Part shown: positions 1 through 64,000 of the stretch, piece after piece
How positions within the stretch are numbered: the stretch's first letter is position 1
How the letters are laid out: each line of letters opens with the position of its first letter
IMG/VR virus record: IMGVR_UViG_3300038345_000144
DNA from: a virus
Lineage: Duplodnaviria > Caudoviricetes
Reading direction: 5' to 3' (one strand)
Length of the DNA stretch: 64,000 nt
Notes under the pieces: generated by a model
Seen by the model: only the letters and a program-made list of their open reading frames with translations
Database searches by the model: none
What the model was told of the DNA's origin: nothing
Made by a program: the position numbers and the translations under genes

Positions 1-103
1 GATTTTTCACCTTCTTGTTAGAAGCCTTTGGCTCCTTAACTGGCTTTTCCTTTACGGGCTTTGTAGGCTTCTCTTTAGGCTCTTTTGGTTTTCCAAATGC
101 CAT

Positions 104-448
104 TTAGACCACCTCCACATATTCCTGCGACTCCCTATCAAACTTAATCTTCACTACCTTATCAGCACAAATTATCTTGTTATAGACAATCTTGCCGTCC
201 TTTGTAGTGTACTGTTCGGAGTCCAACTTGCCGTAAATCCTTACCATACAACCAGTTTGAATGGTCTCTTCGTCATACTCATTGATGACATTAGGGTAAA
301 CTACCCTGACGCAAGTGAAACGCTTTTTGTCAGGGGCGTTTGCCATACAATGATATATGCCAGTAATGGCACGGATGTTAAAATTAGCCACTTCGTCCAA
401 GAGTTTAACATTGTCCTGAACACAGCCGTCAATAATGATTTTATTCAT
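104..448 (-). CDS. SSB-like OB-fold protein
   Basis: [33 protein letters not shown] resembles the SSB beta4-beta5 region; lacks the acidic tail. Confidence 0.6.
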
Positions 449-2030
449 CTTCGGTTTCCTCCATACTGACTATTCTCTCCAATTGCTCGATAATATCAGC
501 ATTTTCATCAATAAGATGCCATCTCTGATACCACTGAACCTGTGAAATAATATTATCAATATTACCGAAAGCGGCAATAACAGGAGCATATTTAGTGAGG
601 TTGCCTACAACGAGGTCGTTAATAGGGTTGTCCTGAACTGTACCGTCAGGCAATACCATCTTGTTATAAACTCTCGTAAGGACAATGCTACACTTGTCGA
701 GTATCTTGTTCTTTTCGTTAAATACATTGTTTCTACGAGTACCACAGAGGGTAGTAAGTTGCTTAACAACGGACTTAACAGAGTTGATGGAAGGATTACA
801 AGTAAGGATAATCCTATCCGCTAACTTATAAAGCATTGAAATAGGTGCTTTTCCGAGGTAGTCGATACCACTGTCAAAGAACACTACATCATAGTTAGAG
901 AGTAACTGCTTGAATACATCAATCCAGAAAGTTGTGTTTTCTGTGATTTCAGGAATGTCCTGTGCAGGAGCAAGGTAGAAATCAATGTTTGATGCGAAGT
1001 GGTCACTTCTAACCCTTACATTGTTGAGGTAAGAGAAATCTCTGTTACCACCAATATAGTTCTTATAGTAGTCCTGAAGTGTCGGACCTAACTTGTTGAT
1101 AGTAATACCAATCTGACCGTCGATAATATCGAAGTCAGCCAATGCCACCTTCTGATTAGGGTGAGTCTTTGCATAGTAATATGCACTAATAAGAGCCGTA
1201 AATGTCTTACCAGTACCACCCTTTGAAGAACCAAAGAGAATAACCTTTGCGGAGCCATTCTTATTGGCATAACTCTTCGTACCATCATCCTGCAACATAG
1301 CGTCAAGTTTAACCTTGATTTTTGTTACATCGACAGGCTTATCAACCGCCATCAGGCTTTCAGTCTTCTGCAAAGCAGGTTGCTGATTGAACATTGATGT
1401 TGACTGCGGAGCAGGTGCGGGAGCAACTGGAGCCTGTGGAGCAGGTTGAGGTATAAACTGCTGTGGATAAGAAGGCTGGTAGTACGGATTGACCTGCGGT
1501 TGAGGTGCAGGTTGAGGCTGTGGCTGATAATTGCCAGGTCTCATTTCTGGCTGAACAACAGGCTGTTGAACAGGCTGTACTACTGGCTCTACCCTCGGCT
1601 GAACTACTGGCTCTGGAACAATCGGAGCCTGCTGAACAACAGGTTCAGGTTCGGGTTCAGGCTCTACCACTGGCTCTGGTTCAGGAGTAACTTCCTGAAT
1701 AACAGGTTCAGGGATAGGTTCTGGCTCTGGCATAGGCTCTGGTTCAGGCTGTGAAGCCTCGATAACCTTTACATTCTCGATAGGGAATGATGGTTCGGGT
1801 ACATCACTAAACCTGTAATAAACAACCAACACATTCGCCGCTTCATACTGCTTGAGTCCCTCATAGACATCAGGAGTAATTACGGAGACATCATACCAAA
1901 TGCCTTCATCGACCTCGATACCATCATCAGATGTAGCCCTTGCGATGAACTCATCTGCGGTCCACTGGTCTTTTTGAAAACCGTCCAATTCAGACGGAAC
2001 TCTTTTGTCGTTGGTTACTACAATAAACAT
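441..2030 (-). CDS. MinD/ParA/CpaE-family ATPase with long Pro/Gln/Glu-rich N-terminal linker
   Basis: Deviant Walker [24 protein letters not shown]; EP/QP low-complexity tract; SD upstream. Confidence 0.8.
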
Positions 2031-2099
2031 TGTGTAATTTTCCTCCTATTGAATAATTTGCTTTCAAATTACTTAACTGTAACATTACATTACTATTAC

Positions 2100-2118
2100 A
2101 ATTAAATAGTCGTTCATT
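2100..2118 (-). promoter_or_regulatory. conserved intergenic motif (plus strand AATTAAATAGTCGTTCATT)
   Basis: Identical 19-mer at 15447-15465; variants at 30204, 34003, 26772. Confidence 0.6.
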
Positions 2119-2143
2119 TTAACTTGTAAGTAAAATCTTATAC

Positions 2144-4942
2144 TTACGCCTTTGGCTTCCTAACCATAGCAATTTCTCTGGAAGCCCAGTTCTTTGCTCT
2201 ATTGATATTGTTCTTGACATTACGGAAGTCTTGTTTAGCCTCTTCATACTTGAACGCCTGAATAGTCAAGCAAGCCAAGATATAAACAAAGCCTAATACA
2301 AAGCCCTTATCGACAAGAGCCATATAGAGCATTACCATAATAACTAACTTAATATTAGCCAAAACATAGTCAATCAAGCACTTTCCAATCTTACCAGTAA
2401 ACGCTGATAAGCCCTTCTGCTCCTTGAACAATTCGAGAATGGTAAACCATATCATCTGAACCATTGTAAGTAACAAAAGGAAGAAGTTTTTGATTTTTGC
2501 CCATATTGTAGGCAACATAATGAATAACATTAAGGCATTACAGAGCATTATGTTACCCTCTTTGAAGTAGTGGGTATTAGGAATAGATGCGTCTGTATAG
2601 TTATTAGCAATTGTACCGTCTGGGTACTGTTGAGGGGATATATTGAATTGAGCGTCAATAACCCTGTAAGTATCTGCCATAAGGGTACTGTCATAAGCGG
2701 TTGTAGTAGCGTTAGGGAAGTAGATCGGCTGTGATAAGTCAAATTCACCTGCCTCCGATACATTCTTTACCGAGTTATCAATATGGTACTTACTACCACA
2801 AGACATAAGGTAAGCCGCCCAGTTTCTAACCTCTTTACCACCACCAATAGGTACATAGACATCACCTGTGTACTTGGCACTATCAAAGAAAGGATTTCCT
2901 GATGTGTCAGCAGGGTCGATTGTCTGGTGGCTTTGAGGCATTACGGATTGTCCATCCTGTAAAGTTGCATAGTGCGTATAGAGTTTCTCATAGTCTAATC
3001 CGCTAAACTGACCTCTACACCACGGCTGGAATATGGCTGTACGCCACAAACAAGCGTGAACTTGCATATTTTCGTCGCTACAATGGATAACTTCGTCATC
3101 TTCGCAAGTCTTGTTAAGTGCATAGTTAAATAACTGGTCAATTGCGGTCAAACCACGATAAATTGTATTATTCATAACGGAAGGGTTATTTACCGATAAG
3201 AATAACAAGCCTAATGCTATGACACCAATGATAAATCGTTCAATAACATCTTTAGGCGAACTTCCTGTACCTTTTGAATATTGAAAAACTTTCTTGACCA
3301 AAGAGAAGATAAAGGCTACCATAGCGAACGCTAAAATAAGATTTACAGCAATTTTAATGGTATTCCAAGCGTCTGTGGTCTCAAATTTAGTCAATAATAT
3401 TGTAAAGTGAGCAGGAATTTCAGTACCTATCAATAGGGATATAAGTGCTACGATATACTTGGCAAAGGTCATATTGATTTCGCCTGCCTCATATGTATAA
3501 CCCATAAAAGCACTTACACCTACAAGGTCTGTTCTTGGGTCCTGAAATCCGTCGTTGCGTTCTGAAGAAGAAAGCACTGTTGGACGACCCTCGTAAACCT
3601 CACAAGACAAATAGTTTGTACTGGAGTACATAATGGTCTCCAAAACGCCTAATTTATTCAATCTGCGTTCTGTCCAAGCAGACCAAATGTGGTCAGCAAG
3701 TTTTGGAGAGTAGGTCTTTTCTCCTAAATACCTATACCAGTGTAGATTTTCACCAAATAACTCAAATAGGCAATATTCTGGTGAATTATTACCATTTCCC
3801 ATTACTTGGTTAACATACCCCGTTAGTACATTAACATTTTTGGCGTTTTGTGAGGATTGTAATGAAGAGTCAGCAATAGTAAGATTACCATTTTCATCCT
3901 CTACATATACATTTGTGGACTCAAAGATAAATCCTGAATTTTGAGGGTAAATAAGGTTTTTACCAATATAGTAATAGAATATTGAACGGTCAATAATATC
4001 CTCACGAACAAACGGAGGCAATACCATATCAGTATCAGCCAAAACATCATAAGCATAGTTGAAATCATATAAAGAGCCTGCAAACTCATTATAGATTGCC
4101 TGTGCCGCTTCCTGTCTTGGAGCGTAATAATCCTCATTTGTGTTTCCCTCAAAGTTTAAGGAGAAATCTTTTGTAATTTCATTAAGGTCAGTGGAGTCCT
4201 TCCACTTTTCTTTGTATTCTTCCCAATAAGAAAATCCACTATCACCGTCTTCGGACATAGTAAACATAATCTGGCTTTCTAAAACCCACCACTCGCAATT
4301 ATGCTTATTACACCAGTCCAAAAGACCAACGGCTCTGTCAGCAGTCCATTGTGCCAAACCAATACCACAATATCCTTGACCTCCGACTGAAAAGTAGAAG
4401 GCTTCGGCTATACCATTGTCAGTAAAGTCAACACCTAAACGGGCTTGCTCAATACCCCACTGGTTCTGATTAGCGTCATCGCCCCAACAATGCCAACCAT
4501 CGCAAAGACAAGCAACTGTCATAGCATCGTGACATTCGATATATTTAGCGGAACAATTAGCAATATAATCATTAACAGCGTCAAAAGTATCATCATATTG
4601 ACTACCTACCGTAGCAGTAGGTACACCGTCAGTTACGGTAATTCTTGGATTTGCCTCGACGAGTTCTGGCTTGAATTCACATTCACATTTCCAGCATCCC
4701 ATTACACCTGCCGCTTCATATTCAGTCAAGCCATATGTTCTCAAAATACTCCAGATTTTGTACTTATTTTGCTCAACTGGACCAGTAAAGTTGCCTTGTA
4801 CGGTAGCCTTCTTGATTTCTGTTCCATCATAGTAGTCGTCGGCATAAACCGTTACGGCGGGAGAGGCGAAACTTGCCGTCATAGTGATTGAAATGACCGT
4901 TACAGCCAATAATGAAACAATTTTTCGAAATAACTTACTCAT
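2144..4942 (-). CDS. Signal peptide + phage-tail-lysozyme-like domain fused to a polytopic membrane domain (putative conjugation protein)
   Basis: GLTEYEAAGVMG..E, GIGLAQWT, FSLNFEG motifs of the Phage_lysozyme2-like family; about 7 hydrophobic segments in the C-terminal half. Confidence 0.65.
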   Translation of the reverse strand: MSKLFRKIVSLLAVTVISITMTASFASPAVTVYADDYYDGTEIKKATVQGNFTGPVEQNKYKIWSILRTYGLTEYEAAGVMGCWKCECEFKPELVEANPRITVTDGVPTATVGSQYDDTFDAVNDYIANCSAKYIECHDAMTVACLCDGWHCWGDDANQNQWGIEQARLGVDFTDNGIAEAFYFSVGGQGYCGIGLAQWTADRAVGLLDWCNKHNCEWWVLESQIMFTMSEDGDSGFSYWEEYKEKWKDSTDLNEITKDFSLNFEGNTNEDYYAPRQEAAQAIYNEFAGSLYDFNYAYDVLADTDMVLPPFVREDIIDRSIFYYYIGKNLIYPQNSGFIFESTNVYVEDENGNLTIADSSLQSSQNAKNVNVLTGYVNQVMGNGNNSPEYCLFELFGENLHWYRYLGEKTYSPKLADHIWSAWTERRLNKLGVLETIMYSSTNYLSCEVYEGRPTVLSSSERNDGFQDPRTDLVGVSAFMGYTYEAGEINMTFAKYIVALISLLIGTEIPAHFTILLTKFETTDAWNTIKIAVNLILAFAMVAFIFSLVKKVFQYSKGTGSSPKDVIERFIIGVIALGLLFLSVNNPSVMNNTIYRGLTAIDQLFNYALNKTCEDDEVIHCSDENMQVHACLWRTAIFQPWCRGQFSGLDYEKLYTHYATLQDGQSVMPQSHQTIDPADTSGNPFFDSAKYTGDVYVPIGGGKEVRNWAAYLMSCGSKYHIDNSVKNVSEAGEFDLSQPIYFPNATTTAYDSTLMADTYRVIDAQFNISPQQYPDGTIANNYTDASIPNTHYFKEGNIMLCNALMLFIMLPTIWAKIKNFFLLLLTMVQMIWFTILELFKEQKGLSAFTGKIGKCLIDYVLANIKLVIMVMLYMALVDKGFVLGFVYILACLTIQAFKYEEAKQDFRNVKNNINRAKNWASREIAMVRKPKA

Positions 4943-4966
4943 TTCGCCTACTCCTTTCGTAAGATT

Positions 4967-7900
4967 TTATTTTTTGATTTTTCCATTTCCTGCCTGTTGA
5001 TTGTTTTGTGCAGGCGGTTTTGGTTGTTTGTTCTCATCATCGTTTCCTTTGATTTTTGAACTATCTGGTCTGTTGAGTTGAGTCTTTGGAGTCTCATTTT
5101 CAGGTGTAGTATTAGCCTTAATCTTATCAGCGTCTTCCGAAGAAGAGTGATGAGTAGCCTGATAATCAACCTTCTGTGTAATGTCTGCAACACGGGCATC
5201 AAAAGCCTTTTCATCAGGGTTAAGAGCACCGTTACCAGTCTCACTGCCTAATGCTTTAATCTTATCCTGTGCCGCTTTCTGCAAAGCAGTCAACTGCATA
5301 CCATATTCTTTCTGTCTACGCAAACCTTGTTCATAGTAATCGAGGTAGACTTGCTCAAATCTCTTATCTACACCGCCCTTACCGTTGCTGAACTCGTTTG
5401 CAATAGTACCATCTTCCTTAAACAATCTACGAGTCTTCTTCTCATAGTCTTGTTTCTCCTCATCAGTGAACTGAACACCTGCTCTTTGGGCATTGAAGTC
5501 TGCGTCAGTATTTGCTCTCTGCTGATTTCTATTTCTCTGCATTTGCTTGAAGTTAGTAAGCCAATAAATAGGCTCAAGGGTAGATGGGAATATCTGTGCG
5601 GCTCCGACTCTTAAGTGCCTCCACCATCTTAAAACGGCAAATAAGAACCAGAACAGGAATATTACCATTACTAATCCAAAGAGTCCCTCTAATTCACAAG
5701 TTAATATGAAAATAATACCTGTGAGGACACCCATACAAATAATTGCAAAGAGAGGAGCAAATGTCTCAATGAGAATATCTGCCCACTTTTTCTTCTCAAC
5801 CTTATTGATAATGGCACGGAAGAAGAACAAATAAAGCATCCACCAGAACCATACGAAAGTTAAGAATTTAATGACGGAAATGAAACAATACAAGCAACAA
5901 AGCAATAATTTAGTGAGCAAGTCTAAAATACCGCCCTGAAATTCTCCGTTATAGTTTTCATTTGTAGCAGTTGTAAGTTTTACCTTTGTACTGTCTACTG
6001 TTGAAATAGTAACTCTTGGAGCCATAAAGTGGTCAACTACACGATAAGCGTTGTTATTGATAGTAGAACCATTGACATTTTCTCCTGAAGCAGTCAATAC
6101 GCTGTGTGATACAGAGTCCGAGTCACCATAGTAGGAGAACGAGTCGGCAAGCATAATTGAATATTGCTTGACATTGTTTGAACCAATTTTAGGATAGTTC
6201 ACTCCAACTAACTCTGGGAGATTAGATGAAGTGTTAATCTGCTGTTGGTCAGCCTTAATGCCGTAACCTGTGTTGTACTTTGACCAAGTATCAAGATATG
6301 GGATATAGTAAGTAACTGAATAATCTGCCTCATCTCCAAAGAGATATGCTAAATCAGGGTCACTTCCTACGGTTGCCATTTCACCAATATTGATTATTCT
6401 GGACTCCGCATATTTGAACTTTTGCCAAGCATTAGCAGGGTCACTGGCTACATAAGTCATAAGACCTAATTCGAATACAAGTAATAAGAACGCTCCAATT
6501 ACTCGTACACCGCCTTTTGAACCATTCTTCCAAATGATAATAACGGTTTTTATGATAAAATATGCGGCGAGTAGTCCCATAACTATCGTTATCCACACAT
6601 CTTCCCATAAGTTAGCAGGAGATAATCCCCAACTGTCCCAAACATCGAAATCACACAATTGCTGTAAGAATACAGAAACTTCCGTGATTTTACCTGCTAA
6701 TTTGATAATAGTAGGCTGAATATGGAAATAAATCATTATATCTCCACCGACATTCAGGTTGCCAACAAAGTTACCGAGCATATGGCTATACCACAAATCA
6801 ACTCTTGGGTCAGAAACCGCATAGTTTTGAGCATCATTCTGAAGAAGAGTTCTTGTGTCATAAGGCATTACTCTTGGGTCGTCTTTCTGGACAGTATTAA
6901 GCGGTGCTGTGTTACCTTCTGCTTTAGCGGTAGCACACATAATCTTAATCATATTAGCAACAACTTGATTGTAATATGGACCTGCATACGACTGTATTTT
7001 CTTAATAACCTTATAGGTATCTTCTATTGACAGAGATTGTCCTGCCTTTGAACCACCACTCAAGTATGGCTCTGTAATACGATATAGACCACTATACGCA
7101 TACAAACTTGCTACTGTAATGGTAGTTCGACCACCACCATAGGCTTCAGACCAACATTCATTGTCTTCACCCTGATTGGTAATCATACATTGACGATATA
7201 CAACAACACTCATTTCACCATCGGAGGCATCATCTGTACCTCTGTTGAACATAGTGATGAAGTTCTCATAATCAGTCATTGTCTGCTGTGAAGCCTCATA
7301 GTGCTTCAAAACCTCAACCTGTGAACCCGTAAGGAAGTCATTTGTGCCGTCTGAACCAGTATCTCTGGTATTAGGACCAGCCAAATTTCTAATGTGAAGG
7401 TTTACAGTAGGGTTGCTAACCAAACCTGTAATGAGTGTATTGTAGAGAAGTTTACAATCGGGATAACCCTCAATCCAAACCTCCAAATCATAAGGATTTG
7501 TCATTGTGGCTTTAGGGTCAACTGGTACAGGAAGATTGTCATTAGGAGTGTCCATAGTGTGTGCCGACTCCCAAGAACCTGAATACTGAATAGTCTTCGG
7601 ATAACCATTATGACTACACCAATCTGCCTCTGTCGGATAATCCGTTGTGTTTCTGTGGTTCATCTTATACCAGTCAGAATACTCATAATAAGGATTACCA
7701 TTACCTTTAATAGATAAACGATAGTTATTATAAGTAGTTAAGTTGGTATTATAAGTATCACAGGCACTATTGTATGCCGCCAAAGCATCGGAAAATTTCA
7801 TTTCTGATGTGTTTCCTGTCGGGTCTGTCCAACTACAATACAATAATGGATAGATTTTGTTGCTTTCCATATCGGAGGTTAAACCACCGTCATTAAGGGC

Positions 7901-9133
7901 AACTAAACTATCATAGAGTTTTTGCTGTTGTTCCTTACCAGCAACATTATCCATCTGTTGACCTAACGGGCTGGACGGGAGGGTAATACTCGCATAACCA
8001 GTATATCCTGCCGTATTTCCCCACGCCAAGTTAGCCATATAGAAGATTTTTCTATTATCTTCAGACTCTTGGAGCCAAGTAGATACATCGTCGATATAAA
8101 GTTGGTCATTTACCAAGAAAAGGTAAAAACCAGGCGTAGAAATCAAACCAAAGAAGAAATCTTGGTCTTCAAAGCCACTAAAATCATTGATATGAACTCC
8201 TGCCGAAGAGTGAGTAAATCCATAATAAACTGGGTCAAAAGTGGAAGTTGTATAGTTAGTTCCAAAAGTATTCATATTACGCTCGTAAAGCGAATACAAA
8301 TCATATTCTTTCTTATGCTGTTGACAATACTCACTCGCCGCATCGTTAGCGTCCTGCGTAACTGTCTTGGTGAGCAAGTCATTTACATCGGTAAAGTAAG
8401 TTTCACCATCTACGCTATCTTCGGCTATCTGTTTAACGAAGTAAGGTAGATAGTAACTGTGGAAGAAGTTAACAACATATTCAGAACTATCTGTGTAAGT
8501 GTGATTTAAGTAAGTAAGAGTATTAAAGTTATCGGCATCTGGGGCTTTTAAGAATGAAGCACCAAACAAAGCCTTAATACTTCTCCATAAGAATTTCCAG
8601 AAACCTTGTTCTGGGGAAGGGATAATACCAGCCAAAGACATAGTTTCTTTAGGATATTCTCCCATATAAGTATAACTTGGAATATTAAAGCCATACTTTG
8701 TAATAGCGTTTTCTTGAAGTGTTGCACCATTATCACCTGAACCAACATCTACAAGCCACTGTGTTTGGTTAATATCATAGGTTGAGTCGGTATAACCATC
8801 GGGAACAAACTCTACAACCTGATTTTTAACCAACTGCTGAAGGTTAGGGGTGTTGAAATAACACTTATAAGTACCATCACTACACTTTTTGATTACGGTA
8901 AAGGTATGGAATGACCAAATCCACTGATATAAGTCACCAACATCGGAAATACCGAAATCAAAGAGACTGTTGACATTTTCGCCCTCAATTATGTAGTAGG
9001 TAGCACCATTATCTTCATCGCTGTCGTTTTTCTTATAGTCATCAGCGTGAACTGTTAACATTGAAAAAGGAGATACGATGATTATAAGTGACATCAGCAC
9101 TACGACAACCTGTTTTAGCCAATTCTTAAACAT
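4967..9133 (-). CDS. Large secreted/polytopic membrane protein, VirB6/ConG/TcpH-like topology
   Basis: Signal peptide, large extracellular region, TM clusters, charged cytoplasmic tail; same layout as 2144-4942 (DPRVDL vs DPRTDL). Confidence 0.5.
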   Translation of the reverse strand: MFKNWLKQVVVVLMSLIIIVSPFSMLTVHADDYKKNDSDEDNGATYYIIEGENVNSLFDFGISDVGDLYQWIWSFHTFTVIKKCSDGTYKCYFNTPNLQQLVKNQVVEFVPDGYTDSTYDINQTQWLVDVGSGDNGATLQENAITKYGFNIPSYTYMGEYPKETMSLAGIIPSPEQGFWKFLWRSIKALFGASFLKAPDADNFNTLTYLNHTYTDSSEYVVNFFHSYYLPYFVKQIAEDSVDGETYFTDVNDLLTKTVTQDANDAASEYCQQHKKEYDLYSLYERNMNTFGTNYTTSTFDPVYYGFTHSSAGVHINDFSGFEDQDFFFGLISTPGFYLFLVNDQLYIDDVSTWLQESEDNRKIFYMANLAWGNTAGYTGYASITLPSSPLGQQMDNVAGKEQQQKLYDSLVALNDGGLTSDMESNKIYPLLYCSWTDPTGNTSEMKFSDALAAYNSACDTYNTNLTTYNNYRLSIKGNGNPYYEYSDWYKMNHRNTTDYPTEADWCSHNGYPKTIQYSGSWESAHTMDTPNDNLPVPVDPKATMTNPYDLEVWIEGYPDCKLLYNTLITGLVSNPTVNLHIRNLAGPNTRDTGSDGTNDFLTGSQVEVLKHYEASQQTMTDYENFITMFNRGTDDASDGEMSVVVYRQCMITNQGEDNECWSEAYGGGRTTITVASLYAYSGLYRITEPYLSGGSKAGQSLSIEDTYKVIKKIQSYAGPYYNQVVANMIKIMCATAKAEGNTAPLNTVQKDDPRVMPYDTRTLLQNDAQNYAVSDPRVDLWYSHMLGNFVGNLNVGGDIMIYFHIQPTIIKLAGKITEVSVFLQQLCDFDVWDSWGLSPANLWEDVWITIVMGLLAAYFIIKTVIIIWKNGSKGGVRVIGAFLLLVFELGLMTYVASDPANAWQKFKYAESRIINIGEMATVGSDPDLAYLFGDEADYSVTYYIPYLDTWSKYNTGYGIKADQQQINTSSNLPELVGVNYPKIGSNNVKQYSIMLADSFSYYGDSDSVSHSVLTASGENVNGSTINNNAYRVVDHFMAPRVTISTVDSTKVKLTTATNENYNGEFQGGILDLLTKLLLCCLYCFISVIKFLTFVWFWWMLYLFFFRAIINKVEKKKWADILIETFAPLFAIICMGVLTGIIFILTCELEGLFGLVMVIFLFWFLFAVLRWWRHLRVGAAQIFPSTLEPIYWLTNFKQMQRNRNQQRANTDADFNAQRAGVQFTDEEKQDYEKKTRRLFKEDGTIANEFSNGKGGVDKRFEQVYLDYYEQGLRRQKEYGMQLTALQKAAQDKIKALGSETGNGALNPDEKAFDARVADITQKVDYQATHHSSSEDADKIKANTTPENETPKTQLNRPDSSKIKGNDDENKQPKPPAQNNQQAGNGKIKK

Positions 9134-9160
9134 AGTGTCTCCTTTCTATTGAATTGTTAA

Positions 9161-9565
9161 TTAGGTGTGGGCTTCAATAACATCCTCCTCGGAATAGCCA
9201 TTAGTAGAAGTCCAGTCGTGTTTCCAACCGTGATAGTCAATGTCTTTCACCGTGAAACCTAACGATTTTAGCATTTTAACAACCGTTGCTTTTCTACGGT
9301 GTTCCTTGTAGTAAACATACTTAACAGCGTTACCAGTCCAGAAGTTGACGCACCAACTCATCAATTGGACCAACGACTCCTTATCCGTCATATAGATATA
9401 ATCTACTACGACGATAGTGTTGTTGTTTACCTCCATAAGTCTAAAGGCGATAAATGACTCGCCTCTATACGGGATATAACCCTTCAGATTGACATTTTTA
9501 TGGTAATTTATACCATTTTCGGCGTTGATGTGCTTCTGAAGGTCAACCTTTTTTAGTTCATCCAT
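9161..9565 (-). CDS. hypothetical protein (possible GNAT-like fold)
   Basis: ORF with GGAGG SD; ends with the LKSLGF motif seen in GNATs. Confidence 0.45.
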   Translation of the reverse strand: MDELKKVDLQKHINAENGINYHKNVNLKGYIPYRGESFIAFRLMEVNNNTIVVVDYIYMTDKESLVQLMSWCVNFWTGNAVKYVYYKEHRRKATVVKMLKSLGFTVKDIDYHGWKHDWTSTNGYSEEDVIEAHT

Positions 9566-9577
9566 TTAATTTTCCTC

Positions 9578-10015
9578 CTAAATTTCAATCAAGTTATCCA
9601 TATCTAACCTATCCCAGTTTTCTTCAATGACATCTAAAAAGTCACCGTAGATGTGGTCAAAGTTAAGTAATGAAGTGTACTCGAATATATTTATTGTAGT
9701 TAAAACCTTAATGATTTCCTTATACTCCTCCACGGTAAAAATGTCTGTAAAAAATCTCTGCTGACAATTGTAGAATGTCTCGGCAGAGATATAAATGAAG
9801 GAGTCTAAATCATCGTCTGTGTCTGTATATAGTATAAAACAGTCTTGCCTTTTAATCTTGGTGCGAAGACCTAATTTATACCTCCTTTTATGGGTTATTG
9901 CCCCGTCGCTGTAAGTAATGGGGAATTCCTCACTAACCTTACATCTATCGAGGCAATAATAATCAAATTCCTGATGTTCTTTAGTCACTTTACAAATTCT
10001 CCTTTGCTTTTTCAA
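9578..10015 (-). CDS. hypothetical protein
   Basis: ORF overlapping the sbcD stop, operon-like. Confidence 0.5.
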   Translation of the reverse strand: MKKQRRICKVTKEHQEFDYYCLDRCKVSEEFPITYSDGAITHKRRYKLGLRTKIKRQDCFILYTDTDDDLDSFIYISAETFYNCQQRFFTDIFTVEEYKEIIKVLTTINIFEYTSLLNFDHIYGDFLDVIEENWDRLDMDNLIEI

Positions 10016-11024
10016 AGTGTTCAGTGCTATCAGGATAGTTTTGTCGAACCCACGGAATTAAAGGTGGCATTAGGGTCTTCTTTTCTACGACCTTTTCGGC
10101 ATTATCTCCCGTATCTTCGTGCTGAACAGGCTCAATTACAAGATTTACTGCCTTGTTCTTTGCCTGAATAAACAAATCATTGTTTATTACTTCAGGATTA
10201 CCGTCAAATACGATGTGATAAATGTCTTCTGTAACATCAGTAAGAACCTTATTGATATTCTTCTCGTTACAGTTCTTTTTGACTATATGAGGGGATTTAA
10301 CCAAAACCCTCCTATAATCAAGGGTATCTGTATCTAAAAATACGGGACCAGTTCTATCTTCATAGGCTTGATAGTCAATGGTCGCACCTGGCGAGATTAC
10401 AAGGGTTTTGCCCTCCCAATACTCAAAAGGTGTATGGATATGTCCAATTACCACTACATCAAACAATTGTATAAAGTCGTCTGATAACCTAATCGGGTCA
10501 TCTACAAAGTGTTCTCTGAAGTACCTGTCCGTAACACCGTGCGTAATAAGTATCTTCTTTGGACAATTTGTGGTCTTAACCAACTCTCTACAATTAGCGA
10601 TGTATGTTTGGATATTATCCACCGTATCATAGATATACGGCATCAAGATAAAGGCAACATCATCTATTTCTACTAATTTTAACTCATAATCGGAAAAATA
10701 GGTATGGGGTGCAATACCAACAGCACTACATTTATTCCTTCTATTAGCAAAAGCAAAGTCGTGATTACCCGTAATATCAATGGTAATGAAGTCTTTAAGG
10801 CTCTGCTGTGCCTGAATATAGTGCGTTAACGGTATTGCGGTAGGATTGGCGGTTTCAAACTGGTCGCCAGCACAAATAATGACCTTCGGCTTTTCTTTCT
10901 TGAAAACCTTGACATATTCACGCATTACCCTATATCCGATTTGCTCATACTTATTGTAACCAGTTTCATCAGTACGATACATACGCTTTCCGTTATGCAA
11001 ATCACTCCATAGTCCAATTAACAT
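9990..11024 (-). CDS. sbcD: SbcD/Mre11 (gp47-like) metallophosphoesterase nuclease
   Basis: SDLH, AGD, GNHD, HG, GHIH motifs. Confidence 0.9.
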   Translation of the reverse strand: MLIGLWSDLHNGKRMYRTDETGYNKYEQIGYRVMREYVKVFKKEKPKVIICAGDQFETANPTAIPLTHYIQAQQSLKDFITIDITGNHDFAFANRRNKCSAVGIAPHTYFSDYELKLVEIDDVAFILMPYIYDTVDNIQTYIANCRELVKTTNCPKKILITHGVTDRYFREHFVDDPIRLSDDFIQLFDVVVIGHIHTPFEYWEGKTLVISPGATIDYQAYEDRTGPVFLDTDTLDYRRVLVKSPHIVKKNCNEKNINKVLTDVTEDIYHIVFDGNPEVINNDLFIQAKNKAVNLVIEPVQHEDTGDNAEKVVEKKTLMPPLIPWVRQNYPDSTEHFEKAKENL

Positions 11025-11068
11025 ATTTTTGTGAATATTTCCTTTCGATTATTATATATAAATAGTCC

Positions 11069-11103
11069 TTTATCTTATCGTTTATCTTATCATTTATCTT
11101 ATC
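11069..11103. repeat. 3 x TTTATCTTATC, 12-bp period
   Basis: Copies at 11069, 11081, 11093. Confidence 0.85.
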
Positions 11104-11869
11104 AGCGAGCCTCAAATACGAGTGCAACCTCACAAGAGGCGATAGTATAGTCTTTGAACAGGTCTTCAACCAACTCAACTGATATGATTTTAGGTGGTTC
11201 ATAAGGAGCCTCTTCAGTAAAGCCCCTACCACGACTCTCGGATAACATCATCTTTGGCATAGCGTCCAACTGGGGATTAACTCTACCTAAATATGTGTGA
11301 TTATAGTGTGTTTCATAAGGAATATTGCTTTCCTTTGAGGTATTGTAGGTATAACTACTGATTTCCCTCAATTCAAGTTCCTTATCCTTGAGAATTTCAA
11401 TCTGGCTAATCTTTCTCTTGGTCTGTTCAACACAAGTATTGACCGCCTCACTAAAGGTTTCATCATAAGCGTCCTTGATTTCACTTGATAAAGGATTGAT
11501 TTGATAACGAACATCCATATCCTTATCAGCAACCATATTAAGAATTGCTACAAGGTCATTTGCTACCACATCAGTCTTATCAAGATAAGCATTGAACTCA
11601 ACGCTTCCGTTATAGCCCAAAACCTTTTCCTTCATATTGTGCTTATAGTCAACTTCCTTATGAGTATAAAGTCTTTCCTGCTTAAATGAGTCAGGTCTGT
11701 ATGACTCTAATCCCGTAATGAAAGTCTTTGCATTGTCAAGTTTCTGGTTGATTTGCTTTACAACCTCTTCAACCGTTCTTGCTCTTTCTCTGATTGTAAA
11801 GCACAAAGATACCTCTTTCGGAGCAATTTTCTTTGTTACTTTACAGTTGAACTTCATCAGTGTACTCAT
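11102..11869 (-). CDS. SIMPL (DUF541/YggE-like) domain protein
   Basis: N-terminal KKIAPKEVSLCFTI, GY..S motif, EAV..., C-terminal CEVALVFE pattern. Confidence 0.55.
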   Translation of the reverse strand: MSTLMKFNCKVTKKIAPKEVSLCFTIRERARTVEEVVKQINQKLDNAKTFITGLESYRPDSFKQERLYTHKEVDYKHNMKEKVLGYNGSVEFNAYLDKTDVVANDLVAILNMVADKDMDVRYQINPLSSEIKDAYDETFSEAVNTCVEQTKRKISQIEILKDKELELREISSYTYNTSKESNIPYETHYNHTYLGRVNPQLDAMPKMMLSESRGRGFTEEAPYEPPKIISVELVEDLFKDYTIASCEVALVFEAR

Positions 11870-11887
11870 ATAAAATATATTCCTTTC

Positions 11888-13522
11888 TTAAAGCAATCTC
11901 TCATCGTGTGATACAACTATCCACTGGTTCTTGTCCTTCTGCATAATCTCCTTAACAGCCATAAGGTTGTTAGAGTCAAGGTTAGCAAAGGACTCGTCCA
12001 TTACAAGCGGTAAATTAGGCATAAACATATCTCTGATAGTCAAAATCAATGAAAATGCTACAATTCCACGCTCGCCCTGTGATAGTGTGGCTACGGGCAA
12101 AGTCTTCTTGACCGTATAATCCTTATCGTATAACTCTGCCTTATAGATACCGTCATCAATAAACAACCTTACATAACGGTTATTGATTTCAGAAAGTAAC
12201 TTTGATGCACCAGCAACAATCTGCTCTGCATAGAAAGCCTTACACTGTGAGATATACTCATCGGCAATAGCAATACACTCTTTATCAATATCATATGCCT
12301 TACGAGCCTGCAATAACTCTGAAATCTTGGCGAAATCTTTATTGAGACCCTCAAGTTCTGACTTCTTTTTATCAAATTTAGCAAATAACTCGTTTGTATG
12401 GGCATTATAAGTGCTTAAAATACTCTCAAAATCGACATCTTTTGAATATTCTACTGGAGCCATCAACTTAATAATGTGCCAGTATTTTACAGATGACGCA
12501 AATTCAGAGAACGAATATGCTGATTTATCGGCTAAAATCTTCTCCAAATTCAATATTTTTGCATTATCAATGGTATCATAGTCGATTTTAGGCTCTACAA
12601 AGTCGGGTTTTCCGCATAAAGCACACTTACATTCAGCCTTACTTTCCTTAATAAGTGAAGCAATCGTTGACTTCGGATATTTAGAAAGCGGGCTTGCAGT
12701 AGTCTTTTTCTTCTCTTCTTCGAGTTCCTTCTCGACATTAGCAAAGTAGTTATTCCACTCTTCTTCAGTCTTACCATAGGTTCTTAACCTCAAGCAAGTT
12801 TCTCTGTCATAAGGGGGAGTAACACCTTCAACCTTTGCCTGTAAATCTTGATAAACAGCAAAGTCCTCTTTTGCCTTCTTTGCCTTAATGAAGTCATTAT
12901 CAGCAACGAAAGTCTTTGACCTAATCTGCTTATCAAGTTCTGCAACCTCGTCGGTTAAAGCGTCTACATCTGCCTGTGTAACCTCTTGGTTCTTAATCTG
13001 GCTCTCTAATGTAGACTTGTGCTTCTGATTATATGATTTATCAGAAACGAAATACTGTCTTACGGCATTGACCTCATCAAACTCTCTCTCAAGAATTTCA
13101 AAGAGATAGTTTGTGTTCAAGACAGTAGACTTATATAACGGCTCACAACCCCAAAGGCTCGTAAGCACGGACTCGGATATAATCCTATTCAAAATCTCCT
13201 TACTTTCATTTCTGGTTCTGGAGATAAGTTCTTCATCTTTATATAACTTATAACTTGATGTCTTACCTACTTCTCTTTCTATGATATAGGTAGAGGCATT
13301 GTGAGTAAACTTCAATACAATCTTGGTAGGCTTGGTAATATCTACTAAACTTTCAAAATTGAGATTTGCTGGTCTTTTATCAAATAAGCAAAGAATAATC
13401 GCTTCAATAAGACTTGTCTTTCCCTCACCATTTTTCCAGTTAATAATGTTCAACCTTTCGAAATCCACTTTCTTGTGGTCAAAACATTTCCAGTTAATCA
13501 TACTAATACTATTTAGTATCAT
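11888..13522 (-). CDS. sbcC: SbcC/Rad50 (gp46-like) ATPase
   Basis: NWKCF, NGEGKTS Walker A, CALC zinc hook, LSQGE signature, MDE Walker B, SH. Confidence 0.92.
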   Translation of the reverse strand: MILNSISMINWKCFDHKKVDFERLNIINWKNGEGKTSLIEAIILCLFDKRPANLNFESLVDITKPTKIVLKFTHNASTYIIEREVGKTSSYKLYKDEELISRTRNESKEILNRIISESVLTSLWGCEPLYKSTVLNTNYLFEILEREFDEVNAVRQYFVSDKSYNQKHKSTLESQIKNQEVTQADVDALTDEVAELDKQIRSKTFVADNDFIKAKKAKEDFAVYQDLQAKVEGVTPPYDRETCLRLRTYGKTEEEWNNYFANVEKELEEEKKKTTASPLSKYPKSTIASLIKESKAECKCALCGKPDFVEPKIDYDTIDNAKILNLEKILADKSAYSFSEFASSVKYWHIIKLMAPVEYSKDVDFESILSTYNAHTNELFAKFDKKKSELEGLNKDFAKISELLQARKAYDIDKECIAIADEYISQCKAFYAEQIVAGASKLLSEINNRYVRLFIDDGIYKAELYDKDYTVKKTLPVATLSQGERGIVAFSLILTIRDMFMPNLPLVMDESFANLDSNNLMAVKEIMQKDKNQWIVVSHDERLL

Positions 13523-13553
13523 CGAGTTCCTCCGACAATTTTTCCATTAAACT

Positions 13554-13583
13554 ATTATAGCACAAAATACAATGTCTTGTAAA
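13554..13583 (-). promoter_or_regulatory. sigmaA-like promoter for sbcC
   Basis: TTTACA-18-TATAAT (with extended TG) on the minus strand. Confidence 0.6.
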
Positions 13584-13904
13584 TTACTTCTTCGGAAGTA
13601 CAATCTTGGTTTCTTTAGTAATATTAGCGTCCTTAAATGAAGTCAAAACAAGGGACGCATTAGTAAAGTCGGCACTATCGAGATTAGCATTGTCAAAATT
13701 ACAAGCGTCTAATGTAGTACCAATAAACTTGGCTCCTTCGAGATTAGCCCCCGTAAAAATTGCACCCATAAGATTGTAGTTAGAGAAGTCATAACCTCTC
13801 AAATCCTGATTAGTGAAATCTGCACGAAGTCTATCAAAAGGCTGGTCTAAATCATCAGTTAACCAATTCTGGTGTAAACGAATAATCTCGTCTAAATTCA
13901 TCAT
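13584..13904 (-). CDS. pentapeptide repeat protein
   Basis: A(D/N)L/F xx repeats; start moved to MMNLDE, which has an SD. Confidence 0.85.
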   Translation of the reverse strand: MMNLDEIIRLHQNWLTDDLDQPFDRLRADFTNQDLRGYDFSNYNLMGAIFTGANLEGAKFIGTTLDACNFDNANLDSADFTNASLVLTSFKDANITKETKIVLPKK

Positions 13905-14060
13905 AAGCAATAAATTCCTTTCAATAAACGAAAAAAGAGTAATTCTGTAAAACAAGCAGAAAAACTCTTACTACTCATTTACATAATTTACTTTATTAAA
14001 TAACCCCCACCTATGAGCCGAACATAAGTGGGGGGAAAATTAGTCAAACTTCTTTAGTTA

Positions 14061-14492
14061 TCAGAACAAGTCGCCAAACTCGTCATCAACTGAAGCCTCT
14101 GCGGGCTTTGTTGCAGGCTTTGACTTCTTTGCAGGTGCTTCATCAGTACCCTCTTCAGCAGTCTCACCAGCAGTAGCCTTACCACCAGGGAAGTAGGCTT
14201 CATCAATGACTACCTGATAACCGTAGACCATTGAGCCGTCTGCTTTCTTGTAGTTGTTCTGGACAACCTCACCGACAATAACGATTGTGTCGTCCTTTGC
14301 AAAATTGTTAGCGATGAACTTTGCAGTTCCTTCTCTGAAGCAAATCATATCAAAGAAGTCATTAACCTTCTTTGTCTCGCCAGTAGGGATGAAGTTCTTT
14401 CTAACCGCACCCTTAAACTTAACGGTCTTGCCCTCTTCGCCAACAGTCTTAATCTCATCTGTAATTCTTGCAGTACATACAAACTTTTGCAT
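14061..14492 (-). CDS. ssb: single-stranded DNA-binding protein
   Basis: OB-fold motifs, acidic C-terminus DDEFGDLF. Confidence 0.85.
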   Translation of the reverse strand: MQKFVCTARITDEIKTVGEEGKTVKFKGAVRKNFIPTGETKKVNDFFDMICFREGTAKFIANNFAKDDTIVIVGEVVQNNYKKADGSMVYGYQVVIDEAYFPGGKATAGETAEEGTDEAPAKKSKPATKPAEASVDDEFGDLF

Positions 14493-14579
14493 AAACAATA
14501 CTCCTTTAGTTAGTAAAAAAATAAATAGTTATATAATATCAGTCTCGGCTCAACTGTTATTACCGAAATTAGAAGAGGC

Positions 14580-14873
14580 TTACTCTTCTGGCTTTTCCTC
14601 TTCCTTGATTTCTCCGAAAAGGTTAAGTCTGAAAAGCATAGCCATATCATCAGGGTCCTTACAGTACAACTTTGCGTGTGTCAACTGTCCACCTCTGATA
14701 AGTGCAAACATACCTGCCATCTGTGACAACTTTGACTTAAGATTAAATCTATTATCCTCATCATCGTACAGAATTACTGCACCCTTACAATTGTCGATTG
14801 CCTTAATCAACTTGTCGAAATCCACATCATAAATCTCGAAAAACTTGGGATTTCCGTTACCAAAATTCTCCAT
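14580..14873 (-). CDS. small conserved Clostridia protein (HPr-like fold family)
   Basis: IDNCKGAV..RFNLKSKLSQ motif. Confidence 0.5.
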   Translation of the reverse strand: MENFGNGNPKFFEIYDVDFDKLIKAIDNCKGAVILYDDEDNRFNLKSKLSQMAGMFALIRGGQLTHAKLYCKDPDDMAMLFRLNLFGEIKEEEKPEE

Positions 14874-15008
14874 TTTTATTACCTTCTTTCTCTTTTTATA
14901 CCTTTAATAGTATATCACATTTTTGCAAAATAGTAAAGTTCGTACAATAATATTCCCTCTCCACTATCGCTAATGGAGAGGGATAAGTTATGACAAACTA
15001 ATCAGCGA

Positions 15009-15302
15009 TTACTTTGCAACTTCGACCTTGACAGCCTTCTTTGCAACGGGCTTCTTTGCGGGAGCCTTCTTTGCGGTCTCAAGAGTCTTAACCTTTGCAA
15101 GAGCAACCTTCTCGTTAGCCTTTGCCTTCTTGACCTTCTCTGTTGCCTTAACAACCTCTGCCTTTGCCTTTGCAAGAGCCTTCTCTGCCGCCTTTACATC
15201 AGCAGTAGCCTTCTTTGCATTAGCCTTTGCCTTTACGATAGGGTCAACCTTCTTTGCAACGGGCTTAACCTCTGTCTTCTCTGTCTTAATTTCTTTAGCC
15301 AT
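15009..15302 (-). CDS. histone H1-like Lys/Ala-rich basic protein
   Basis: Very K/A-rich, PAKK repeats; SD before MAKEIK. Confidence 0.7.
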   Translation of the reverse strand: MAKEIKTEKTEVKPVAKKVDPIVKAKANAKKATADVKAAEKALAKAKAEVVKATEKVKKAKANEKVALAKVKTLETAKKAPAKKPVAKKAVKVEVAK

Positions 15303-15534
15303 AATTTTAATTCCTTTCGTTTTTTTAGCCAAAATTTCCTTTATAATTAAACAAGGTTATCCTTGTGTAATTAACTTATTAGATTGTGTTGGGAAAAATC
15401 ATAAACAACACAATGCGACAATTTTTTGTGTTTGTTCTTCTAACATAATTAAATAGTCGTTCATTCCTACTATTTTCAACATATAAGCATTATACACACT
15501 TCATTTCTGTTTGTAAAGCATTTTTTGAAAATTT

Positions 15535-16308
15535 TTATAGTCGTTCAAATACTTTACCAAGACTATCGTGAAATACTAAATCGGCTTTGTTATCAAAGTC
15601 AGTTTTCTGATTATTGATGATTACCAAATGTTTTCCGTGAAATAGCGGAACAAGATTATTAGCAGGAGCGACCTTTAATGATGTGCCTCCGACAATCAAC
15701 AGGTCTGCTTTCTTTACTTCATCTACGGCTGACCTAAATGCTGGTGGCAAGAACTCTCCATATAAACTTATCTTTGGTCTGATAAATGCTTTATCGTGAG
15801 GACAATACTCATTCTCTTCATTATCGCAAGCGTGACATAGCGGTATCTCATCTGGACAAGTAAAGATGTATTCAGCAGGATATTCTCTACCACAACGCCT
15901 ACAATAACATACTTGTCCTGTACCGTGTATCTCTAATACTTTTGTACTGCCTGCCTTCTGGTGTAAACCGTCAAGGTTTTGAGTTACAACGGTAAGATTG
16001 TGAGTTTTCTCTAATTCTGCAAGTTTTTTATGCGTTATATTAGGTTCTATGCCCTTCAGATTAAATTTCTGGCGATAATATTCGTAAAAGACCTTTGTAT
16101 CATCATATAAGCAATAACTACTTAACAGGTATTCTGGTTCATACTTCTCAAACTGTACTTCGTGTTGATTATATAGACCATTTTTACTTCTGAAATCTGG
16201 AACACCACTCTCGGTTGATACTCCAGCACCGCCAAAGAATACTATTTTCTGGGCTTCATCAATATACTGTTGAAGTTGCTTGATTTTCGCATTAAAAGTC
16301 TGGAACAT
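15535..16308 (-). CDS. cobB: Sir2/CobB NAD-dependent protein deacylase
   Basis: GAGVSTESGVPDFRS, TQNLDGLH, HG, CxxC..CxxC, GTSL. Confidence 0.93.
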   Translation of the reverse strand: MFQTFNAKIKQLQQYIDEAQKIVFFGGAGVSTESGVPDFRSKNGLYNQHEVQFEKYEPEYLLSSYCLYDDTKVFYEYYRQKFNLKGIEPNITHKKLAELEKTHNLTVVTQNLDGLHQKAGSTKVLEIHGTGQVCYCRRCGREYPAEYIFTCPDEIPLCHACDNEENEYCPHDKAFIRPKISLYGEFLPPAFRSAVDEVKKADLLIVGGTSLKVAPANNLVPLFHGKHLVIINNQKTDFDNKADLVFHDSLGKVFERL

Positions 16309-16332
16309 ATAGTATTTTTCCTTTCATATAAA

Positions 16333-16413
16333 TAAAAACCCCCATTACGAGGAATAATGTGCATAACGATTGCAGTCTCCTACAACGAACGAGAAACCTC
16401 CATATCTGGAGAA
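16333..16413 (-). CRISPR. CRISPR-like mini-array C: 2 degenerate repeats, 1 spacer
   Basis: Plus strand TAAAAACCCCCATTACGAGGAA (16333-16354) and GAGAAACCTCCATATCTGGAGAA (16391-16413), 36 nt apart; same repeat family as arrays A and B. Confidence 0.75.
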
Positions 16414-16414
16414 G

Positions 16415-16783
16415 TTATTTTAAGTATTTTGGTATCTGGTCATAGGCTTTCCAGAATTCTTGGACACTTATCTTACCGAATTCTTCTTTATCCAATCTGG
16501 TAAATTCATAGCCTACATTACCGTGAGGTCCGAACATATCTATTCGCTTGATACGCTGACCTTTCTTATAAATATCAATAGTAAAGTGTAATGTACCAGA
16601 CCAAATGGTTGATACTAATAAGACTTCCGTATTATGATTTTCTGCCAAAGTAATACACTTACTTCTAACAGGATTATACGGATTATCTTTAATGGTAACT
16701 TCCTCAAGATGAAGAGCCTCACGAACAGCGTCAAACACTATTCGGCTTACCTTAACCTTGTGAAGAAAACATACTCTTTCCAC
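16415..16783 (-). CDS. hypothetical protein
   Basis: ORF with SD. Confidence 0.55.
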   Translation of the reverse strand: MERVCFLHKVKVSRIVFDAVREALHLEEVTIKDNPYNPVRSKCITLAENHNTEVLLVSTIWSGTLHFTIDIYKKGQRIKRIDMFGPHGNVGYEFTRLDKEEFGKISVQEFWKAYDQIPKYLK

Positions 16784-16814
16784 AAAAATTCCTTCCTTTG
16801 CGAATAAAAGTCAA

Positions 16815-17114
16815 TTAAGACGGCTTAACATACAAAGTGATTTTGATGTCCTCATCAGTAGAGTCATAACCACATACATCGACCTCAAGTTCATATTGCT
16901 TAAACATTTCCTTTATCTTGTAGTCTAACTCTGCGGTTATATCAAAATCTGAAATAACTATTCCTAATGACGAAATAGGGTATATTTCAAATACGGCTCG
17001 GTTAGCATCACTAATGCCCTTGTACTTCATTCGTACACCTGTTTTATCTCGCCACATTTCCTTGTTAAATTCACCCTCTATCTCTTTGAGGGGGTATGTC
17101 TGTAAATCTTTCAT
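16815..17114 (-). CDS. hypothetical protein
   Basis: ORF with AAGGAG SD. Confidence 0.6.
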   Translation of the reverse strand: MKDLQTYPLKEIEGEFNKEMWRDKTGVRMKYKGISDANRAVFEIYPISSLGIVISDFDITAELDYKIKEMFKQYELEVDVCGYDSTDEDIKITLYVKPS

Positions 17115-17147
17115 AGTGAACTCCTTAAATCAATATAAACCCACAAA

Positions 17148-17600
17148 TTACTTCTGGTCACGGAGAACAGTTACTCCGTCCAGTTTAGTTATAGTAACTT
17201 CGGTGCGTGGGTTTTGCTTGTCATACGCCACATAACTGCCGTCTGTGGAATATATAAAATTGCAGTTATCATCTTTAACACAACCATACTTTTTTAAGAT
17301 GTCGTGTAAAGCCTGATGTAAGTTGGTAATATCAACCGCCCTGCGTGTTTCCATATAGAAAACTGCCTTAACATTAACAGGATAATCAATATTTTCAGCA
17401 GGAATATACTTCTTACAAGCCCTCTCATATTTCTGATACTGTGGGCTTGGCACGATATATAGTGTTACAGGAATTGAGGCTCCGTTCTTGCCTTTGACAT
17501 AAATGACTTGTCCTCTACCAGTATGTCTTCCCGTCTTTGCTATAATCTGTGAGTGGTTCTTTTTGGTTACAGGGCAAACAGGAATGGTAAATTCAATCAT
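17148..17600 (-). CDS. rusA: RusA-family Holliday junction resolvase
   Basis: PVTKKN start, DITNL..ALHD..L, DD, NPRTEVTI. Confidence 0.85.
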   Translation of the reverse strand: MIEFTIPVCPVTKKNHSQIIAKTGRHTGRGQVIYVKGKNGASIPVTLYIVPSPQYQKYERACKKYIPAENIDYPVNVKAVFYMETRRAVDITNLHQALHDILKKYGCVKDDNCNFIYSTDGSYVAYDKQNPRTEVTITKLDGVTVLRDQK

Positions 17601-17917
17601 TACTCGTCTCCTTTTGCGTTAGCCTCTTTCTTGGCATTTGCCTTTGCCAAATTACGCCTTGACTGTTCCTTCTGTTCCTCGGTCAAATGAACAGGCGTTC
17701 TATACGAAATGAGTTTCTTGGAAAATCTATATGTAGCCGACCATTCATCACGCTTAATGCACTTATAGTCATCAGGGAACTTGGCACACTTTTCGTCCAA
17801 CTTTCTCATTTCAACAGGGTCAGCAGTATAGACCTCTGCCATCTTCTCGGCGTTATTATAGTTTGCTATTGTTTCCATTTCCAATTTAGAGAATGGATTT
17901 CTTTCTGTCTTTTCCAT
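17600..17917 (-). CDS. conserved phage-type hypothetical protein
   Basis: ETIANYNNAEKMAEVYT..LTEEQKEQ..L pattern. Confidence 0.6.
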   Translation of the reverse strand: MEKTERNPFSKLEMETIANYNNAEKMAEVYTADPVEMRKLDEKCAKFPDDYKCIKRDEWSATYRFSKKLISYRTPVHLTEEQKEQSRRNLAKANAKKEANAKGDE

Positions 17918-18045
17918 AATTGTTCCTTTCCGTACTCCTCGTACCCGTAGTATAACAACTACCTTATTACTTGTAAAGTTATATAAAAGAAGACCAAGCC
18001 CAACGCAGGGTTGAACTTGGTTTGATTATTCTAAATAAATTCCAT

Positions 18046-18339
18046 TCAACAACCCTTCTTGGGGTCAAACTTTATCTTAACAATTCGATATAATGTTATA
18101 CCCTGTTTCTCAAGATAAATGTTACCAGCACAATAACCTACAACTTGATGAAGGCTATCATACTGTGCGTCGTCAATCTCAAAATACTTTGGACGACCTT
18201 TGCTTCGGTAAACAACCACATATTTATGTTGCTGTCTATCTGGTGCAATCTCATCAGTTTCTACGAACTCAATTTTCACAAAGTCCATATCTACATCATA
18301 GAAGCCATACTCGTTACCGTAGTAGTAATAATCTTCCAT
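18046..18339 (-). CDS. hypothetical protein
   Basis: ORF with SD. Confidence 0.6.
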   Translation of the reverse strand: MEDYYYYGNEYGFYDVDMDFVKIEFVETDEIAPDRQQHKYVVVYRSKGRPKYFEIDDAQYDSLHQVVGYCAGNIYLEKQGITLYRIVKIKFDPKKGC

Positions 18340-18351
18340 AGTGTTTCTCCT

Positions 18352-18825
18352 TTACCACTGGTTCATAAACTCATCGGGAGTCTGAATACTCATTGAGTAA
18401 CTGTCTTCTTTACCTGTCTTGGTCTGATACCTCTTAATAATATCAAGCAAAGTCTCCAACTCTTCTAACTTGAGAGGAATTGTTCTGAATTGATACTCAA
18501 AGAGTAAGTAGTATCTATTTGACTCGTTCTTGACTTGCTGACAACTCTTTTCCTCTGCCTTAACAAAATCACTTAACTCGGACATAAGACTTGTCTTGAG
18601 CCTGATAACTTCATCAAACATTTCTCTGTTACGAGCCGACCATACAGAGCCTCCCTCTTGGCAGTCGGTCCAGCAGTTCCTTATCTTATCCCATTGAAAG
18701 TTGTGTAAGACATCAAGGGAAATTGTAAAATTGATAACATACTCAATCTCGCTATTCTCGGAAATGTAGTTCTTGAATAACGATGGAGAACAGTTTGTTA
18801 TCGTTCCTGAATATGTTTGAAACAT
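18352..18825 (-). CDS. hypothetical protein, paralog of 18841-19341
   Basis: WDKIRNCWTDCQEG vs WDKKKNSWTDCELG. Confidence 0.7.
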   Translation of the reverse strand: MFQTYSGTITNCSPSLFKNYISENSEIEYVINFTISLDVLHNFQWDKIRNCWTDCQEGGSVWSARNREMFDEVIRLKTSLMSELSDFVKAEEKSCQQVKNESNRYYLLFEYQFRTIPLKLEELETLLDIIKRYQTKTGKEDSYSMSIQTPDEFMNQW

Positions 18826-18840
18826 AGTGCTTTTTCTCCT

Positions 18841-19341
18841 TTATCTTAAATATATTTCGGGAGTACCAATATACAAATGATGTTGGTAATCGTGTTTCTC
18901 ATCTGCTAAATCTCTTGGGGTGAGTGTATCTCGGCTATCATATAACTTCAAAGTCCTGCATAACTCGTTCAATAACTCATCTACGGTAATTGGACGGGTT
19001 CTGAAGCAATAGTTTATACTAACCCAATATACATTAGAGTCGGTATGAACTTCTTGTTGGTCTTTTATCTCTGTTTTTACCCAACCCTCGATGTCATTCC
19101 AAAATTGTTGCTTTTGCTTCATAGCCTCTCGGAAAAACTTACTGTTTCGGTTTCTCCAAGTATCGCTACCCAACTCGCAATCAGTCCAACTGTTCTTTTT
19201 CTTGTCCCACTTATAATCATTAGGTACAGGAAGATTTAGAAATATGTGTATTTCATATTCTCTTTCTTCTTCTCTTGGAATGTAGTTATTAAAGTAACAA
19301 ATATCTACACTTTTAATACTACCTTGATAAGTACAATACAT
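18841..19341 (-). CDS. hypothetical protein, paralog of 18352-18825
   Basis: Shared motifs; start at MYCTYQG after GGAGG. Confidence 0.7.
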   Translation of the reverse strand: MYCTYQGSIKSVDICYFNNYIPREEEREYEIHIFLNLPVPNDYKWDKKKNSWTDCELGSDTWRNRNSKFFREAMKQKQQFWNDIEGWVKTEIKDQQEVHTDSNVYWVSINYCFRTRPITVDELLNELCRTLKLYDSRDTLTPRDLADEKHDYQHHLYIGTPEIYLR

Positions 19342-19355
19342 ACAGGGTCTCCTCC

Positions 19356-19940
19356 TTAACAATGGAAATCAAGCACATAGAAGAAACGAGTACGGTTAGA
19401 TTTATCCAACTCTGCCCTACGCTGTTGTTCAACTTCTTTTTGTAGAGCGTCTATCTTTGCCCTAATCTTTTTCATTTGCTTGTCATAGTATTCTTTTACT
19501 GAAGTAGAAACCATCCAGTTACGACATACAGGACAATATAACTTGTATTGCAAAGCGATTTCCTTCTTATAACGGGACTCACACTTATCACAACTACAAG
19601 TAGCAGATGTTCTCTCTTTGAACTTCTCAATACACTTTGCTCTATAATCTTGTTCCCACTCACGCTCTTCTTGTTCACGGTCTTGCAGTTTCTTTATATT
19701 TTTCTGAAGACTTTTTGAAGGCTCTGTGGTTTTAACCTTACAGATACCACCCTCACCATATCCTCTGCTTAAGAACTCATATGCTTCGTCTTCAGTGGTA
19801 AATGTCTTATCATAATAGGTAAAATCGCCGCCGTAATCGTAATAATCGCTGTTTAATTTACGGTCAACTATGTCCTCCACTTCTGAAATTGCTTGTTCTT
19901 TAGTTTTAGCATCTAAAAATCCACTTGATATTTCGTGCAT
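19356..19940 (-). CDS. hypothetical zinc-ribbon/coiled-coil protein
   Basis: CxxC...CPVC; SD present. Confidence 0.6.
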   Translation of the reverse strand: MHEISSGFLDAKTKEQAISEVEDIVDRKLNSDYYDYGGDFTYYDKTFTTEDEAYEFLSRGYGEGGICKVKTTEPSKSLQKNIKKLQDREQEEREWEQDYRAKCIEKFKERTSATCSCDKCESRYKKEIALQYKLYCPVCRNWMVSTSVKEYYDKQMKKIRAKIDALQKEVEQQRRAELDKSNRTRFFYVLDFHC

Positions 19941-19952
19941 AATAGTTCTCCT

Positions 19953-21288
19953 TTAATCTTCTTCTCTCTCAAGCCTATAAATTGCCATATCTATGAATTC
20001 CTTATGCCCCTCTACGCAGTCATATACCCATTCATTACTGACGGTATCACAACAGCCTAAAGTACCATAAGTCTTGGCACATCGCTCGCAATCCTTATAG
20101 AGTTCCTTCGGAATTTTCTCTGGTTTATAAGACATAGCCTTCTCCTTTAGATGTATTGATAATCAATGTGTAATTGTAACATTAGATGAACTGTCATCAT
20201 TTTACCGATATTAGGGTCTGCCCAATGAATTGTGGCTTTTCCATCATCAAAAGACCAATCACAATCCTTTGTCAAAAGATTGATATAAAATGTCGGCTCA
20301 TCTCGAACAGCATCCGCTACTTCCTTTACAAGACTAAAGAAATCCTCTTCGGAATAGCAATCTTTTGTTTGAAAATACTGACAATTTGCATTTTGGATAG
20401 ACACTCTGGCAAAATAATACAATTTTGAGTTGGTATTTTGTATTCCTTTATTACCTGCTTTAAGCATTTCAAAACAATCGCCTATGTGCATAATGGTTCT
20501 CCTTTACCAATATATTGTAAAATCTTCATTTACGCCAACAACTTTAGCGTCTGGGTCAATAGAATGAATTATCTCCTCTAAATTATGCCAACCAATGTCA
20601 TTGTTCTCTTTCTTGGCATCAATAACCTTTTGAAAGTCTTTGGTTTCTTTATCTGAAATAACGATGGCAAGTACATTACCCCATTCATCACAATCTCTCA
20701 ATAAATGATACATAGGTACTCCTTATCCGAGAATAATGTGCTTTTCAGGGGCTAACTCTTCACCGTGGTCGCCTTCAAAATCTTCAGCGTTCTGTGATGT
20801 GAGTTCGGTAAATCCATAATATAAACCGTGATACCCATTACCCTCATCATCTCTGGAAATGTAAATCTGTCTATTTCCATAACCCTTGCTTATTTCTTCA
20901 CTACATAATTCCATAAGTTCTTTTACAGTAATAACAGCCATAATATTCTCCTCTCTTATTTATACGAAGTTACTAAAAAGCGTACATATACCAAAGGGAG
21001 CATTTCGTCTGCTGGGTTAGTCCAATGAATAACTCCAATACCGCCTGTAAACTCCCAATCATCTTCTTCACAATGCCTAATAATATCATCGGCTCTTGTG
21101 TCGTACATATCCTTAATGTAAGAGTAAAAACCCTCTTTGGTTGTGCAGAGTGCTTTATCGCTAACTTGTCTTGCATCATCCTCTGAAAAGAAAGATAATG
21201 CTACTTCAAAAATACACTGGCTAATATCCAGTTTGGCTCCTGCTTCATTATAAGCAGTTAAAGCGTTAAAAACCTCATCAATTTTCAT
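19953..21288 (-). CDS. cluster of five small hypothetical ORFs (19953-20135, 20147-20491, 20504-20713, 20723-20941, 20956-21288)
   Basis: Each preceded by (AA)GGAGA SD, tightly packed; 20147 and 20956 share a DW.F..G...IHW..P motif. Confidence 0.6.
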
Positions 21289-21312
21289 AACCTATTCTCC
21301 TCTCAATAGGCT

Positions 21313-21861
21313 TTAGATAATCAATAAGCCTGCGTAAGTACCATCTTCCTTACCAGTAGAGGTAACGATGTAAGTACCGCTTGAAAGATTTTCTATTCTT
21401 TCGTTCTTATCAACATACTTATACTTTGGAAGTCTTGCAGGAATAACCGCCTTCTTCTCTCCCTTTGCCAAGAGGTGTACGAAGGTGTCCTTATCGAGCA
21501 AATAAATACCTGTCTTTGTAGCAATAGGCACAATAGGATATTTGTCGATAGAAGCCAGCATATTCTTCAACTGCTCGGTCTCCTTGACAGGTGTTACTTT
21601 CTTCATCTCGTCCTTAACACAATGAGCCTTCTTTCTGATTTCAAGCGTAATGCCGTTTAAGAACTTAATCTGTGCATCGCTCGGCGTAAGGAAGTTAGTG
21701 TCATTATGGGACATATAGTTTCTCATAATTCTACATACCTTCAACTGCTCCTGTGTTGTACCGTTCAGACTATTCTCATAGTCCAGTACCGACTGATTTG
21801 AATACTTCAATTCTGCCTCTAATTCCTTGTAGGCATCCAAAAACTTATCTGTTAAATTCAT
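21313..21861 (-). CDS. putative HEPN-like (RNxxxH) N-terminal domain + CBS-like domain protein
   Basis: FLDAYKELE...MRNYMSH followed by VKDEMKKVTPVKETEQL..YPIVPI. Confidence 0.5.
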   Translation of the reverse strand: MNLTDKFLDAYKELEAELKYSNQSVLDYENSLNGTTQEQLKVCRIMRNYMSHNDTNFLTPSDAQIKFLNGITLEIRKKAHCVKDEMKKVTPVKETEQLKNMLASIDKYPIVPIATKTGIYLLDKDTFVHLLAKGEKKAVIPARLPKYKYVDKNERIENLSSGTYIVTSTGKEDGTYAGLLII

Positions 21862-21886
21862 AGTTTATAGTTCCCTTCTATAATTA

Positions 21887-22943
21887 TTAAATAAATTCAC
21901 TATCGAATTCTTCTTCAAGTTGTCTGACAAAATCATTCAACTTTTTAGGTGTTTGTATATCAGGGAGAATTTCTCCCCAGTAACCATTGTTAAAACAACC
22001 CAACCAAAATTCATTTATCAGGTGCTTAATATAATGCTCGGCTTTCTCCAATGTCTTTACATCAGAGTCTAAAAGATAACCGCTATAAATACACTTTTGT
22101 CTACGCTGTGCCATATAATAATCACCCATAGAAATATCGTGTATCAGTTCTACATCAAAGCCCTTGTAAGTAAATCTTGTTTTCATAGATTGTCCCCCTT
22201 TTAATAAATTACTCTTAAAGTGTCATATTGACTTTTATGAACTGCGTTTTGTAATGTAGGGAAATATACCCCTTCGTACTGTAACTGATAGGTTACATAA
22301 GGTATGCGGTCTTTCATAAAATACGAAGTATCAAGTATTCGATAAACTTCTCCCTTATGTCCTGACCACCTCTGGTCCAGTTTAACGAGTTCCCCAACTT
22401 CAAAAGGTTTATTATCTGGGGTGTGTTTTTCTCCCTTTTTTAAGGGGTGTAATTTAAGTGTTATATAAAACAATATCAATTACCTCCTTGTGGTACATCA
22501 ATTTTTATAATGAAGTGATATTGACCCATTATTCGACAATCTTCCTTGTCTCTAATACGGTCATAGGTTTCAATGCCATATCTGAAATTTCGTTCAACTG
22601 GCGTTAATCCCATAGAGGTAATCTTTTCTTCTAAAGCCTCTGCAAATTTGTCCATCATTGAAATCTGCTCTTCTTTTTTCTTTCCCACCAATGAAACCGC
22701 AGGTGTATCAAAGAAGCCATAGTCTATGCAGACATACCACTGTGCAGTTGCATTATCAATGTAGTAGTTGACCTTTATATAAAAGGTGTCCCTACCACCT
22801 GATAGTGCTTTTTCTGCTCGCTCCATACAAATAGACTCAAACTTGGGTGAGTTTAATCTACTTCTAAATGTAGCAACAGCATTATGTAGAGCGTCAATCT
22901 GCTGTTGTTTTATTGCTTGTAATTTACCTAAATCAAAGCCCAT
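21887..22943 (-). CDS. three small hypothetical ORFs (21887-22186, 22201-22479, 22476-22943)
   Basis: Packed ORFs with SDs. Confidence 0.55.
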
Positions 22944-22952
22944 AATTTAACC

Positions 22953-23504
22953 TCAATCACCAAAGAATTTCTTAAGTTCTTCCGTGGTCGGGAGTTCAGA
23001 GTCTTCGTTCTCATCAATAGGTTCACCATTTTCGTCATATTCAGGAATGTCCCAACTACTACCGATAGTTGTGGCTCCGTTAAAACTCATTGACTCACCA
23101 AAACCCTGTTCTTCTTCCCAGTAAAAGATAAACGGCTTACCTAAACTGGCTAACTTGTCAATCCACGGCATCGGAGGCGACCAAGCGGTATCAAAAGTAA
23201 GAATGATGTAACCATCTTCTTCTCTTTGGGCGGTATCAAAACCTCCCCACTTTGTTCCCCAAAAATCACAATGCCATTTATACCAATTAAACCACGGTTT
23301 GCCCTCACTATGGTCTAAAGCGTTTACACTACGACCATTCTCATCAACAGAGTCGAGATACTCTTCACCATAGTCGGCACGGCACTTTTCTTCGGTTTCT
23401 GGTTCAGGAATAAGAATGTTGAAATCTATGTTTCCTTCGCCATCAAGCATTTTAGCAAGCAAGTCCTTGCGACAAATAATAGTATTTGTTACATAATTCG
23501 GCAT
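22953..23504 (-). CDS. YubB/DUF1281-like ferredoxin-fold protein
   Basis: MPNY start, WYKWHCDFWGTKW, FDTAWSPP motifs. Confidence 0.75.
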   Translation of the reverse strand: MPNYVTNTIICRKDLLAKMLDGEGNIDFNILIPEPETEEKCRADYGEEYLDSVDENGRSVNALDHSEGKPWFNWYKWHCDFWGTKWGGFDTAQREEDGYIILTFDTAWSPPMPWIDKLASLGKPFIFYWEEEQGFGESMSFNGATTIGSSWDIPEYDENGEPIDENEDSELPTTEELKKFFGD

Positions 23505-23516
23505 ACTATATCTCCT

Positions 23517-24011
23517 TTACTTTTGAAATTCGTTATGAATGTTCTCGATGGTCTTACTTGCGTCATACATCAAGTAGAACTTTGAGACTTCAGCAGTGTC
23601 CTTTGCAGAAAACTTAACGAAGATTTCTCCGTTAATAAACGCTACACCGTCATCAACTTCAGGTACAGCAAACTGTGAAAAATCAATTAAGTCCTCAAAC
23701 TGATGAGCAAACTTATTGATGTTTTCAATAGCCAAGTTCATTTCAGAAGCAGGTACTTGGTTCAAATCCAGCGTAATATCCAGTACACCTCTGGCAGGGG
23801 ACGGATATACAGCCACAAGGGGATAAGGAGGCTTACAACTACCATTCAATATCTCATTTGTTTGCTCAAGTATGTAATCATAGATGGTCTGAAGAAAAGC
23901 ATCCCAATCCTGACCAACACCTCTTTTAGCAAAGTAATACTCTGCCTCTTTTAGCCACTTAATCTCAAAAATAACGGATGTTCCTAACGGATTAAATCTT
24001 TCAACTGCCAT
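23517..24011 (-). CDS. hypothetical protein
   Basis: Start at MAVERF after AAGGAG. Confidence 0.55.
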   Translation of the reverse strand: MAVERFNPLGTSVIFEIKWLKEAEYYFAKRGVGQDWDAFLQTIYDYILEQTNEILNGSCKPPYPLVAVYPSPARGVLDITLDLNQVPASEMNLAIENINKFAHQFEDLIDFSQFAVPEVDDGVAFINGEIFVKFSAKDTAEVSKFYLMYDASKTIENIHNEFQK

Positions 24012-24024
24012 ACTATATTCTCCT

Positions 24025-24381
24025 TTATACTTTTCTAAACCAAAGTAACCAAATTCGATAACCGTTGTAGACATTACAACCCTCTTCAATGCCTGTCATT
24101 CTGACCTTATAGCCAAACAACTCACTTAAAAAGTTTGAAAGCACTTCAGGGTCATAATAGGAATAATCATCACCCTTGTCTAAATACTTCGGCTTTACTT
24201 CATCATAATTAGCATAATTTCGTAATCTATCGGAATAAGCCCAACCATCGCTCTCTGACCAATCTCCACTATCCCAAACAGCATATAGGTCATAAGAATA
24301 CGGATATTTTTCAATAGGGTATTTTTGTGGGTCTCCATTAAGTCTAAAACGGTGAATAACACCATCCTCATCCTCTGTCAT
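24025..24381 (-). CDS. hypothetical protein, paralog of 24402-24800
   Basis: YPYSY..SG.WSESD..YSDRLR..NFLSELFGYK..TGIE.GCNV.NG shared. Confidence 0.75.
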   Translation of the reverse strand: MTEDEDGVIHRFRLNGDPQKYPIEKYPYSYDLYAVWDSGDWSESDGWAYSDRLRNYANYDEVKPKYLDKGDDYSYYDPEVLSNFLSELFGYKVRMTGIEEGCNVYNGYRIWLLWFRKV

Positions 24382-24401
24382 ATATTCTCTTCTCAAGTTA
24401 A

Positions 24402-24800
24402 TCACACCTTTCTATAATAGAATATCCAGTAGGGAAAACCATTACTTACATTACAGCCTTGCTCAATACCAGTTAATTTGATTTTATAACCAAATAACTC
24501 GCTTAAGAAGTTTTGAACATCCTCTGGGTCCTGCACATACCACTGACCAGGTTTCAAATGTTTTTCTGCCGCTTTGTTGTAGGTATCATCATCGTACCAA
24601 CTTCTTAATCGGTCTGAATACACTGCATAGTCACTTTCTGACCATTCTCCGCTATTATATATAGCATAATCACTATAAGAGTAAGGATATTCTCTCTGGG
24701 AGCGTTCTTGTAATTTTCCTGCAAGATTACGCTTTTTATCAAACTCATACGCTTCAGGGTCTTCGCCCCAATAAATATCATCATATAAACCTAATGACAT
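24402..24800 (-). CDS. hypothetical protein, paralog of 24025-24381
   Basis: As above. Confidence 0.75.
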   Translation of the reverse strand: MSLGLYDDIYWGEDPEAYEFDKKRNLAGKLQERSQREYPYSYSDYAIYNSGEWSESDYAVYSDRLRSWYDDDTYNKAAEKHLKPGQWYVQDPEDVQNFLSELFGYKIKLTGIEQGCNVSNGFPYWIFYYRKV

Positions 24801-24812
24801 ACAATATTCTCC

Positions 24813-26749
24813 TTATTTCTCGCCTCTTACCCAAGCAACCCATTCTGTTTCAAACGGATTGCGTGAAGTAATACTAAAGATAATCTCGTTGTAGTGTTCC
24901 TTTAACTTGTTATAAGCCTCTTCAGGACTATCTGCACGGTCATACCAACCATTTGCATATTCTTTATCAAGTTTAGTAAAACCAAAGCCTGCGATTACAC
25001 TATCTGGTAAGAATGAGTTTGCCCTTTCAATAGGGTTCTCAAGAAGATAGTCAATATATGTCTCTGGGTTTTCTCTGGCACAATCACCACACATAATATC
25101 TTCTTCATCAATAATTACGATGTTGTGAGAATAGTTAATAGTGCGAGGAACAATCTTGTAGCAGAAATCACATACTACATACTCGTCGGAAAAACCAAAA
25201 TTAAGTCCTACCATATCTACGAACTTTTCACGACAATGAACATTTTGCTCGGCATCAAGTTCCTCTTGAGTAATCTCTCCTAATGCGAGTAACTCTTTAC
25301 CAATCATTTCATCAATCTCGCCCAAGTCATCCCAATCATAGACAACGAGCATTTTTTCATCATCTTCTCCATAAGAACGATATTCAATATCGCCTCTTTT
25401 TTCCTGATACTCTTGAAGTACCTTTTCAATAAGGTCAGTATAATTTTTCATACAGTATTCTCCCTCTGTAATAAATTAAGGCTTAATATAGAAACCAGCC
25501 TTGTGTTCAATATAACCATTTTCTTCAACGAGTGCTTTGTTAGCCTCTAACTTGAGTTTGTAAGCGAGGACATTACCACCCATATCCGTTAAAGCGTGTA
25601 GCAGATTAGCATAACCAATCTCGCCTGTCTCTTCTGCAATTTCAGAGAGCGTCTCAATGAAATCTTCAACAGCCTGATTATATCCGTCATACACACCTTC
25701 AGCGTAAGCAATCTGGTTGTTTGTCTGTACTGTTTCCATAAGTCTGACATACTCTTCTTTATTCATTTCTAAAATTCCTTTCTAATTATCTTCTTTTTCT
25801 TTAATCATCTGTAAAATAAATCGCTCAAAAGCACTATGATTGCCTGATAGGTCATATCCAGGTTCCAACTGTCCGTCATACCATAACTTGGCAGTTTCCT
25901 GTAATTTGGTATCAGGTATTTCTGTGCCATTAGCAAAATAATCTTCTAACCAGTGTAAAATCTGCTTTCCGTATTCGTTAGCGTATATACCTTTTCTCAT
26001 ACAATGAGCCAAGAAGTCGCCTCCGATTACACTTAACTTGGGAAACTCGTTCATTATTACTTTCTCGTCTTCGGTGAAGTAAGGGGTCTTTACCCAGTTA
26101 CCATTTTTATCTTTGGTTTCCCAAATAGCATTAAGGGCGGGATTTACTTCCCACCCTAACTGTTTTGCAACCATTTCAAATTCGTGTGGAGTCCAATCTC
26201 TACTCATACCCAAAGTCTCCTTTATTCTTCATAAACAAAAAGTATGCGTCTTTCTTCTTCATTTATGTTACGAACATAAAGATTAGGCTTTAAGTCATCA
26301 AACCACTCTGCATTATAAATCAACCTAAATTCTCCTGTAAGAAGCACACTTCCATCACTTTGCAGAGTGACGGCTATGCCCTCATCAATAGTATTGTTTT
26401 CGGCTAAAATACCAGCATACCTTATATGCGGTAGTTTAAGCAAAGCGGTTTTGTAAAAATAGGGAAACCCCATTGATATAACATAAAACTTTGCAAACTC
26501 TATTTGTGTCATACTATTATTCTCCTCTTTCCTAATAGTTTATTCTTCTTCTGTTAATTGACTTAAATCTTCGGGGATTTCTTCATCGTCCTGCTTGGTT
26601 CTTTTAAGGAACACAAGGAAGAGTCGATTTTGCGTCCAAATAGCCTCACTAATATCTTTGAGCCTATACGCAATCAAAAAGAGTGCTGAAGCAAATAATA
26701 CAACGATTACTGCTACAAATATACAAATTCCAAGTACGGTCATATTCAT
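24813..26749 (-). CDS. five hypothetical ORFs (24813-25451, 25476-25766, 25782-26213, 26222-26512, 26540-26749; the last is a single-TM protein)
   Basis: Packed ORFs with SDs. Confidence 0.55.
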
Positions 26750-26784
26750 TTTTTCATACTTCCCTTCTTACAATTAAATAGTCT

Positions 26785-27267
26785 TTAGGTCATAATGGAC
26801 GACATATGGAAGAAATGGCACTTTTCAGGGTTCTTGAAGTGTCTTTCCATTACCAGCAAGTCCTCTAAATTGTCATCAATATAGATAAACTCTCCGTAAG
26901 TGTCAAGGATAGACTCTAACTGCCTAATCTTGTCCTCCAGAGATTTAGCCCAATATAACTTTGAGATTTTAGGATAATACTGATGAATTTCATCGGTCTT
27001 ATTCTCAAACTCGATGTCATTATGTATCTTACTCATAACAAAGAGGTTCTTGGTGTTGGTCTTATGACTGACAAAGTTCCTCATATAAGGGATAGGTTCG
27101 GCGTACAAACATTCGTCTTCCTTCATAGCCTCAAGTAAGGCTTCATCAGAGTTATCCATAATGCTGATTTGCTTAACAAACCAACGAGCCTCAAATAAAG
27201 TTCCGTCGTAGTCAAATACAATAGGCGTATCTGGGTTCTTCATCAATTCTTGTAAATACTTATTCAT
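26785..27267 (-). CDS. HAD-superfamily phosphatase-like protein
   Basis: FDYDGTL motif I, YIDD motif IV. Confidence 0.7.
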   Translation of the reverse strand: MNKYLQELMKNPDTPIVFDYDGTLFEARWFVKQISIMDNSDEALLEAMKEDECLYAEPIPYMRNFVSHKTNTKNLFVMSKIHNDIEFENKTDEIHQYYPKISKLYWAKSLEDKIRQLESILDTYGEFIYIDDNLEDLLVMERHFKNPEKCHFFHMSSIMT

Positions 27268-27297
27268 TCCTTAACTTACCTTCTTTATCGTTTTTAA

Positions 27298-27768
27298 TTA
27301 GTCCTCATTACCGTGTTCGTCATATATACCGATTGCACAGTGATAATCGTTAAGTATCGTGCCACTCGCATTTTCGGCATAAAACTCAAGGTTAGGAATT
27401 ATCTTTTCCCATTCAGGCATCATCTTGATTATTTTGTTGATTAACAACTTAACGCCTTTTTTATCGTTAATCTCTATATCTACATAAATAGTTGAGGGGC
27501 AATCTACATCAACAGCCTGATAGTGACCGCAAATATACGCATCACCTACACCTTCATTACCTACATTGTAAGTAAAGTTGTTGTCTATGTTAGAAATACC
27601 GCACTCATCCTTAACACTCTCTATCCAAGTACCAAACTTTGCACCGAATTGTTTGAGCATTTCGAGATTTTCTTCGGAGGTCATATCAACATAGTCTCCG
27701 TCTTTGTCTTTCTCGTTCTTTTGCATTTGATACCAAATAGCCATAATAATCGTTCTTTTCATAATCAA
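27298..27768 (-). CDS. hypothetical protein
   Basis: ORF with GAGGAG SD. Confidence 0.55.
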   Translation of the reverse strand: MIMKRTIIMAIWYQMQKNEKDKDGDYVDMTSEENLEMLKQFGAKFGTWIESVKDECGISNIDNNFTYNVGNEGVGDAYICGHYQAVDVDCPSTIYVDIEINDKKGVKLLINKIIKMMPEWEKIIPNLEFYAENASGTILNDYHCAIGIYDEHGNED

Positions 27769-27778
27769 TTCTCCTCTC

Positions 27779-28765
27779 TTACTTAAAACAAGTCTTACAC
27801 GGCGTATAGCCTTGTGCTATCAGATTATTATATGTGTCCTGTACTGTCTGGCTATTCTCACCAGTAGGAAGTCCCGAACAACCGTCAGGCTTATGGAACT
27901 TCTTTGATTTAGTGTTGATTATGTAAGTAGCCGTCTCGTCCATCCAAGCGTCAAAGTATTCATCTGCTCCAGCATCAGCATCATTTGTTGCCATACCAGT
28001 AGCATAATCAATAGTCCAACCTTCCTGAACATTAGGACACCAGAAACAGAAGCAAATCGCACTTCCGTTATCATCTACGGAGAGAGCCTCCATAACAACT
28101 CCACGGGCAACTAATTCATCGCCAACATAGATAGGAGTTACACGATACATAATGTGAATACCAGGGTACTTTTCCAGAGCCTCGTCAACAGCGTTCTCTT
28201 GAGGTAGCATACCCTCGATATTTAACTGTCTTGTACCAGTAATGAGGTTCTTTGGATTAGCGTTCTCGCCAGCCAACTGCCAACCAATAAGATGACATCT
28301 GTTATAAAGCCAACTTCCGTCAACATCGGGAGCCTCTATTGATTGCCAACCACTCGGCTTAACACTTGATATGGACTCTCTACGCTCGCCGTCAGCAGGC
28401 TGGAGTTCAGAAGAAAGGCAAGCAAACGCTACACCACATCTACCAAACTGGTCTAATTCGGCATAACTCTCAAAAGGCTGGTCGGTAATTTCTTCAGAAG
28501 TGAAATAAGGTTGACCGCCATTCAAAGTAACAGCATATTCCTTACTGTCAATTACCGAAGCCACATCCGACATCATAGTACCAGTCGTAGGTCCAGTCGT
28601 AAGTGAGTCGGTAGCAGAAGTCGTAGGGTTGACACTTGTTGCAGTTGTCGTAGGAGGTGTCAACTTGTCGGTATCAGCGTTCTTTATGCCGTAGTAAATA
28701 CTGGCTCCGATTACCAATACCCAAAAAGCAATTATGATATATAACTTGAGTTGCTTCTTATTCAT
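27779..28765 (-). CDS. membrane-anchored DNA/RNA non-specific endonuclease (DNA-entry nuclease type) with C-terminal Ada-like metal-binding domain
   Basis: N-terminal TM; LDQFGRCG, YNRCHLIG, NLITGTRQLN, YRVTP; C-terminal KKFH..C..GYTPCKTC. Confidence 0.88.
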   Translation of the reverse strand: MNKKQLKLYIIIAFWVLVIGASIYYGIKNADTDKLTPPTTTATSVNPTTSATDSLTTGPTTGTMMSDVASVIDSKEYAVTLNGGQPYFTSEEITDQPFESYAELDQFGRCGVAFACLSSELQPADGERRESISSVKPSGWQSIEAPDVDGSWLYNRCHLIGWQLAGENANPKNLITGTRQLNIEGMLPQENAVDEALEKYPGIHIMYRVTPIYVGDELVARGVVMEALSVDDNGSAICFCFWCPNVQEGWTIDYATGMATNDADAGADEYFDAWMDETATYIINTKSKKFHKPDGCSGLPTGENSQTVQDTYNNLIAQGYTPCKTCFK

Positions 28766-28831
28766 AACTTACTTCCTTTCAGATGTATCTTATTGTGCGA
28801 GTATTATAGCACATTCGATACTTGCTTGTCG

Positions 28832-28889
28832 AGAGTCTGAAATATACCGTACATATGTTCGTTCTGTTCGCCAAATTTTTTCAGACTCT
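28832..28889. repeat. 11-bp inverted repeat AGAGTCTGAAA, 36-bp spacer, just upstream of a promoter
   Basis: Arms 28832-28842 and 28879-28889. Confidence 0.6.
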
Positions 28890-29127
28890 TATATATCACT
28901 ATTCTTTTCTTCTTTCTTGAATAAAAGTGAAACTGGTTTCAATATATCACCTAATTTGAAATTTTCACAGTTAACTAATTATTATAGAAGACCCTAATCT
29001 ACCCATATCCATATCCATAAATTATGTAACTTTTTTAACTTTTAGCCATTTTCTCAAATTTGCTTGATAGTTTTCAAGTCACAAAATTTTCGGTAAAATC
29101 GGGGATAGTTACCACATATTTTTCGGT

Positions 29128-29712
29128 TTACTTGGACTTACCTTTTGGTGTAGGTTTCTGGGTAGGTGTCTGGGTTGCGGTTTTCTCTGACTCTAACACA
29201 TTGTCACCTGTCTCACTTGGAGATGGTGTCGGAGATGTGGTAGGGGTAATCAGGAAGTCATCAGCAATTTCGGTGTTGATAGACAAGAACGGCGTTTCTG
29301 TCTGATAGAAGAACAGTTCAATATCGACATTCTCTTCTTTCTTGTTAATGCCTATCTCAATCCTGCCGTCGCTCTCTTCTCCAGCGTTCAAATGACAGCC
29401 GTAGAAGTTAGAGTATTTTTTATTGCCATTTACAAAGGTCTTAACATCGTTCATACCAATATCCTTATAATCATCAGACACATTGACATAATGGAAGTTA
29501 AGTACCAAGTTGTGCAACTTATCATCGTAGGATATGCCCGTAAAGCCTACCTCTATGCCGTTGACCGTAGTAGAGTCACCAACATACTCAATCAAGTCTC
29601 TGTGGACCGTAGGCACGGGTTCCGTTGTTTCCGTTATGTTCAGATTAAGGGCAGAACAACCTGTAATGGCTATCATAAAGGTTGCCATAGCCAATGCTAA
29701 TAGTTTTCTCAT
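29128..29712 (-). CDS. lipoprotein with Ig-like (DUF4352-like) domain
   Basis: Lipobox ITGC; Thr/Pro-rich tail. Confidence 0.6.
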   Translation of the reverse strand: MRKLLALAMATFMIAITGCSALNLNITETTEPVPTVHRDLIEYVGDSTTVNGIEVGFTGISYDDKLHNLVLNFHYVNVSDDYKDIGMNDVKTFVNGNKKYSNFYGCHLNAGEESDGRIEIGINKKEENVDIELFFYQTETPFLSINTEIADDFLITPTTSPTPSPSETGDNVLESEKTATQTPTQKPTPKGKSK

Positions 29713-29740
29713 AAGTTACCTCCAAACTCCTGTGGGAGCA

Positions 29741-30136
29741 TTACATACCTAATTTAGCCTTAACGCTGTCGGAGAGTTTGAATGTATATTCACAACTCTT
29801 GCTCTTGAGTTGGTTACAAATGAGTTCAGCCTTACCTCTTGGGATAAGCCTCAAATCCTCTTTTGTCATATCTCCGTCCATAAGGATAGTGAAATATACT
29901 CTCGCACCGTTAATCAGTTCAATCTTCTCTAACTGCTCGGTTGTAGCGTCTTCCATAGACTCAAATTTAGCACTCATCATACGACCAATCTGGTTCATAC
30001 ACTTTAAGAACAACATTGAGTAGTTGGTCTTCTCACTCTCCTTTAACTCCTGATTGCAGTCAAAGGCGATAGCAAGTGGATATGTGTCGCTGATGTCTGT
30101 AATGGTGAATTCGTATTGTTTAATTTCCTTTGCCAT
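29741..30136 (-). CDS. hypothetical protein
   Basis: ORF with GGAGG SD. Confidence 0.55.
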   Translation of the reverse strand: MAKEIKQYEFTITDISDTYPLAIAFDCNQELKESEKTNYSMLFLKCMNQIGRMMSAKFESMEDATTEQLEKIELINGARVYFTILMDGDMTKEDLRLIPRGKAELICNQLKSKSCEYTFKLSDSVKAKLGM

Positions 30137-30216
30137 AAAAGCCTCCTAAAAAATAAAGGAATTAGACGAAAGTATCTAATTCCTTTTTTAATTATTTTAT
30201 TATAATTAAATAGCCG

Positions 30217-31539
30217 TTAATTCTTCTTCCTCTTGGGGAGTTGGTAAATGACCTCTTTGTTGTCCTTTCCTCTCCAGTGTCCAGTAACCTGTACGGTCTT
30301 GCCTGACTTATTGATGTAGCGTTCATAACCTCTTACCCAATGTCTTCTCGGTGAAGCGTGGTGGGTCTTGAACACTGTTCCATTAGTCTGCTCATAACGG
30401 ACAATATCCGTGAGAGTTCTGATATAAGGCTCTTCCTTGTCGCTATCAACATTATCTCCGTCAATAACTACAATATCGTTTGTGAGGGTGCTATTACGCT
30501 CACTGGTAGGTGCGTCCTTATAAACAGTCTTTCTGTTTATAAATGCACTAATCGCCTGAAATGCCGAGGACATCAGATACTTGTCGTCCTGACTCAATAC
30601 CCAAGCGGCGGGCAGTCTTAAAGCGGGGGAATTCTTTTCCTCACCAGTGACTTCCTTCATCTTGAACCAACGGACATTCTTATCATTGAAAATCTGCTCT
30701 TCGGAAATATCTCTGTTAATCATTCTGCACATCAACAGTATATCTTCGGGGTACTGTGACGGAATACTCAACTCAACCTTTGACATCTTGGTATAGTTGC
30801 TCTTATAGTCATCATATCCCTGCTTGAGGAACAACTGCTTATAGTGGTGGCAGAATGTGTTTTGAAGGTCGATAAAATTCAACAGCCAAAGATGAGTGCC
30901 GTTCTTTTCGCCCTCTTCTTCTTCAGGAGCCTTATCCAAGTGAATGTACTTACCATTAAAGATAGTCTGCTTGGGAGTGCCTGTAAACGCTCTACAAGGC
31001 TTATGGGTGTTACAAAGTTCGATATAGCACGGAGCATACTCACCATTCATATTGTTCTGAACATTAACCAGTACACACTCAATCTTCAATGCCTCCAACT
31101 GCTTCAGAAGTGGAGTAATGTCCTTCAAATCGACAGGCTGATTTTCAAAGTGCTCAAACGGTACAAGGAATGTAATCGAGTTTGCCCTCTGATAATAAGT
31201 GTCTATATAGTTAATCATATCGGTTGTGTGTTCTGCAAGTTCATACAGCCTCAAATAACGAGGGTCCTGACCACCATACTTGGAAAGAGCCGACTGCATA
31301 TCTTCCCAAATGGTAATCATATTGTCCCTAATCTTGTAGGTGGTGTTAATGTACTCAAAGAAGTCATTACGCTCACTATACAGGATAGGTGTGAGGTCTG
31401 CTTCGTAGAATTCCTTGAGCAAGTCCATATCAAAGTAATGTCTTGCCCAACTATTCTTCTTTAAGAAGTCCATCAGTATCTTGGTGGCTTCGAGATAGTA
31501 TGAAGAATAATCATCTCTTCTGCTGGGAAATGTAATCAT
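30217..31539 (-). CDS. hypothetical protein with C-terminal HASPRRHWVRG..GHWRG basic motif
   Basis: 440 aa ORF with its own promoter and terminator; this type of C-terminal motif occurs in phage proteins. Confidence 0.65.
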   Translation of the reverse strand: MITFPSRRDDYSSYYLEATKILMDFLKKNSWARHYFDMDLLKEFYEADLTPILYSERNDFFEYINTTYKIRDNMITIWEDMQSALSKYGGQDPRYLRLYELAEHTTDMINYIDTYYQRANSITFLVPFEHFENQPVDLKDITPLLKQLEALKIECVLVNVQNNMNGEYAPCYIELCNTHKPCRAFTGTPKQTIFNGKYIHLDKAPEEEEGEKNGTHLWLLNFIDLQNTFCHHYKQLFLKQGYDDYKSNYTKMSKVELSIPSQYPEDILLMCRMINRDISEEQIFNDKNVRWFKMKEVTGEEKNSPALRLPAAWVLSQDDKYLMSSAFQAISAFINRKTVYKDAPTSERNSTLTNDIVVIDGDNVDSDKEEPYIRTLTDIVRYEQTNGTVFKTHHASPRRHWVRGYERYINKSGKTVQVTGHWRGKDNKEVIYQLPKRKKN

Positions 31540-31571
31540 TACACATATCTCCTTTTATTTAATGATAAGTC

Positions 31572-31601
31572 ATTATAGCACAAAAAGATAATAAATGTCA
31601 A
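31572..31601 (-). promoter_or_regulatory. consensus sigmaA promoter
   Basis: TTGACA-18-TATAAT with extended TG, minus strand. Confidence 0.75.
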
Positions 31602-31608
31602 TGATAGT

Positions 31609-31652
31609 ATGTAACCTACAAATCCTCATTTTTAGCAAAATGTAGGTTACAT
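31609..31652. repeat. perfect 12-bp inverted repeat ATGTAACCTACA, 20-bp spacer
   Basis: Arms 31609-31620 and 31641-31652, immediately upstream of the -35. Confidence 0.75.
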
Positions 31653-31786
31653 TTTGTCCCGAAAATTATACAATAATCGTGACAATAAGAAAAGCACCTC
31701 ATTTCTGGGGTGCTTTCTTTCTGTGTCTCTTGTTGCAGACCTTGTAAACAAAGGTCTATATAAAAAGGAGTTGGCTAATCTCCAAT

Positions 31787-32017
31787 TTAGTCTTCTTTTG
31801 ATGATACGATGTCCAAATGAGTAGCCTTTCTCTTCATTGTTGCAATATGCAGACCGAGAATGACCATCCAAAGAACCGCTAATACTGTATTACGGATTGC
31901 TCCTCCAATATCGGCTCCTGAAATATAGCCGAGGATTGCCGCCAGTGAATACAGCGTTACAATAATGCAATCTAAAATAAAAGATACCTTATCCAACTTT
32001 GAAGCGGATGCAAACAT
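31787..32017 (-). CDS. small two-TM membrane protein
   Basis: Start MFASAS after AAAGGAG; two hydrophobic helices. Confidence 0.65.
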   Translation of the reverse strand: MFASASKLDKVSFILDCIIVTLYSLAAILGYISGADIGGAIRNTVLAVLWMVILGLHIATMKRKATHLDIVSSKED

Positions 32018-32113
32018 AACTTTTTTATCTCCTTTCGTGATATTGTTTATATTATATTCAAAGAAAATATCGTTGGTCAATAGTGTGGTGACGATTTTTT
32101 GTAAAATTTGAGT

Positions 32114-32176
32114 ATGACCAAATAAATGACTAAATAATGACCCAATAAATGACCCAATAAAATTTATGATGATGAC
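32114..32176. repeat. ATGAC(C/T)(C/A)AATAA-type repeats, 11-12-bp period
   Basis: ATGAC at 32114, 32126, 32137, 32149, 32172. Confidence 0.75.
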
Positions 32177-32465
32177 CTTAAAATAAGCAATCATAATAAA
32201 TAATAAAGGCAATAGTTAGTAGGAGGGCAAATAGGGATAAATAAAGAATATATATTATTGAATAGTGTGACATATTGTACTTTTTATTCCAAAAACAGGT
32301 TTAACGATACTTTTTTTAACAAATCGTCAGTTTTAGTATCGTTAACGGCACTTTTACGCAGTTTCAAACAGATTTTCTGTTCAAATCTGATTTTCACTAT
32401 AATCAGGAGTTTCAATACATCGTTAAAACGGTCAATTTTAGTGAAAGTTTAGTTAAAGAATAAAA

Positions 32466-32591
32466 TATAACACCACCGTGTTATAGTAGACATTTTGAGG
32501 GTAAAATAGGCACATATCACCGACATTTTGAGGGTACACTACATTACTCCACATTACGCTAAATGGTAATGTAAGGTAATGATTTAGCGTA
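32466..32591. repeat. palindrome + 2 x GACATTTTGAGGGTA + inverted repeat TACGCTAAAT
   Basis: Palindrome 32466-32485; direct repeats at 32489 and 32522 (33 bp apart); IR arms 32555-32564 and 32582-32591. Confidence 0.75.
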
Positions 32592-32639
32592 GTATAAAAA
32601 TACCGCTTGCTTTTTACTCTTTAGTGTATATAATCTAAA

Positions 32640-32732
32640 TATGCTTATAGCACTCCTTCAAGCAAGGTATGTTTTTAGCAAGTTAGGTTGTTATTGGAAG
32701 ACACTGCTTTGCAGAGTGGTGTCTTTTCTTTT
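32640..32732 (+). ncRNA. putative sRNA with anti-SD loop
   Basis: TTGCTT-16-TATAAT promoter (32607-32634); UGCUU/AAGCA hairpin with ACUCCUU in the loop; terminator 32698-32732 with G-U pairs on the plus strand. Confidence 0.55.
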
Positions 32733-32737
32733 GCAAA

Positions 32738-32928
32738 TAAAAACCCCCGTATGTACGGGGAAAATTCATAAACATTTAGTCACCGAATTCCCAATTTCGA
32801 GAAACCTCCGATAACGGAGAAGAGCAACACTGCAATTGCAAGCGTATATAGTGAGTGAAAAACCTCCGTACACGGAGAAAAGGGACCCAGAAATCAAGAA
32901 GATAAGAAAAACCTCCACAACTGGAGAA
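32738..32928 (-). CRISPR. CRISPR-like mini-array A: 4 degenerate repeats, 3 spacers (36, 35, 26 nt)
   Basis: Repeats at 32738-32762, 32799-32821, 32857-32879, 32906-32928; minus-strand consensus TTCTCC-N6-GGAGGTTTTTC; unique spacers. Confidence 0.8.
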
Positions 32929-32935
32929 CAATAGA

Positions 32936-33163
32936 TTAGCCGTTAAGTTCAGCCCACTTTGCCATCATTTCGTCCCTGCGACCATCTGGATAGTTTGATG
33001 TTCCATAATAGAGATTGCCGTCAGCGTCACGATTATCAACTGTTGCTACGACAACATCTGCCTGCAACTTACTGCCATTCTCATTGGGCTTATATGTAGC
33101 ACATCCAATCGCACCTAAAGCAACGATGATAAGGATAATGATTGATATGATTGCCTTCTTCAT
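32936..33163 (-). CDS. small lipoprotein between arrays A and B
   Basis: Signal peptide with AIGC lipobox; SD and promoter upstream. Confidence 0.65.
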   Translation of the reverse strand: MKKAIISIIILIIVALGAIGCATYKPNENGSKLQADVVVATVDNRDADGNLYYGTSNYPDGRRDEMMAKWAELNG

Positions 33164-33430
33164 TTTAAGTTCTCCTCTGTGTGGTAAAAGCCTTTATTTT
33201 CAAGGACTTTAGCCTGTATTTTTCTCTCAAATGTAAGCAAATCATAGCATCTTTTTCTGGTGATGTAAATAGCAAAAACGGCTTTTTTTGCATTTGTAAT
33301 ATTACAATTTTATGTAGTTGTGGTTGCCCTGTTTTGACACCCCAATATATAGTGGTTGAGTGGTAAAAATGCCCTGAATTCAACTTCGTCATTCAACTGT
33401 TTAACTGCATCATTTGGGGCAAAATGACTA

Positions 33431-33522
33431 AATTAAATAACCCCTGCTCACCCGCTTAATAGTGAACAGAGGTTATTAGGAAAGAGGTAATTATTCTATA
33501 TTATGAATAATCGAATAATATA
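33431..33522 (-). ncRNA. putative antisense sRNA S1
   Basis: TTTACA-17-TAGAAT promoter (33528-33556); terminator 33436-33477 with minus-strand G-U pairs; no ORF on the minus strand. Confidence 0.55.
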
Positions 33523-33567
33523 CTCCTATTCTACACTTGTAAACAGCATTTGTAAAGTAAAAATGAT

Positions 33568-33647
33568 AAAAACCCTGTCTATGACTACGACTTCATAAAC
33601 AGGGCGAAAGTAAGGAAAAAAGTTATGAATAATGAATAAGATATATG
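33568..33647 (-). ncRNA. putative antisense sRNA S2 (related to S1)
   Basis: TATAAT at 33653-33658; terminator 33573-33604 + U-tract; shares TTATGAATAAT(C)GAATAA with S1. Confidence 0.55.
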
Positions 33648-33699
33648 CCTCTATTATAAGTGCTTTTTCTTAAAATGGAATAGGCAATTACAGACATAT

Positions 33700-33960
33700 T
33701 AACAATCTCCGTACACGGAGAACTGGAGCAATAGCCTTGAAAAGAGTGCTCTTGCCGACTGAAAAACCTCCTATACAGGAGAAACATACATATACCTTAA
33801 TGGTCTTATTCAGAACGCTGGAAAAACCTCCAAACTGGAGAATAAACCCGAAGTCACTGACCACATATTTAGAGTCTTGAAAAACCCCCATAACGAGGAA
33901 CCATTGTTAATCCAACAACTGACCGTGTTGTTCTTGAGAAACCTCACAAGGCTGTGAGAA
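33700..33960 (-). CRISPR. CRISPR-like mini-array B: 5 degenerate repeats, 4 spacers (38, 37, 36, 35 nt)
   Basis: Repeats at 33700-33722, 33761-33783, 33821-33842, 33879-33900, 33936-33960; period 57-61. Confidence 0.85.
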
Positions 33961-34049
33961 TGTTCTGATGAAATTCAAAACAATCAATGTTCATCTATCA
34001 TTATTAAATAGCCGTTAATAGAAAAGAGGCACTTGTGTACCTCTTTTGA

Positions 34050-34205
34050 TTACTTCTGATTGGCTTTGAGTCCCTTTATCTCTTCTTCAAGTTCCTTGAT
34101 GATACCTACATAGTATTTCCACTGCCAGTGTACGATACATAAAGCGGCGATGCCCTCGATGGTCATTAAGATTAAAAATACATCACCAATATTAAGTTCT
34201 GTCAT
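34050..34205 (-). CDS. small TM + coiled-coil protein (51 aa, not in the ORF track)
   Basis: MTELNIGDVFLILMTIEGIAALC... with GGAGG SD, followed by a terminator. Confidence 0.6.
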   Translation of the reverse strand: MTELNIGDVFLILMTIEGIAALCIVHWQWKYYVGIIKELEEEIKGLKANQK

Positions 34206-34218
34206 TGTTTTTTCCTCC

Positions 34219-34758
34219 TTATGATAAGTTATACTTGGCTAACAACTTCTTCAGTTCGTTTTCTCTGCTCTTGAGTTCTGACTTCTCCCACTTGAGATTA
34301 CTCTTTGCTGTCTGTAAATCCTGTTCAGCCTTTTCTACATTCTTCTTCGTTCTGGCAATACGCTCTCTAACACGCAGGATTTCCTCGTACTTATAGAGAG
34401 TGGGCTTGTAGTCCTCGTCAGGCTCGCTGTAATTACGCTCTGGTGTGTCAAGGTAATTAGCAAAGTCAAACTTCGTAGGCTCGCCTACACGCTCATTAAC
34501 GAAGCCACGGAACGAACCCATTAAAGAAAACAGCGTCGGGTCATTCGGGTAGGGACAAGCATACAGATACTTGTGTGTCTTACGGCTCTCAACACAATAT
34601 AACCATAATACCTCGTCATCAAACGGTACAGGATGTATCTTGGTGTGTCCGATAATATAACCGCACTTTCTTACTACCTTAAATGCAGGGGTCTCATCTA
34701 TCTTGTCCTCTGTAAAAGGTGTTGTAATTACCTCAAAAATTGCCTCATTGATTGTCAT
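34219..34758 (-). CDS. hypothetical protein with C-terminal coiled coil
   Basis: ORF with SD. Confidence 0.6.
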   Translation of the reverse strand: MTINEAIFEVITTPFTEDKIDETPAFKVVRKCGYIIGHTKIHPVPFDDEVLWLYCVESRKTHKYLYACPYPNDPTLFSLMGSFRGFVNERVGEPTKFDFANYLDTPERNYSEPDEDYKPTLYKYEEILRVRERIARTKKNVEKAEQDLQTAKSNLKWEKSELKSRENELKKLLAKYNLS

Positions 34759-34924
34759 TTTTAGTGTCCTCCTTGACTGTTTGTGGCTTCAGTGTAGCAA
34801 CCCTAAAATCGCTTGTAAAGGGCAAAATACCCCTATACCTAAACCCTGTTAGTAAATCGTTGAAATTCGTTCTGGACTAACAAAATATTTGTATGGAATT
34901 CCCATCTGGACCCTTAAAAAATGA

Positions 34925-35022
34925 CAAAAGAAAAGAGGTGCTTCTTCAGCACCCCTTTCTCTATAATGGAGGTATTCGTGAATAAATATTCACAAATCGT
35001 AGGGTCGTTCACTCCCTACATA
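34925..35022 (-). ncRNA. putative structured sRNA S3 with anti-SD ACCUCC
   Basis: Extended -10 TGtTATAAT (35028-35036), two hairpins, terminator 34929-34960. Confidence 0.5.
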
Positions 35023-35037
35023 TATGATTATAACACA

Positions 35038-35079
35038 TTTAACTCGTTTTTAACTCATCATTTAACTCGTTTTTAACTC
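35038..35079. repeat. 4 x TTTAACTC, 11-12-bp period
   Basis: Copies at 35038, 35049, 35061, 35072. Confidence 0.8.
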
Positions 35080-35119
35080 AATCACTTCCATTTTAATTCG
35101 CTCATCGAATTAAACAGCA

Positions 35120-35518
35120 TTACTCCTTGCAATAGTCTTGAAAGGTAATAGCGTGGTCTATGGTCAATAGGTAGGTAGCGTTTCTTTGTAATGTAGCCAT
35201 CTCCTCATAAAGGTACTGGTGCAATAGTTTCTTTGCTAACTCGTCATTTCGTTCCACCAATACTACTTCATCATTTTCTGGTTCCTCAAAATTAACCCTT
35301 AATGTAGAGATTGTAGGGTTGTTTTCAAAGTTTTTATTAACTATATGAACGGTCTTTCCCAAAGATACAGCATTATATATATCTGTGGGCATCTGCTCAA
35401 ATTTAGCATACCAACACTCTACAATAAAAAGGTGCTTGAGAGCATAAAGGTATCGGTAACAGGTTTGATTGTGTTCCTTTGCTACCTCGGTTACAATGTC
35501 ACCATACGATTTACTCAT
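35120..35518 (-). CDS. hypothetical protein, paralog of 39928-40386
   Basis: YG....EVAK.HNQ.CY and D.LAKK motifs shared. Confidence 0.65.
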   Translation of the reverse strand: MSKSYGDIVTEVAKEHNQTCYRYLYALKHLFIVECWYAKFEQMPTDIYNAVSLGKTVHIVNKNFENNPTISTLRVNFEEPENDEVVLVERNDELAKKLLHQYLYEEMATLQRNATYLLTIDHAITFQDYCKE

Positions 35519-35539
35519 AATCATTACTTCCTTTCTAAT

Positions 35540-35655
35540 AAAAAACTCCCCCACCCAAATCAACTAAAATTAGGTGAGGGAGTTCAATTAAGTTGTTATA
35601 TCAATGATAACTTATCCTCGGAGGTGTTGTAAATATGCAAAAAACATTTATTACC
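35540..35655 (-). ncRNA. putative antisense sRNA S4
   Basis: TATAAT at 35661-35666 (weak -35); terminator 35544-35584; body is the reverse complement of GGAGGTG-N8-ATGCAAAAAACA. Confidence 0.45.
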
Positions 35656-35769
35656 ACCGTATTATACTTTTTTAGTATCATACAACTGGATTATTAAAGG
35701 GTATTAAATGAAGAAAGTGCCTACCCGAATGGATAAGCACTCTCTTGTAGAAAGGAGATAATAGGTCAA

Positions 35770-36912
35770 TTAGATAACTGGATAATCTTTTGCTTCCTGC
35801 TTGGTCATAAAGAAATGAATTCCTGTTGAACATTCATTCCATCGGTTCGTATTAAAGTCGGGTTCACCAAACGCCAAACTTTTAACGGTTTTTCCAACAG
35901 TATAGATAAAGGTATCGTTATACCAAGCCCTAACCTTAATATCAGCAGGCAATTTGTTATCATTCATATCATAGAACCCAAGCACCTTAACAGCACTGGC
36001 TCTGCATTTTCTTCCCGTACCCGAACTTCTCTTGGCATTGGCGGGAATTTGAAGTTTAACTAATACTCCCTCTTTAGTGTGGCTATCCTTAACCCAGATT
36101 GCTTTTTTCCAAGCGACAAAAGCACCCTCTTCAGGACATATCATATGGTACTTAATATTAGTAACATTGTCTCCAATGCAAGCATTATCAAAGTTAGCAT
36201 CTTCCATATGTCCACAATCTATGTCAGCAAAAAACGCTTTAGTTAAGTTAGCACTGAAGAATTGTGAGGAAGTGATTATTGTCTTTCTAAATTGTGCTTC
36301 ACTTAAATTTGCCTCTATAAAATGACAACTTTTTAGGTTAGCATAATTAAAGACCGCCTTACTGCAATTAGCCTGATAGAATGAACAACATTCAAACACG
36401 GTCTGTTCCCGTGAAGAAATAAAGCAATCTATTGACATCATATTTGCCCCGCTAAATTTGACATCAAAAAGGTGGCATCCCCAAAATTTGGTAAAACCAC
36501 AAAAAGCATAGTTGAATTCACACAACCATATTTTAGTGGCTTCAAAGTGAGCGTCTGTAAATATAGCATATTTGAATATACACTTGTTAATCACACATTC
36601 TTCAAATGACGCACAGGTAAACATACAGCCATAAAACCAGCAAGAGTCATTAAAAACTGTCTGAACAAATCTTGCTTTATTAAAAATTACCTGGTCAAGT
36701 TTACAGTGAATAAATTTACAGTTCTCAAACAAACTGTAACTTAAATCTCGATAGTCTCTAAAATCAATATGCTCAAACACTTGATTTTTGAATGTGGCTC
36801 TTTTACCACCTTTTTCGTTATTCAACCACTTCTTATGGTTTTTAAGCACGGTGGCTAATGATTTCTTATCAATCGTTATATCTTCTGGTATATAATAAAA
36901 ATCATCACTCAT
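35770..36912 (-). CDS. pentapeptide repeat protein with C-terminal DUF5758-like domain
   Basis: Long pentapeptide tract; CPEEGAFVAWKK, RKCRAS, ECSTGIHFF. Confidence 0.88.
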   Translation of the reverse strand: MSDDFYYIPEDITIDKKSLATVLKNHKKWLNNEKGGKRATFKNQVFEHIDFRDYRDLSYSLFENCKFIHCKLDQVIFNKARFVQTVFNDSCWFYGCMFTCASFEECVINKCIFKYAIFTDAHFEATKIWLCEFNYAFCGFTKFWGCHLFDVKFSGANMMSIDCFISSREQTVFECCSFYQANCSKAVFNYANLKSCHFIEANLSEAQFRKTIITSSQFFSANLTKAFFADIDCGHMEDANFDNACIGDNVTNIKYHMICPEEGAFVAWKKAIWVKDSHTKEGVLVKLQIPANAKRSSGTGRKCRASAVKVLGFYDMNDNKLPADIKVRAWYNDTFIYTVGKTVKSLAFGEPDFNTNRWNECSTGIHFFMTKQEAKDYPVI

Positions 36913-37295
36913 TCTTCTTCTCCTTCCTCAAATACGGATTTCCATTCATCACCACAACCAACATAAGCCTTGAATACAACTCTAAAGCCTGCTTCAAGAT
37001 ACTTTTCGGTGATATATTCCATTGTTTTTAGTACATCTTGTGCCTGAACCTTTGCGAGACCAATGTTTCTTTCATCAACAGTTTCAAAAGTGTACCAACC
37101 AGCGTTTTTATCATCATAATTAACTTCATAGAGAATAGGCTCAAGGCTCTTTATTCTCTTCAGTTCGTCGCATACTTTAGTATATTCTTCACACAACTGG
37201 GTTACTGCCTGTTTTAATTCTGTAAAGCCAGTATCGTTGTCTGACTTGTCCTGTTCTTTTTTTCTTATTTCGGCTAAAATGGTGGCTACTCCCAT
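36909..37295 (-). CDS. hypothetical protein
   Basis: ORF with SD and promoter. Confidence 0.6.
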   Translation of the reverse strand: MGVATILAEIRKKEQDKSDNDTGFTELKQAVTQLCEEYTKVCDELKRIKSLEPILYEVNYDDKNAGWYTFETVDERNIGLAKVQAQDVLKTMEYITEKYLEAGFRVVFKAYVGCGDEWKSVFEEGEEE

Positions 37296-37417
37296 AAAAG
37301 TTCTCCTTTTTGTAATAATATCATTATCATACCAGTATATTTATAAACTTGTAAATAGCGAAAATAAAAATCCCACTACCTAATATAAGATAGCGGGATT
37401 TATTAAAGCGTATATTA

Positions 37418-38398
37418 TTACTCCTTTTTCGGAGGTCGGTCTATTCTCAAACCACATTCAGGGCAAAATTTCAAATCCTTAATGATACGAACAAGGCTTT
37501 TAGGAACTTTCCAGCCACAAGCAAAACACTGTAAGCCACCGTCTTCTTGTTCTATCAATTCCGTCTTTGGCTCGTTATTCATACGATTGTGCTTAATTAC
37601 CGAGCATACCGTAACGGTTCCACCTCGTAACTGGAAACCATATACATCTCGTATATCCCCACAAGAGCATTTACAACGCCACATATCAAAATGCCTGCCG
37701 TTTTCCATTGTCTTATCATCAATTTGCTGGATAACCGTTAACTCGCCATAGGTCTGTCCTACAAAGGTTTTATTTACGAGTCTTGGGTGGCGATTAGTAA
37801 AATAATCAGGGTGATTTCCTTTATTGCCACAATATGTAATTATAGTATCGTTAGGGTGGGTTAAATAACCCAGACTCTTTTGACAGGTATTACCACAGGA
37901 ACACTTACAATTCCATCGTTTTGTTTTCTCGTCAAAATCAAGAACCGTAAGTTCTCCAACCTTCAAACCTGATAAATTGTAACGAGGTTTTCTTTTTGCT
38001 ATATTACAGCACTTAACACACCCCGTAGACTGTCCTTTGAGTAGATTGTGATAAACTATATCACCCTCATTACCGCACTCACATTTACAGTGGCACATTC
38101 TGTATAATTGAGACTTATATTGTTTATCCCACATATACTGAACCGTCCACTTACCAAACTTCTTGCCCGTAAGGTCTTCAGCCTTTTTACGGGACTTTAT
38201 GCCCATACAGTCGTTACAGCCAGTTTTCTTACCTTCCACCAATAACTGTGTGTTGACAATTACCTCATTACCACAATCACACACGCAACGCCATTTAGAC
38301 GGAACCTGCTTGTTATTGGCTCGGCTACTTGGTATAAACTCGATAGGCGTAAGTTTACCAAATTTCTCATTTCTTAAATCTCTTTGAATTCTTCCCAT
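37418..38398 (-). CDS. protein with four Cys-rich modules of the type found in phage HNH/AP2 homing-endonuclease N-termini, plus a C-terminal zinc ribbon
   Basis: 4 x (L.G.KFG.LT..W.C.C.CG) units; no HNH motif seen. Confidence 0.7.
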   Translation of the reverse strand: MGRIQRDLRNEKFGKLTPIEFIPSSRANNKQVPSKWRCVCDCGNEVIVNTQLLVEGKKTGCNDCMGIKSRKKAEDLTGKKFGKWTVQYMWDKQYKSQLYRMCHCKCECGNEGDIVYHNLLKGQSTGCVKCCNIAKRKPRYNLSGLKVGELTVLDFDEKTKRWNCKCSCGNTCQKSLGYLTHPNDTIITYCGNKGNHPDYFTNRHPRLVNKTFVGQTYGELTVIQQIDDKTMENGRHFDMWRCKCSCGDIRDVYGFQLRGGTVTVCSVIKHNRMNNEPKTELIEQEDGGLQCFACGWKVPKSLVRIIKDLKFCPECGLRIDRPPKKE

Positions 38399-38415
38399 AA
38401 AAATACCCCATTATT

Positions 38416-39280
38416 TTATCCTACATAACATTGTAGGGCTTTTTCTATTTTATGAATGAGTTTTGACTCACAACAAATTGCACCCCAACAGCGTATTTTG
38501 TGGTCAATATAAGTGTAAGTCTCCGACAGTTCCCATTCTTTTGATAGTATCATTTCAAATTGAGTGTGTTCACACAGATTACCTCTATTACCTACATAAA
38601 GGTATTTCCAGTGTCTCATTATTTTTACTAATTTACGCTTAAAATTTTCAAAATCTTCTGGAGTTATCATAAAATAAGATGGGTGTTCATCGAATAACTC
38701 ATCTTCTATAACTGATATTAGATACCAATTCTTAAAGGGTTCAATAGTAAGCGAATACTCTCCACTATTGGACCAATAAGACCATTTTCGTAAAGAAAAG
38801 TGGTTAATTTGGTTTACGAGTTCTTTATTCATTCGGTTATGCTCTCTTATCCTTTATCCATTTAGCATACTCTTGGGCTTCCTTGATTAAATCAACTTCT
38901 CGGAGGTCGCAAAGGTGCTGGTCATCACTAATCAAACAATTGATTAAGTCGTTAACCCTATCCGTGTGCCACTTTGCGGAGCGTCTGCTATCAAACAAAG
39001 GGTCTTGGCACTTTTTAGTCATTACCTGATAAGTAACATATGCAGGACCGCATCTTCTGATATACACATCATATATATTCCACTTTCTAAAGAAGATATG
39101 CACAATGGTATCGCCGTTTTCTGCTGTTGTGGAGTAGAACTGGCACTTTTCATCCATATCCTGATAGGTATTTCCTTTCAAACAACGGAAATACTCCAAA
39201 TTGTTAATGTTACGGGCATACTCAAAGGTATAATCATCAGGACACATAATAGCGTCTTCTATCCCTTTTATTGTTTTCAT
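38416..39280 (-). CDS. two hypothetical ORFs (38416-38832, 38837-39280)
   Basis: Packed ORFs. Confidence 0.5.
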
Positions 39281-39281
39281 A

Positions 39282-39909
39282 TTAAGTACCCTGCTCCTTT
39301 AACTTCTGCTTCTGTCTCTGTCGCTTTGTCAACTTCTTTTTACCTCTACCGTGAGGGAGTTCCTCTTCATAAGGACTATAAAACTCGGTATAGTCCATAT
39401 ATCCAAGTAAACCTCCAAGACCATTAACAAAAAAGCAAACCGTGGGGATTTCAAGCCCAAAAATAACACACCTTAAAAGAAACTTCATTGTTGAAGCATC
39501 GTTCTGTGTGTAATAAGCCCAGTAGCCTACGCCAATGGCTACTAATAAGATAGCCGTTGTCTTAAAGCCCTTAATGGCTTGTTCTTTATATCTCTTACAA
39601 GTAGGGTTAAGCGTTCTTTTATTACTCATTCTCTGTTATCTCCTGCACTTCTTCATAAGGGCTGTAATACTTGGTATATGTAATGTATGCCAAAAGTCCC
39701 TTCATTCCCTCAACAAAGAAATGAATGACAGGCAACATTAAAATCACCAAAATACCATAGGTTATAAACTGGTTTTCCTTACCTACCTTTGTGAACAGTC
39801 CTACAAACCCGATAATAACAGGAATAAGACACGCTACTGTAATAGAGAAATTCTTGATAGCCGTGTCCTTATGTCGCTGACATACGGAATTCAGTTTTCT
39901 TTTACTCAT
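39282..39909 (-). CDS. tandem paralogous two-TM proteins (39282-39629, 39622-39909)
   Basis: R.LN..C.R.K..AIK.F and GLL.Y..YT..YSPYEE shared. Confidence 0.7.
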
Positions 39910-39927
39910 ATATATACCTCCAATAAA

Positions 39928-40386
39928 TTAGTCTGCTGGATAGAACTTTTCAGACACAATTGCGTCTGCAAGGGCATCAATTTCCTTATTAGTTTGCTCT
40001 ACAAACTTCTCTAATTCTGCCCTTCTGTACTCTTGAAATATCTTTTTAGCAAGGTCATCGTCTCTCTTGTCAAGTAAAACAAGAAACTTACCGTCAACTA
40101 CGGTATTGAACATTATAGGGAGACCAATATACCCACTACTGATTAAGTGGGCGATATGAACTATCTTTTCAGGGTCGTCCTGTGGATGTTGTCTAATATG
40201 CTTATATGTATAGCCACCATCAATCTGATTGGGATATACATAACAATACTCGTCAAATATCAGACAGGGCTTTTCAGGTACATAATAGTAGTAATAACAC
40301 TTCTGATTATGCTGTTTTGCAACTTCGGCAATTAAATTACCGTAATTATGGTTATACGCAATATTTTCAAGGTCTGAAAAAGTCAT
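39928..40386 (-). CDS. hypothetical protein, paralog of 35120-35518
   Basis: Start MTFSDL after AAGGAG. Confidence 0.65.
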   Translation of the reverse strand: MTFSDLENIAYNHNYGNLIAEVAKQHNQKCYYYYYVPEKPCLIFDEYCYVYPNQIDGGYTYKHIRQHPQDDPEKIVHIAHLISSGYIGLPIMFNTVVDGKFLVLLDKRDDDLAKKIFQEYRRAELEKFVEQTNKEIDALADAIVSEKFYPAD

Positions 40387-40562
40387 TTTTGTATCTCCTT
40401 TAATCTTTCCATATAAGACGGTGGATTTTCCTTCCACCATTTGAGATAGGCATAATACGCTCCTGTATAATTCCAATTTGCCTTCTTGAAACAGGCTCTT
40501 AAAACAGAATATTTGGCTCCCGTGATTTCTTTTAATTCGTTAATGTCTTTATTTCTACTCAT
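40383..40562 (-). CDS. small UBA/EF-Ts-N-like helical protein
   Basis: INELKEITGA....RACFKKANWNYTGA resembles the EF-Ts N-terminal IKELRE.TGA..CKKAL....D...A. Confidence 0.45.
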   Translation of the reverse strand: MSRNKDINELKEITGAKYSVLRACFKKANWNYTGAYYAYLKWWKENPPSYMERLKEIQK

Positions 40563-40577
40563 ACATACCTTTCTTTT

Positions 40578-40659
40578 AGAAAAAACCCTCATCCAAATAG
40601 GTAATATTCAGATGAGGGGGTTGCCAATATGAAAGTCGCTATATTTACCGAAGTAAACA
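40578..40659 (-). ncRNA. putative antisense sRNA S5 (anti-MKVAIFTE)
   Basis: TTTACA-18-TAAAAT promoter with extended TG (40665-40694); terminator 40586-40618 + U-tract; lies between two terminators. Confidence 0.6.
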
Positions 40660-40755
40660 GTATTATTTTATCATATTATTTTATTTCTTGTAAAGTAAGT
40701 CAATAAAAAATCCTCCACCTATTGAATAGATGAAGGATATAGTTAGTTGTTTTAT

Positions 40756-41388
40756 TTAGGTAGTCATTACATCTTGTACCAATCTTTGATATGGATAAGG
40801 GCATAAATTTGCGTCAACCGTTGAGCAAACCTGTGTAATAGGTATGTTCAGGTCGTTGATACATATTTTGACCAGCCACACATATATCTCATAATCATCC
40901 TTAATCAACTGATATACTGCCTGCTTCCATAGGGAGTTTTTAGCACTATATACAGTTTCAAGGAGGTGTTGGTCGCTTAAATCAAACAGATTATTTATAT
41001 CACGGGTTATAAACGCTATGCCTACATTATACTGTTGACGCTGATACTCCAAAGCAATCTTAATATGTAAAATAAGATGCTCCAGCAGATTACAATACAC
41101 CAGATTTTCTGCCTTTTGAGCATTTTCTATATCTGGGTATTTTTGGGGATAATCACACATCGACAGATATGTGTTGGGGGTTGATAAGTCTATAAAATAG
41201 CACTCGTATATATGATGTATATACAATCCCTCGCTACCACGGGTTATTCCTGAAGTCTTGGCTAATTTGCCCTTTTTATTGAAATAAAAATAGTCTTTAG
41301 GAACGGCTCCGTACTTTGCCTTTAGGGTATCTACATACTCGTCATAAGTCATTTCATATAAAATATGATTAACTTCGGCTTCCGTCAT
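40756..41388 (-). CDS. putative HNH endonuclease-like protein
   Basis: IHHI...ENLVYCNLLEHLILH. Confidence 0.55.
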   Translation of the reverse strand: MTEAEVNHILYEMTYDEYVDTLKAKYGAVPKDYFYFNKKGKLAKTSGITRGSEGLYIHHIYECYFIDLSTPNTYLSMCDYPQKYPDIENAQKAENLVYCNLLEHLILHIKIALEYQRQQYNVGIAFITRDINNLFDLSDQHLLETVYSAKNSLWKQAVYQLIKDDYEIYVWLVKICINDLNIPITQVCSTVDANLCPYPYQRLVQDVMTT

Positions 41389-43189
41389 AGAGGCTCCTCG
41401 AAGTCATCACATTTCATATCAATTGTCTCGGTTTCAAGCGTTCCCAGAAAACGACCACAATTCTCGGATGCTCCATTATCACATACGAGTTGGTCAACAA
41501 GGGAAGGGTCATCCTCGGCATACTTATCGCCTGCCTCTACCAGCCAGCACCATTGACACTCTCGGCAATCATTCGTCTTATAGCCACCGCAGTCTAATAC
41601 GATAGGAAGGAGCATCTGCTTTACTCTCATTCTTCTTTCTTTTCCAGTAGGATTGGGCTTGTCATTTACCCACTCCAAACAATCCTCATAGGGCAAATCA
41701 TAAACAAGACTTGCAAGATAGGAATACAGGTCCTTGTTCTCTACCTCATCAGGCTCAAAGCCCTTAAAAATCTTTTCAACTCTGTCCAGTAATTTTACAT
41801 TGTACTTCATTATAACATCCTTTCGTTAACTAATTTCTTTGACTAAATCTTTGACTAAATAGCCTATTCTTTGACTAATTATTAACTTAATGCCTACCAT
41901 CTTCCTTAAATAATTCATCTATGGTCTTTTGCTTGGCACTAACACTGCCCACCAAAAATCTTATCAAGTTCTTCGTTCAATAACCTTCTATATTCATCTA
42001 CGGAGATACCCAAAGAGGTACTTCCTTCTTGAATATAATAAAAAAGTCTCTTGGCTGTGTGTTCGGGAGACTTGTCAGGAATTCCTGAAGTACACCCCCT
42101 AATACCGCCGTTCTTATAGTCGGCACACAAATTAGTTTTTTCACAATCTTCGCATAAAGGCATTATTCTTTACTCCCTATCATCTTTGTTCCGCAATTAC
42201 AATACGGATAATCTGCTAATGTTTCATTATCTTCAGGGTCGTCTATAAAGAGAGGAACTCTTATCATTCGACCACAATTAGAACAAGTGTAAAAACAACC
42301 GTCAAGGTCTCTTCGCTGAATTTCCCAGTAACCTGTCTTTTGAAACCTGTCAATAACTGCCTGACAGAACTCTACCATAGGCTCAAAATCCGACTTAAAT
42401 TCTTCTTTAAGTCCCTCGGCTATCTTGATTACTTCTTCATCAGTCATTTGCTTCCTGACACAACCTTTCAATGCGTTCTGCCTCTTCTCTTGAGATACCC
42501 CAACCATTGTACTTTCTATGACAATCCTCGCAAGGGTTATATCCATTCTCGTCTTCAAGAGGTTCGTGGTTATTGTTCCTGCAATTATCACAATACATAT
42601 AGTTCAATTCTCTATAAATAATATCTGCTATCTTACCCATAAAATTACTCCCTTATATCATCAATCTCATTATTGGGTTCTACCTCTGTTTCCCTCTTAT
42701 AAGGTGCGTTCCACCAACTTTTTGTTACTCTATGAACCATTCCACCTAACGAATAATCGAGGGTTTGCTCACTTTCTCCCCACATTTTGACTTCGGGAAA
42801 CATAGCCTTTACCATATCTCCATTTGTTGGGTTTTCGGGGATTGTGAGCACTGTTTCTGCTTCTCTAATCTTTGCACTTCTTCCAACACATTCCCTATAA
42901 TTGCGGCTATCTGTCGGATAAACATAGATGTTCTCATACTCAATTTTATTTGCATCAATCAATCTTTGTTCTGCCATTATCTTAATCCTCCTTAACCATC
43001 TACAACTTCAAAACTTGCAAAATTTCCTGGGTTTAGGCAAATAAGATTGCCTGTTTCAGCATCGTGTAGTCTTAAAAAGGTTTCATTTCCCCTGAAAATA
43101 TTATATACGGAATTTTCTATATCACCACGACCCTCGACTACCTTATAAGTTTTATCTAAATATGGATTTGTTACTACGATTGTTGTCAT
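41385..43189 (-). CDS. six small phage-like ORFs, several Cys-rich (41385-41810, 41939-42163, 42163-42447, 42440-42640, 42645-42977, 42992-43189)
   Basis: Packed with SDs; RLIDA and CxxC motifs typical of phage early regions. Confidence 0.55.
41836..41878. repeat. 3 x TCTTTGACTAA
   Basis: Copies at 41836, 41848, 41868. Confidence 0.8.
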
Positions 43190-43274
43190 TTTATTTCTGC
43201 TCCTTTTCTACAACAATTTATCATAGAATATCACATTAACTAAATATTTGGCAAGAGTAGAACAAAAAATATTT

Positions 43275-43505
43275 CGGACAAAAATACGGACATCACACGG
43301 ACAGTATTCGGACAGACACGGACAATTCGGACAGGAGCCGACAAATCACTTAAAGTGTCACTTAAAACTTCATATTTGATGTTTTATTTCACAAGGGGTT
43401 TGAACGGGTACTTTAAGTAGCACTTAAAAGTCACATCTGGGTCGCATATCGGTATTATTTCAGTCGTATATCGGTCAAATCGGTTGTATTTCGGTCATAT
43501 CGGTC
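43275..43505. repeat. composite repeat region: 7 x C(G/C)GACA, CACTTAAA repeats, 6 x TC(G/A)GT, 9-12-bp period
   Basis: CGGACA at 43275, 43287, 43298, 43309, 43319, 43328 (variant 43338); TCGGT at 43449, 43471, 43480, 43491, 43500 (variant 43460). Confidence 0.8.
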
Positions 43506-43555
43506 AAAAATAAGCACCCGTTTCATTAAAAACGAGTGCTTTTGCTTATGAGTTA

Positions 43556-44383
43556 TTATGAGTGATATTTTTCCCATATTTCAGGGGACATCCACGGCTG
43601 ATGCAACTGTGGGTTGGCACTTATGATTACTACTAATCCGTTTTCAACCTTGATGTAACAGCCCCATAAAGTACCGCCCCATTCTTGATTTTCGGTTACA
43701 TCTCTTATGTATTCTTGAATGTTGTTATACTTAAAAGGACTTTCATATAGTTTGTTATTCCCATCAAGATAGTTGACATTAGGGTATTCCTGTCCAAATA
43801 CTTCTGCATCACTAAACACTTCTATATTAGGAGCAAATGACAAATGATAATTACTAATAATAGGATATGAATAAATCACATCATAATCACCCCAAAGATA
43901 GTAATATCCTTTGGCTTGTTTTTGTAAAAATCCGTTATCTCCACAGTTAGATAACCAATCATTTCCTTCATATACAACATATTTTTCATTATCAGTATCA
44001 GTAGAAAAATATATAGTATCTCCAACTTGTAAATTGTTATATTCTTCTTCGGATAATCGCCAATACCCACTAACACTAAACATAGCACCTGAACAGTCCT
44101 CATCAAAAGAAGAAATATTAGCAAAATACTCCCCATCAGGAAGAACTCCGTTAAACTCTATCTGTTGTAGCGTTAATACGGGGTTATGCTCGGTTGTTTC
44201 TGTTGTAGTAGTTTCTTCTGTTGAGGTTTCCGTTGTTTCTTCGTCCATAGGCATAGGCTCTGTGGTTATTTCAGAAGATACTTCAATAGTAGTTTCTTCC
44301 GTAGTGGTTTCAACTGGAGCATTAGCCATACAACCCGTTAAAAGTGTAGCCGTGAGAAGTATAGGTAATACTTTGCGTTTCAT
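43556..44383 (-). CDS. lipoprotein with Thr/Glu-rich linker
   Basis: LTGC lipobox. Confidence 0.7.
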   Translation of the reverse strand: MKRKVLPILLTATLLTGCMANAPVETTTEETTIEVSSEITTEPMPMDEETTETSTEETTTTETTEHNPVLTLQQIEFNGVLPDGEYFANISSFDEDCSGAMFSVSGYWRLSEEEYNNLQVGDTIYFSTDTDNEKYVVYEGNDWLSNCGDNGFLQKQAKGYYYLWGDYDVIYSYPIISNYHLSFAPNIEVFSDAEVFGQEYPNVNYLDGNNKLYESPFKYNNIQEYIRDVTENQEWGGTLWGCYIKVENGLVVIISANPQLHQPWMSPEIWEKYHS

Positions 44384-45719
44384 TATGTTTTCCCCTTGAT
44401 ATATAAACTATAAAAGGTTCTAAAATCCCCCTTAAAAAAGGCATTTGCTTTGTGCATTAACTCTAAATAATTTGTTTTCACATATTCATATCGAGATGGT
44501 TCATTAGTAAGTGCTGTAAACTTGGTATCAGCTAATAACAGGGCTTTTAATTGATTACGGTTTTCTTCAAGTTCTTTTTGTCTTTGTTCCCGCTTTTGTT
44601 GGTAGTCTAATTCTTCTTGTTCATTAAGATATTCACCAATTTCATCATTAACTGTTTCCAAATCTTCGTCTATATATTCAACACCTACTAATATGCCATC
44701 AATAGAACAAAGTAAGATAACATCCCAAATCATTCCATTATATTCAGCATATTTTTCGATTTCGGCACTATAAATAGTATCAGTTATCATAAACAGCGTT
44801 TTAGTGTTTTGGTTTGCTATGTCAATGAAATCATCCAGTTCCATTTTGGTATAAACAACTCTATCCATCAGGGCGGTATTATATTCAGTAATCTCAATAA
44901 TGTTTCCCTTAAATTTGGTTTGTAATAGTTCTAAATCAGGTATTTTCATTATTATTTCCTCCTGTATTTTCTTCTGTTTGTGGATAGGCTTTCAAAACAC
45001 CATATTCAAGTCCATCTCGTATATCGTGAACATCAGCAAAGAAACTTAAAATGGTATATGCAAAAAGCGTGTATAAATAGCACACAATTACATATATAAT
45101 AGGCAACGCCACCATAAGCACTAATGAAAGTGCCGCCATTGAAGGCTGTCGGTGTTGAGCGTAATATACCAAACGGGATATTTCATAGATTATAGAACCT
45201 AATGCTCCAAATGAGGCATTAACAACAAACAATGCTTTTAATACCTTTTGTAGTTTTTCTGACGGGTTATTAAATAAATTATCTAACATCGTGTTTCTCC
45301 TTCTTCATTTATTTTTCCTTTGGTTTAGACATCTCCCGCAATTTCATCTCCAAGCAGAATAATAGACATTCTATTTCTATTCTATAATCATAGTAATAAT
45401 CTGTCTCACGGGTAACTTCATCTATGATGTCTTGAGTTGGTCCATTTTTTGTACCGCAGGGCTTTCCACCAACCATAAGCGTAAATGGTGGGGTCATACC
45501 TGGTCCTGATAGCCACGGTTTGCCATTATATTCCCTAATTTGATACCACTCATCACCTATTTTAATGTGGTGCAAACAGGCAAACTCAAGGTTAGTCTGC
45601 TTAATATGAGCCTCATAACTGTCAAATTCCTTTATCTTTTCAATTAAAAGGTCTTTGAGTTCGGTATGTTCCATCTGTGAGTATTTATCAAGTAATTTCT
45701 GTATTTCAGTTCTGTTCAT
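44383..45719 (-). CDS. three hypothetical ORFs (44383-44949, 44936-45289 two-TM, 45309-45719)
   Basis: Packed ORFs with SDs. Confidence 0.55.
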
Positions 45720-45766
45720 AGTAATATTTCCCTTTACATCTAAATAACAACGGGGGTTACTTCACT

Positions 45767-46411
45767 TTATTGTGGGGTAGCGGGCATAGGTACAGATAAC
45801 AGATAATTCTGTAAATCATCTGAATTGTAGGCAAAATACAATCTCTGGAACTCAATATTATTCTTCGGGTCTTCAAAGGAAACAAAAGTAATGCTATTTG
45901 CCTCAAATTGAGTATCTGTAACCTCTAAACTGCTCTCATCAACAAATATCTGCCAGTTGCTAAATATACTGGTAGCCTGATTTAGTGTACTTTGCCACTC
46001 TTCAGGGGATATATAAGCCTCTGTGCCTTCTTTTTCTATGGAACTACGAACATACTTCTGCTCATCAGCCAAATTTCCTTCTTCATCATAAGTCTGAACG
46101 AGTTTGGTCAGGTCATAACTACATACGCCTGTTATATCCGAGTATAGATAGACAAAATACCAAGTAGTTACTGTACTATTTGTAGAGTCAGTACGGGCAG
46201 TATGCTCAATGGTCAACTGATAGTGTTGAGGGATTTTATTAGGGTTAAAAGTAATATCTGCCCTATCTGCTGGCGGGTCAGGTAAAGTAGGTTCTGTTGT
46301 AGTCTCTGAAGTAGTGGCTACCGTAGTAGGACCCACGATGGTCTTATTACTACAACCAACTAACCCAAATAACAGGGTAGTTACAAGCAAAATCGGTATA
46401 AATTTCCGCAT
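45767..46411 (-). CDS. lipoprotein
   Basis: MRKFIP..LVGC lipobox. Confidence 0.7.
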   Translation of the reverse strand: MRKFIPILLVTTLLFGLVGCSNKTIVGPTTVATTSETTTEPTLPDPPADRADITFNPNKIPQHYQLTIEHTARTDSTNSTVTTWYFVYLYSDITGVCSYDLTKLVQTYDEEGNLADEQKYVRSSIEKEGTEAYISPEEWQSTLNQATSIFSNWQIFVDESSLEVTDTQFEANSITFVSFEDPKNNIEFQRLYFAYNSDDLQNYLLSVPMPATPQ

Positions 46412-46473
46412 ATAATTATTCCTTTCAGGGTTTAGCATTTGCTATCATATCATAGAATTATTCTATCTTGTCG

Positions 46474-47109
46474 TTAATCGCCCCCGAAAATCATATTCTC
46501 ATCATTATTATCTGGGGGAACATCAGTATCTTCATTAAGTCCGATTGTACCACTCATTGGGGTAAGAGGCTGAAAACTACATAAAGTAGTATTACCCAGT
46601 ATCATACCTGTAAAATCAGTTTGATGAATAATCGGGTGAACAATCCAGTTTCTACCGTCGCCTGCATACACATTACACAATTTTGTACCAATCATATTAT
46701 TGTGTATAAATGTAGTATGCTCCATAACTGCATCAGTAAAATCGGCACTTGTAAGACAACCACACATAAAATAAACCCTATCTAATCGGCTATGATGAAA
46801 CGTAGCGTGGTTAAAATCAGCCCAAGTACAGTCGCAACCCTCAATTACTGAATAATTAAGATTGCACTTCTCAAATTTAGCATAGGCTAAAATAGTATCT
46901 TCAAAAGTAGCCCCGTGTAAATCACAATCAGTAAAATTGGAACGGGATATATCACAATGTTTGAAGGTAATTTGAGATAGATTTCTTCCTGAAAAGTCCA
47001 GTTCATACATAACCTCATTTTCAAGAACTACCTTATTACCCTCGGTCCATTCGGATTTAGTCCATACTTCGTGTGCATCTAAAATAGTGTTTAATTCTTC
47101 TTGGGTCAT
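46474..47109 (-). CDS. pentapeptide repeat protein
   Basis: EL..IL..H..W N-terminus and pentapeptide tract. Confidence 0.85.
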   Translation of the reverse strand: MTQEELNTILDAHEVWTKSEWTEGNKVVLENEVMYELDFSGRNLSQITFKHCDISRSNFTDCDLHGATFEDTILAYAKFEKCNLNYSVIEGCDCTWADFNHATFHHSRLDRVYFMCGCLTSADFTDAVMEHTTFIHNNMIGTKLCNVYAGDGRNWIVHPIIHQTDFTGMILGNTTLCSFQPLTPMSGTIGLNEDTDVPPDNNDENMIFGGD

Positions 47110-50100
47110 TAGTCCCCTCCTCTTTCATCAAAAATTACTTTCAAGTCATTAAATTGTCTCTCCCAGTCGTCAATATTCTCGGCTTTAATTGTCGCATAAT
47201 CATAATCATCAGGCTTAACCATAACTTTCCAAGTAATATCCTTCAGGGAGTAGTGATATTCCTCACAATAATTCTCTATTGCTTCTCTGATACCAAACCA
47301 ATACCCACCATCTTCAGATGTGTGGGCAATTCGGAGTTGTTTGGCTTTGTTCATTATTCCCTTGCGTTCAAAAAACTTATCAACATAGGGATATACAAAT
47401 CGTACCATTTCGCTCATAAAATATTCCTTTTCAGTGTAATCACCAAGTTCCATCTTTCTTTATCCAAAGACTAAAATGATTAGTAATAGCCCGTGGGTCA
47501 GACTCGACCAGTTTAACCCGCTTTCTATCTTCTTCAGATAATGCCTTATCAAGCAAATTGTTGTAGTTAGCCTCTAATACAGCGTTCTTTGTGGCTATAC
47601 CTAATTCATAGCCCTCAACGCCCTCGGTTCCTATAATATGACAATAATAAAAATCATCGTTATCATTATTGTTAATATATAAACCCATATTAGGGCTGAT
47701 ATTAGATAAAGCAGACTGAATGGAGTGTAAAATATTTACTAACTCTTTATTATATTCTCCACCAGTTTGAAGTTGACCTTTAGATAAATCCATAATTACC
47801 TCGTTATATTATACTCAATACCTTCAGGCTGTTTCTTCCACATTTCAATACAAATATCGTCAAACGAGTAAAGGTCATATCTGATGCAGTAATAATACAG
47901 GCAGTCAATTATACCGTACTCGCCAAATCGGAGGTTCATCTTCTTATCGAAGTCCTCATCTGTATAAGAGGTCAAACCATCAAGCCAGCGTCTTGCCAAC
48001 AGCATAGAGTTACGGGCATATTTCTTGGAGTAAATCTCTCCAGAAACGCTGGTAAATCTGGTTGAAATCTTAACCCTCATAGGAGAGCGAGCCTGAAAAA
48101 TACAGGTAACTTCACCCATAACTCCATTATGCTCCTGCAATTCCTTAAAGGTAATAGTGGTCTTGTCCTTATATTTATTGAACTCGACCTTTTCCTTCAT
48201 ATTCATAAAGTCCTTAATCTTGGTATTAGCGGATATAACGAAACCGTCAACCTCGATAGTACCCTTCTTATCATCCATCTTTATCATAAATTACCCACCT
48301 TTATAAATTTGAGCAACCATACTACGCAGTATGTTTCTAACATCTTCGGTATTTCCAGTAATCAGGCTCATAACTGCCCAGTCACAGAAAACACAAAGAA
48401 CAGGCACGATTATGCCACAAATAATGCCAGTAATCAGAGCCATCTTATCTCGTTCTTTAGCACCAATAATGATGGTGGCTATTGCACAGATTATCAAAAA
48501 TACGGTTAAGTACACAAATATAGGCTTTGCTATATCAAAAATACCTCCGAGAGACGGATATTCAGTAATACCGTTACCCTCTAAAGGTACTTCAATCTGT
48601 AAGTTATTATTTGTCTGGTAAAAAGTATAGCCGTACCCCACTTCTGATAGCACCAAGAAGATAAAAGAGGTTACGGCGATAATAATAGTGAATATACTCG
48701 CTTGTTTAGATAGTTTCATTAGTAATAAATTCCCTTCAAAAATAAATCATTCGTATAAATGCTTGTGTTCAGGTTCCACATACCTCATCTGCGGAATTAG
48801 TCCTATGTATAAGGTTAGGGCAACTCTGTTATTCCATTCCCATATGATACTCCATAAATCAGCCGTTTCTTTTACGGTCTCATCATTGATTTTCAAAGTA
48901 AAGACCTGATATATTGTATCATAAAATAGGGCAATACTGAAAGTGTTGTTCTTAACTGAAAATGTCCAGCCGTCTTGTTGGACAATAATTGACCCCTGAT
49001 TTTCGAAAAACTGGTTAAATAACTCATCTTCGGTCAAGGAATTAGTCTTATTCCTGAACCGTACCCAATTCTCGATATAGGGGTCTAAAGACTCCAAATA
49101 CTCTAAAATATCTTTGGAGTTACATACAACGATTTCTTTTTCCATATAAATAAGTTCCTTTCAAAACGAGGACATTACTGGTGGAACTGAATTACTCCCT
49201 TAATTTCATCAACAATAGCCTCAATTTGGTTTAATGATACCGCATCGGTGTTTTCTTCAAACTTATCTTCACCTAACGGGCAAGTAGCCAAGAGAATTCC
49301 CTCTTTTAACGGGAAATATACTTCTTCTACATTACCGCCAGTAGCCAAAGCCTTTGTGATTGCATTAAATCCAATCAACTTTATCTGCTGGTAAGTAGTA
49401 TCTGTTCTTGGCTTGAGGTTAAGTTGCAGATTGTCCGTAATGGACACAGCCAACATATCCTCCATAATTCTTGTTTTTGGGGCAATATCCTTAATTTCGC
49501 CCTCAATTAACTCATATAGTTGAGTAACTTTTTGATACATATGTGTCGGGGTCTCCTTCTTTCATATAATATAAGATTAGCGGTTTTTCCCTGCTAACAT
49601 TATAGATTATATGATATTATCATATAAATTTCCTGTCAAATCTTTTTAATTTGTTGCAGGAAACAGTGTATCGGTATCTCTTGTATCGTTAATGAGATTT
49701 CTGATAGCGTCTGAAGGATTAGAATACTGCTTTAAGTAGTTTATAACACTTGTAGTACGGGGTTGAAGAACTTTTTGAATAATGAAAGTATCTTTCAACT
49801 CCTGACAACTGGCACTCTGGTCATCAATAGTGATTTTGAGCATACCAAATCTCTTTGCCATTTCGATTGCAAAAGTCATATCAACTATGTCTGCGGTGTC
49901 AAAAGCGTCTGGGAATACCTTTAAGAGAAGGTTTCCACACCAATCGCCAAATCCCTCGCCTTCCTGAAATTCCTGAAAATCTCTTTCTGTTAAATACATA
50001 AATACCTCACGACTTAATAAATTTTTTTGGTTGGTTCAGGCTGTCTATCAGGATTAAATATCCGTCACCAAACTCATATTTGAATTCCTGTAAGCCTGTC

Positions 50101-50589
50101 CTGTCTTCGACATATAACTTGTCGTCCTTAAAATAATAGGTAGTTGAGGCATAAAAACAGCCACACATCTCACCTTTTATAAAACTTGTTCGATTACCAA
50201 CGCCATTAGGGTCAAAAGTATAAGTTTCCCCGTGGCATTGGGTATCAAACGACCAAGTACCGATTATTTTGTCCTCAATCTTGTTCATTTTCTTACCTCA
50301 CGGGGAAACCTTAATCATACTTTAGGAACTCTGACTGAAAGACTATCTTTCCAGCCTTGTTCTTAATCCATTTAATCTTTTTGAGATGTTCGATACGCAC
50401 GGCTCCTGACTCCTCATCAAAATCTCGTTTCCAATCAGAAAATTCCGAGTAAGTCTTCATAGACACACAACTGCGGTATGCCGCCCACATAGCCTCTAAC
50501 GGAGAACCCGCAACTACCTCGATAATCTCTTTTTTCCCATTAACAACTTTACACACTTCATAGGGAATTCTAATGTTTAATTGCATCAT
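47109..50589 (-). CDS. nine small hypothetical ORFs (47109-47453, 47440-47793, 47796-48287, 48291-48719 membrane, 48747-49145, 49175-49540, 49646-49999, 50007-50288, 50311-50589)
   Basis: Packed ORFs; 50007 resembles the lipocalin-like IIGTW..YTF family. Confidence 0.5.
49607..49627. promoter_or_regulatory. perfect palindrome TTATATGATA-T-TATCATATAA, putative operator
   Basis: 10-bp arms just downstream of a minus-strand TTGACA (49634-49639), in the -10 region. Confidence 0.5.
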
Positions 50590-50598
50590 ATTCCCCCT

Positions 50599-51732
50599 TT
50601 AACTCCTGTGTAATTCTTTATAATCCCAATCCTTTACAACACCTTGAGCCTGTAAATTGGGGTCAAGTATAAGCCTGTTAATTTCTGCACCAATATTGTT
50701 ATCATCGAGATTATCGACAACCCTTGAGAGAATATCTCTAATCTGCGGTGTAAATAACATATACTGGGTATCTACAAGATATTTACCATCTTGTTTGAGC
50801 ATCTTCTGTGAAAGAACGATATTTAACTGCAAAATAAGGTCAAGAGCAAGGTTTTTATCGTTATCCAAGTGATACAAAAGACGGTTCATAGTACCCGCTA
50901 CATCTGCGGCGTGGAAGGTCGTTGATGTGATGTGACCTGTTCTTGCCGCCTCAATCGCCGCACAGATAACCTCTTTATCACGACACTCACCGACGATAAT
51001 CATATTAGGGTGTTCACGCAAGGAAGCCTTAATACCTAATGCGAAAGTCCTGAAATCTTTACCCAACTCTTTCTGTAAAATTCTAACATTTGAAGTTGAG
51101 TTAAACAGGTTCTCGATAGGGTCTTCCAGTGTGATAATAACCTTGTTGTCCAATATTTCGCCAGGTTTTGTAAAGGTGTTGATACACGCCGCCATTGTGG
51201 TAGATTTACCTGAACCCGTAGGACCAGTTTCATAGCAAATACCACTTGGTTGTGAATAAGCCCATCTTAACGCCTCTACACACTTCGGGTTATAGTTGAT
51301 GGTCTCAAAAGTAGGCTGTTCTGGTTTAATCATACGGAAAGTCGCTATTGGCTTTTCCTCTGAAAATCCGAAAGATACACGATAACGATAGTGTATTAAC
51401 TTTTCTGCATTAGGACTATCATCAGGAACTCTAACAGCAACAGAAGTATCGAGCAAACGGTTCTGGATATATTCAGTCTGCAACTCGTTACTTATATATG
51501 TTTCGTAAAAATCACCCCAGAGCAGTTTATCAATAGCCTTGCACGGAACCTTATAAATCTTACCAAATCGTGAGATATAAGGTGTATCATCGACTTTCAA
51601 ATAGACATCAGAGCATTTATGTTCTGTGGCAAAGACGAGTATCTCCTCAACTGTGTGTGGACCAGTAAATGCCTGAATATCTGCATCATCTGGGAGTTGA
51701 GGATTACCGCCTCCATTTAAGTTAATTTTCAT
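50599..51732 (-). CDS. PilT-like type II/IV secretion ATPase
   Basis: SDVYL, TGPTGSGKSTT, LEDPIE, LREHP..I.VGE.RD, ARTGH..TFH. Confidence 0.88.
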   Translation of the reverse strand: MKINLNGGGNPQLPDDADIQAFTGPHTVEEILVFATEHKCSDVYLKVDDTPYISRFGKIYKVPCKAIDKLLWGDFYETYISNELQTEYIQNRLLDTSVAVRVPDDSPNAEKLIHYRYRVSFGFSEEKPIATFRMIKPEQPTFETINYNPKCVEALRWAYSQPSGICYETGPTGSGKSTTMAACINTFTKPGEILDNKVIITLEDPIENLFNSTSNVRILQKELGKDFRTFALGIKASLREHPNMIIVGECRDKEVICAAIEAARTGHITSTTFHAADVAGTMNRLLYHLDNDKNLALDLILQLNIVLSQKMLKQDGKYLVDTQYMLFTPQIRDILSRVVDNLDDNNIGAEINRLILDPNLQAQGVVKDWDYKELHRS

Positions 51733-51754
51733 AAATTACTTACCTCGACTTTCA

Positions 51755-53062
51755 TTAGATATTATCTGTACCAATAGCAGGAGACCAAATTTCTGCTCCG
51801 TCGTCACCAACCGTAGCACCAGAGTTTTGCTGGAAACTCAACGGGAATGACAGATTAGCCATATGAATATACTTCTGTGGCTTTTTATTGATATAGTTAT
51901 CCAAGAAGTCTTTTGCCTGTGTCAATGACTTGGCTACCAGAATATTTCTGTCCTTGCAACTTGTGATAAAACTTGTTACTTTCTGTCTTAATCTTGCTTT
52001 ATCAGTATCATAGATAAGAATACTTGTATTGAAGTTACAGAGAATATCACCTCTCTGCTCAATACCATCAACTGCCAAACCAGCGATGTCGATAACATCC
52101 TGAACTGCACTAACCTGCTCATCTTCAGCGAGAGCCTTCAAAGCCTCATCACGCTCAAATCTTGCAGATGACCTAATTCTCTTTAAGTTAAGAATAGCAT
52201 CTTCCTTCTTTTCGCACTTAATAGAAGTTACGCAGTTTGCGAAGTCCATAGGGAAGTTACAGGTATCAATCAACGGAGGGAAAGCCCTAACATAAAGCAT
52301 ACAGCCATATGTTGTCTGTGGCTCAATACCGAAGATGTCAACTCCTTCATTGTGCATCTCAAACCAACCAAAATTGTCGATAACTGTCTGGGTAACGGAA
52401 CCCATAATGTCCTCGAAAGTCTTGTCATTGATATAAGATACCTTATCGTAAGAAATCTCGAAGTTAGGGAATACCTTACTTACATAGTTGTAGAATACCA
52501 ATTCCTTTGAGGCTCTTACACATCTTCCGTTGAGTGTACGGTAGATACTTTCCTCAATCTTCAAAATCTGTTCAGGGTCGCACTTTGTATTACCGAGACC
52601 AGCAACGACATTGATTGTCTGTCCGAAAACGGCTTTAACTGTCTGCCAGAGTGTCTTATCCTCGACATCAGTAACCGTTGACTGCTGAATATCAATCTCT
52701 AAAAGGCAGTAAGACTGCGATGCGTCACGAATGTTCTTTGTGAACTCGTAAGGCATTTCCCAGTCGTTCTTATAGAGTTCGATAGTGCCTAAAAGGTTGT
52801 TTTTAACATCCTTTGCTCGAACGACTTTCTCAATCTTCTCGATTGTAAAAGAAATTGTTGGGTTGTTTATCTGTAAGTTGGTAATCATCGCTACCAAAGA
52901 CTGAACAGAGTTCTCTACACCATTATCAGACGATGTAGAATAGTTAACTAACGGAATAATATAATAAGCGGTAATAATGCCGTTATTATAAAGAACATTA
53001 TCACCAATAATCTTGACATTATTCTGTCTTGTGGTAACTGTTACGGGTTTTGTTTCAGCCAT
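51755..53062 (-). CDS. VirB4/ConE/TcpF N-terminal-domain-like protein (no ATPase domain)
   Basis: IGDNVLYNNGIITAYYIIP..Y start, follows a TcpE-like gene, no Walker A. Confidence 0.5.
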   Translation of the reverse strand: MAETKPVTVTTRQNNVKIIGDNVLYNNGIITAYYIIPLVNYSTSSDNGVENSVQSLVAMITNLQINNPTISFTIEKIEKVVRAKDVKNNLLGTIELYKNDWEMPYEFTKNIRDASQSYCLLEIDIQQSTVTDVEDKTLWQTVKAVFGQTINVVAGLGNTKCDPEQILKIEESIYRTLNGRCVRASKELVFYNYVSKVFPNFEISYDKVSYINDKTFEDIMGSVTQTVIDNFGWFEMHNEGVDIFGIEPQTTYGCMLYVRAFPPLIDTCNFPMDFANCVTSIKCEKKEDAILNLKRIRSSARFERDEALKALAEDEQVSAVQDVIDIAGLAVDGIEQRGDILCNFNTSILIYDTDKARLRQKVTSFITSCKDRNILVAKSLTQAKDFLDNYINKKPQKYIHMANLSFPLSFQQNSGATVGDDGAEIWSPAIGTDNI

Positions 53063-53093
53063 AATATATTAGTCTTCCTTTCTTTTTATTTAT

Positions 53094-53504
53094 TTAGAGT
53101 AGATGCTTAAAGAAAGCATTTATTTTAATGTTATTTAACTTATATTCAGTAAGCCTGAAGTTGTTTGAATAACACTTTTTAGGCTTAAAATAAGCACCTA
53201 AATACTGGTAAAGCCTATATCCTGCGAACTGGATATACCATAGACCCAAGCCAACGCCTATTCCTGCACCTGTCCAGAGAACAGTGTACTGCCAAATAAA
53301 CTTTGCTGTCTTGGAAAATGGGTTAAGGAAAGTTATTCCAAAAGGAATACCAATCACGCCTCCGACTATCATAAATGCGATAGCAACAGGGGCAACAACC
53401 TTCAAAAATTCAACTGAAATACCGCCAGACATACTATAACCACCAACGCTATAAATTTTAGACTCACGGTTTTTAAGTGAAGTGTAATTCCAACATCTAC
53501 TCAT
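53094..53504 (-). CDS. TcpE/VirB3-like conjugation membrane protein
   Basis: NYTSL...E.KIYS.GG start, two TMs, G..LYQYL..YF.PK. Confidence 0.6.
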   Translation of the reverse strand: MSRCWNYTSLKNRESKIYSVGGYSMSGGISVEFLKVVAPVAIAFMIVGGVIGIPFGITFLNPFSKTAKFIWQYTVLWTGAGIGVGLGLWYIQFAGYRLYQYLGAYFKPKKCYSNNFRLTEYKLNNIKINAFFKHLL

Positions 53505-53595
53505 TTAATATTACCTCCTGTTATATTTTAACATATAAAAAGGTACATCGGATTAGTGATGTACCTATTTTAAGTATTTTATGCTGTATAATTAC

Positions 53596-54267
53596 TTACT
53601 TTTTATAATACCACTGAAAATCCTTAAAGACGCAATCATCAGTGATGGAGTCTGATAACAGACCATTCAAAAGACTGAAATATGCAGTAGCATACTCTTC
53701 CATAGGAAATCCATTCAACTCTTGTGGCTTGAACTTTCTTGCCAACTTGAGCAAAACATCTAAATCAATATGATGCAGATTATCCACATCAATTGTTTCC
53801 ATTAACTCACCCTTTGTTACTCCAGCAGGGTACTGGAAATGCAGGCAGAGAATAACATCGACGAAGTTCTTAAATCCTCGGTCTGAATGTATCATTGTGA
53901 GGTTCATCTTCTCGATAAGGGACTCCTTGATGCTACGGATAGCACCCGCAATCTCCGCACCTGGCTTGTACTCAATATCTACCTTTACCCAGAGGTTCTC
54001 CTTGAATACGATAAGCCTATAATTATCGGCTTTGGTGGTCTGGACCTCAACTCTGAAGCCTGCCTCTTCCAAAACCTTTACAAGGTGCGTAGGGGACTTC
54101 TCTTTCTCCAATTCACAACAAATTCTGATGTCAATATCTGTTGTTTCTCTTGGCTCCCATAAGTCGTCTACGCTTACATTCTTTACAATAGAATAAGCCC
54201 CCACTAACTTGTACTGGGGGTACTGCAAAATGATGTTTACCACATCTTCTCTAATGTCATAATACAT
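53596..54267 (-). CDS. AbiEii-like nucleotidyltransferase toxin
   Basis: LVGA..., RETTDIDI, KVDI, EK, KNFVD; start MYYDIR after AGGAG. Confidence 0.65.
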   Translation of the reverse strand: MYYDIREDVVNIILQYPQYKLVGAYSIVKNVSVDDLWEPRETTDIDIRICCELEKEKSPTHLVKVLEEAGFRVEVQTTKADNYRLIVFKENLWVKVDIEYKPGAEIAGAIRSIKESLIEKMNLTMIHSDRGFKNFVDVILCLHFQYPAGVTKGELMETIDVDNLHHIDLDVLLKLARKFKPQELNGFPMEEYATAYFSLLNGLLSDSITDDCVFKDFQWYYKK

Positions 54268-54269
54268 AC

Positions 54270-54659
54270 TCAAATATCTCCTAAATACTCCTCCAACTTG
54301 TCTGCAATCAATTCCTTGTATGCAGGACGGTCCTCTAACCACGCTGTAAAGTCATCAATATCCATACATTCAATCATTTCTTCGATATGGCTGTCATCGT
54401 AGTCATATCTAAATGAGTCAAATATAGCCTGATTGATGGTAGCAATCTGAACCCCATTATACTCTTCTGCCTCAAATTCAGCGTCCATAGGAACTACCCA
54501 GATAGGCTGATAATACTTATCTGTTTCTACTTCCTTTGATGCACAAAAGATAACTCTGGGGTCTGATGATGTGCCAAAATTACGATAGGCTAAAGCACTC
54601 CGACCTGTCAGAGTAGTATTTGGTGCTATGATATTTGTCATATCTATTATTCGTAACAT
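54270..54659 (-). CDS. AbiEi-like antitoxin
   Basis: LTGRSAL..., IATINQAIFD; directly upstream of the NTase gene. Confidence 0.55.
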   Translation of the reverse strand: MLRIIDMTNIIAPNTTLTGRSALAYRNFGTSSDPRVIFCASKEVETDKYYQPIWVVPMDAEFEAEEYNGVQIATINQAIFDSFRYDYDDSHIEEMIECMDIDDFTAWLEDRPAYKELIADKLEEYLGDI

Positions 54660-54703
54660 AACACAATTATATACTACGCCATACAGATTTGTAAAGAGTG
54701 CTA

Positions 54704-56614
54704 TTAAATCATAGCCATAAATTCGTCTTCAGTGATGACGGTAATACCCAACTTCTTTGCCTTCTCCATCTTGGAGGAACCGCTATTCTTATCGTTGCAG
54801 ATAAGGTAATCAAGTCCCTTACCGACAGAGGCAAACTTACCGCCGTTCTCTTCGATAACCTTAATGAAGTCATCACGCTTCATTGAGTTTAACTTACCAG
54901 TAATGCAGAATGACTTATTTGCTAACTTGCCATTTTCATTTACATTTCTTATAGTTAAATAGTCCATAACTTCGTCAATTTCACTATAATCGAAATCCAG
55001 CAGGGTCTTTGCTGTAATTGCACCGATGCCCTTGATTGCTGTGAAGTCAACACCTTCCTTGACTGCATTACGGAAAGCGTACCAATCATTGTTATACTGC
55101 TCTGCGAGGAGTTCTCCACAATGCTTTTCTACATTAGGAATACCTGCTGAAGCAATAACTCTCCAGAACTCAACAGACTGGGGAATACCGTCCAAAATCT
55201 TGTCTACGGAGCCTTCACCAAAGCCAGAGTAAGCAATCCACTCGTCTCTGTGGGTCTTAAGTGTAAATACATCTGCCAGTCTTGTAAGCCAGCCCTTGCT
55301 AACGAGGAACTTAACTGTATTGTCGCTGATAGCCTCAACATCGAGTCCGTGGCTACCGAGGAACTGGAGAAGTCTACCCTCAACCTGTGCCTGACAATTA
55401 CGGTTAGTACACTTGAGTACCTCTGCAACGCCAGAGTCGTCGATTGTGAGGGGCTTACCGCAAATAGGGCAAACGGTAGGAACTTCCAGTCTAATCTGTG
55501 TTCCGTCAAATCCTCTATCTGCTCTTGCAATCTGCGGAATAATCATATTAGCCTTGAAAACCTGTACTCCCTGACCAACATAAGGGTTTTCACCGAGAGT
55601 TTCTCTCAAAATGGAGAGGTTATGGAGGCTTGCGTTCTGAACTGTTGTACCCTCAATCTCAACGGGCTTAAATCTTGCGACAGGAGTAAGAACGCCTGTA
55701 CGACCCATTGACCAGTAGATACCTTCCAGTTCTGAAGGATGCTCTTCGTCATAGAACTTGAAAGCAAATGAACCCTGAAATGCGTGGTCCGTCTTACCCT
55801 TTGACTTCCAAATCTTATCGTCATTGATACGATAAACGAGACCGTCGATAGGGTACTGAAGGTCTGCACACTTCTGTCTTAATCTTGCCTGCTGTTCTTC
55901 CAGATGTTCCTTATCTACTACTTCGTAAGGAACTACGATAAATCCGTACTGGTCGAGGTTCTCTAACTTCTTATCAAAGTTATCATCTGAAGAGATAATG
56001 TCCCAAGCAACATATGTGAGTCTTCTTGATGCACATACGAGGGGGTTCAGAAGTCTGATGGAGCCTGCCGCAAAGTTACGGGGGTTCTTATACATATCTT
56101 CAAATTCCTTAAAATCATCATACTTGCAGATGATTTCACCGTCTACTACGAGGCGATATTCAGGAATAATCATAGGAACTGTCTTCGGAATTGAAGGAAT
56201 AACCATAGCGTTGTGGAGAATATCCTCACCTACAATACCGTTTCCTCTTGTTTCTGCTGATACCAGAGTGCAGTTCTCATATGTTACGGAGCAAGTAAGT
56301 CCGTCCATCTTTGCCATAGCGATACAATCGTAAGGTGCTACCCACTTTGCGATAACATTGACATCCTTTGTCTTATCAAGGGAAAGCATAGGGTGTCCGT
56401 GTGTCACCTTCTTGAGTCCTGACTGTGCCTCAAACTGTACTGAAATAATAGGGCTTGTAGGGTCAGCATAACCTGTTTCCTTTTCATACTGCTCACAAGC
56501 AAAATAGAGGTCGTCCCATTCCTTATCTGATACTTCAGGGCAACCCTCGTCGTACTTCTTTGTGAGGTAGTTAAGTCTCTCGATTGAAAGTGTGTATTCT
56601 TCTCTGGTCATCAT
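54704..56614 (-). CDS. ligA: NAD-dependent DNA ligase
   Basis: HPMLSLDK, KMDG, TRGNG, NPRNFAAGS, zinc finger, BRCT. Confidence 0.97.
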   Translation of the reverse strand: MMTREEYTLSIERLNYLTKKYDEGCPEVSDKEWDDLYFACEQYEKETGYADPTSPIISVQFEAQSGLKKVTHGHPMLSLDKTKDVNVIAKWVAPYDCIAMAKMDGLTCSVTYENCTLVSAETRGNGIVGEDILHNAMVIPSIPKTVPMIIPEYRLVVDGEIICKYDDFKEFEDMYKNPRNFAAGSIRLLNPLVCASRRLTYVAWDIISSDDNFDKKLENLDQYGFIVVPYEVVDKEHLEEQQARLRQKCADLQYPIDGLVYRINDDKIWKSKGKTDHAFQGSFAFKFYDEEHPSELEGIYWSMGRTGVLTPVARFKPVEIEGTTVQNASLHNLSILRETLGENPYVGQGVQVFKANMIIPQIARADRGFDGTQIRLEVPTVCPICGKPLTIDDSGVAEVLKCTNRNCQAQVEGRLLQFLGSHGLDVEAISDNTVKFLVSKGWLTRLADVFTLKTHRDEWIAYSGFGEGSVDKILDGIPQSVEFWRVIASAGIPNVEKHCGELLAEQYNNDWYAFRNAVKEGVDFTAIKGIGAITAKTLLDFDYSEIDEVMDYLTIRNVNENGKLANKSFCITGKLNSMKRDDFIKVIEENGGKFASVGKGLDYLICNDKNSGSSKMEKAKKLGITVITEDEFMAMI

Positions 56615-56712
56615 AGGTTTTGTCTCCTTTGCTTTAATGATGTCATTATACCACAAAGGAAACCCAGTTGTAAATAGTCATATTATAATAATTATAATAA
56701 AAGGGGACTTTT

Positions 56713-57069
56713 TTAGTCCCCTAATTCTTTGTCGTAATCTTCCTGTTCAGGTATATCCAAAGCCTGCAACTGATTTACTCTGTCCAAGTACCTCTTAATT
56801 CTGGGATAATCCAGTTCGAGTTCAGGAACATCGGTATTGGCTTCTCTATATGATTGATAAACCACAACAAGTGTGTAATCCTCTGCATTTTCCTCTTCGA
56901 GCCTATTCAAACACTGTCGGCACTCTGCTTCCGTAGGCGGGTATTCAGGGTGATTTCTGTAAAACGGAATGATAATCTTATTCAGGTCGTTGATTAACAA
57001 AGGATATAACCTCATATTAGAAATCGACTTAAACTTACCACGAATGTAGGTTAACTGTTCTTTAAGCAT
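56713..57069 (-). CDS. hypothetical protein
   Basis: ORF overlapping the upstream stop. Confidence 0.5.
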   Translation of the reverse strand: MLKEQLTYIRGKFKSISNMRLYPLLINDLNKIIIPFYRNHPEYPPTEAECRQCLNRLEEENAEDYTLVVVYQSYREANTDVPELELDYPRIKRYLDRVNQLQALDIPEQEDYDKELGD

Positions 57070-57622
57070 ATTCTTGCTCCTTTTCGATAATCTTCAGGAT
57101 GGTGTCCATCAGTTCGCTAAAAGTAGAGCACCTGATAATACCCTCACCCTCGTCCATTTCCTTGTTCCACGGCTTATCCAAGAATACTTTGTATTTAGCC
57201 TTTGAACGCCTATTGTTTGCAACATTGTCATCGCAGAAGATAAGCACATTTCTCAACGGCTTCTTGGCTTCTGTTGATACATCAAGAATTATTTGTTTTT
57301 CGGGCAAATCAAAGACGGTACTGATAATTCTCTTGTATGCCTGTACTTTTTTGGTCATACTATTAGAGTGGATATAAACGGCATAGCCCTTTTCTTCCAG
57401 TTTCTTAATATCAGTAGCACCTTCATACCACTCTATATCCTTCCAAAGTTTCGGATTTCTATAAAGTGCTAACAGTCTGCGTCTTTGCTTTGGTGTCAAA
57501 TAGGGGTTATCTTCCAGACGGAAACATACCAATTTATCATATTCGACACCAACAATCTTGGAGGCTCTTTCATTCAAGCCCCAAAGAATATCATCCATAT
57601 CGAATACAATCTTTTTTCTCAT
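57062..57622 (-). CDS. 5'(3')-deoxyribonucleotidase (NT5C, HAD family)
   Basis: FDMDD, DD, PWN motifs. Confidence 0.75.
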   Translation of the reverse strand: MRKKIVFDMDDILWGLNERASKIVGVEYDKLVCFRLEDNPYLTPKQRRRLLALYRNPKLWKDIEWYEGATDIKKLEEKGYAVYIHSNSMTKKVQAYKRIISTVFDLPEKQIILDVSTEAKKPLRNVLIFCDDNVANNRRSKAKYKVFLDKPWNKEMDEGEGIIRCSTFSELMDTILKIIEKEQEYA

Positions 57623-57643
57623 ATCATAATTTTATCAGAATTC

Positions 57644-58580
57644 TTACAACTTTCTGGGAATTCTGATAGGCTTATTGTTATCAGCCTGCCACCTTTCATC
57701 TGCTTCAAGTATTTCAGTCCAACGACTTCTTATAGAGCCATCGGGCTTATCCTTCCAGCCGTCATCTTCCTTAATTCCCTTTGCAATATTAAGGGTAACA
57801 ACTGTCACAATAGTCGTAAGTAATACCATTGTTATTGCCTGTGTCTTTCTCATTTTCCTAATTTCCTTTCTCCCTTGTTAGACAATACGCCTAACAGATT
57901 TGTATAAGTATTATATCCTATTGAAAATGTTTTTGTCAATAGATACAATAGATGGCTGGTTCTACATCATCTACAAACTCTTTGATAGTGGAACCAACAT
58001 CCGACATCTGCATCCAGGCAAGGAAGTTTTCCAAATCATAAATGGGGAGTTCTTTAAGGTTGCCACTATAACGGATAAAATCACCGTTATCAACCTTCTT
58101 CTTATCAAACAAACCCGCAATATTAAGGGTCATAGTGTCTAAATAGAATTCAAGGTTGTATTTACACTGTGGCTTATCTTTAGGGAATAATCGAATAACA
58201 CCGTCGGTGGAGTGACGGAGATACTTCAGGTTCATATAGTTAGTCATTCTCAACATCTGCTTAAAGCCTTTTGTATCAAAGCCTGCCAACATACGAGTCT
58301 GTACTAAATCCAAGTAAAGAACCATAAAAACAGCGAGTTGACCCACTATTTCTTTTTGCTCACTTGTGGCGAGCGATGGTTCTGGGAAATTTAAGTGTTT
58401 AGCAATTTCATTTGCAAAACTTTCTGCGTCTTCAGTAGAAATTTTAGAATAGGGTGGTAAATCGCAAAGTGGCGTGGTCATAAGATAAGCCATAACACTA
58501 TTAGGTATTCCTTCGTAAATAATGTCAAATAGGCATTTCTCTTTATTAGCCATTACCCTTAACAAGTAATTATTAGCCAT
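57644..58580 (-). CDS. two hypothetical ORFs (57644-57853, 57936-58580)
   Basis: ORFs with SDs. Confidence 0.5.
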
Positions 58581-58606
58581 TTGAAAATACCCCCTTCCTA
58601 AATTTC

Positions 58607-58756
58607 TTAAATTCTAATAACTTTTTCCTCACTGGTTTCCCGATTGATGAGTTGCATCTTATCGTTTGAGTGTTTCTGGACCAACCACTTGTAAGTGTCA
58701 AGTCCGTATGCCTTCAAAATCTTTCGCTCCGCTTCAGTGGGTTTCTTACCGTGCAT
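58607..58756 (-). CDS. small phage protein (DUF6906-like), not in the ORF track
   Basis: MHGKKPTEAERKILKAYGLDTYKWLVQK..., 49 aa, AAGGAG SD. Confidence 0.65.
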   Translation of the reverse strand: MHGKKPTEAERKILKAYGLDTYKWLVQKHSNDKMQLINRETSEEKVIRI

Positions 58757-58763
58757 AAAAAAG

Positions 58764-59318
58764 TTACTGCTCCTTCTGTGTCATTAAATAATTATACAGA
58801 GTGTCGCCAAATTCATAGAAACGCTCCTGATTGTAGTCGTTCTTATATCTGTAAATGACGATACCTGTTACTTCTTCGTTATCGAGACGCTTCTCAAATG
58901 CTGTAAAGTCAGCGTCTTCCTTCTTGATACGCTTGTCATATACTTCAGGTCTGTCACCACGAATTAAAGCGTGTTCTCTTGCAACAGGTTCATCTGCCTC
59001 AACATAGACCAAAGTATAGTTATCGCTCGGACACTTCTTTCTCAACTCGTCAAAGCCATACGGGTCAATGATATAAATATCACTATCATCGTACTGCTCC
59101 TGTGTAGCAAAGTAGATTGTGTCGTTCAAAACGGTAGAAGCAACCTTATTGGGATAGTTGTCTACCTCATCTTCAGAAATAAAGATGTGTGAGTCCTCTC
59201 CCTCAAACTTCGGCTCTCTGGTCGTATAGGACTTCAATACCTTCATACCCTTTGTAGCCAGATAGTTTGCTAAAGTGTCTTTGCCTCTACCGCTTCTTCC
59301 AATGATAAATAACTGCAT
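58764..59318 (-). CDS. guanylate kinase-like nucleotide kinase
   Basis: GRSGRGKDT, SYTTR.P, H.FIS, IIDP.G. Confidence 0.85.
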   Translation of the reverse strand: MQLFIIGRSGRGKDTLANYLATKGMKVLKSYTTREPKFEGEDSHIFISEDEVDNYPNKVASTVLNDTIYFATQEQYDDSDIYIIDPYGFDELRKKCPSDNYTLVYVEADEPVAREHALIRGDRPEVYDKRIKKEDADFTAFEKRLDNEEVTGIVIYRYKNDYNQERFYEFGDTLYNYLMTQKEQ

Positions 59319-59346
59319 AAATATAAGTTCCTTTCAAAAAATTTTA

Positions 59347-60081
59347 TTATCCTCTTTTTTCTTGTTCGTCCTCAACGATGGTAAACAACTGATGGACATA
59401 CTTGCCGTCAACAGGCATCTTATCCTTACGGAAGACATCTACGCTTGCTGTAAGTGCCATAGAAACACCTACATAAGTATGACCTCTGTATTCCTCGTCA
59501 AAGGACATAACAGGGGAAGCGGATTTTGTCCACTGGATTTGATACTCTGAATTCTCTGCATTGAACTTCTGTACGGCACTTTTAGCCTTGTCAACAAAAG
59601 TCTTGTGACTGTCAATAACTCTCTTACGGGCTTCTGTCGCAGGCATACCCTTACGATATGCGTATTCTACTGTAACGCCACCCTGCCAAAATCTGTATCT
59701 AACAACGAGGTCGTCAGAGTTACGGAAAGTGCTTGAGTTGTAGAATTCAACAGCCAAGTTGTGCAGTTCCTTCATAAGCCTGTATTCGCAACCTACACGG
59801 ATTTCACGCTTCTGCGTAGGAAGGTTGTTGAACTTCTGGTCTTCATAAGGAATATCATCAATTACCTCAAGACCGTCATACCAACGCTCAAAATCTGAAC
59901 CAAGTCGCTCTCTCTTGTTGGTAACATATCTATCCCAACGCTCAAGATACGACTCGTCCATACGAGCCATCTTCATTAAGGACTTAAATTCATCTAAATC
60001 ACTCGGACAAGGATTAACCTTGTCGTCAACGACATAGGTGATAAATAAATCTCCAAACTTTTTCAAATCTTCGCCTGTCAT
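59347..60081 (-). CDS. hypothetical protein
   Basis: ORF with GGAGG SD. Confidence 0.6.
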   Translation of the reverse strand: MTGEDLKKFGDLFITYVVDDKVNPCPSDLDEFKSLMKMARMDESYLERWDRYVTNKRERLGSDFERWYDGLEVIDDIPYEDQKFNNLPTQKREIRVGCEYRLMKELHNLAVEFYNSSTFRNSDDLVVRYRFWQGGVTVEYAYRKGMPATEARKRVIDSHKTFVDKAKSAVQKFNAENSEYQIQWTKSASPVMSFDEEYRGHTYVGVSMALTASVDVFRKDKMPVDGKYVHQLFTIVEDEQEKRG

Positions 60082-60133
60082 AGTAAAACCTCCAATAGTA
60101 TATCAAATTCTCATTTATTTGTTAATACCCTAA

Positions 60134-61246
60134 TTACTGGTTGCCTAAAAATTCAACTGTCTCACCGTTAGCGAGAGCCTCTTGAATTTTAGAAGTACAA
60201 ATATCAATTTCCTCTTGTGTCATAGTTAAATTATATTTTTCACAAATAACCAGCCAACTGTAACAATAATCCTCTACATTTACTGTTGGGAGCCACTGTG
60301 CAGGACCCTTATCACCTTTTGAACGGTTAGCGGAGTAAATAACATCAATACCGATGTCTTGGTCATAAGCATAAGCGTTCATCTGTTCAGGTGTCCAGTT
60401 AGCACCACCCCTCAAGTAAACAGATTTTAACGGAACTATGTGGTCAAAGTCAAGGTTTTGTTCGTTAGTTACTGTTGTGCCTGTATATGGGCAAGTGTAA
60501 CTGAACGGATTTTCACTAACCAAGAACCTACTTGTATGCCAAGCATAGTCGTGTCTGTTGTAAGTGGTATTACCAATCTTGTAGGTTTTAACTGGGCTTT
60601 CAAAGGAATTTCTCTGATATGTGTTCAAAGTAGCCAATTCACCGACTTCGATATTAGCCACTAACTCATTGAGTTCTTCCTCATCTTTAAGATACTTACC
60701 ATTTGCGGATAATACAGGGGCAGTAGACTCTGTTGTACCACCCTCTCCAGTCTCGGAGGTTGTTGTTTCACTATTAGGTACAGCCTCGCAGGAGATTGTA
60801 GCGTCCTTATCACAATTATTGTTTAAGAACCTGATGAGTCCGACTGTTGTAGTCTGTCCAAGTGAGTATTCGTGTCCGTCAATAACTAACTTATACTGAC
60901 TGGAGTAAACGAACTGTGCGTTCTCGGTATTATTTCCGCTATTTGTACCTTGCGTACCGAGAGGCTCATTTCCGTTATTGTTATTCTCACCGTTGTTTCC
61001 TGAATTATCGCTGTTATTACCTGAAGGCAATTCTCCATCGTCAGGTTGATACCAATTTCCGTCTGACGGTAAAGTTTCATTTCCTGAAGGTAGGTCAATA
61101 TCTGGAGTTTTTATGTTAAAAACCTGGTCGGGAGTCTTGAGTTCGACCTGCCTACTAATTTCTGAAATCTTATAACCGCCGACCCAGAGTATGCCAACAA
61201 ACAAAAGTGCTACGATGGCAACTCTAATCGCAGTTTTCCATAACAT
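60134..61246 (-). CDS. membrane-anchored extracellular HNH nuclease (DUF1524-like)
   Basis: N-terminal TM, Asn-rich linker, CPYTG, DFDHIVPL, NRSKGDKGP..WLP. Confidence 0.8.
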   Translation of the reverse strand: MLWKTAIRVAIVALLFVGILWVGGYKISEISRQVELKTPDQVFNIKTPDIDLPSGNETLPSDGNWYQPDDGELPSGNNSDNSGNNGENNNNGNEPLGTQGTNSGNNTENAQFVYSSQYKLVIDGHEYSLGQTTTVGLIRFLNNNCDKDATISCEAVPNSETTTSETGEGGTTESTAPVLSANGKYLKDEEELNELVANIEVGELATLNTYQRNSFESPVKTYKIGNTTYNRHDYAWHTSRFLVSENPFSYTCPYTGTTVTNEQNLDFDHIVPLKSVYLRGGANWTPEQMNAYAYDQDIGIDVIYSANRSKGDKGPAQWLPTVNVEDYCYSWLVICEKYNLTMTQEEIDICTSKIQEALANGETVEFLGNQ

Positions 61247-61267
61247 AGATTTTCTCCTTTCTATATA

Positions 61268-61582
61268 TTAGTTTGGGTTCTTATCTGTCAAAACGCAGTT
61301 CATATTACTGGTGTAATACCAGTTACCGTTAATTTTTACACGCACTCCCCCGTCGTGAGCACCTATCGCATAATCATCAAGGGAACCTTCTACTATCTCA
61401 CCGTTAGGTAACTGAACATACGCATAGGTGTAACGGGGCATAGTTCCAAAATAGGAACTATCAGTACCACCATTATCTGAACAGCCTGTCAGCAATCCTG
61501 CTACTCCTAAAAACAGAGCAACAATCAAGATAAAACCACCAAACGGGGCAATAATGTCCTTAAAAACGCCCTTTGAGTACAT
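61268..61582 (-). CDS. lipoprotein
   Basis: LTGC lipobox; YAYVQLPNGEIVEG. Confidence 0.65.
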   Translation of the reverse strand: MYSKGVFKDIIAPFGGFILIVALFLGVAGLLTGCSDNGGTDSSYFGTMPRYTYAYVQLPNGEIVEGSLDDYAIGAHDGGVRVKINGNWYYTSNMNCVLTDKNPN

Positions 61583-61606
61583 ATTTTTAATTTCCTTTCT
61601 ATACAA

Positions 61607-63601
61607 TTAAATAGATGTTGCTTTTATTTCAGCCTTCAACTCGTCCATAAATGTTGTAGCCTCAAGTTTCTCGGCAGAGAGGTTATACGAGTTCTCTTCC
61701 TCTGATGTACCGTCTACAACAGTGTCAATATTATTTGACTTATCACTCAACATCTTGATAAATACTCTATCGAAGATGGAGTTAGGGCAGTAGATATAGT
61801 AAATAACACAACCCTCTGTCTGACCAGCACGGCAAATACGGTCCTCGACCTGTTTCATATCGGAAGGGAGCCAAGAGTAGTCTACGATAATCTCTGTATG
61901 TGCTTTTGTAAGTGTAATACCAAGTCCACCTGCGACCATATTAAGAATACATACCTTGTATTTACCCCTCTGGAAGTCGTCAATAGCCTTCTGTTTCTGG
62001 GCATCTGACATACCACCACGGATTTCGCAACAGTTATTCTTGAACTTTGACTTGACATAATCTGCTGACTCAATGAAGTTAACGACAATAACTACACTTT
62101 CTTCAGCATCAATAAGGCTCTTTGCCAACTCAACGGCTGACTCTGCCTTAATCTTGGACAACATAGCCCTACCTGTCATAGCCAAACCCATATAGGTATC
62201 AAGTTTTCTACCTGTTTCCTTATCCTTCTTCGGATGATAAAGACGCTTTTCAATGTCCTTATAAGATGCAGGCAATTTAGGTGTAACAGGGATAAACTGT
62301 CTGATTTTCGTAAGGTGAGGCAATACTTCTTTTCTCAAGTGACGAACCATTACCTGACTCAATATTTCGTGTAATTCTTCAGAGTTTGTACTGCCCTCAA
62401 AGTCTGTAACCTCAATCTCTTCTCTCTTTTTAAGAGCAGGGTTCCACCTCGTAAACTTCTGCTTATCACCACCGCAATACTTCTTGCCGTAGTTAAGCCA
62501 ACTCCATTTATTACCAAAGTTGAACTCCTTGAGTTGTAACATCTTTAGTATATTAAAGAGGTCTTTATTCTTTGACGGAACAGGCGTACCACTCAACAGA
62601 TAGCAATATTCGATAGAACTTGCCAACTGAAGAACAGCGTCGGCTCTTTGAGAGTCAGGATTTCCGTAACTGTTGACCGCTTTACAATAGTGGCACTCGT
62701 CAACAATCATACAGTTGAAATTTCTCTGCAAGTTTGCCAAGAACTTCTTTACTGACTTATAGCCAATAACAGTCCAGTCCTTACCCATATGGAACATTTC
62801 ATCACTATAAAGAACCTGAACATCTTGGTCGTGCTTTGCCTGTAAAATCTCGTTTACCCAGTTAAGTCTTAACGGCTCTGGGCAAATTACCAGTTTAGGC
62901 ATATTAAGGCTCAAACCGACAATGATAGCCTCAAGGGACTTACCAGTACCCTGCTCATTACCAATCAAAAATCTCTTTTTCTTGATAATCTTCTTAACAT
63001 CGGCTACCTGATAATCGAAAGGCTCAATATCAAGTGTGCTTAAATCTATCAATTCACCGTCCACATCCTTATGGAACACAATGTTCTGCTCCATATTGTC
63101 ACGGTCATAACTAATCATCAGTTTGTCTAACCACAAAAGAAATTCGGGGAGTGTGTCAGGCTTAACCGATACAACAATCTTGTCTGGGTATGTCTTGCTA
63201 TCAACGAACTTTAGACAGCCCTTATGGAAGCCTTCCCATAAATCATTTACGAGCGACTTCTCATTAGCGTTTATCTCAAATTCGTGGAAACCATACTTAT
63301 TAACAACGCCTGTCTTAACACAGCGAATATCGGTCCTGATACCCTCGTCATAATAGTCTGATACTGAATGTGAATAATCTTCTTTTGAGTTCTGAACAAT
63401 GCTAAAATACTTCATTCGCAAGTCCATAGCCTCATTCATTTCATCTTCAGGGAGGTCATAGTTACATAAAGCACAGGCAATTAAAAACAAATCATAATCA
63501 TTAGGCTTTTTAAGTTGTGAAATCTTTAATAGTTGACGAGTATCTTTAATGTTGTAAGCCTTATTGTCCAACATTTCCTTATTCTTTTGCATTAAATCCA
63601 T
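61607..63601 (-). CDS. SNF2-family (HARP/SMARCAL1-like) helicase
   Basis: EQGTGKS, DECH, SGTP, GLGITLT, QVEDRICRAGQ. Confidence 0.9.
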   Translation of the reverse strand: MDLMQKNKEMLDNKAYNIKDTRQLLKISQLKKPNDYDLFLIACALCNYDLPEDEMNEAMDLRMKYFSIVQNSKEDYSHSVSDYYDEGIRTDIRCVKTGVVNKYGFHEFEINANEKSLVNDLWEGFHKGCLKFVDSKTYPDKIVVSVKPDTLPEFLLWLDKLMISYDRDNMEQNIVFHKDVDGELIDLSTLDIEPFDYQVADVKKIIKKKRFLIGNEQGTGKSLEAIIVGLSLNMPKLVICPEPLRLNWVNEILQAKHDQDVQVLYSDEMFHMGKDWTVIGYKSVKKFLANLQRNFNCMIVDECHYCKAVNSYGNPDSQRADAVLQLASSIEYCYLLSGTPVPSKNKDLFNILKMLQLKEFNFGNKWSWLNYGKKYCGGDKQKFTRWNPALKKREEIEVTDFEGSTNSEELHEILSQVMVRHLRKEVLPHLTKIRQFIPVTPKLPASYKDIEKRLYHPKKDKETGRKLDTYMGLAMTGRAMLSKIKAESAVELAKSLIDAEESVVIVVNFIESADYVKSKFKNNCCEIRGGMSDAQKQKAIDDFQRGKYKVCILNMVAGGLGITLTKAHTEIIVDYSWLPSDMKQVEDRICRAGQTEGCVIYYIYCPNSIFDRVFIKMLSDKSNNIDTVVDGTSEEENSYNLSAEKLEATTFMDELKAEIKATSI

Positions 63602-63603
63602 TA

Positions 63604-63837
63604 TTATTTTCCTTTACTCTCTAAATATTCAATTTCGTCCATTTCAACTTCGTCGATGGTCATAGCAACCTGTCTGGTTACATAACCCTTTGTCCATATA
63701 AACTTAATTTTCTTATCCTCATAAACCAAAATAGCATCTTGAGGAACTTTGAAACCACGCTTGATAAATAACTCACGCACTCGTTCTTTCGTCTTGAAGT
63801 AGTTATCTATCATTAACTTAATTTGCATTGTGTCCAT
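63604..63837 (-). CDS. hypothetical protein
   Basis: ORF upstream of the helicase. Confidence 0.5.
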   Translation of the reverse strand: MDTMQIKLMIDNYFKTKERVRELFIKRGFKVPQDAILVYEDKKIKFIWTKGYVTRQVAMTIDEVEMDEIEYLESKGK

Positions 63838-64000
63838 TAGGATTACCCCCAAAATATTTATCTCATCGTTTGTGCTACCTCACCAATAAAAATAGACACA
63901 CGAAAAGAACCGCACCTTTTACAATGCGGATTATCACAAGTAGCACTGGTCATTTTACTCTTTTCTTGTGTCATTATGTCCTTATATAAATAGAGGGCAG

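Follow-up and report, generated by a model that had tools for sequence, protein, structure and literature searches.

Three clusters of hairpin repeats on the minus strand of the window (the whole 64,000-nt stretch of viral DNA analysed here) form arrays of the CRISPR type whose geometry is that of type I-E. Very probably (a probability of roughly 0.8) they are mini-arrays that encode crRNAs for a divergent type I-E CRISPR-Cas system which the phage itself carries and which is without adaptation genes. The window belongs to the genome of a huge phage (>200 kb, probably ~400 kb) from gut or rumen-type metagenomes, and the guides are probably inherited and meant for the phage's own DNA-targeting machine, not the host's.

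Repeat units and arrays

The 11 repeats that an initial annotation had assigned to three arrays (2, 4 and 5 units) with eight unique spacers were all located where it had placed them (11/11), all on the minus strand and in three intergenic clusters, and its gap lengths were reproduced: counted from the 7-nt tail to the next TT, 36 nt in A1, 26, 35 and 36 nt in A2, and 35, 36, 37 and 38 nt in A3. Each of these eight gaps (26-38 nt) is unique among the gaps of the window. The type I-E geometry claimed for them is borne out by the anatomy of the unit, which consists of TT, a 5-6-bp stem, a 3-4-nt loop and a 7-8-nt GTTTTTC-like tail, and by a period of 58-61 nt, plus one of 49 nt, the A2 unit with the 26-nt gap being off-length. 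The features are as follows.

16332..16416, minus: array A1, two repeats and one guide (pattern, descriptor, covariance model)
16390..16416, minus: A1 repeat 1, with a 5-bp stem, 4-nt loop and GTTTCTC tail (model 17.8 bits; descriptor)
16358..16389, minus: predicted guide A1g1, 32 nt (36-nt gap; register inferred from the 8-nt handle of relatives)
16332..16357, minus: A1 terminal repeat (descriptor, covariance model)
32737..32931, minus: array A2, four repeats and three guides (pattern, descriptor, covariance model)
32905..32931, minus: A2 repeat 1 (model 24.1 bits)
32883..32904, minus: short guide A2g1, ~22 nt (26-nt gap)
32856..32882, minus: A2 repeat 2 (model 28.4 bits)
32824..32855, minus: predicted guide A2g2 (35-nt gap)
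32798..32824, minus: A2 repeat 3 (model 15.4 bits)
32766..32797, minus: predicted guide A2g3 (36-nt gap)
32737..32765, minus: A2 terminal repeat, 6-bp CCCCGT stem and T-run, terminator-like (model 37.4 bits, the highest)
33699..33963, minus: array A3, five repeats and four guides (pattern, descriptor, covariance model)
33935..33963, minus: A3 repeat 1, stem CTCACA/TGTGAG, a compensatory change (model 27.8 bits)
33903..33934, minus: predicted guide A3g1 (35-nt gap)
33878..33904, minus: A3 repeat 2, with G-U pairs in the stem (descriptor, covariance model)
33846..33877, minus: predicted guide A3g2 (36-nt gap)
33820..33845, minus: A3 repeat 3 (model 23.5 bits)
33788..33819, minus: predicted guide A3g3 (core common to a guide of the relative G001)
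33760..33786, minus: A3 repeat 4 (model 20.9 bits)
33728..33759, minus: predicted guide A3g4 (38-nt gap)
33699..33725, minus: A3 terminal repeat, with the hairpin of A2 repeat 2 and a degenerate tail (model 16 bits)

A strict repeat pattern matched six times in the window (0.00 expected from shuffles). A looser descriptor (stem of at least 5 bp, loop of 3-4 nt, tail GTTNNT[CA]) gave 11 matches on the minus strand and none on the plus strand; ten of the 11 are the repeats of the initial annotation, each with TT in front, and the remaining repeat has a degenerate tail. The covariance model that the annotation had proposed was built from 15 repeats of relatives and two of the window; it retrieves all 11 window repeats, nine of them from outside the training set, as well as related repeats in G001, and finds no extra minus-strand copies in the window at E<0.1. 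The stems covary, with 97.1% of cells paired and both sides changing in five of the six pairs; none of 500 shuffles equalled the observed pairing score, and slid controls pair at 25-60%. The G-U pairs are compatible with minus-strand RNA only. The whole-array RNA fold of A3 has no extra stability relative to shuffles (z = -0.73).

Type I-E units measure ~61 nt, made up of a 28-29-nt repeat and a 32-33-nt spacer. Units of this length are found both in the window, from its periods, and in G001, where the repeats of the array at 35.8 kb recur every 61 nt exactly and are conserved over 29 nt; G001 also has a similarly short unit, comparable to that of A2g1. The stem-loop and 8-nt handle segment of type I-E is likewise present, according to the unit anatomy, the covariation and the register of periodicity in relatives. 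The window arrays lack what defines a CRISPR array in the strict sense, namely near-identical repeats recopied at acquisition, and a leader: no leader shared by the arrays is recognisable, and the mean column identity of the repeat alignment is 58-76%. The earlier statement that no two repeats are identical holds for full repeats (no identical pair among the 11), with one hairpin common to A2 repeat 2 and A3 repeat 5. The repeats may have drifted apart, keeping hairpin and handle, because they were never recopied by spacer acquisition.

A1 sits within an operon, beginning 1 nt past the stop codon of the ORF at 16415-16783 and ending 23 nt from the start of a SIR2-family gene (15535-16308; Pfam match). 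The G-U pairs of its terminal repeat form only in minus-strand RNA, and the GGGGG and T-run of that repeat are also terminator-like. A2 begins 7 nt past the stop codon of a 75-aa ORF (32936-33163). Upstream of A3 there is a small ORF followed by a terminator-like hairpin, the hairpin being ~60 nt from the array. A2 repeat 3 is the point at which the two Logan contigs of run SRR1725612 end and adjoin.

cas genes of the phage and its relatives

The 64-kb window contains no cas homologue, as the initial annotation had stated: tblastn searches with Cas proteins of the family gave only matches of E>0.3, and no cas gene emerged when 20 large window ORFs were scanned with Pfam and PHROG. A repeat-pattern scan of IMG/VR found a single locus, in G001. 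This phage is related to the window (proteins 35-62% identical, syntenic in inverted order); its genome is complete at 467,383 bp and has terminal repeats. Six repeats of the degenerate type seen in the window lie there between cas6e and a cas2-cas3 fusion. Pfam matches above cut-off identify Cse1, Cas7e (CT1975), Cas5, Cas6e (CRISPR_assoc), Cas3_HD and Cas2 (CT1978) in G001, Cse2 falling just below its cut-off (22.8 versus 24.6 bits). In a second relative, L036 (a 425.8-kb contig), six such repeats begin 5 nt past the cas3 stop codon. The coding strand of G001 has about 28 covariance-model matches at E<0.1 and the other strand none. Arrays of G001 lie between about 18 and 39 kb and, further along, near 54.7, 246 and 433 kb, with cas adjoining at 246 kb; array dispersal is a family trait, since the arrays of G001 are also scattered over several loci.

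Precomputed Pfam matches identify six genes (cse1, cse2, cas7, cas5, cas6e and cas3) in L036 and in two further relatives, L037 and L039. The window's own genome shares 139 of 180 sampled words with the L039 operon (cse1, cse2, cas7, cas5, cas6e, cas3), in a 7,073-nt stretch located 107,733 nt beyond the window end; judging from this word sharing, a near-identical putative cas8e-cas11-cas7-cas5-cas6e-cas3 operon is present in the same genome, ~108 kb past the window. The signature gene set of type I-E (cas8e/Cse1, cas11/Cse2, cas7e, cas5e, cas6e, cas3) is thus placed outside the window by way of the relatives and the shared words. Of the earlier reading, the cas-less CRISPR-type arrays with type I-E geometry stand, as does its bracketed alternative of an effector encoded outside the window; the proposed processing by a host Cas6e and loading on host Cascade do not, given the putative operon of the phage itself and the repeats beside cas6e or cas3 in two relatives. 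The annotation had also named the absence of a related repeat or Cas6 from the element as grounds for rejecting its reading; Cas6e and related repeats both occur in the element's family.

The adaptation module (cas1-cas2) is missing. Cas1 (PF01867) is absent from the complete genome of G001, with positive controls, Cas2 being found there only as a domain fused to Cas3, and in none of L036, L037 and L039 is there a cas1 or cas2 less than 10 kb from the operon. The guides are probably inherited because there is no Cas1, and because the close relative L039 is without the Cas2 domain. The three phage Cas6e proteins resemble solved Cas6e/Cse3 (CasE) chains; all retain the C-terminal glycine-rich loop, and His29 is invariant among them. 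The resemblance and His29 lend indirect support to the predicted cleavage at the stem base. Cas7e sequences of the phage type group into a clade of 63 clusters, found on contigs of up to 532 kb, and the nearest cellular Cas7e is only 22-26% identical.

Guide evolution and predicted targets

Guide positions 6, 12, 18, 24 and 30 of type I-E crRNAs are unpaired with the target, being flipped out by Cas7 thumbs. In three homologous spacer pairs, which come from relatives and not from the window's own guides (two of them picked blind to positions divisible by 3), differences occupy 12 of 15 such positions but 11 of 81 elsewhere (Fisher 7e-7); the latter divide into 3/15 at positions 3, 9, 15 and so on and 8/66 at the rest, and the excess holds against the 6n+3 positions as well (0.0014). 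The signal appears in one of six registers, that of an 8-nt handle. This pattern is the expectation for Cascade guides and fixes the handle at 8 nt; conservation of homologous guides in relatives except at each sixth position argues for selection on the gap sequence itself.

The arrays change faster than the flanking sequence. Spacer 1 differs between L036 and L037 at 6 of 32 guide positions against a background of 1.5-3%, and their arrays differ by one unit gained or lost. In a strain variant of A1 (L047), three of the 36 gap positions are changed: positions 20 and 21 of guide A1g1 and one position in its 3' flank. The corresponding background is 1.4%. Spacers thus vary among strains, where the initial annotation would have taken invariance among relatives as counting against it.

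For the path from array to target, we infer that the arrays, which lie immediately behind minus-strand genes or between them and in sense orientation, would be co-transcribed with those genes, and that phage Cas6e would bind each 5-6-bp hairpin and cut at its 3' base. The predicted product is a crRNA of ~59-61 nt, in which an 8-nt 5' handle (GUUUUUC and one further base) precedes a ~32-nt guide and the following hairpin serves as 3' handle. Phage Cascade would load these crRNAs and Cas3 would degrade guide-matching DNA adjoining a PAM, the likeliest targets being competing phages, other mobile elements or host genes. Guides change by point mutation, by recombination, and by gain or loss of whole units.

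Searches for protospacers of the window guides in INPHARED phages, IMG/VR, JGI metagenome contigs, GTDB genomes and the DNA of relatives found none; the three matches in GTDB genomes are at chance level. Against G001 (467 kb) and ~100 kb of other relatives there was nothing beyond chance matches of 14-16 nt, with the sole exception of a guide-to-guide similarity, in which A3g3 and a guide of G001 (36061-36080) have a 20-nt core in common (19/20) in opposite orientation.

Alternative explanations and known systems

The hairpins might mainly serve the phage operons as intrinsic terminators in tandem or as 3' hairpins that stabilise RNA, the clusters then being decayed remnants of CRISPR arrays that have lost their function. 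The arrays are indeed placed at gene ends, 8 of the 11 hairpins satisfy a simple pattern of stem and T-run, the terminal repeats are strong G-C stems followed by TTTTTAT, and the non-identity of the repeats could mean decay. Such an explanation is nonetheless improbable: termination needs no regular 58-61-nt period with unique gaps, it would be odd to build a terminator from a regularly spaced row of two to five weak stems of 5-6 bp, compensatory changes preserve the stems, phages with only 35-62% protein identity still have the leading TT and the GTTTTTC tail in common, and the relatives' guides are conserved except at every sixth position.

Cleavage by a host Cas6e and loading on host Cascade, of the kind known from viral mini-arrays that make use of the host's CRISPR-Cas, would accord with a 64-kb window that is without any cas gene, and huge phages without effectors and with host-like repeats have been described (PMC7162821). 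It is very improbable here, as a full type I-E interference operon appears to be present in the same genome, the repeat family adjoins phage cas6e or cas3 in two relatives, and the phage Cas proteins are far from cellular ones, as exemplified by Cas7e; because of this great distance the repeat probably co-evolved with the phage Cas6e. Use of the host proteins is therefore unnecessary as well as unlikely, given an operon in the phage's own genome and repeats beside cas genes in relatives. There is slighter probability still that the units are RNA anti-CRISPR decoys (Racr-like), soaking up host type I-E Cas6e or Cascade and guiding no interference. Phage repeat mimics that inhibit host CRISPR-Cas exist (PMC10651486), are likewise phage-encoded CRISPR-repeat-like hairpin RNAs, and the window repeats are I-E-like; but Racrs are decoys without functional guides, mostly solitary and mimicking the host repeat, whereas here guide sequence is under selection in relatives and cognate phage Cascade and Cas3 exist. 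Membership among solitary decoys was rejected on the arrays with guide-length gaps and the position-specific guide constraint of relatives.

A type I-E system belonging to the phage, the preferred reading, resembles the canonical one (Cascade, Cas6e and Cas3 of Escherichia coli K-12 and Thermus thermophilus) in its interference genes and their order (cas8e/cse1, cas11/cse2, cas7, cas5, cas6e, cas3), in repeat anatomy (TT, 5-7-bp stem, tetraloop-sized loop, 8-nt handle), in its ~61-nt period (32-nt guide) and, on the phage side from relatives, in a lack of constraint at every sixth guide position. It differs in having no cas1, and cas2 only as a Cas3-fused domain in one relative; in repeats that are never identical within an array, with no recognisable leader; in its many small arrays scattered inside or behind operons, far from cas genes; in the low identity of its Cas7e to cellular proteins; and in a GUUUUUC-like handle, that of E. 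coli type I-E being AUAAACCG.

Surveys of huge phages detected arrays with MinCED and CRISPRDetect, which require near-identical repeats (PMC7162821, PMC13037316), and non-identical repeats such as these would plausibly be missed by standard CRISPR finders, as the initial annotation had suggested. The adaptation-less systems so described are alike in belonging to huge phages, in having no Cas1, Cas2 or Cas4, in their short arrays and in the competing phages or host genes against which they presumably act (PMC7162821, PMC13037316); the type I example highlighted by Al-Shayeb et al. 2020 is a I-C variant without Cas6 (PMC7162821). The literature search turned up no type I-E clade that has numerous scattered arrays with repeats conserved in structure only. 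The Saccharolobus portogloboviruses SPV1 and SPV2 have mini-arrays with host-identical repeats and spacers matching related viruses (PMC11656645), and these are similar in having 1-4 spacers per array in a viral genome, away from cas genes; here, however, the cognate Cas proteins are apparently viral, the repeats are degenerate, and no window guide matches available DNA of related phages. The type I-F system of Vibrio phage ICP1, with an adaptation module, one conventional array of identical repeats and a known target, PLE (PMC11656645), is likewise a phage-encoded type I system with Cas3, and is used offensively, whereas the phage of the window is without an adaptation module and has several arrays of non-identical repeats.

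Structured repeat arrays in the window and in a related phage

The minus strand of the window carries 11 repeat units, each consisting of TT, a 5-6-bp stem, a 3-4-nt loop, the second arm and a GTTTTTC-like tail, which are grouped in three clusters.

Clusters of repeat units in the window
A1: 16413..16332, minus strand; 2 units, intergenic
A2: 32928..32737, minus strand; 4 units, intergenic
A3: 33960..33700, minus strand; 5 units, intergenic

The gaps from each tail to the next TT, which correspond to predicted guides (about 32 nt, or about 22 nt for the 26-nt gap), are 36 nt in A1, 26, 35 and 36 nt in A2, and 35, 36, 37 and 38 nt in A3; the eight gaps listed in the initial annotation, all of them unique, are reproduced exactly. 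A strict repeat pattern matches the window six times and none of 100 shuffled versions, and a structural descriptor matches 11 times on the minus strand and 0 times on the plus strand, 10 of the 11 matches being previously annotated repeats with TT before each. Scans of the window with Rfam and for tRNA genes gave no matches. Every gene of the window is on the minus strand, so the arrays lie in the sense direction: A1 starts 1 base past a stop codon, and A2 starts 7 nt past the stop codon of a 75-aa ORF. The genes adjoining A1 encode SbcD- and SbcC-like nucleases (9990-13522) and a SIR2-family protein (15535-16308); the latter gene begins 23 nt after the last A1 repeat, and cutting by Cas6e would therefore detach it from the upstream message.

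The covariance model and the covariation count were limited to 17 repeats whose stem is 6 bp and whose loop is 4 nt (15 from relatives and 2 from the window), because MAFFT misplaced the gaps due to loop length. In this alignment 97.1% of cells pair and both sides change in five of the six pairs; the stem covariation score was reached by none of 500 shuffles, and sliding the partner lowers pairing to 25-60%. Several stems have G-U pairs, which are A-C mismatches on the opposite strand. Scanning the window with the model recovered all 11 annotated repeats on the minus strand and nothing else credible on that strand; the extra matches were dismissed as a chance match inside a gene (38642, plus strand) and an ordinary terminator (37364, minus strand). 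The same model finds about 28 copies in G001, a complete 467-kb phage relative, exclusively on the coding strand, at approximately 18-39 kb, 54.7 kb, 233 kb, 246 kb (beside cas genes) and 433 kb, indicating that dispersed mini-arrays are a family trait and not peculiar to the window. Some G001 arrays have five further conserved bases before the stem, giving a 29-nt repeat and an exact 61-nt period.

The intergenic regions near A2 and A3 have other features. Between the two arrays, 33430-33660 (minus strand) contains a pair of promoter-like sites that overlap (33556-33528 and 33543-33515), together with a strong terminator-like hairpin at 33605-33572, and as it contains no ORF, one or more small RNA units may be located there. 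The approximately 520 nt downstream of A2 (32213-32737) are likewise devoid of ORFs and contain short direct repeats (a 14-nt word twice near 32530-32490); in the 32-34 kb bin the GC skew falls to near zero and the AT skew becomes positive, and this could be a regulatory or replication-related region.

A huge phage family with a type I-E cas operon

A DNA similarity search with the window matched none of the INPHARED phages, and an IMG/VR scan for two consecutive repeats returned a single locus, in G001 (complete, 467,383 bp, with direct terminal repeats). Twenty-eight window proteins match G001 at 27-92% identity (35-62% for most of the large ones) in an order that is syntenic and inverted, which places the window in a related huge phage. 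Its predicted proteins include SbcCD-like nucleases, a ParA-like ATPase, an NAD-dependent ligase, a helicase and a PilT/VirB11-like ATPase; the last (PF00437) belongs to an operon at 50599-53504 with two large unannotated proteins, 57-60% identical to G001, which is unusual phage cargo. An exact protein look-up placed the window on a Logan contig of run SRR1725612 (184,946 bp), to which its sequence is 100% identical from 32,799 on; the part below 32,827 is covered by another contig of the run. The two overlap in 32799-32827 only (29 nt), inside repeat 3 of A2, where the assembly graph thus branches, and the break may reflect polymorphism of the array in that sample. Proteins flanking A2 and A3 were found only on contigs of the same sample; the other exact protein matches of the window are from rumen and gut-type assemblies. 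The genome is also present in run SRR16020831 and in the STEW19 rumen assemblies.

The window was initially described as cas-less, and indeed no Cas homologue is present within its 64 kb. In G001, an array of six degenerate repeats with gaps of 35-37 nt lies between the genes for Cas6e and a Cas2-Cas3 fusion (identified by Pfam), downstream of genes for Cse1, Cse2 (just below the Pfam cut-off), Cas7e and Cas5. A search with the G001 Cas7e yielded 63 clusters with identities of 48-98%, the contigs reaching 532 kb in length; below a gap, cellular Cas7e follows at 22-26% identity. The same six-gene operon is found in L036, a relative represented by a 425.8-kb contig, with six repeats of the same type beginning 5 nt past the cas3 stop codon, and the relative L039 has this operon with no adjacent array. 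In the genome from which the window derives, a stretch of 7,073 nt located 107,733 nt past the end of the window has 139 of 180 sampled words in common with the L039 operon; this word sharing suggests that this phage probably encodes a cas operon itself. L036 was considered as the window's own genome and rejected, having no hairpins before cas3, and is thus a different relative. Cas1 is absent from the complete G001 genome, the control genomes being positive.

The phage Cas6e proteins (three examined) match solved Cse3/CasE chains and retain the glycine-rich loop as well as His29, which is invariant. The G001 Cas3 (G001 246271-248982 = L004 14272-16983) carries at its N terminus a type I-E Cas2 domain (PF09707). 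Fusions of Cas2 with Cas3 are typically found in type I-F. The Cas3 of L039, which is closer to the window, lacks the Cas2 domain. The 60 nt that separate cas6e from cas3 in L039 (12431-12490) include two hairpins that resemble the repeats; an ATAAAC-like handle comes after the second, immediately ahead of the cas3 start codon. These hairpins may confer Cas6e-dependent control on cas3.

Guide divergence, proposed mechanism and alternative explanations

Three pairs of homologous guides were compared among relatives: two pairs from different arrays of G001, and the first guide of the cas-adjacent array in L036 and L037, strains of one phage. With position 1 defined as the ninth base after the stem, differences occupy 12 of 15 sites at guide positions 6, 12, 18, 24 and 30, compared with 3 of 15 sites in the 6n+3 class (positions 3, 9, 15 and so on) and 8 of 66 at all remaining positions (Fisher's test for positions 6n, 7e-7; 0.0014 versus the 6n+3 class). 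The effect is seen in only one of six registers. When positions divisible by 3 were left out, both G001 pairs were again identified, with 19 of 22 matches (over 5 sd above the mean); the result is therefore no artefact of pair selection. Codon wobble is insufficient to explain the 6-nt register (6n versus 6n+3, p = 0.0014). Type I-E Cascade flips out every sixth base of the guide, and these bases take no part in target recognition; hence the pattern, as read from these alignments, indicates that the RNAs of the relatives have been under long-term selection as Cascade guides, and the predicted 8-nt 5' handle is fixed by it.

The arrays change faster than their surroundings. Between L036 and L037, guide 1 differs at 6 of 32 positions and one whole unit differs, against a background of 1.5-3%; between A1 and its strain variant L047, three of the 36 gap positions (guide and 3' flank) are changed, two of which belong to the 32-nt guide, against a background of 1.4%, the repeats being unchanged in the same 131-nt alignment.

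In the mechanism proposed, the arrays would be transcribed along with the minus-strand operons, and the phage Cas6e would cut at the 3' base of each hairpin to release RNAs of about 60 nt, each made up of an 8-nt handle, a guide of about 32 nt and a 3' hairpin, for loading into the phage Cascade, with Cas3 degrading matching DNA of competitors or of the host. Lacking Cas1, the phage would inherit its guides and alter them by mutation, duplication and recombination; as the repeats would never be recopied, only what Cas6e and Cas5 need would be kept. More broadly, this huge-phage clade would have turned CRISPR without adaptation into a set of inherited guide-RNA genes, dozens of them scattered through the genome in operon tails, with purifying selection at the 27 pairing positions and drift to saturation at the five flipped-out positions, retargeting only by point mutation, duplication and recombination, and repeats freed from sequence identity. 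We put the probability of this broader proposal at roughly 45%. Non-identity of the repeats may also protect the arrays from recombinational loss.

The initial annotation had mainly assigned the guides to a Cas6e and Cascade of the host, with an effector encoded outside the window as the alternative; use of the host's proteins accords with a window devoid of cas genes and is weakened by the operon that the phage itself seems to possess. The units might alternatively be simple terminators or decayed remnants; the terminal repeats, which have G-rich stems and T-runs, may indeed serve as terminators too. A further alternative is that the units are decoys of the Racr type, viral mini-arrays and repeat decoys being known (PMC11656645, PMC10651486). 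All three explanations are weakened by the phage's own operon, by the conserved period and handle, by the covariation of the stems and by the selection on guide sequence in relatives, which are better accommodated by inherited guides serving the phage's own Cascade.

Comparison with known systems and target searches

Adaptation-less CRISPR-Cas systems with compact arrays are established in huge phages (PMC7162821, the reviews PMC11656645 and PMC13282480, and the survey PMC13037316). The present system matches type I-E in its interference module and repeat anatomy, whereas it differs from type I-E with conventional arrays in having neither adaptation genes nor identical repeats; its arrays are distributed through a genome of probably about 400 kb, well away from cas, and the signature of Cascade use is found in relatives. 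We found in the literature neither a huge-phage type I-E clade with many dispersed, cas-distant arrays of non-identical, structure-only repeats nor the sixth-position signature as evidence of guide use. Arrays of this kind plausibly escape CRISPR finders based on identity, which suggests that surveys undercount phage guides and hence the networks of phage-phage and phage-host targeting, and that type I-E with inherited guides operates in a large clade of huge phages from gut and rumen (63 Cas7e clusters). If the guides are inherited as proposed, the arrays constitute a natural, evolutionarily stable, multiplexed guide library, and the sixth-position signature provides a sequence-only test of the use of orphan arrays. 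Engineers design non-identical functional repeats for stable multiplexed arrays, natural equivalents of which would be found here, and the clade offers many Cas6e-compatible repeat variants as well as compact, divergent Cascade and Cas3 proteins for study.

No protospacers of the window guides were found beyond chance in INPHARED, five IMG/VR pattern scans, two metagenome scans, GTDB genomes or the DNA of relatives (the three GTDB matches, in unrelated taxa and with no extension, are at chance level), and no target of the guides was found in the window itself or in the loci of G001 and other relatives. Predicted guide 3 of A3 (33788..33819) contains a 20-nt core (33793-33812) that matches at 19 of 20 positions, in reverse orientation, the final guide of the array at 35.8 kb in G001 (36061-36080), itself a homologue of guide 5 of the cas-adjacent array (246161-246180). 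The guides of two distant phages thus seem to converge on one short DNA sequence, and the window guide and both G001 guides may aim at the same conserved target. A T4-type portal gene, suggested by one IMG/VR match, was rejected as a target because the match was forced by the pattern; the consensus of 120 portal homologues after the shared motif does not fit the guides, and G001 has no T4-type portal. DnaE-like and tape-measure-like matches of the 19-mer, which do not extend past the core, were also discarded. In the G001 array at 20.3 kb the first guide, a short one, includes 18 nt (20305-20322) that recur without mismatch on the opposite strand at 432657-432674, inside a cell-wall-hydrolase-like gene of the same phage; this match is either fortuitous (E about 0.002 in that search) or a partial, regulatory self-match.

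Follow-up and report, generated by a model that had tools for sequence, protein, structure and literature searches.

The spacer of a small hairpin array (array C) in a 64,000-nt stretch of viral DNA, hereafter the window, is supported by sequence comparison as a copy of a chromosomal dnaA segment from a family of rumen Clostridia, and it suggests targeting of the host chromosome by phage RNA guides. It is fairly probable, although well short of certain, that this spacer, C1, belongs to a CRISPR-like mini-array as a guide-type spacer and functions as a guide, and that the array is carried by a huge rumen phage or by a mobile element of similar size. Array C is located between a gene for a 122-amino acid protein and a gene for a Sir2-like protein, and two further arrays, A and B, are present elsewhere in the window. 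The features to which the text refers are as follows:

16391 to 16413, minus strand: first hairpin repeat of array C (TTCTCCAGATATGGAGGTTTCTC), made up of TT, a 5-bp stem, a 4-nt loop and the handle GTTTCTC
16355 to 16390, minus strand: spacer C1, 36 nt (G-TTCGTTGTAGGAGACTGCAATCGTTATGCACAT-TA), in which nt 2-34 read as a sense copy of dnaA codons
16333 to 16354, minus strand: terminal hairpin of array C (TTCCTCGTAATGGGGGTTTTTA), with a CCUC/GGGG stem that needs a G-U pair, followed by TTTTTATTT
32738 to 32928, minus strand: array A, four hairpins and three spacers (26, 35 and 35 nt)
33701 to 33961, minus strand: array B, five hairpins and four spacers
33935 to 33901, minus strand: spacer B0, dnaK match
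33878 to 33843, minus strand: spacer B1, tRNA-Tyr gene match
33820 to 33784, minus strand: spacer B2, tentative atpD match
33760 to 33723, minus strand: spacer B3, ychF P-loop match

Five copies of the hairpin unit TTCTCC-N6-GGAGGTTTYTC are present in the window, compared with 0.02 expected from shuffled sequences. When looser variants were counted, 11 hairpin units were found, confined to three intergenic loci (two in array C, four in A and five in B). Together the arrays contain eight unique spacers of 26-38 nt, with a period of 58-61 nt and one of 49 nt. The repeats are kept in structure and degenerate in sequence: ∼23 nt are recognizable, the 5' part is not conserved, stems and loops vary, and the sequence common to all is TTCTCC..GGAGGTTTYTC only. 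Pairing of the stems, which are weak (-4 to -11 kcal/mol), is preserved through compensatory and G-U changes, and a short T-run follows each hairpin. Two of the units (CCUC...GGGG) fold as minus-strand RNA only, which implies that the likely transcript is the gene-sense strand; almost all ORFs in the window lie on the minus strand. The base that follows the handle GTTTYTC mismatches the target in five of five cases and thus acts like an eighth handle base.

Scans of the window against Rfam and for tRNAs returned no matches, indicating that the arrays belong to no known RNA family and that spacer B1 is not a tRNA gene, and no additional copy of any spacer was found within the 64-kb window. The unit periods are not divisible by three, and a coding role for the arrays was rejected on this ground. 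Generic transcription terminators were also rejected, the unit being confined to three loci and the other terminators of the window differing in sequence. Contigs assembled from RNA libraries gave scattered, low-depth cover of the region, which cannot show transcription, RNA ends or processing; one such contig runs from a small lipoprotein-like ORF (MKKAIISIIILIIVALGAIGC...), situated at 32938-33162 between arrays A and B, into part of array A.

Scans for the array pattern yielded one candidate of the same repeat family, an eight-unit array on a JGI contig (L008). The remaining candidates proved to be unrelated tandem repeats (L001, L005, L006 and L009) or a chance pair (L007). Small genes encoding proteins of 126, 90, 230, 168, 125 and 107+ amino acids directly follow the array of L008 (positions 677-3317), and none of these proteins gave a Pfam match. 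The 230-amino acid protein has one near-identical homologue only and is DUF2225-like by language-model features.

Frame 2 of the minus strand of spacer C1 (G-TTCGTTGTAGGAGACTGCAATCGTTATGCACAT-TA) translates as FVVGDCNRYAH, and the earlier note had read this peptide from 16355-16390, between two hairpin repeats, exactly as it was found here. No match to the exact peptide was obtained in a degenerate scan of one genome from each of 185,579 species, and the exact 32-mer of the spacer was absent from IMG/VR. The looser motif F[VI]xGDCNxxA gave at least 120 matches in the same set of species genomes; all 120 matches listed were dnaA genes, with the Walker A sequence GLGKTHL ∼25 residues downstream of the motif, and most were from Bacteroidota, with the sequence FIEGDCNRLAR. 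A Clostridiales MAG from water-buffalo rumen (L050) carries FVVGDCNRFAH, one residue removed from the spacer reading, in a dnaA gene that is followed by dnaN and is thus the chromosomal initiator gene.

The DnaA protein of this MAG was used as a query against 143 genomes of its family (the family of MAG RGIG7976). FVVGDCNRFAH was present in all of the best 30 dnaA genes retrieved, and the best-matching of these genes (L136, genome G031) was identical to the spacer bases TTC...CAT at 30 of 33 nt. Homology to dnaA was bounded by spacer bases 2-34; nt 1, nt 35-36 and the hairpins showed none. BLAST searches with array C against the 143 family genomes gave E values of 1e-6 to 6.5e-4 per genome in ten genomes, all at the dnaA site, with background matches beginning at E ∼0.006, and the 11 best matches all fell in dnaA. 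Similarly, in an order-level sample of 301 genomes, each of the eight significant matches lay inside the RGIG7976 family and none outside it. The sequence agreement therefore indicates that the DnaA reading of spacer C1 is not due to chance.

The earlier note had proposed that the spacer was captured from a dnaA gene, with Clostridia as the guessed host. The guess agrees with the family in which the best dnaA matches occur. Capture from dnaA is backed by the chromosomal copy described above but not by an exact or near-perfect protospacer, the exact peptide being found in none of the 185,579 species. The lack of an exact protospacer implies either that the precise host is unsampled or that the spacer has drifted. 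An origin in a DnaA-like gene of the element itself, which the note had named as the contrary case, was not seen: no DnaA-like gene is present in the window, and no DnaA-family gene (PF00308) is present in the complete 332-kb genome of a relative (G001).

Inspection of the other spacers revealed further matches to genes of the same kind. Spacer B3 matches the P-loop of ychF (MKLGIVGLPNVGKSTLFNAI) at 28 of 30 nt, and spacer B1 matches the anticodon arm and variable arm of the tRNA-Tyr gene at 27 of 30 nt, with at least 25 genomes listed at 90% identity. Spacer B0 finds the same dnaK site, PEGN|RTTPSVVGFTK, in 30 of 30 dnaK genes (27-28 of 35 nt), and spacer 2 of the L008 array matches purL (FKN|ETHNHPTEIEPF) at 32 of 36 nt. 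The match of spacer B2 to atpD (GVLDKTIMVFGQ; 26 of 37 nt, one genome) is tentative, and spacers A1-A3 gave no convincing target, their matches being weak and not including the seed. Relative to minus-strand RNA, all six identified targets (dnaA, dnaK, ychF, tRNA-Tyr, purL and, tentatively, atpD) are in the sense orientation. Every spacer to which a target could be assigned by sequence appears to match a host housekeeping gene and none an invader. Spacer B1 has CTA in place of the GTA anticodon of the gene and so superficially resembles an amber suppressor tRNA; this reading was rejected because the anticodon stem is broken and the change falls at guide position 6.

The trinucleotide AAC or AAT stands immediately before the first matched base in 30/30 dnaA, 30/30 dnaK, 6/6 tRNA-Tyr, 2/2 ychF and 12/12 purL genes, so that all five well-matched targets, with matched lengths of 30-33 nt, are flanked by AAY. 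An AAN-type I-E motif ahead of the protospacer had been predicted in the earlier note together with a near-perfect dnaA match. The motif is borne out, since an AAC or AAT codon precedes the site in all 30 dnaA genes; the match itself is looser than envisaged, with three mismatches in 33 nt at best. Ranked by conservation, the dnaA target is number 81 of 1,319 windows of the gene and second among the 50 that follow a conserved AA. The highest-ranked of these 50 are all in frame, which explains the in-frame Asn codon. The rank could reflect either a selective preference for conserved sites or the detectability of conserved targets alone, and conserved targets may be the sole detectable ones if the true host is unsampled.

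Mismatches within positions 1-30 of the best matches, counted from the first matched base, were distributed as follows:

dnaA: positions 12, 21 and 26
dnaK: positions 11, 12, 24 and 27
tRNA-Tyr: positions 6, 12 and 16
ychF: positions 6 and 24
purL: positions 6, 12, 15 and 24

Class 1 complexes such as Cascade flip out every sixth base of the guide and require a PAM-proximal seed. Ten of the 16 mismatches over the five best matches are at positions 6, 12 or 24, all multiples of six; no mismatch occurs at positions 1-5 or 7-10 in any of the five. However, the coding guides all begin at a codon start, so that multiples of six are also wobble sites and the periodicity is confounded; among wobble mismatches alone, eight are at sixth positions versus three elsewhere (p ∼0.1). 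The tRNA-Tyr gene is the only target free of this confound, and two of its three mismatches are at sixth positions. The six-base periodicity is thus a hint.

Comparison of strains revealed both retention and turnover of spacers. Two ENA contigs that are ∼1.4% diverged from the window retain spacer C1 with 0-3 substitutions; in one of them AAT is changed to ACC, which breaks the conserved Asn codon, and the last base is also changed. In run X3, array C is without any listed change, and replacement or divergence is seen at spacers A3 and B2. In three runs the missing segment is precisely 32857-32905, corresponding to one hairpin plus spacer A1, so that array A differs between strains by gain or loss of exactly one repeat-spacer unit.

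The phage was detected in 16 metagenome studies of the bovine and sheep gut, and the RGIG7976 family of rumen Clostridia is likely to be its host lineage. A lipoprotein gene at 43556-44383 (signal LLTATLLTGCM) is 70-88% identical at the nucleotide level to chromosomal loci of several genomes in this putative host family. The same match takes in a non-coding stretch downstream of the gene (43270-43550), a candidate conserved element that could be regulatory or encode a small RNA, and the shared locus as a whole (43270-44397) looks like the product of recent gene exchange. When 20 kb of the phage was used as a query, the family genomes showed gene homology and no spacer-like matches among the best two candidates per genome.

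Searches of ∼36 window ORFs against Pfam and PHROGs returned no Cas families. Type I-E systems are also rare in the putative host family, Cas6e (PF08798) being found in one of the 143 genomes. A single type I-E array was found in the family, in genome G127; it has 26 repeats of 28 nt at a 61-nt period, and in its repeat, GTGTT-CCCCGC-GTAT-GCGGGG-GTGATCC, TT is followed by a 6-bp stem with a 4-nt loop and then by a handle of 7 nt. The spacers of this array did not match the window, and no repeat-like multi-copy matches to the phage repeats were obtained in the 143 family genomes.

The phage units resemble type I-E arrays (that of G127 and those of E. coli Cascade) in layout: TT comes first, then a stem of 5-6 bp that encloses a 4-nt loop, then a 3' handle of 7-8 nt, which would supply the 5' handle of the crRNA. 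The likeness extends to guides of ∼32-33 nt, a 5' AAN-type motif on the guide-identical strand, an intact seed and, as a hint, mismatches at every sixth base. In contrast, the phage handle is GTTTTTC instead of the GTGATCC of G127, the phage repeats differ from one another, and the arrays are tiny (one to four spacers) and scattered between operons. Furthermore, neither adjacent cas genes nor a leader was found at the phage arrays, and the identified targets are host housekeeping genes.

For CRISPR loci of huge phages, spacers directed against transcription and translation genes of the host have been reported (Al-Shayeb et al. 2020, PMC7162821). Those loci resemble the present arrays in the large phage carrier, in spacers that match presumed core machinery of the host and in the proposed disabling or re-regulation of the host. 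They differ in having regular, identical repeats and often Cas genes (for example, Cas14 or CasPhi); the arrays described here have degenerate repeats, no Cas nearby, many dispersed loci and a uniformly sense orientation. Viral mini-arrays and single repeat units (PMC6858448, PMC11656645) are likewise cas-less, with one or two spacers and a Cas complex presumed to act in trans, but they carry the exact repeats of the host and spacers directed against related viruses, whereas the present repeats are diverged and the target is the host chromosome. The RliB-CRISPR of Listeria (PMC3886909) is an orphan array that is active without adjacent cas genes, with its RNA processed by a non-Cas enzyme; it is, however, chromosomal and no weapon of a phage, its repeats are conventional and its spacers match phages. 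No description was found in the literature searched of dispersed, structure-conserved degenerate repeats with sense, motif-flanked copies of host housekeeping genes.

These features can be accommodated by the following model, in which the processing of the RNA, its effector and the consequence for the host (silencing or cutting) are predicted, and spacer origin, motif, orientation, repeat geometry and strain conservation are directly supported by the sequence comparisons. The arrays would be transcribed within minus-strand operon transcripts, and each unit would give rise to an RNA built like a type I-E crRNA, with a 7-8-nt 5' handle (GUUUYUC+N), a guide of ∼32-33 nt and a hairpin at the 3' end. 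The guide would direct a class 1, Cascade-like complex, encoded by either host or phage, to bind the dnaA template strand beside AAY, with the same binding at dnaK, ychF, purL and the tRNA-Tyr gene. The predicted outcome is a transcription or replication roadblock, amounting to a CRISPRi-like shut-off of the host. A guide of sense sequence is unable to base-pair with dnaA mRNA, so that only DNA targeting, of the template strand, would be possible, with the motif on the upstream side. The uniform sense orientation accordingly fits a polar roadblock better than plain cutting. Repression by Cascade inside genes shows strong strand asymmetry in both E. coli (I-E) and Haloferax (I-B), although strand naming leaves the polarity unfixed (PMC5109708, PMC7064716).

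The dnaA-guide interpretation of the earlier note holds up in its chromosomal dnaA origin, its AAN motif and its link to Clostridia, and falls short at the exact protospacer and the Cas effector, neither of which was found; the silencing or cutting of dnaA and the addiction device that the note also put forward are possibilities. Three mismatches in the 33 nt of the best dnaA match, the absence of Cas from the ∼36 window ORFs and the single Cas6e among 143 genomes all speak against a guide function. The effector may lie elsewhere in the phage genome, outside the window. The repeats are identical neither to each other nor to any host repeat, which makes loading onto a host complex uncertain. 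The most elaborate form of the model, which we regard as possible and rather doubtful, is a natural multiplex CRISPRi shut-off in which guides, structure-kept repeats and a Cascade-like complex, perhaps new and phage-encoded, would act on template strands of dnaA, dnaK, ychF, purL, atpD and tRNA-Tyr from dispersed, cas-less arrays. Here, the start of the guides after an in-frame Asn codon would place the unpaired sixth positions on wobble sites, and the guide would thereby tolerate synonymous variation across the host family.

Other explanations for the arrays deserve consideration. They could be Racr-like anti-CRISPR RNA decoys, or orphan arrays in which the hairpins are what matters, with spacers as by-products that have no targeting role; host Cas1-Cas2 inserting host DNA during infection would then account for spacers that are host-derived and PAM-flanked. 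Inhibition of Cas complexes by single viral repeat units is on record (PMC11656645), no cas genes were found in the window, the degenerate repeats conserve structure rather than sequence, and host DNA would be the most abundant source of spacers in an infected cell. This combined proposal is nevertheless unlikely in our judgement. All six targets share one orientation, the seed positions are free of mismatches, and the strains compared have kept spacer C1. Near-maximally conserved sites, such as a dnaA site that ranks second of 50 AA-flanked windows, would be unexpected for by-products, although detection bias weakens this point. Active insertion would also copy the repeat exactly, yet the observed repeats are diverged.

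That divergence, the T-run after each weak stem and the strain in which spacer C1 has three substitutions, one of them breaking the conserved Asn codon, would instead suit fossils of a once-active phage CRISPR locus, now surviving only as transcribed spacer DNA or weak tandem terminators, in which the dnaA fragment would no longer have a function. We give decay a lower probability still, as compensatory and G-U changes have kept the stems paired, the window's other terminators are of a different appearance, and both the AAY motif and the non-random mismatch pattern would be expected to decay. Least probable by a clear step, and improbable in absolute terms, is that the sense fragments are RNA mimics that decoy a host RNA-binding factor or nuclease, or spacers gained from RNA via reverse transcriptase. 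All targets are indeed sense copies of expressed genes, the tRNA included, but the tRNA-Tyr copy lacks anticodon-stem pairing and the anticodon base and would make a poor structural mimic, and a DNA-level AAY outside the copied segment is unexpected for mimics or RNA-derived fragments.

If the guides are active as proposed for spacer C1, the arrays would represent a natural case of a virus with many RNA guides that disable or destroy host core genes, and the functions hit would include the start of replication, a chaperone, a translation GTPase, purine synthesis and a tRNA. CRISPR-type repeats would then be maintainable by structure alone and would be missed by standard array finders, and the implied effector, tolerant of variable repeats, would be of interest as a tool. 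The spacers also provide a direct host prediction for an uncultured rumen megaphage, and three concrete rules are open to test: the AAY motif, sense orientation throughout and codon phasing.

The window itself looks like a piece of a very large phage. PHROG and Pfam matches in it include SbcC/SbcD, RusA, an NAD-dependent ligase, an SNF2 helicase, a tail lysozyme, a Sir2-like protein and a non-specific endonuclease. Megablast with 20 kb and blastn with array A against GenBank phages returned nothing or chance matches only. The relative G001, from IMG/VR, is a complete 332-kb genome with terminal repeats that encodes a Sir2 protein 74% identical to that of the window; despite the presence of this neighbour, it contains no hairpin units. 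In the window, the Sir2-like NAD-dependent protein is encoded directly downstream of array C (15535-16308), with a non-specific DNA/RNA endonuclease (PF13930; 27779-28765) located beyond it, and both proteins are candidates for roles in host takeover or counter-defence. A T2SSE/PilB-type secretion ATPase (50599-51732) is encoded amid phage replication genes. Two pentapeptide-repeat proteins are also present (35770-36912 and 46474-47109), one of them as a DUF5758 fusion. DNA mimicry is common among pentapeptide proteins, and the two in the window could be anti-defence or gyrase-protecting factors.

Follow-up and report, generated by a model that had tools for sequence, protein, structure and literature searches.

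Read on the minus strand, the 38 bases at positions 33723-33760 of the window (the whole 64,000-nucleotide stretch of phage DNA that was analyzed) spell, after one base, V-G-K-S-T-L-F-K-A-I-A-P, and the question raised by this locus is whether so short a P-loop reading is accidental, what it does where it lies and whose gene it matches. The segment is a spacer bounded by two members of one hairpin repeat family, and it is the last spacer of array B (Table 1). An earlier note, made from the sequence of the window, had described it as a minus-strand array spacer encoding VGKSTLFKAI, and the sequence and the flanking repeats agree with that description. Frame 0 of VGKSTLFKAIA(P) begins at the ninth base past the hairpin, that is, directly after the 8-nt handle GUUUUUCA. 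Guide positions 22-24 hold AAG, the codon for Lys, and the K/N difference is a single base at position 24, as the note had also said.

When random 37-mers were read in any of six frames, a relaxed Walker-A-plus-helix pattern was found in only 1-3 per 200,000 (~1e-5); bare GK[ST] was found in ~1.6% of them in the same simulation. Because the longer pattern is so rare, the reading is not put down to chance, and this supports the segment as a fragment or sense copy of P-loop NTPase coding sequence. The 32-nt guide is unchanged in contigs of four other runs, and the sole spacer change lies at 33725, in the linker; this linker, which we take to correspond to the 5 nt that precede the stem in the E. 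coli type I-E repeat, is probably not derived from the target.

Table 1 Features of the arrays and guides (window positions unless a relative is named)
Feature	Position	Strand	Remarks
Array B	33699-33960	minus	Five hairpin repeats, four guides of 34-37 nt; 59-nt whole-unit deletion in run X5
Target guide, 32 nt, fourth and last of array B	33728-33759	minus	Frame 0 reads VGKSTLFKAIA
Linker, 5 nt, from guide to TT and hairpin of next repeat	33723-33727	minus	33725 G>T in 4/4 other runs
Repeat B2	33760-33783	minus	TT, 5-bp hairpin with 4-nt loop (33768-33781), 8-nt handle GUUUUUCA (33760-33767)
Terminal repeat B1	33699-33722	minus	Intact hairpin (33707-33720), degenerate handle AUUGUUAA
Guide B_s3, adjoining the target guide	33788-33819	minus	Antisense to coding motif YLNGLIQ; homologous guides in related phages
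YLNGLIQ guide family	Window 33788-33819; G001 36058-36089, 246158-246189; L060 9960-9991; L064 10989-11020		
Array A	32737-32928	minus	Four repeats, three guides; 49-nt unit deletion in runs X3, X5, X14
Array C	16332-16413	minus	Two repeats, one guide (16358-16389) reading FVVGDCNRYAH, the "dnaA guide" of the earlier note

On the minus strand the repeat unit consists of TT, a G+C hairpin of 5-6 bp, and GTTTTTC with one variable base. Repeats are spaced 58-61 nt apart in the window, where the hairpin motif occurs nine times vs 1.8 expected. The 26 units of the window and of a related phage, G001, have 16 different stems with 143 pairs, all but two of which (141) are intact; at the fifth pair A-T, T-A, G-C and C-G all occur. 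Eight pairs are G-U and would be A-C if read on the opposite strand, which fixes the window minus strand, also the strand of the cas genes, as the one transcribed, and shows selection on the RNA hairpin made from it. Two other interpretations of these elements, Cas12-like 5′ handles on the plus strand and RNA anti-CRISPR decoys, were set aside, as the G-U pairs and cas6e establish the strand and the type.

Whole repeat-spacer units are absent in other strains (window 32856-32906, 49 nt, and 33774-33834, 59 nt). In run X2 the contigs end within 32798-32828, a break caused by the recurrence of this repeat in further arrays. We also note a conserved element of ~24 nt, whose minus strand begins ATTAACGGCTAT, at window 30198-30221, 33996-34019 and about 32930-32945, that is, upstream of arrays A and B and after a 440-aa ORF; a role as a promoter of the phage or as a signal for processing is possible. 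The window gave no matches in Rfam and tRNA scans.

The genes of the window lie nearly all on the minus strand and include those for ParA-like, SbcC-like, NAD ligase, SNF2 helicase and tail-lysozyme-domain proteins, and the runs that contain it, which belong to 16 studies, are gut metagenomes of bovine and sheep origin. There are no cas genes within the 64 kb. An exact copy of the window's helicase gene is present on Logan contig SRR1725612_2579 (184,946 bp; adding 32,798 to a contig coordinate gives that of the window), and this contig carries cse1, cse2, cas7, cas5, cas6e and cas3 at window-equivalent 171.7-178.7 kb, ~108 kb past the window end. The operon (within our segment L048, contig 131-152 kb) is on the same strand as the arrays. 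It was reached by way of an IMG/VR scan for the repeat motif, which gave G001, then the Cas7 clade of G001, then L046, whose Cas6e is identical to that on SRR1725612_2579. A type I-E NCBIfam model is the top match for each of the six cas proteins; Cas5e and the Cas3 core and HD domains exceed the model cut-off, and the others fall below it and are therefore divergent. No cas1 or cas2 adaptation genes occur within 10 kb of the operon. Since the cas operon is on the same contig, and since the repeat family adjoins cas6e in a relative, the data support array B as a genuine type I-E-style array of a roughly 400-kb rumen phage with its own interference genes. The earlier note's assignment of the spacer to a CRISPR array is thus borne out by an operon on the same contig and strand and by repeats next to cas6e in G001.

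Two further features of the operon deserve mention. The cas6e-cas3 gap (L048 10583-10642) holds two back-to-back repeat-like hairpins, the second of which ends UAUAAACA just before the cas3 start codon; to judge from the real array that occupies the same place in G001 and L060, it looks like a collapsed array, and these hairpins could tie cas3 expression to Cas6e. Immediately upstream of cse1 lies a radical-SAM gene, of 637 aa with intein and LAGLIDADG matches in the window's strain (L048 4010-5923) and of 281 aa in another strain (L047 5079-5924), so that the intein is present or absent between strains.

G001, a 467-kb phage with terminal repeats, has 28 of 81 ORFs in common with the window, at 35-60% identity and in syntenic order. 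It carries the same cas operon, in which cas6e is followed at once by an array of this repeat family and then by a Cas2-Cas3 fusion; no Cas1 is found in G001. Its Cas7 clade comprises ~60 protein clusters, and the contigs that encode them reach 532 kb. Another relative, L063, has an array of ~26 units with the canonical 61-nt period, a classical-looking array of nearly uniform repeats that lies downstream of cas3 (L063 12850-14420, 36% GC), which shows that the repeat family includes ordinary arrays as well as scattered mini-arrays with diverged repeats, such as those of the window. L061 has Cas2/3 plus Cas1, and in some clade members the Cas2-Cas3 fusion is followed by Cas1 (L061 6859-10233; L034 6271-8982); G001 has the fusion without Cas1, and the window's phage has a plain Cas3. 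These gene contents suggest that the clade has lost adaptation stepwise. No close relatives of the window helicase were found in IMG/VR, in cultured phages the identity to it is <30%, and megablast of window 30000-38000 against cultured phages and plasmids gave no match. Array B is absent from the syntenic region of a 48%-identical relative (L059), and no homologue of the target guide was found.

Other guides do have homologues, and these are informative about the guide register. Those of B_s3 occur in G001 (two copies), L060, L064 and an inverted strain variant, and all encode Y-L-N/K-G-L-I-Q/H; the family is kept across phages of 27-38% GC, antisense in the window and sense in the relatives. 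The inverted variant is found in run X14, where 27 nt of B_s3 are inverted in place in a strain 95-99% identical to the window. Two more guide families are common to G001, L060 and L064. In the three variable families, which are homologous guides of related phages and to which the target guide contributes no homologue, 13 of 15 columns at guide positions divisible by six (6n) vary vs 16 of 81 elsewhere (Fisher p=1.2e-6); for residues 1 to 5 modulo six the counts are 5/18, 2/18, 6/15, 2/15 and 1/15, and 6n vs 6n+3, the other half of the third codon positions, gives p=0.010. Type I-E Cascade leaves every sixth guide base unpaired. The variation is thus the signature expected of such a complex, and relaxed constraint at these positions holds in the relatives; it likewise supports the register set by an 8-nt handle. 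The flip-out logic of the earlier note, that unpaired positions are the ones free to vary, is upheld for the relatives' guides. The codon swaps at 6n positions include AAA/AAT (K/N) and CAA/CAT/CAG (Q/H), and because N/K and Q/H swaps occur exactly there in homologous guides, the earlier note has good grounds for its point on K/N: where the guide has Lys at positions 22-24, the target may have Asn.

Sense guides in which a frame can be recognized all start on codon position 1, n=4 being too few for a test. Several guides start with ATG at guide position 1 (L060 6879, 9785 and 9843; L064 10931 and 13778; G001 246099), one of which reads MLVPIGT, as if protospacers began at start codons. Within a guide family the handle base at -1 does not change (it is T, T, A and A in the families) and the other handle bases vary, as if this base travelled with the spacer.

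Taken together, we consider it probable that 33723-33760 is a functional-looking guide for a crRNA of the type I-E system that the phage encodes, and that it copies, in the sense direction, a segment coding for a P-loop. Cas6e of E. coli and Thermus cleaves at the 3′ base of the stem, so that the guide is left with an 8-nt handle and a 3′ hairpin. By analogy with these type I-E systems, the phage Cas6e would cut at the 3′ base of each hairpin and release a crRNA that has GUUUUUCA as its handle, a guide of 32 nt and a 3′ hairpin, which here would be supplied by the terminal repeat B1; the guide length and the 8-nt handle are assumptions, the register of which is backed by the 6n variation. Cascade would load this crRNA and pair it, on the antisense strand, with the part of a gene that encodes the Walker-A/G1 loop VGKSTLF-[K or N]-AI, leaving positions 6, 12, 18, 24 and 30 unpaired. 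As the guide would be a sense-strand copy in codon register, the unpaired bases would fall on third codon positions. Cascade would then recruit Cas3, which would degrade the target DNA.

Which gene this would be was sought at the level of both DNA and protein. With blastn, array B gave only chance-level matches to cultured phages and plasmids, all outside the guide. A guide pattern with every third codon position free, which takes in the model of the earlier note but required GC at positions 31-32 (Ala) and so left out YchF genes reading NAIT, had no matches in IMG/VR and none in 185,579 species genomes. In JGI metagenomes the same pattern found four genes with 6-9 mismatches, namely one Der-like GTPase (nine) and three orthologues of one ABC ATPase (six); with the 6n positions masked, four and three mismatches are left, respectively, always including seed position 3, and codons chosen at random would leave as many. 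In IMG/VR, a scan for the Lys form in all codons, made without the GC requirement at positions 31-32, found two phage SbcC/Rad50-like ATPases with 10-12 mismatches, seed position 3 among them. With 6-12 mismatches and seed position 3 always one of them, none of these nearest peptide-encoding genes is a plausible target.

A PDB search with a 20-aa read-through matched only EngA/Der with NVGKSTLFNAI, at the noise level of E=1.3, and the dnaA-like guide gave a chance histone match at the same level; 40-aa and 30-aa array read-throughs found nothing relevant in protein searches. An EGF-repeat protein matched an array read-through and was set aside as irrelevant, since it aligned to the repeat-derived flank. 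The dnaA-like guide of array C had no match in the 185,579 species genomes or in IMG/VR, and thus offers no target taxon for comparison, and scans with the YLNGLIQ guide found only the arrays themselves. The searches yielded a protospacer for none of the window's eight guides, and there is no cross-targeting among the sequences of the window and its relatives. G001 encodes no DnaA and no MMR_HSR1 GTPase, and neither it nor the window has genes encoding the guide peptides; therefore the targets are not the phages' own genes.

Our single best guess for the owner of the target is a bacterial gene of the YchF/Der GTPase class, and we put it forward tentatively. When compared with the G1/Walker-A motif of YchF, Der (EngA) and HflX, 9 of the 10 guide-encoded residues match, and 10 of 10 if position 24 is ignored; the Pro-Asn that defines these proteins just before the motif lies outside the guide. 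That EngA/Der was the only solved structure matched (E=1.3) also supports this lead, and spacers of huge phages against host sigma-70 and GlyRS genes are a precedent for host-gene targeting (PMC7162821). The earlier note had gone further in naming the motif as the G1 of a TRAFAC GTPase and its source as YchF or Der. That assignment is not sustained by the searches: the scans, in which YchF genes reading NAIT were not covered, found no near-identical protospacer and a Der-like gene with nine mismatches, and the decapeptide of the guide occurs in three P-loop classes, the Der-like GTPase, the ABC transporter ATPase and the SbcC/Rad50-like phage ATPases.

It is quite possible, though short of probable, that the target is instead an ABC or SMC/SbcC/Rad50-type ATPase gene, bacterial or, most probably, borne by a plasmid or another phage in competition with this one, rather than a TRAFAC GTPase gene. 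If Lys is kept, the only IMG/VR genes encoding VGK[ST]T[LF]FKAI are the two phage SbcC/Rad50-like ATPases, and if Asn is allowed, three of the four metagenome matches are the one ABC ATPase, with the fewest mismatches (six, or three after 6n masking). In E. coli type I-E the -1 handle base is copied from the PAM; if it is PAM-derived here as well, its A would suit a preceding Gly codon GGA (NGVGKS) over an Asn codon AAY, which ends in C or T, and would thus speak against the Asn codon that the earlier note expected as an AAY PAM. A survey of jumbo phages, in which 57% of phage-borne spacers matched other jumbo phages (PMC13037316), also favors a phage target. On the other hand, the candidate ATPase genes are only 20-26/32 identical to the guide and are all mismatched at seed position 3, the SbcC orthologues of the clade itself read GEGKTSLI and are unmatched, and Lys at a flip-out position carries no weight. 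With Asn in its place the peptide equals VGKSTLF-N-AI, which we take to be the near-invariant consensus of the YchF/Der G1 loop.

We also note that on three independent metagenome contigs (L005 2-643, L006 5378-6079, L007 379-1098) an ORF has a YchF-like start in its first 20 residues (MKLGIVGLPNVGKSTLFNAI) and the remainder of an ABC transporter ATPase without the usual N-terminal strands; it is an apparent chimera joined at the P-loop, to judge from these reading frames.

A broader version of the host-gene reading is that a clade of giant gut and rumen phages has inherited, not newly acquired, Cascade guides that copy near-invariant motifs of essential bacterial genes (the YchF/Der G1 and DnaA). 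We regard this as doubtful. If it were true, unpaired sixth bases lying on wobble positions would let a fixed guide set cut the chromosome of any strain in the host range, and diverged repeats that keep the Cas6e hairpin would shield the dispersed arrays from recombination.

It seems unlikely that the guide is an inherited relic without a living target, or one that acts solely through partial complementarity by binding or priming without cleavage. The lack of adaptation genes next to the operon and of Cas1 in G001, the diverged repeats and the absence of any target found for the eight window guides would all fit such a relic. Against it, in the guides of the relatives the 6n positions drift and the others are kept, a pattern that selection for pairing should produce, one guide family persists across the 27-38% GC range, and the hairpins that flank the target guide are intact. 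That the hairpins are REP-like elements or weak intrinsic terminators in tandem, with a P-loop reading due to coincidence, is very improbable indeed, for although every unit scores like a terminator, with a hairpin and a T run after it, and no cas gene lies within the window, a cas6e-containing operon is on the same contig, the same repeats directly follow cas6e in relatives, the 58-61 nt period and the 6-nt periodicity of guide variation are present, and the P-loop motif has a chance of only ~1e-5.

The reading as a type I-E guide thus invites comparison with the well-studied systems of E. coli K-12 and Thermus thermophilus. The interference genes are the same and in the same order (cse1, cse2, cas7, cas5, cas6e, cas3), a short G+C hairpin repeat is followed by an 8-nt handle with a period of ~61 nt, and every sixth guide base is unconstrained. 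Unlike those of E. coli and Thermus, this system is phage-borne and has no cas1 or cas2 beside the operon, its arrays are short, dispersed over the genome and distant from the cas genes, and hardly any two repeats are identical, the hairpin being kept by compensatory changes. The handle is GUUUUUCN in the phage vs AUAAACCG in E. coli and Thermus type I-E, and handle and hairpin lie 39 nt apart vs 37 in E. coli.

Like the virus-borne mini-arrays and that of phage ICP1, the arrays of the window are arrays of one to five spacers on a virus, for conflict with other elements or host islands. Vibrio phage ICP1 has a type I-F system with cas1 and cas2/3 and acquires spacers. Most mini-arrays borrow the host's Cas proteins, whereas the window's phage brings its own Cascade and Cas3; virus-borne mini-CRISPR arrays have been modelled (PMC7099407). 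A further comparison is with the CRISPR-Cas systems that huge phages carry (Al-Shayeb et al. 2020, PMC7162821), which share with this one an animal-gut huge phage as carrier, compact arrays and missing adaptation genes, and for which spacers aimed at host transcription and translation genes and at competing phages are reported. Unlike in those phages, the repeats here are too diverged for standard array finders, which will miss such arrays, and guides are common to distantly related phages, sometimes in opposite orientation.

Phage CRISPR systems without adaptation are already known; here, guides common to distantly related phages drift only where Cascade leaves them unpaired, and at least some guides copy conserved protein motifs; nature thus offers evidence of guides that are hard-wired and kept by selection. 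Should essential host genes turn out to be the targets, the system would amount to a CRISPR-based weapon for host shutoff, whose design rules for guides (codon register, flip-out at wobble positions) nature arrived at first. The system combines dispersed arrays, whose repeats are non-identical and yet structurally conserved, with guides that are inherited across divergent phages.
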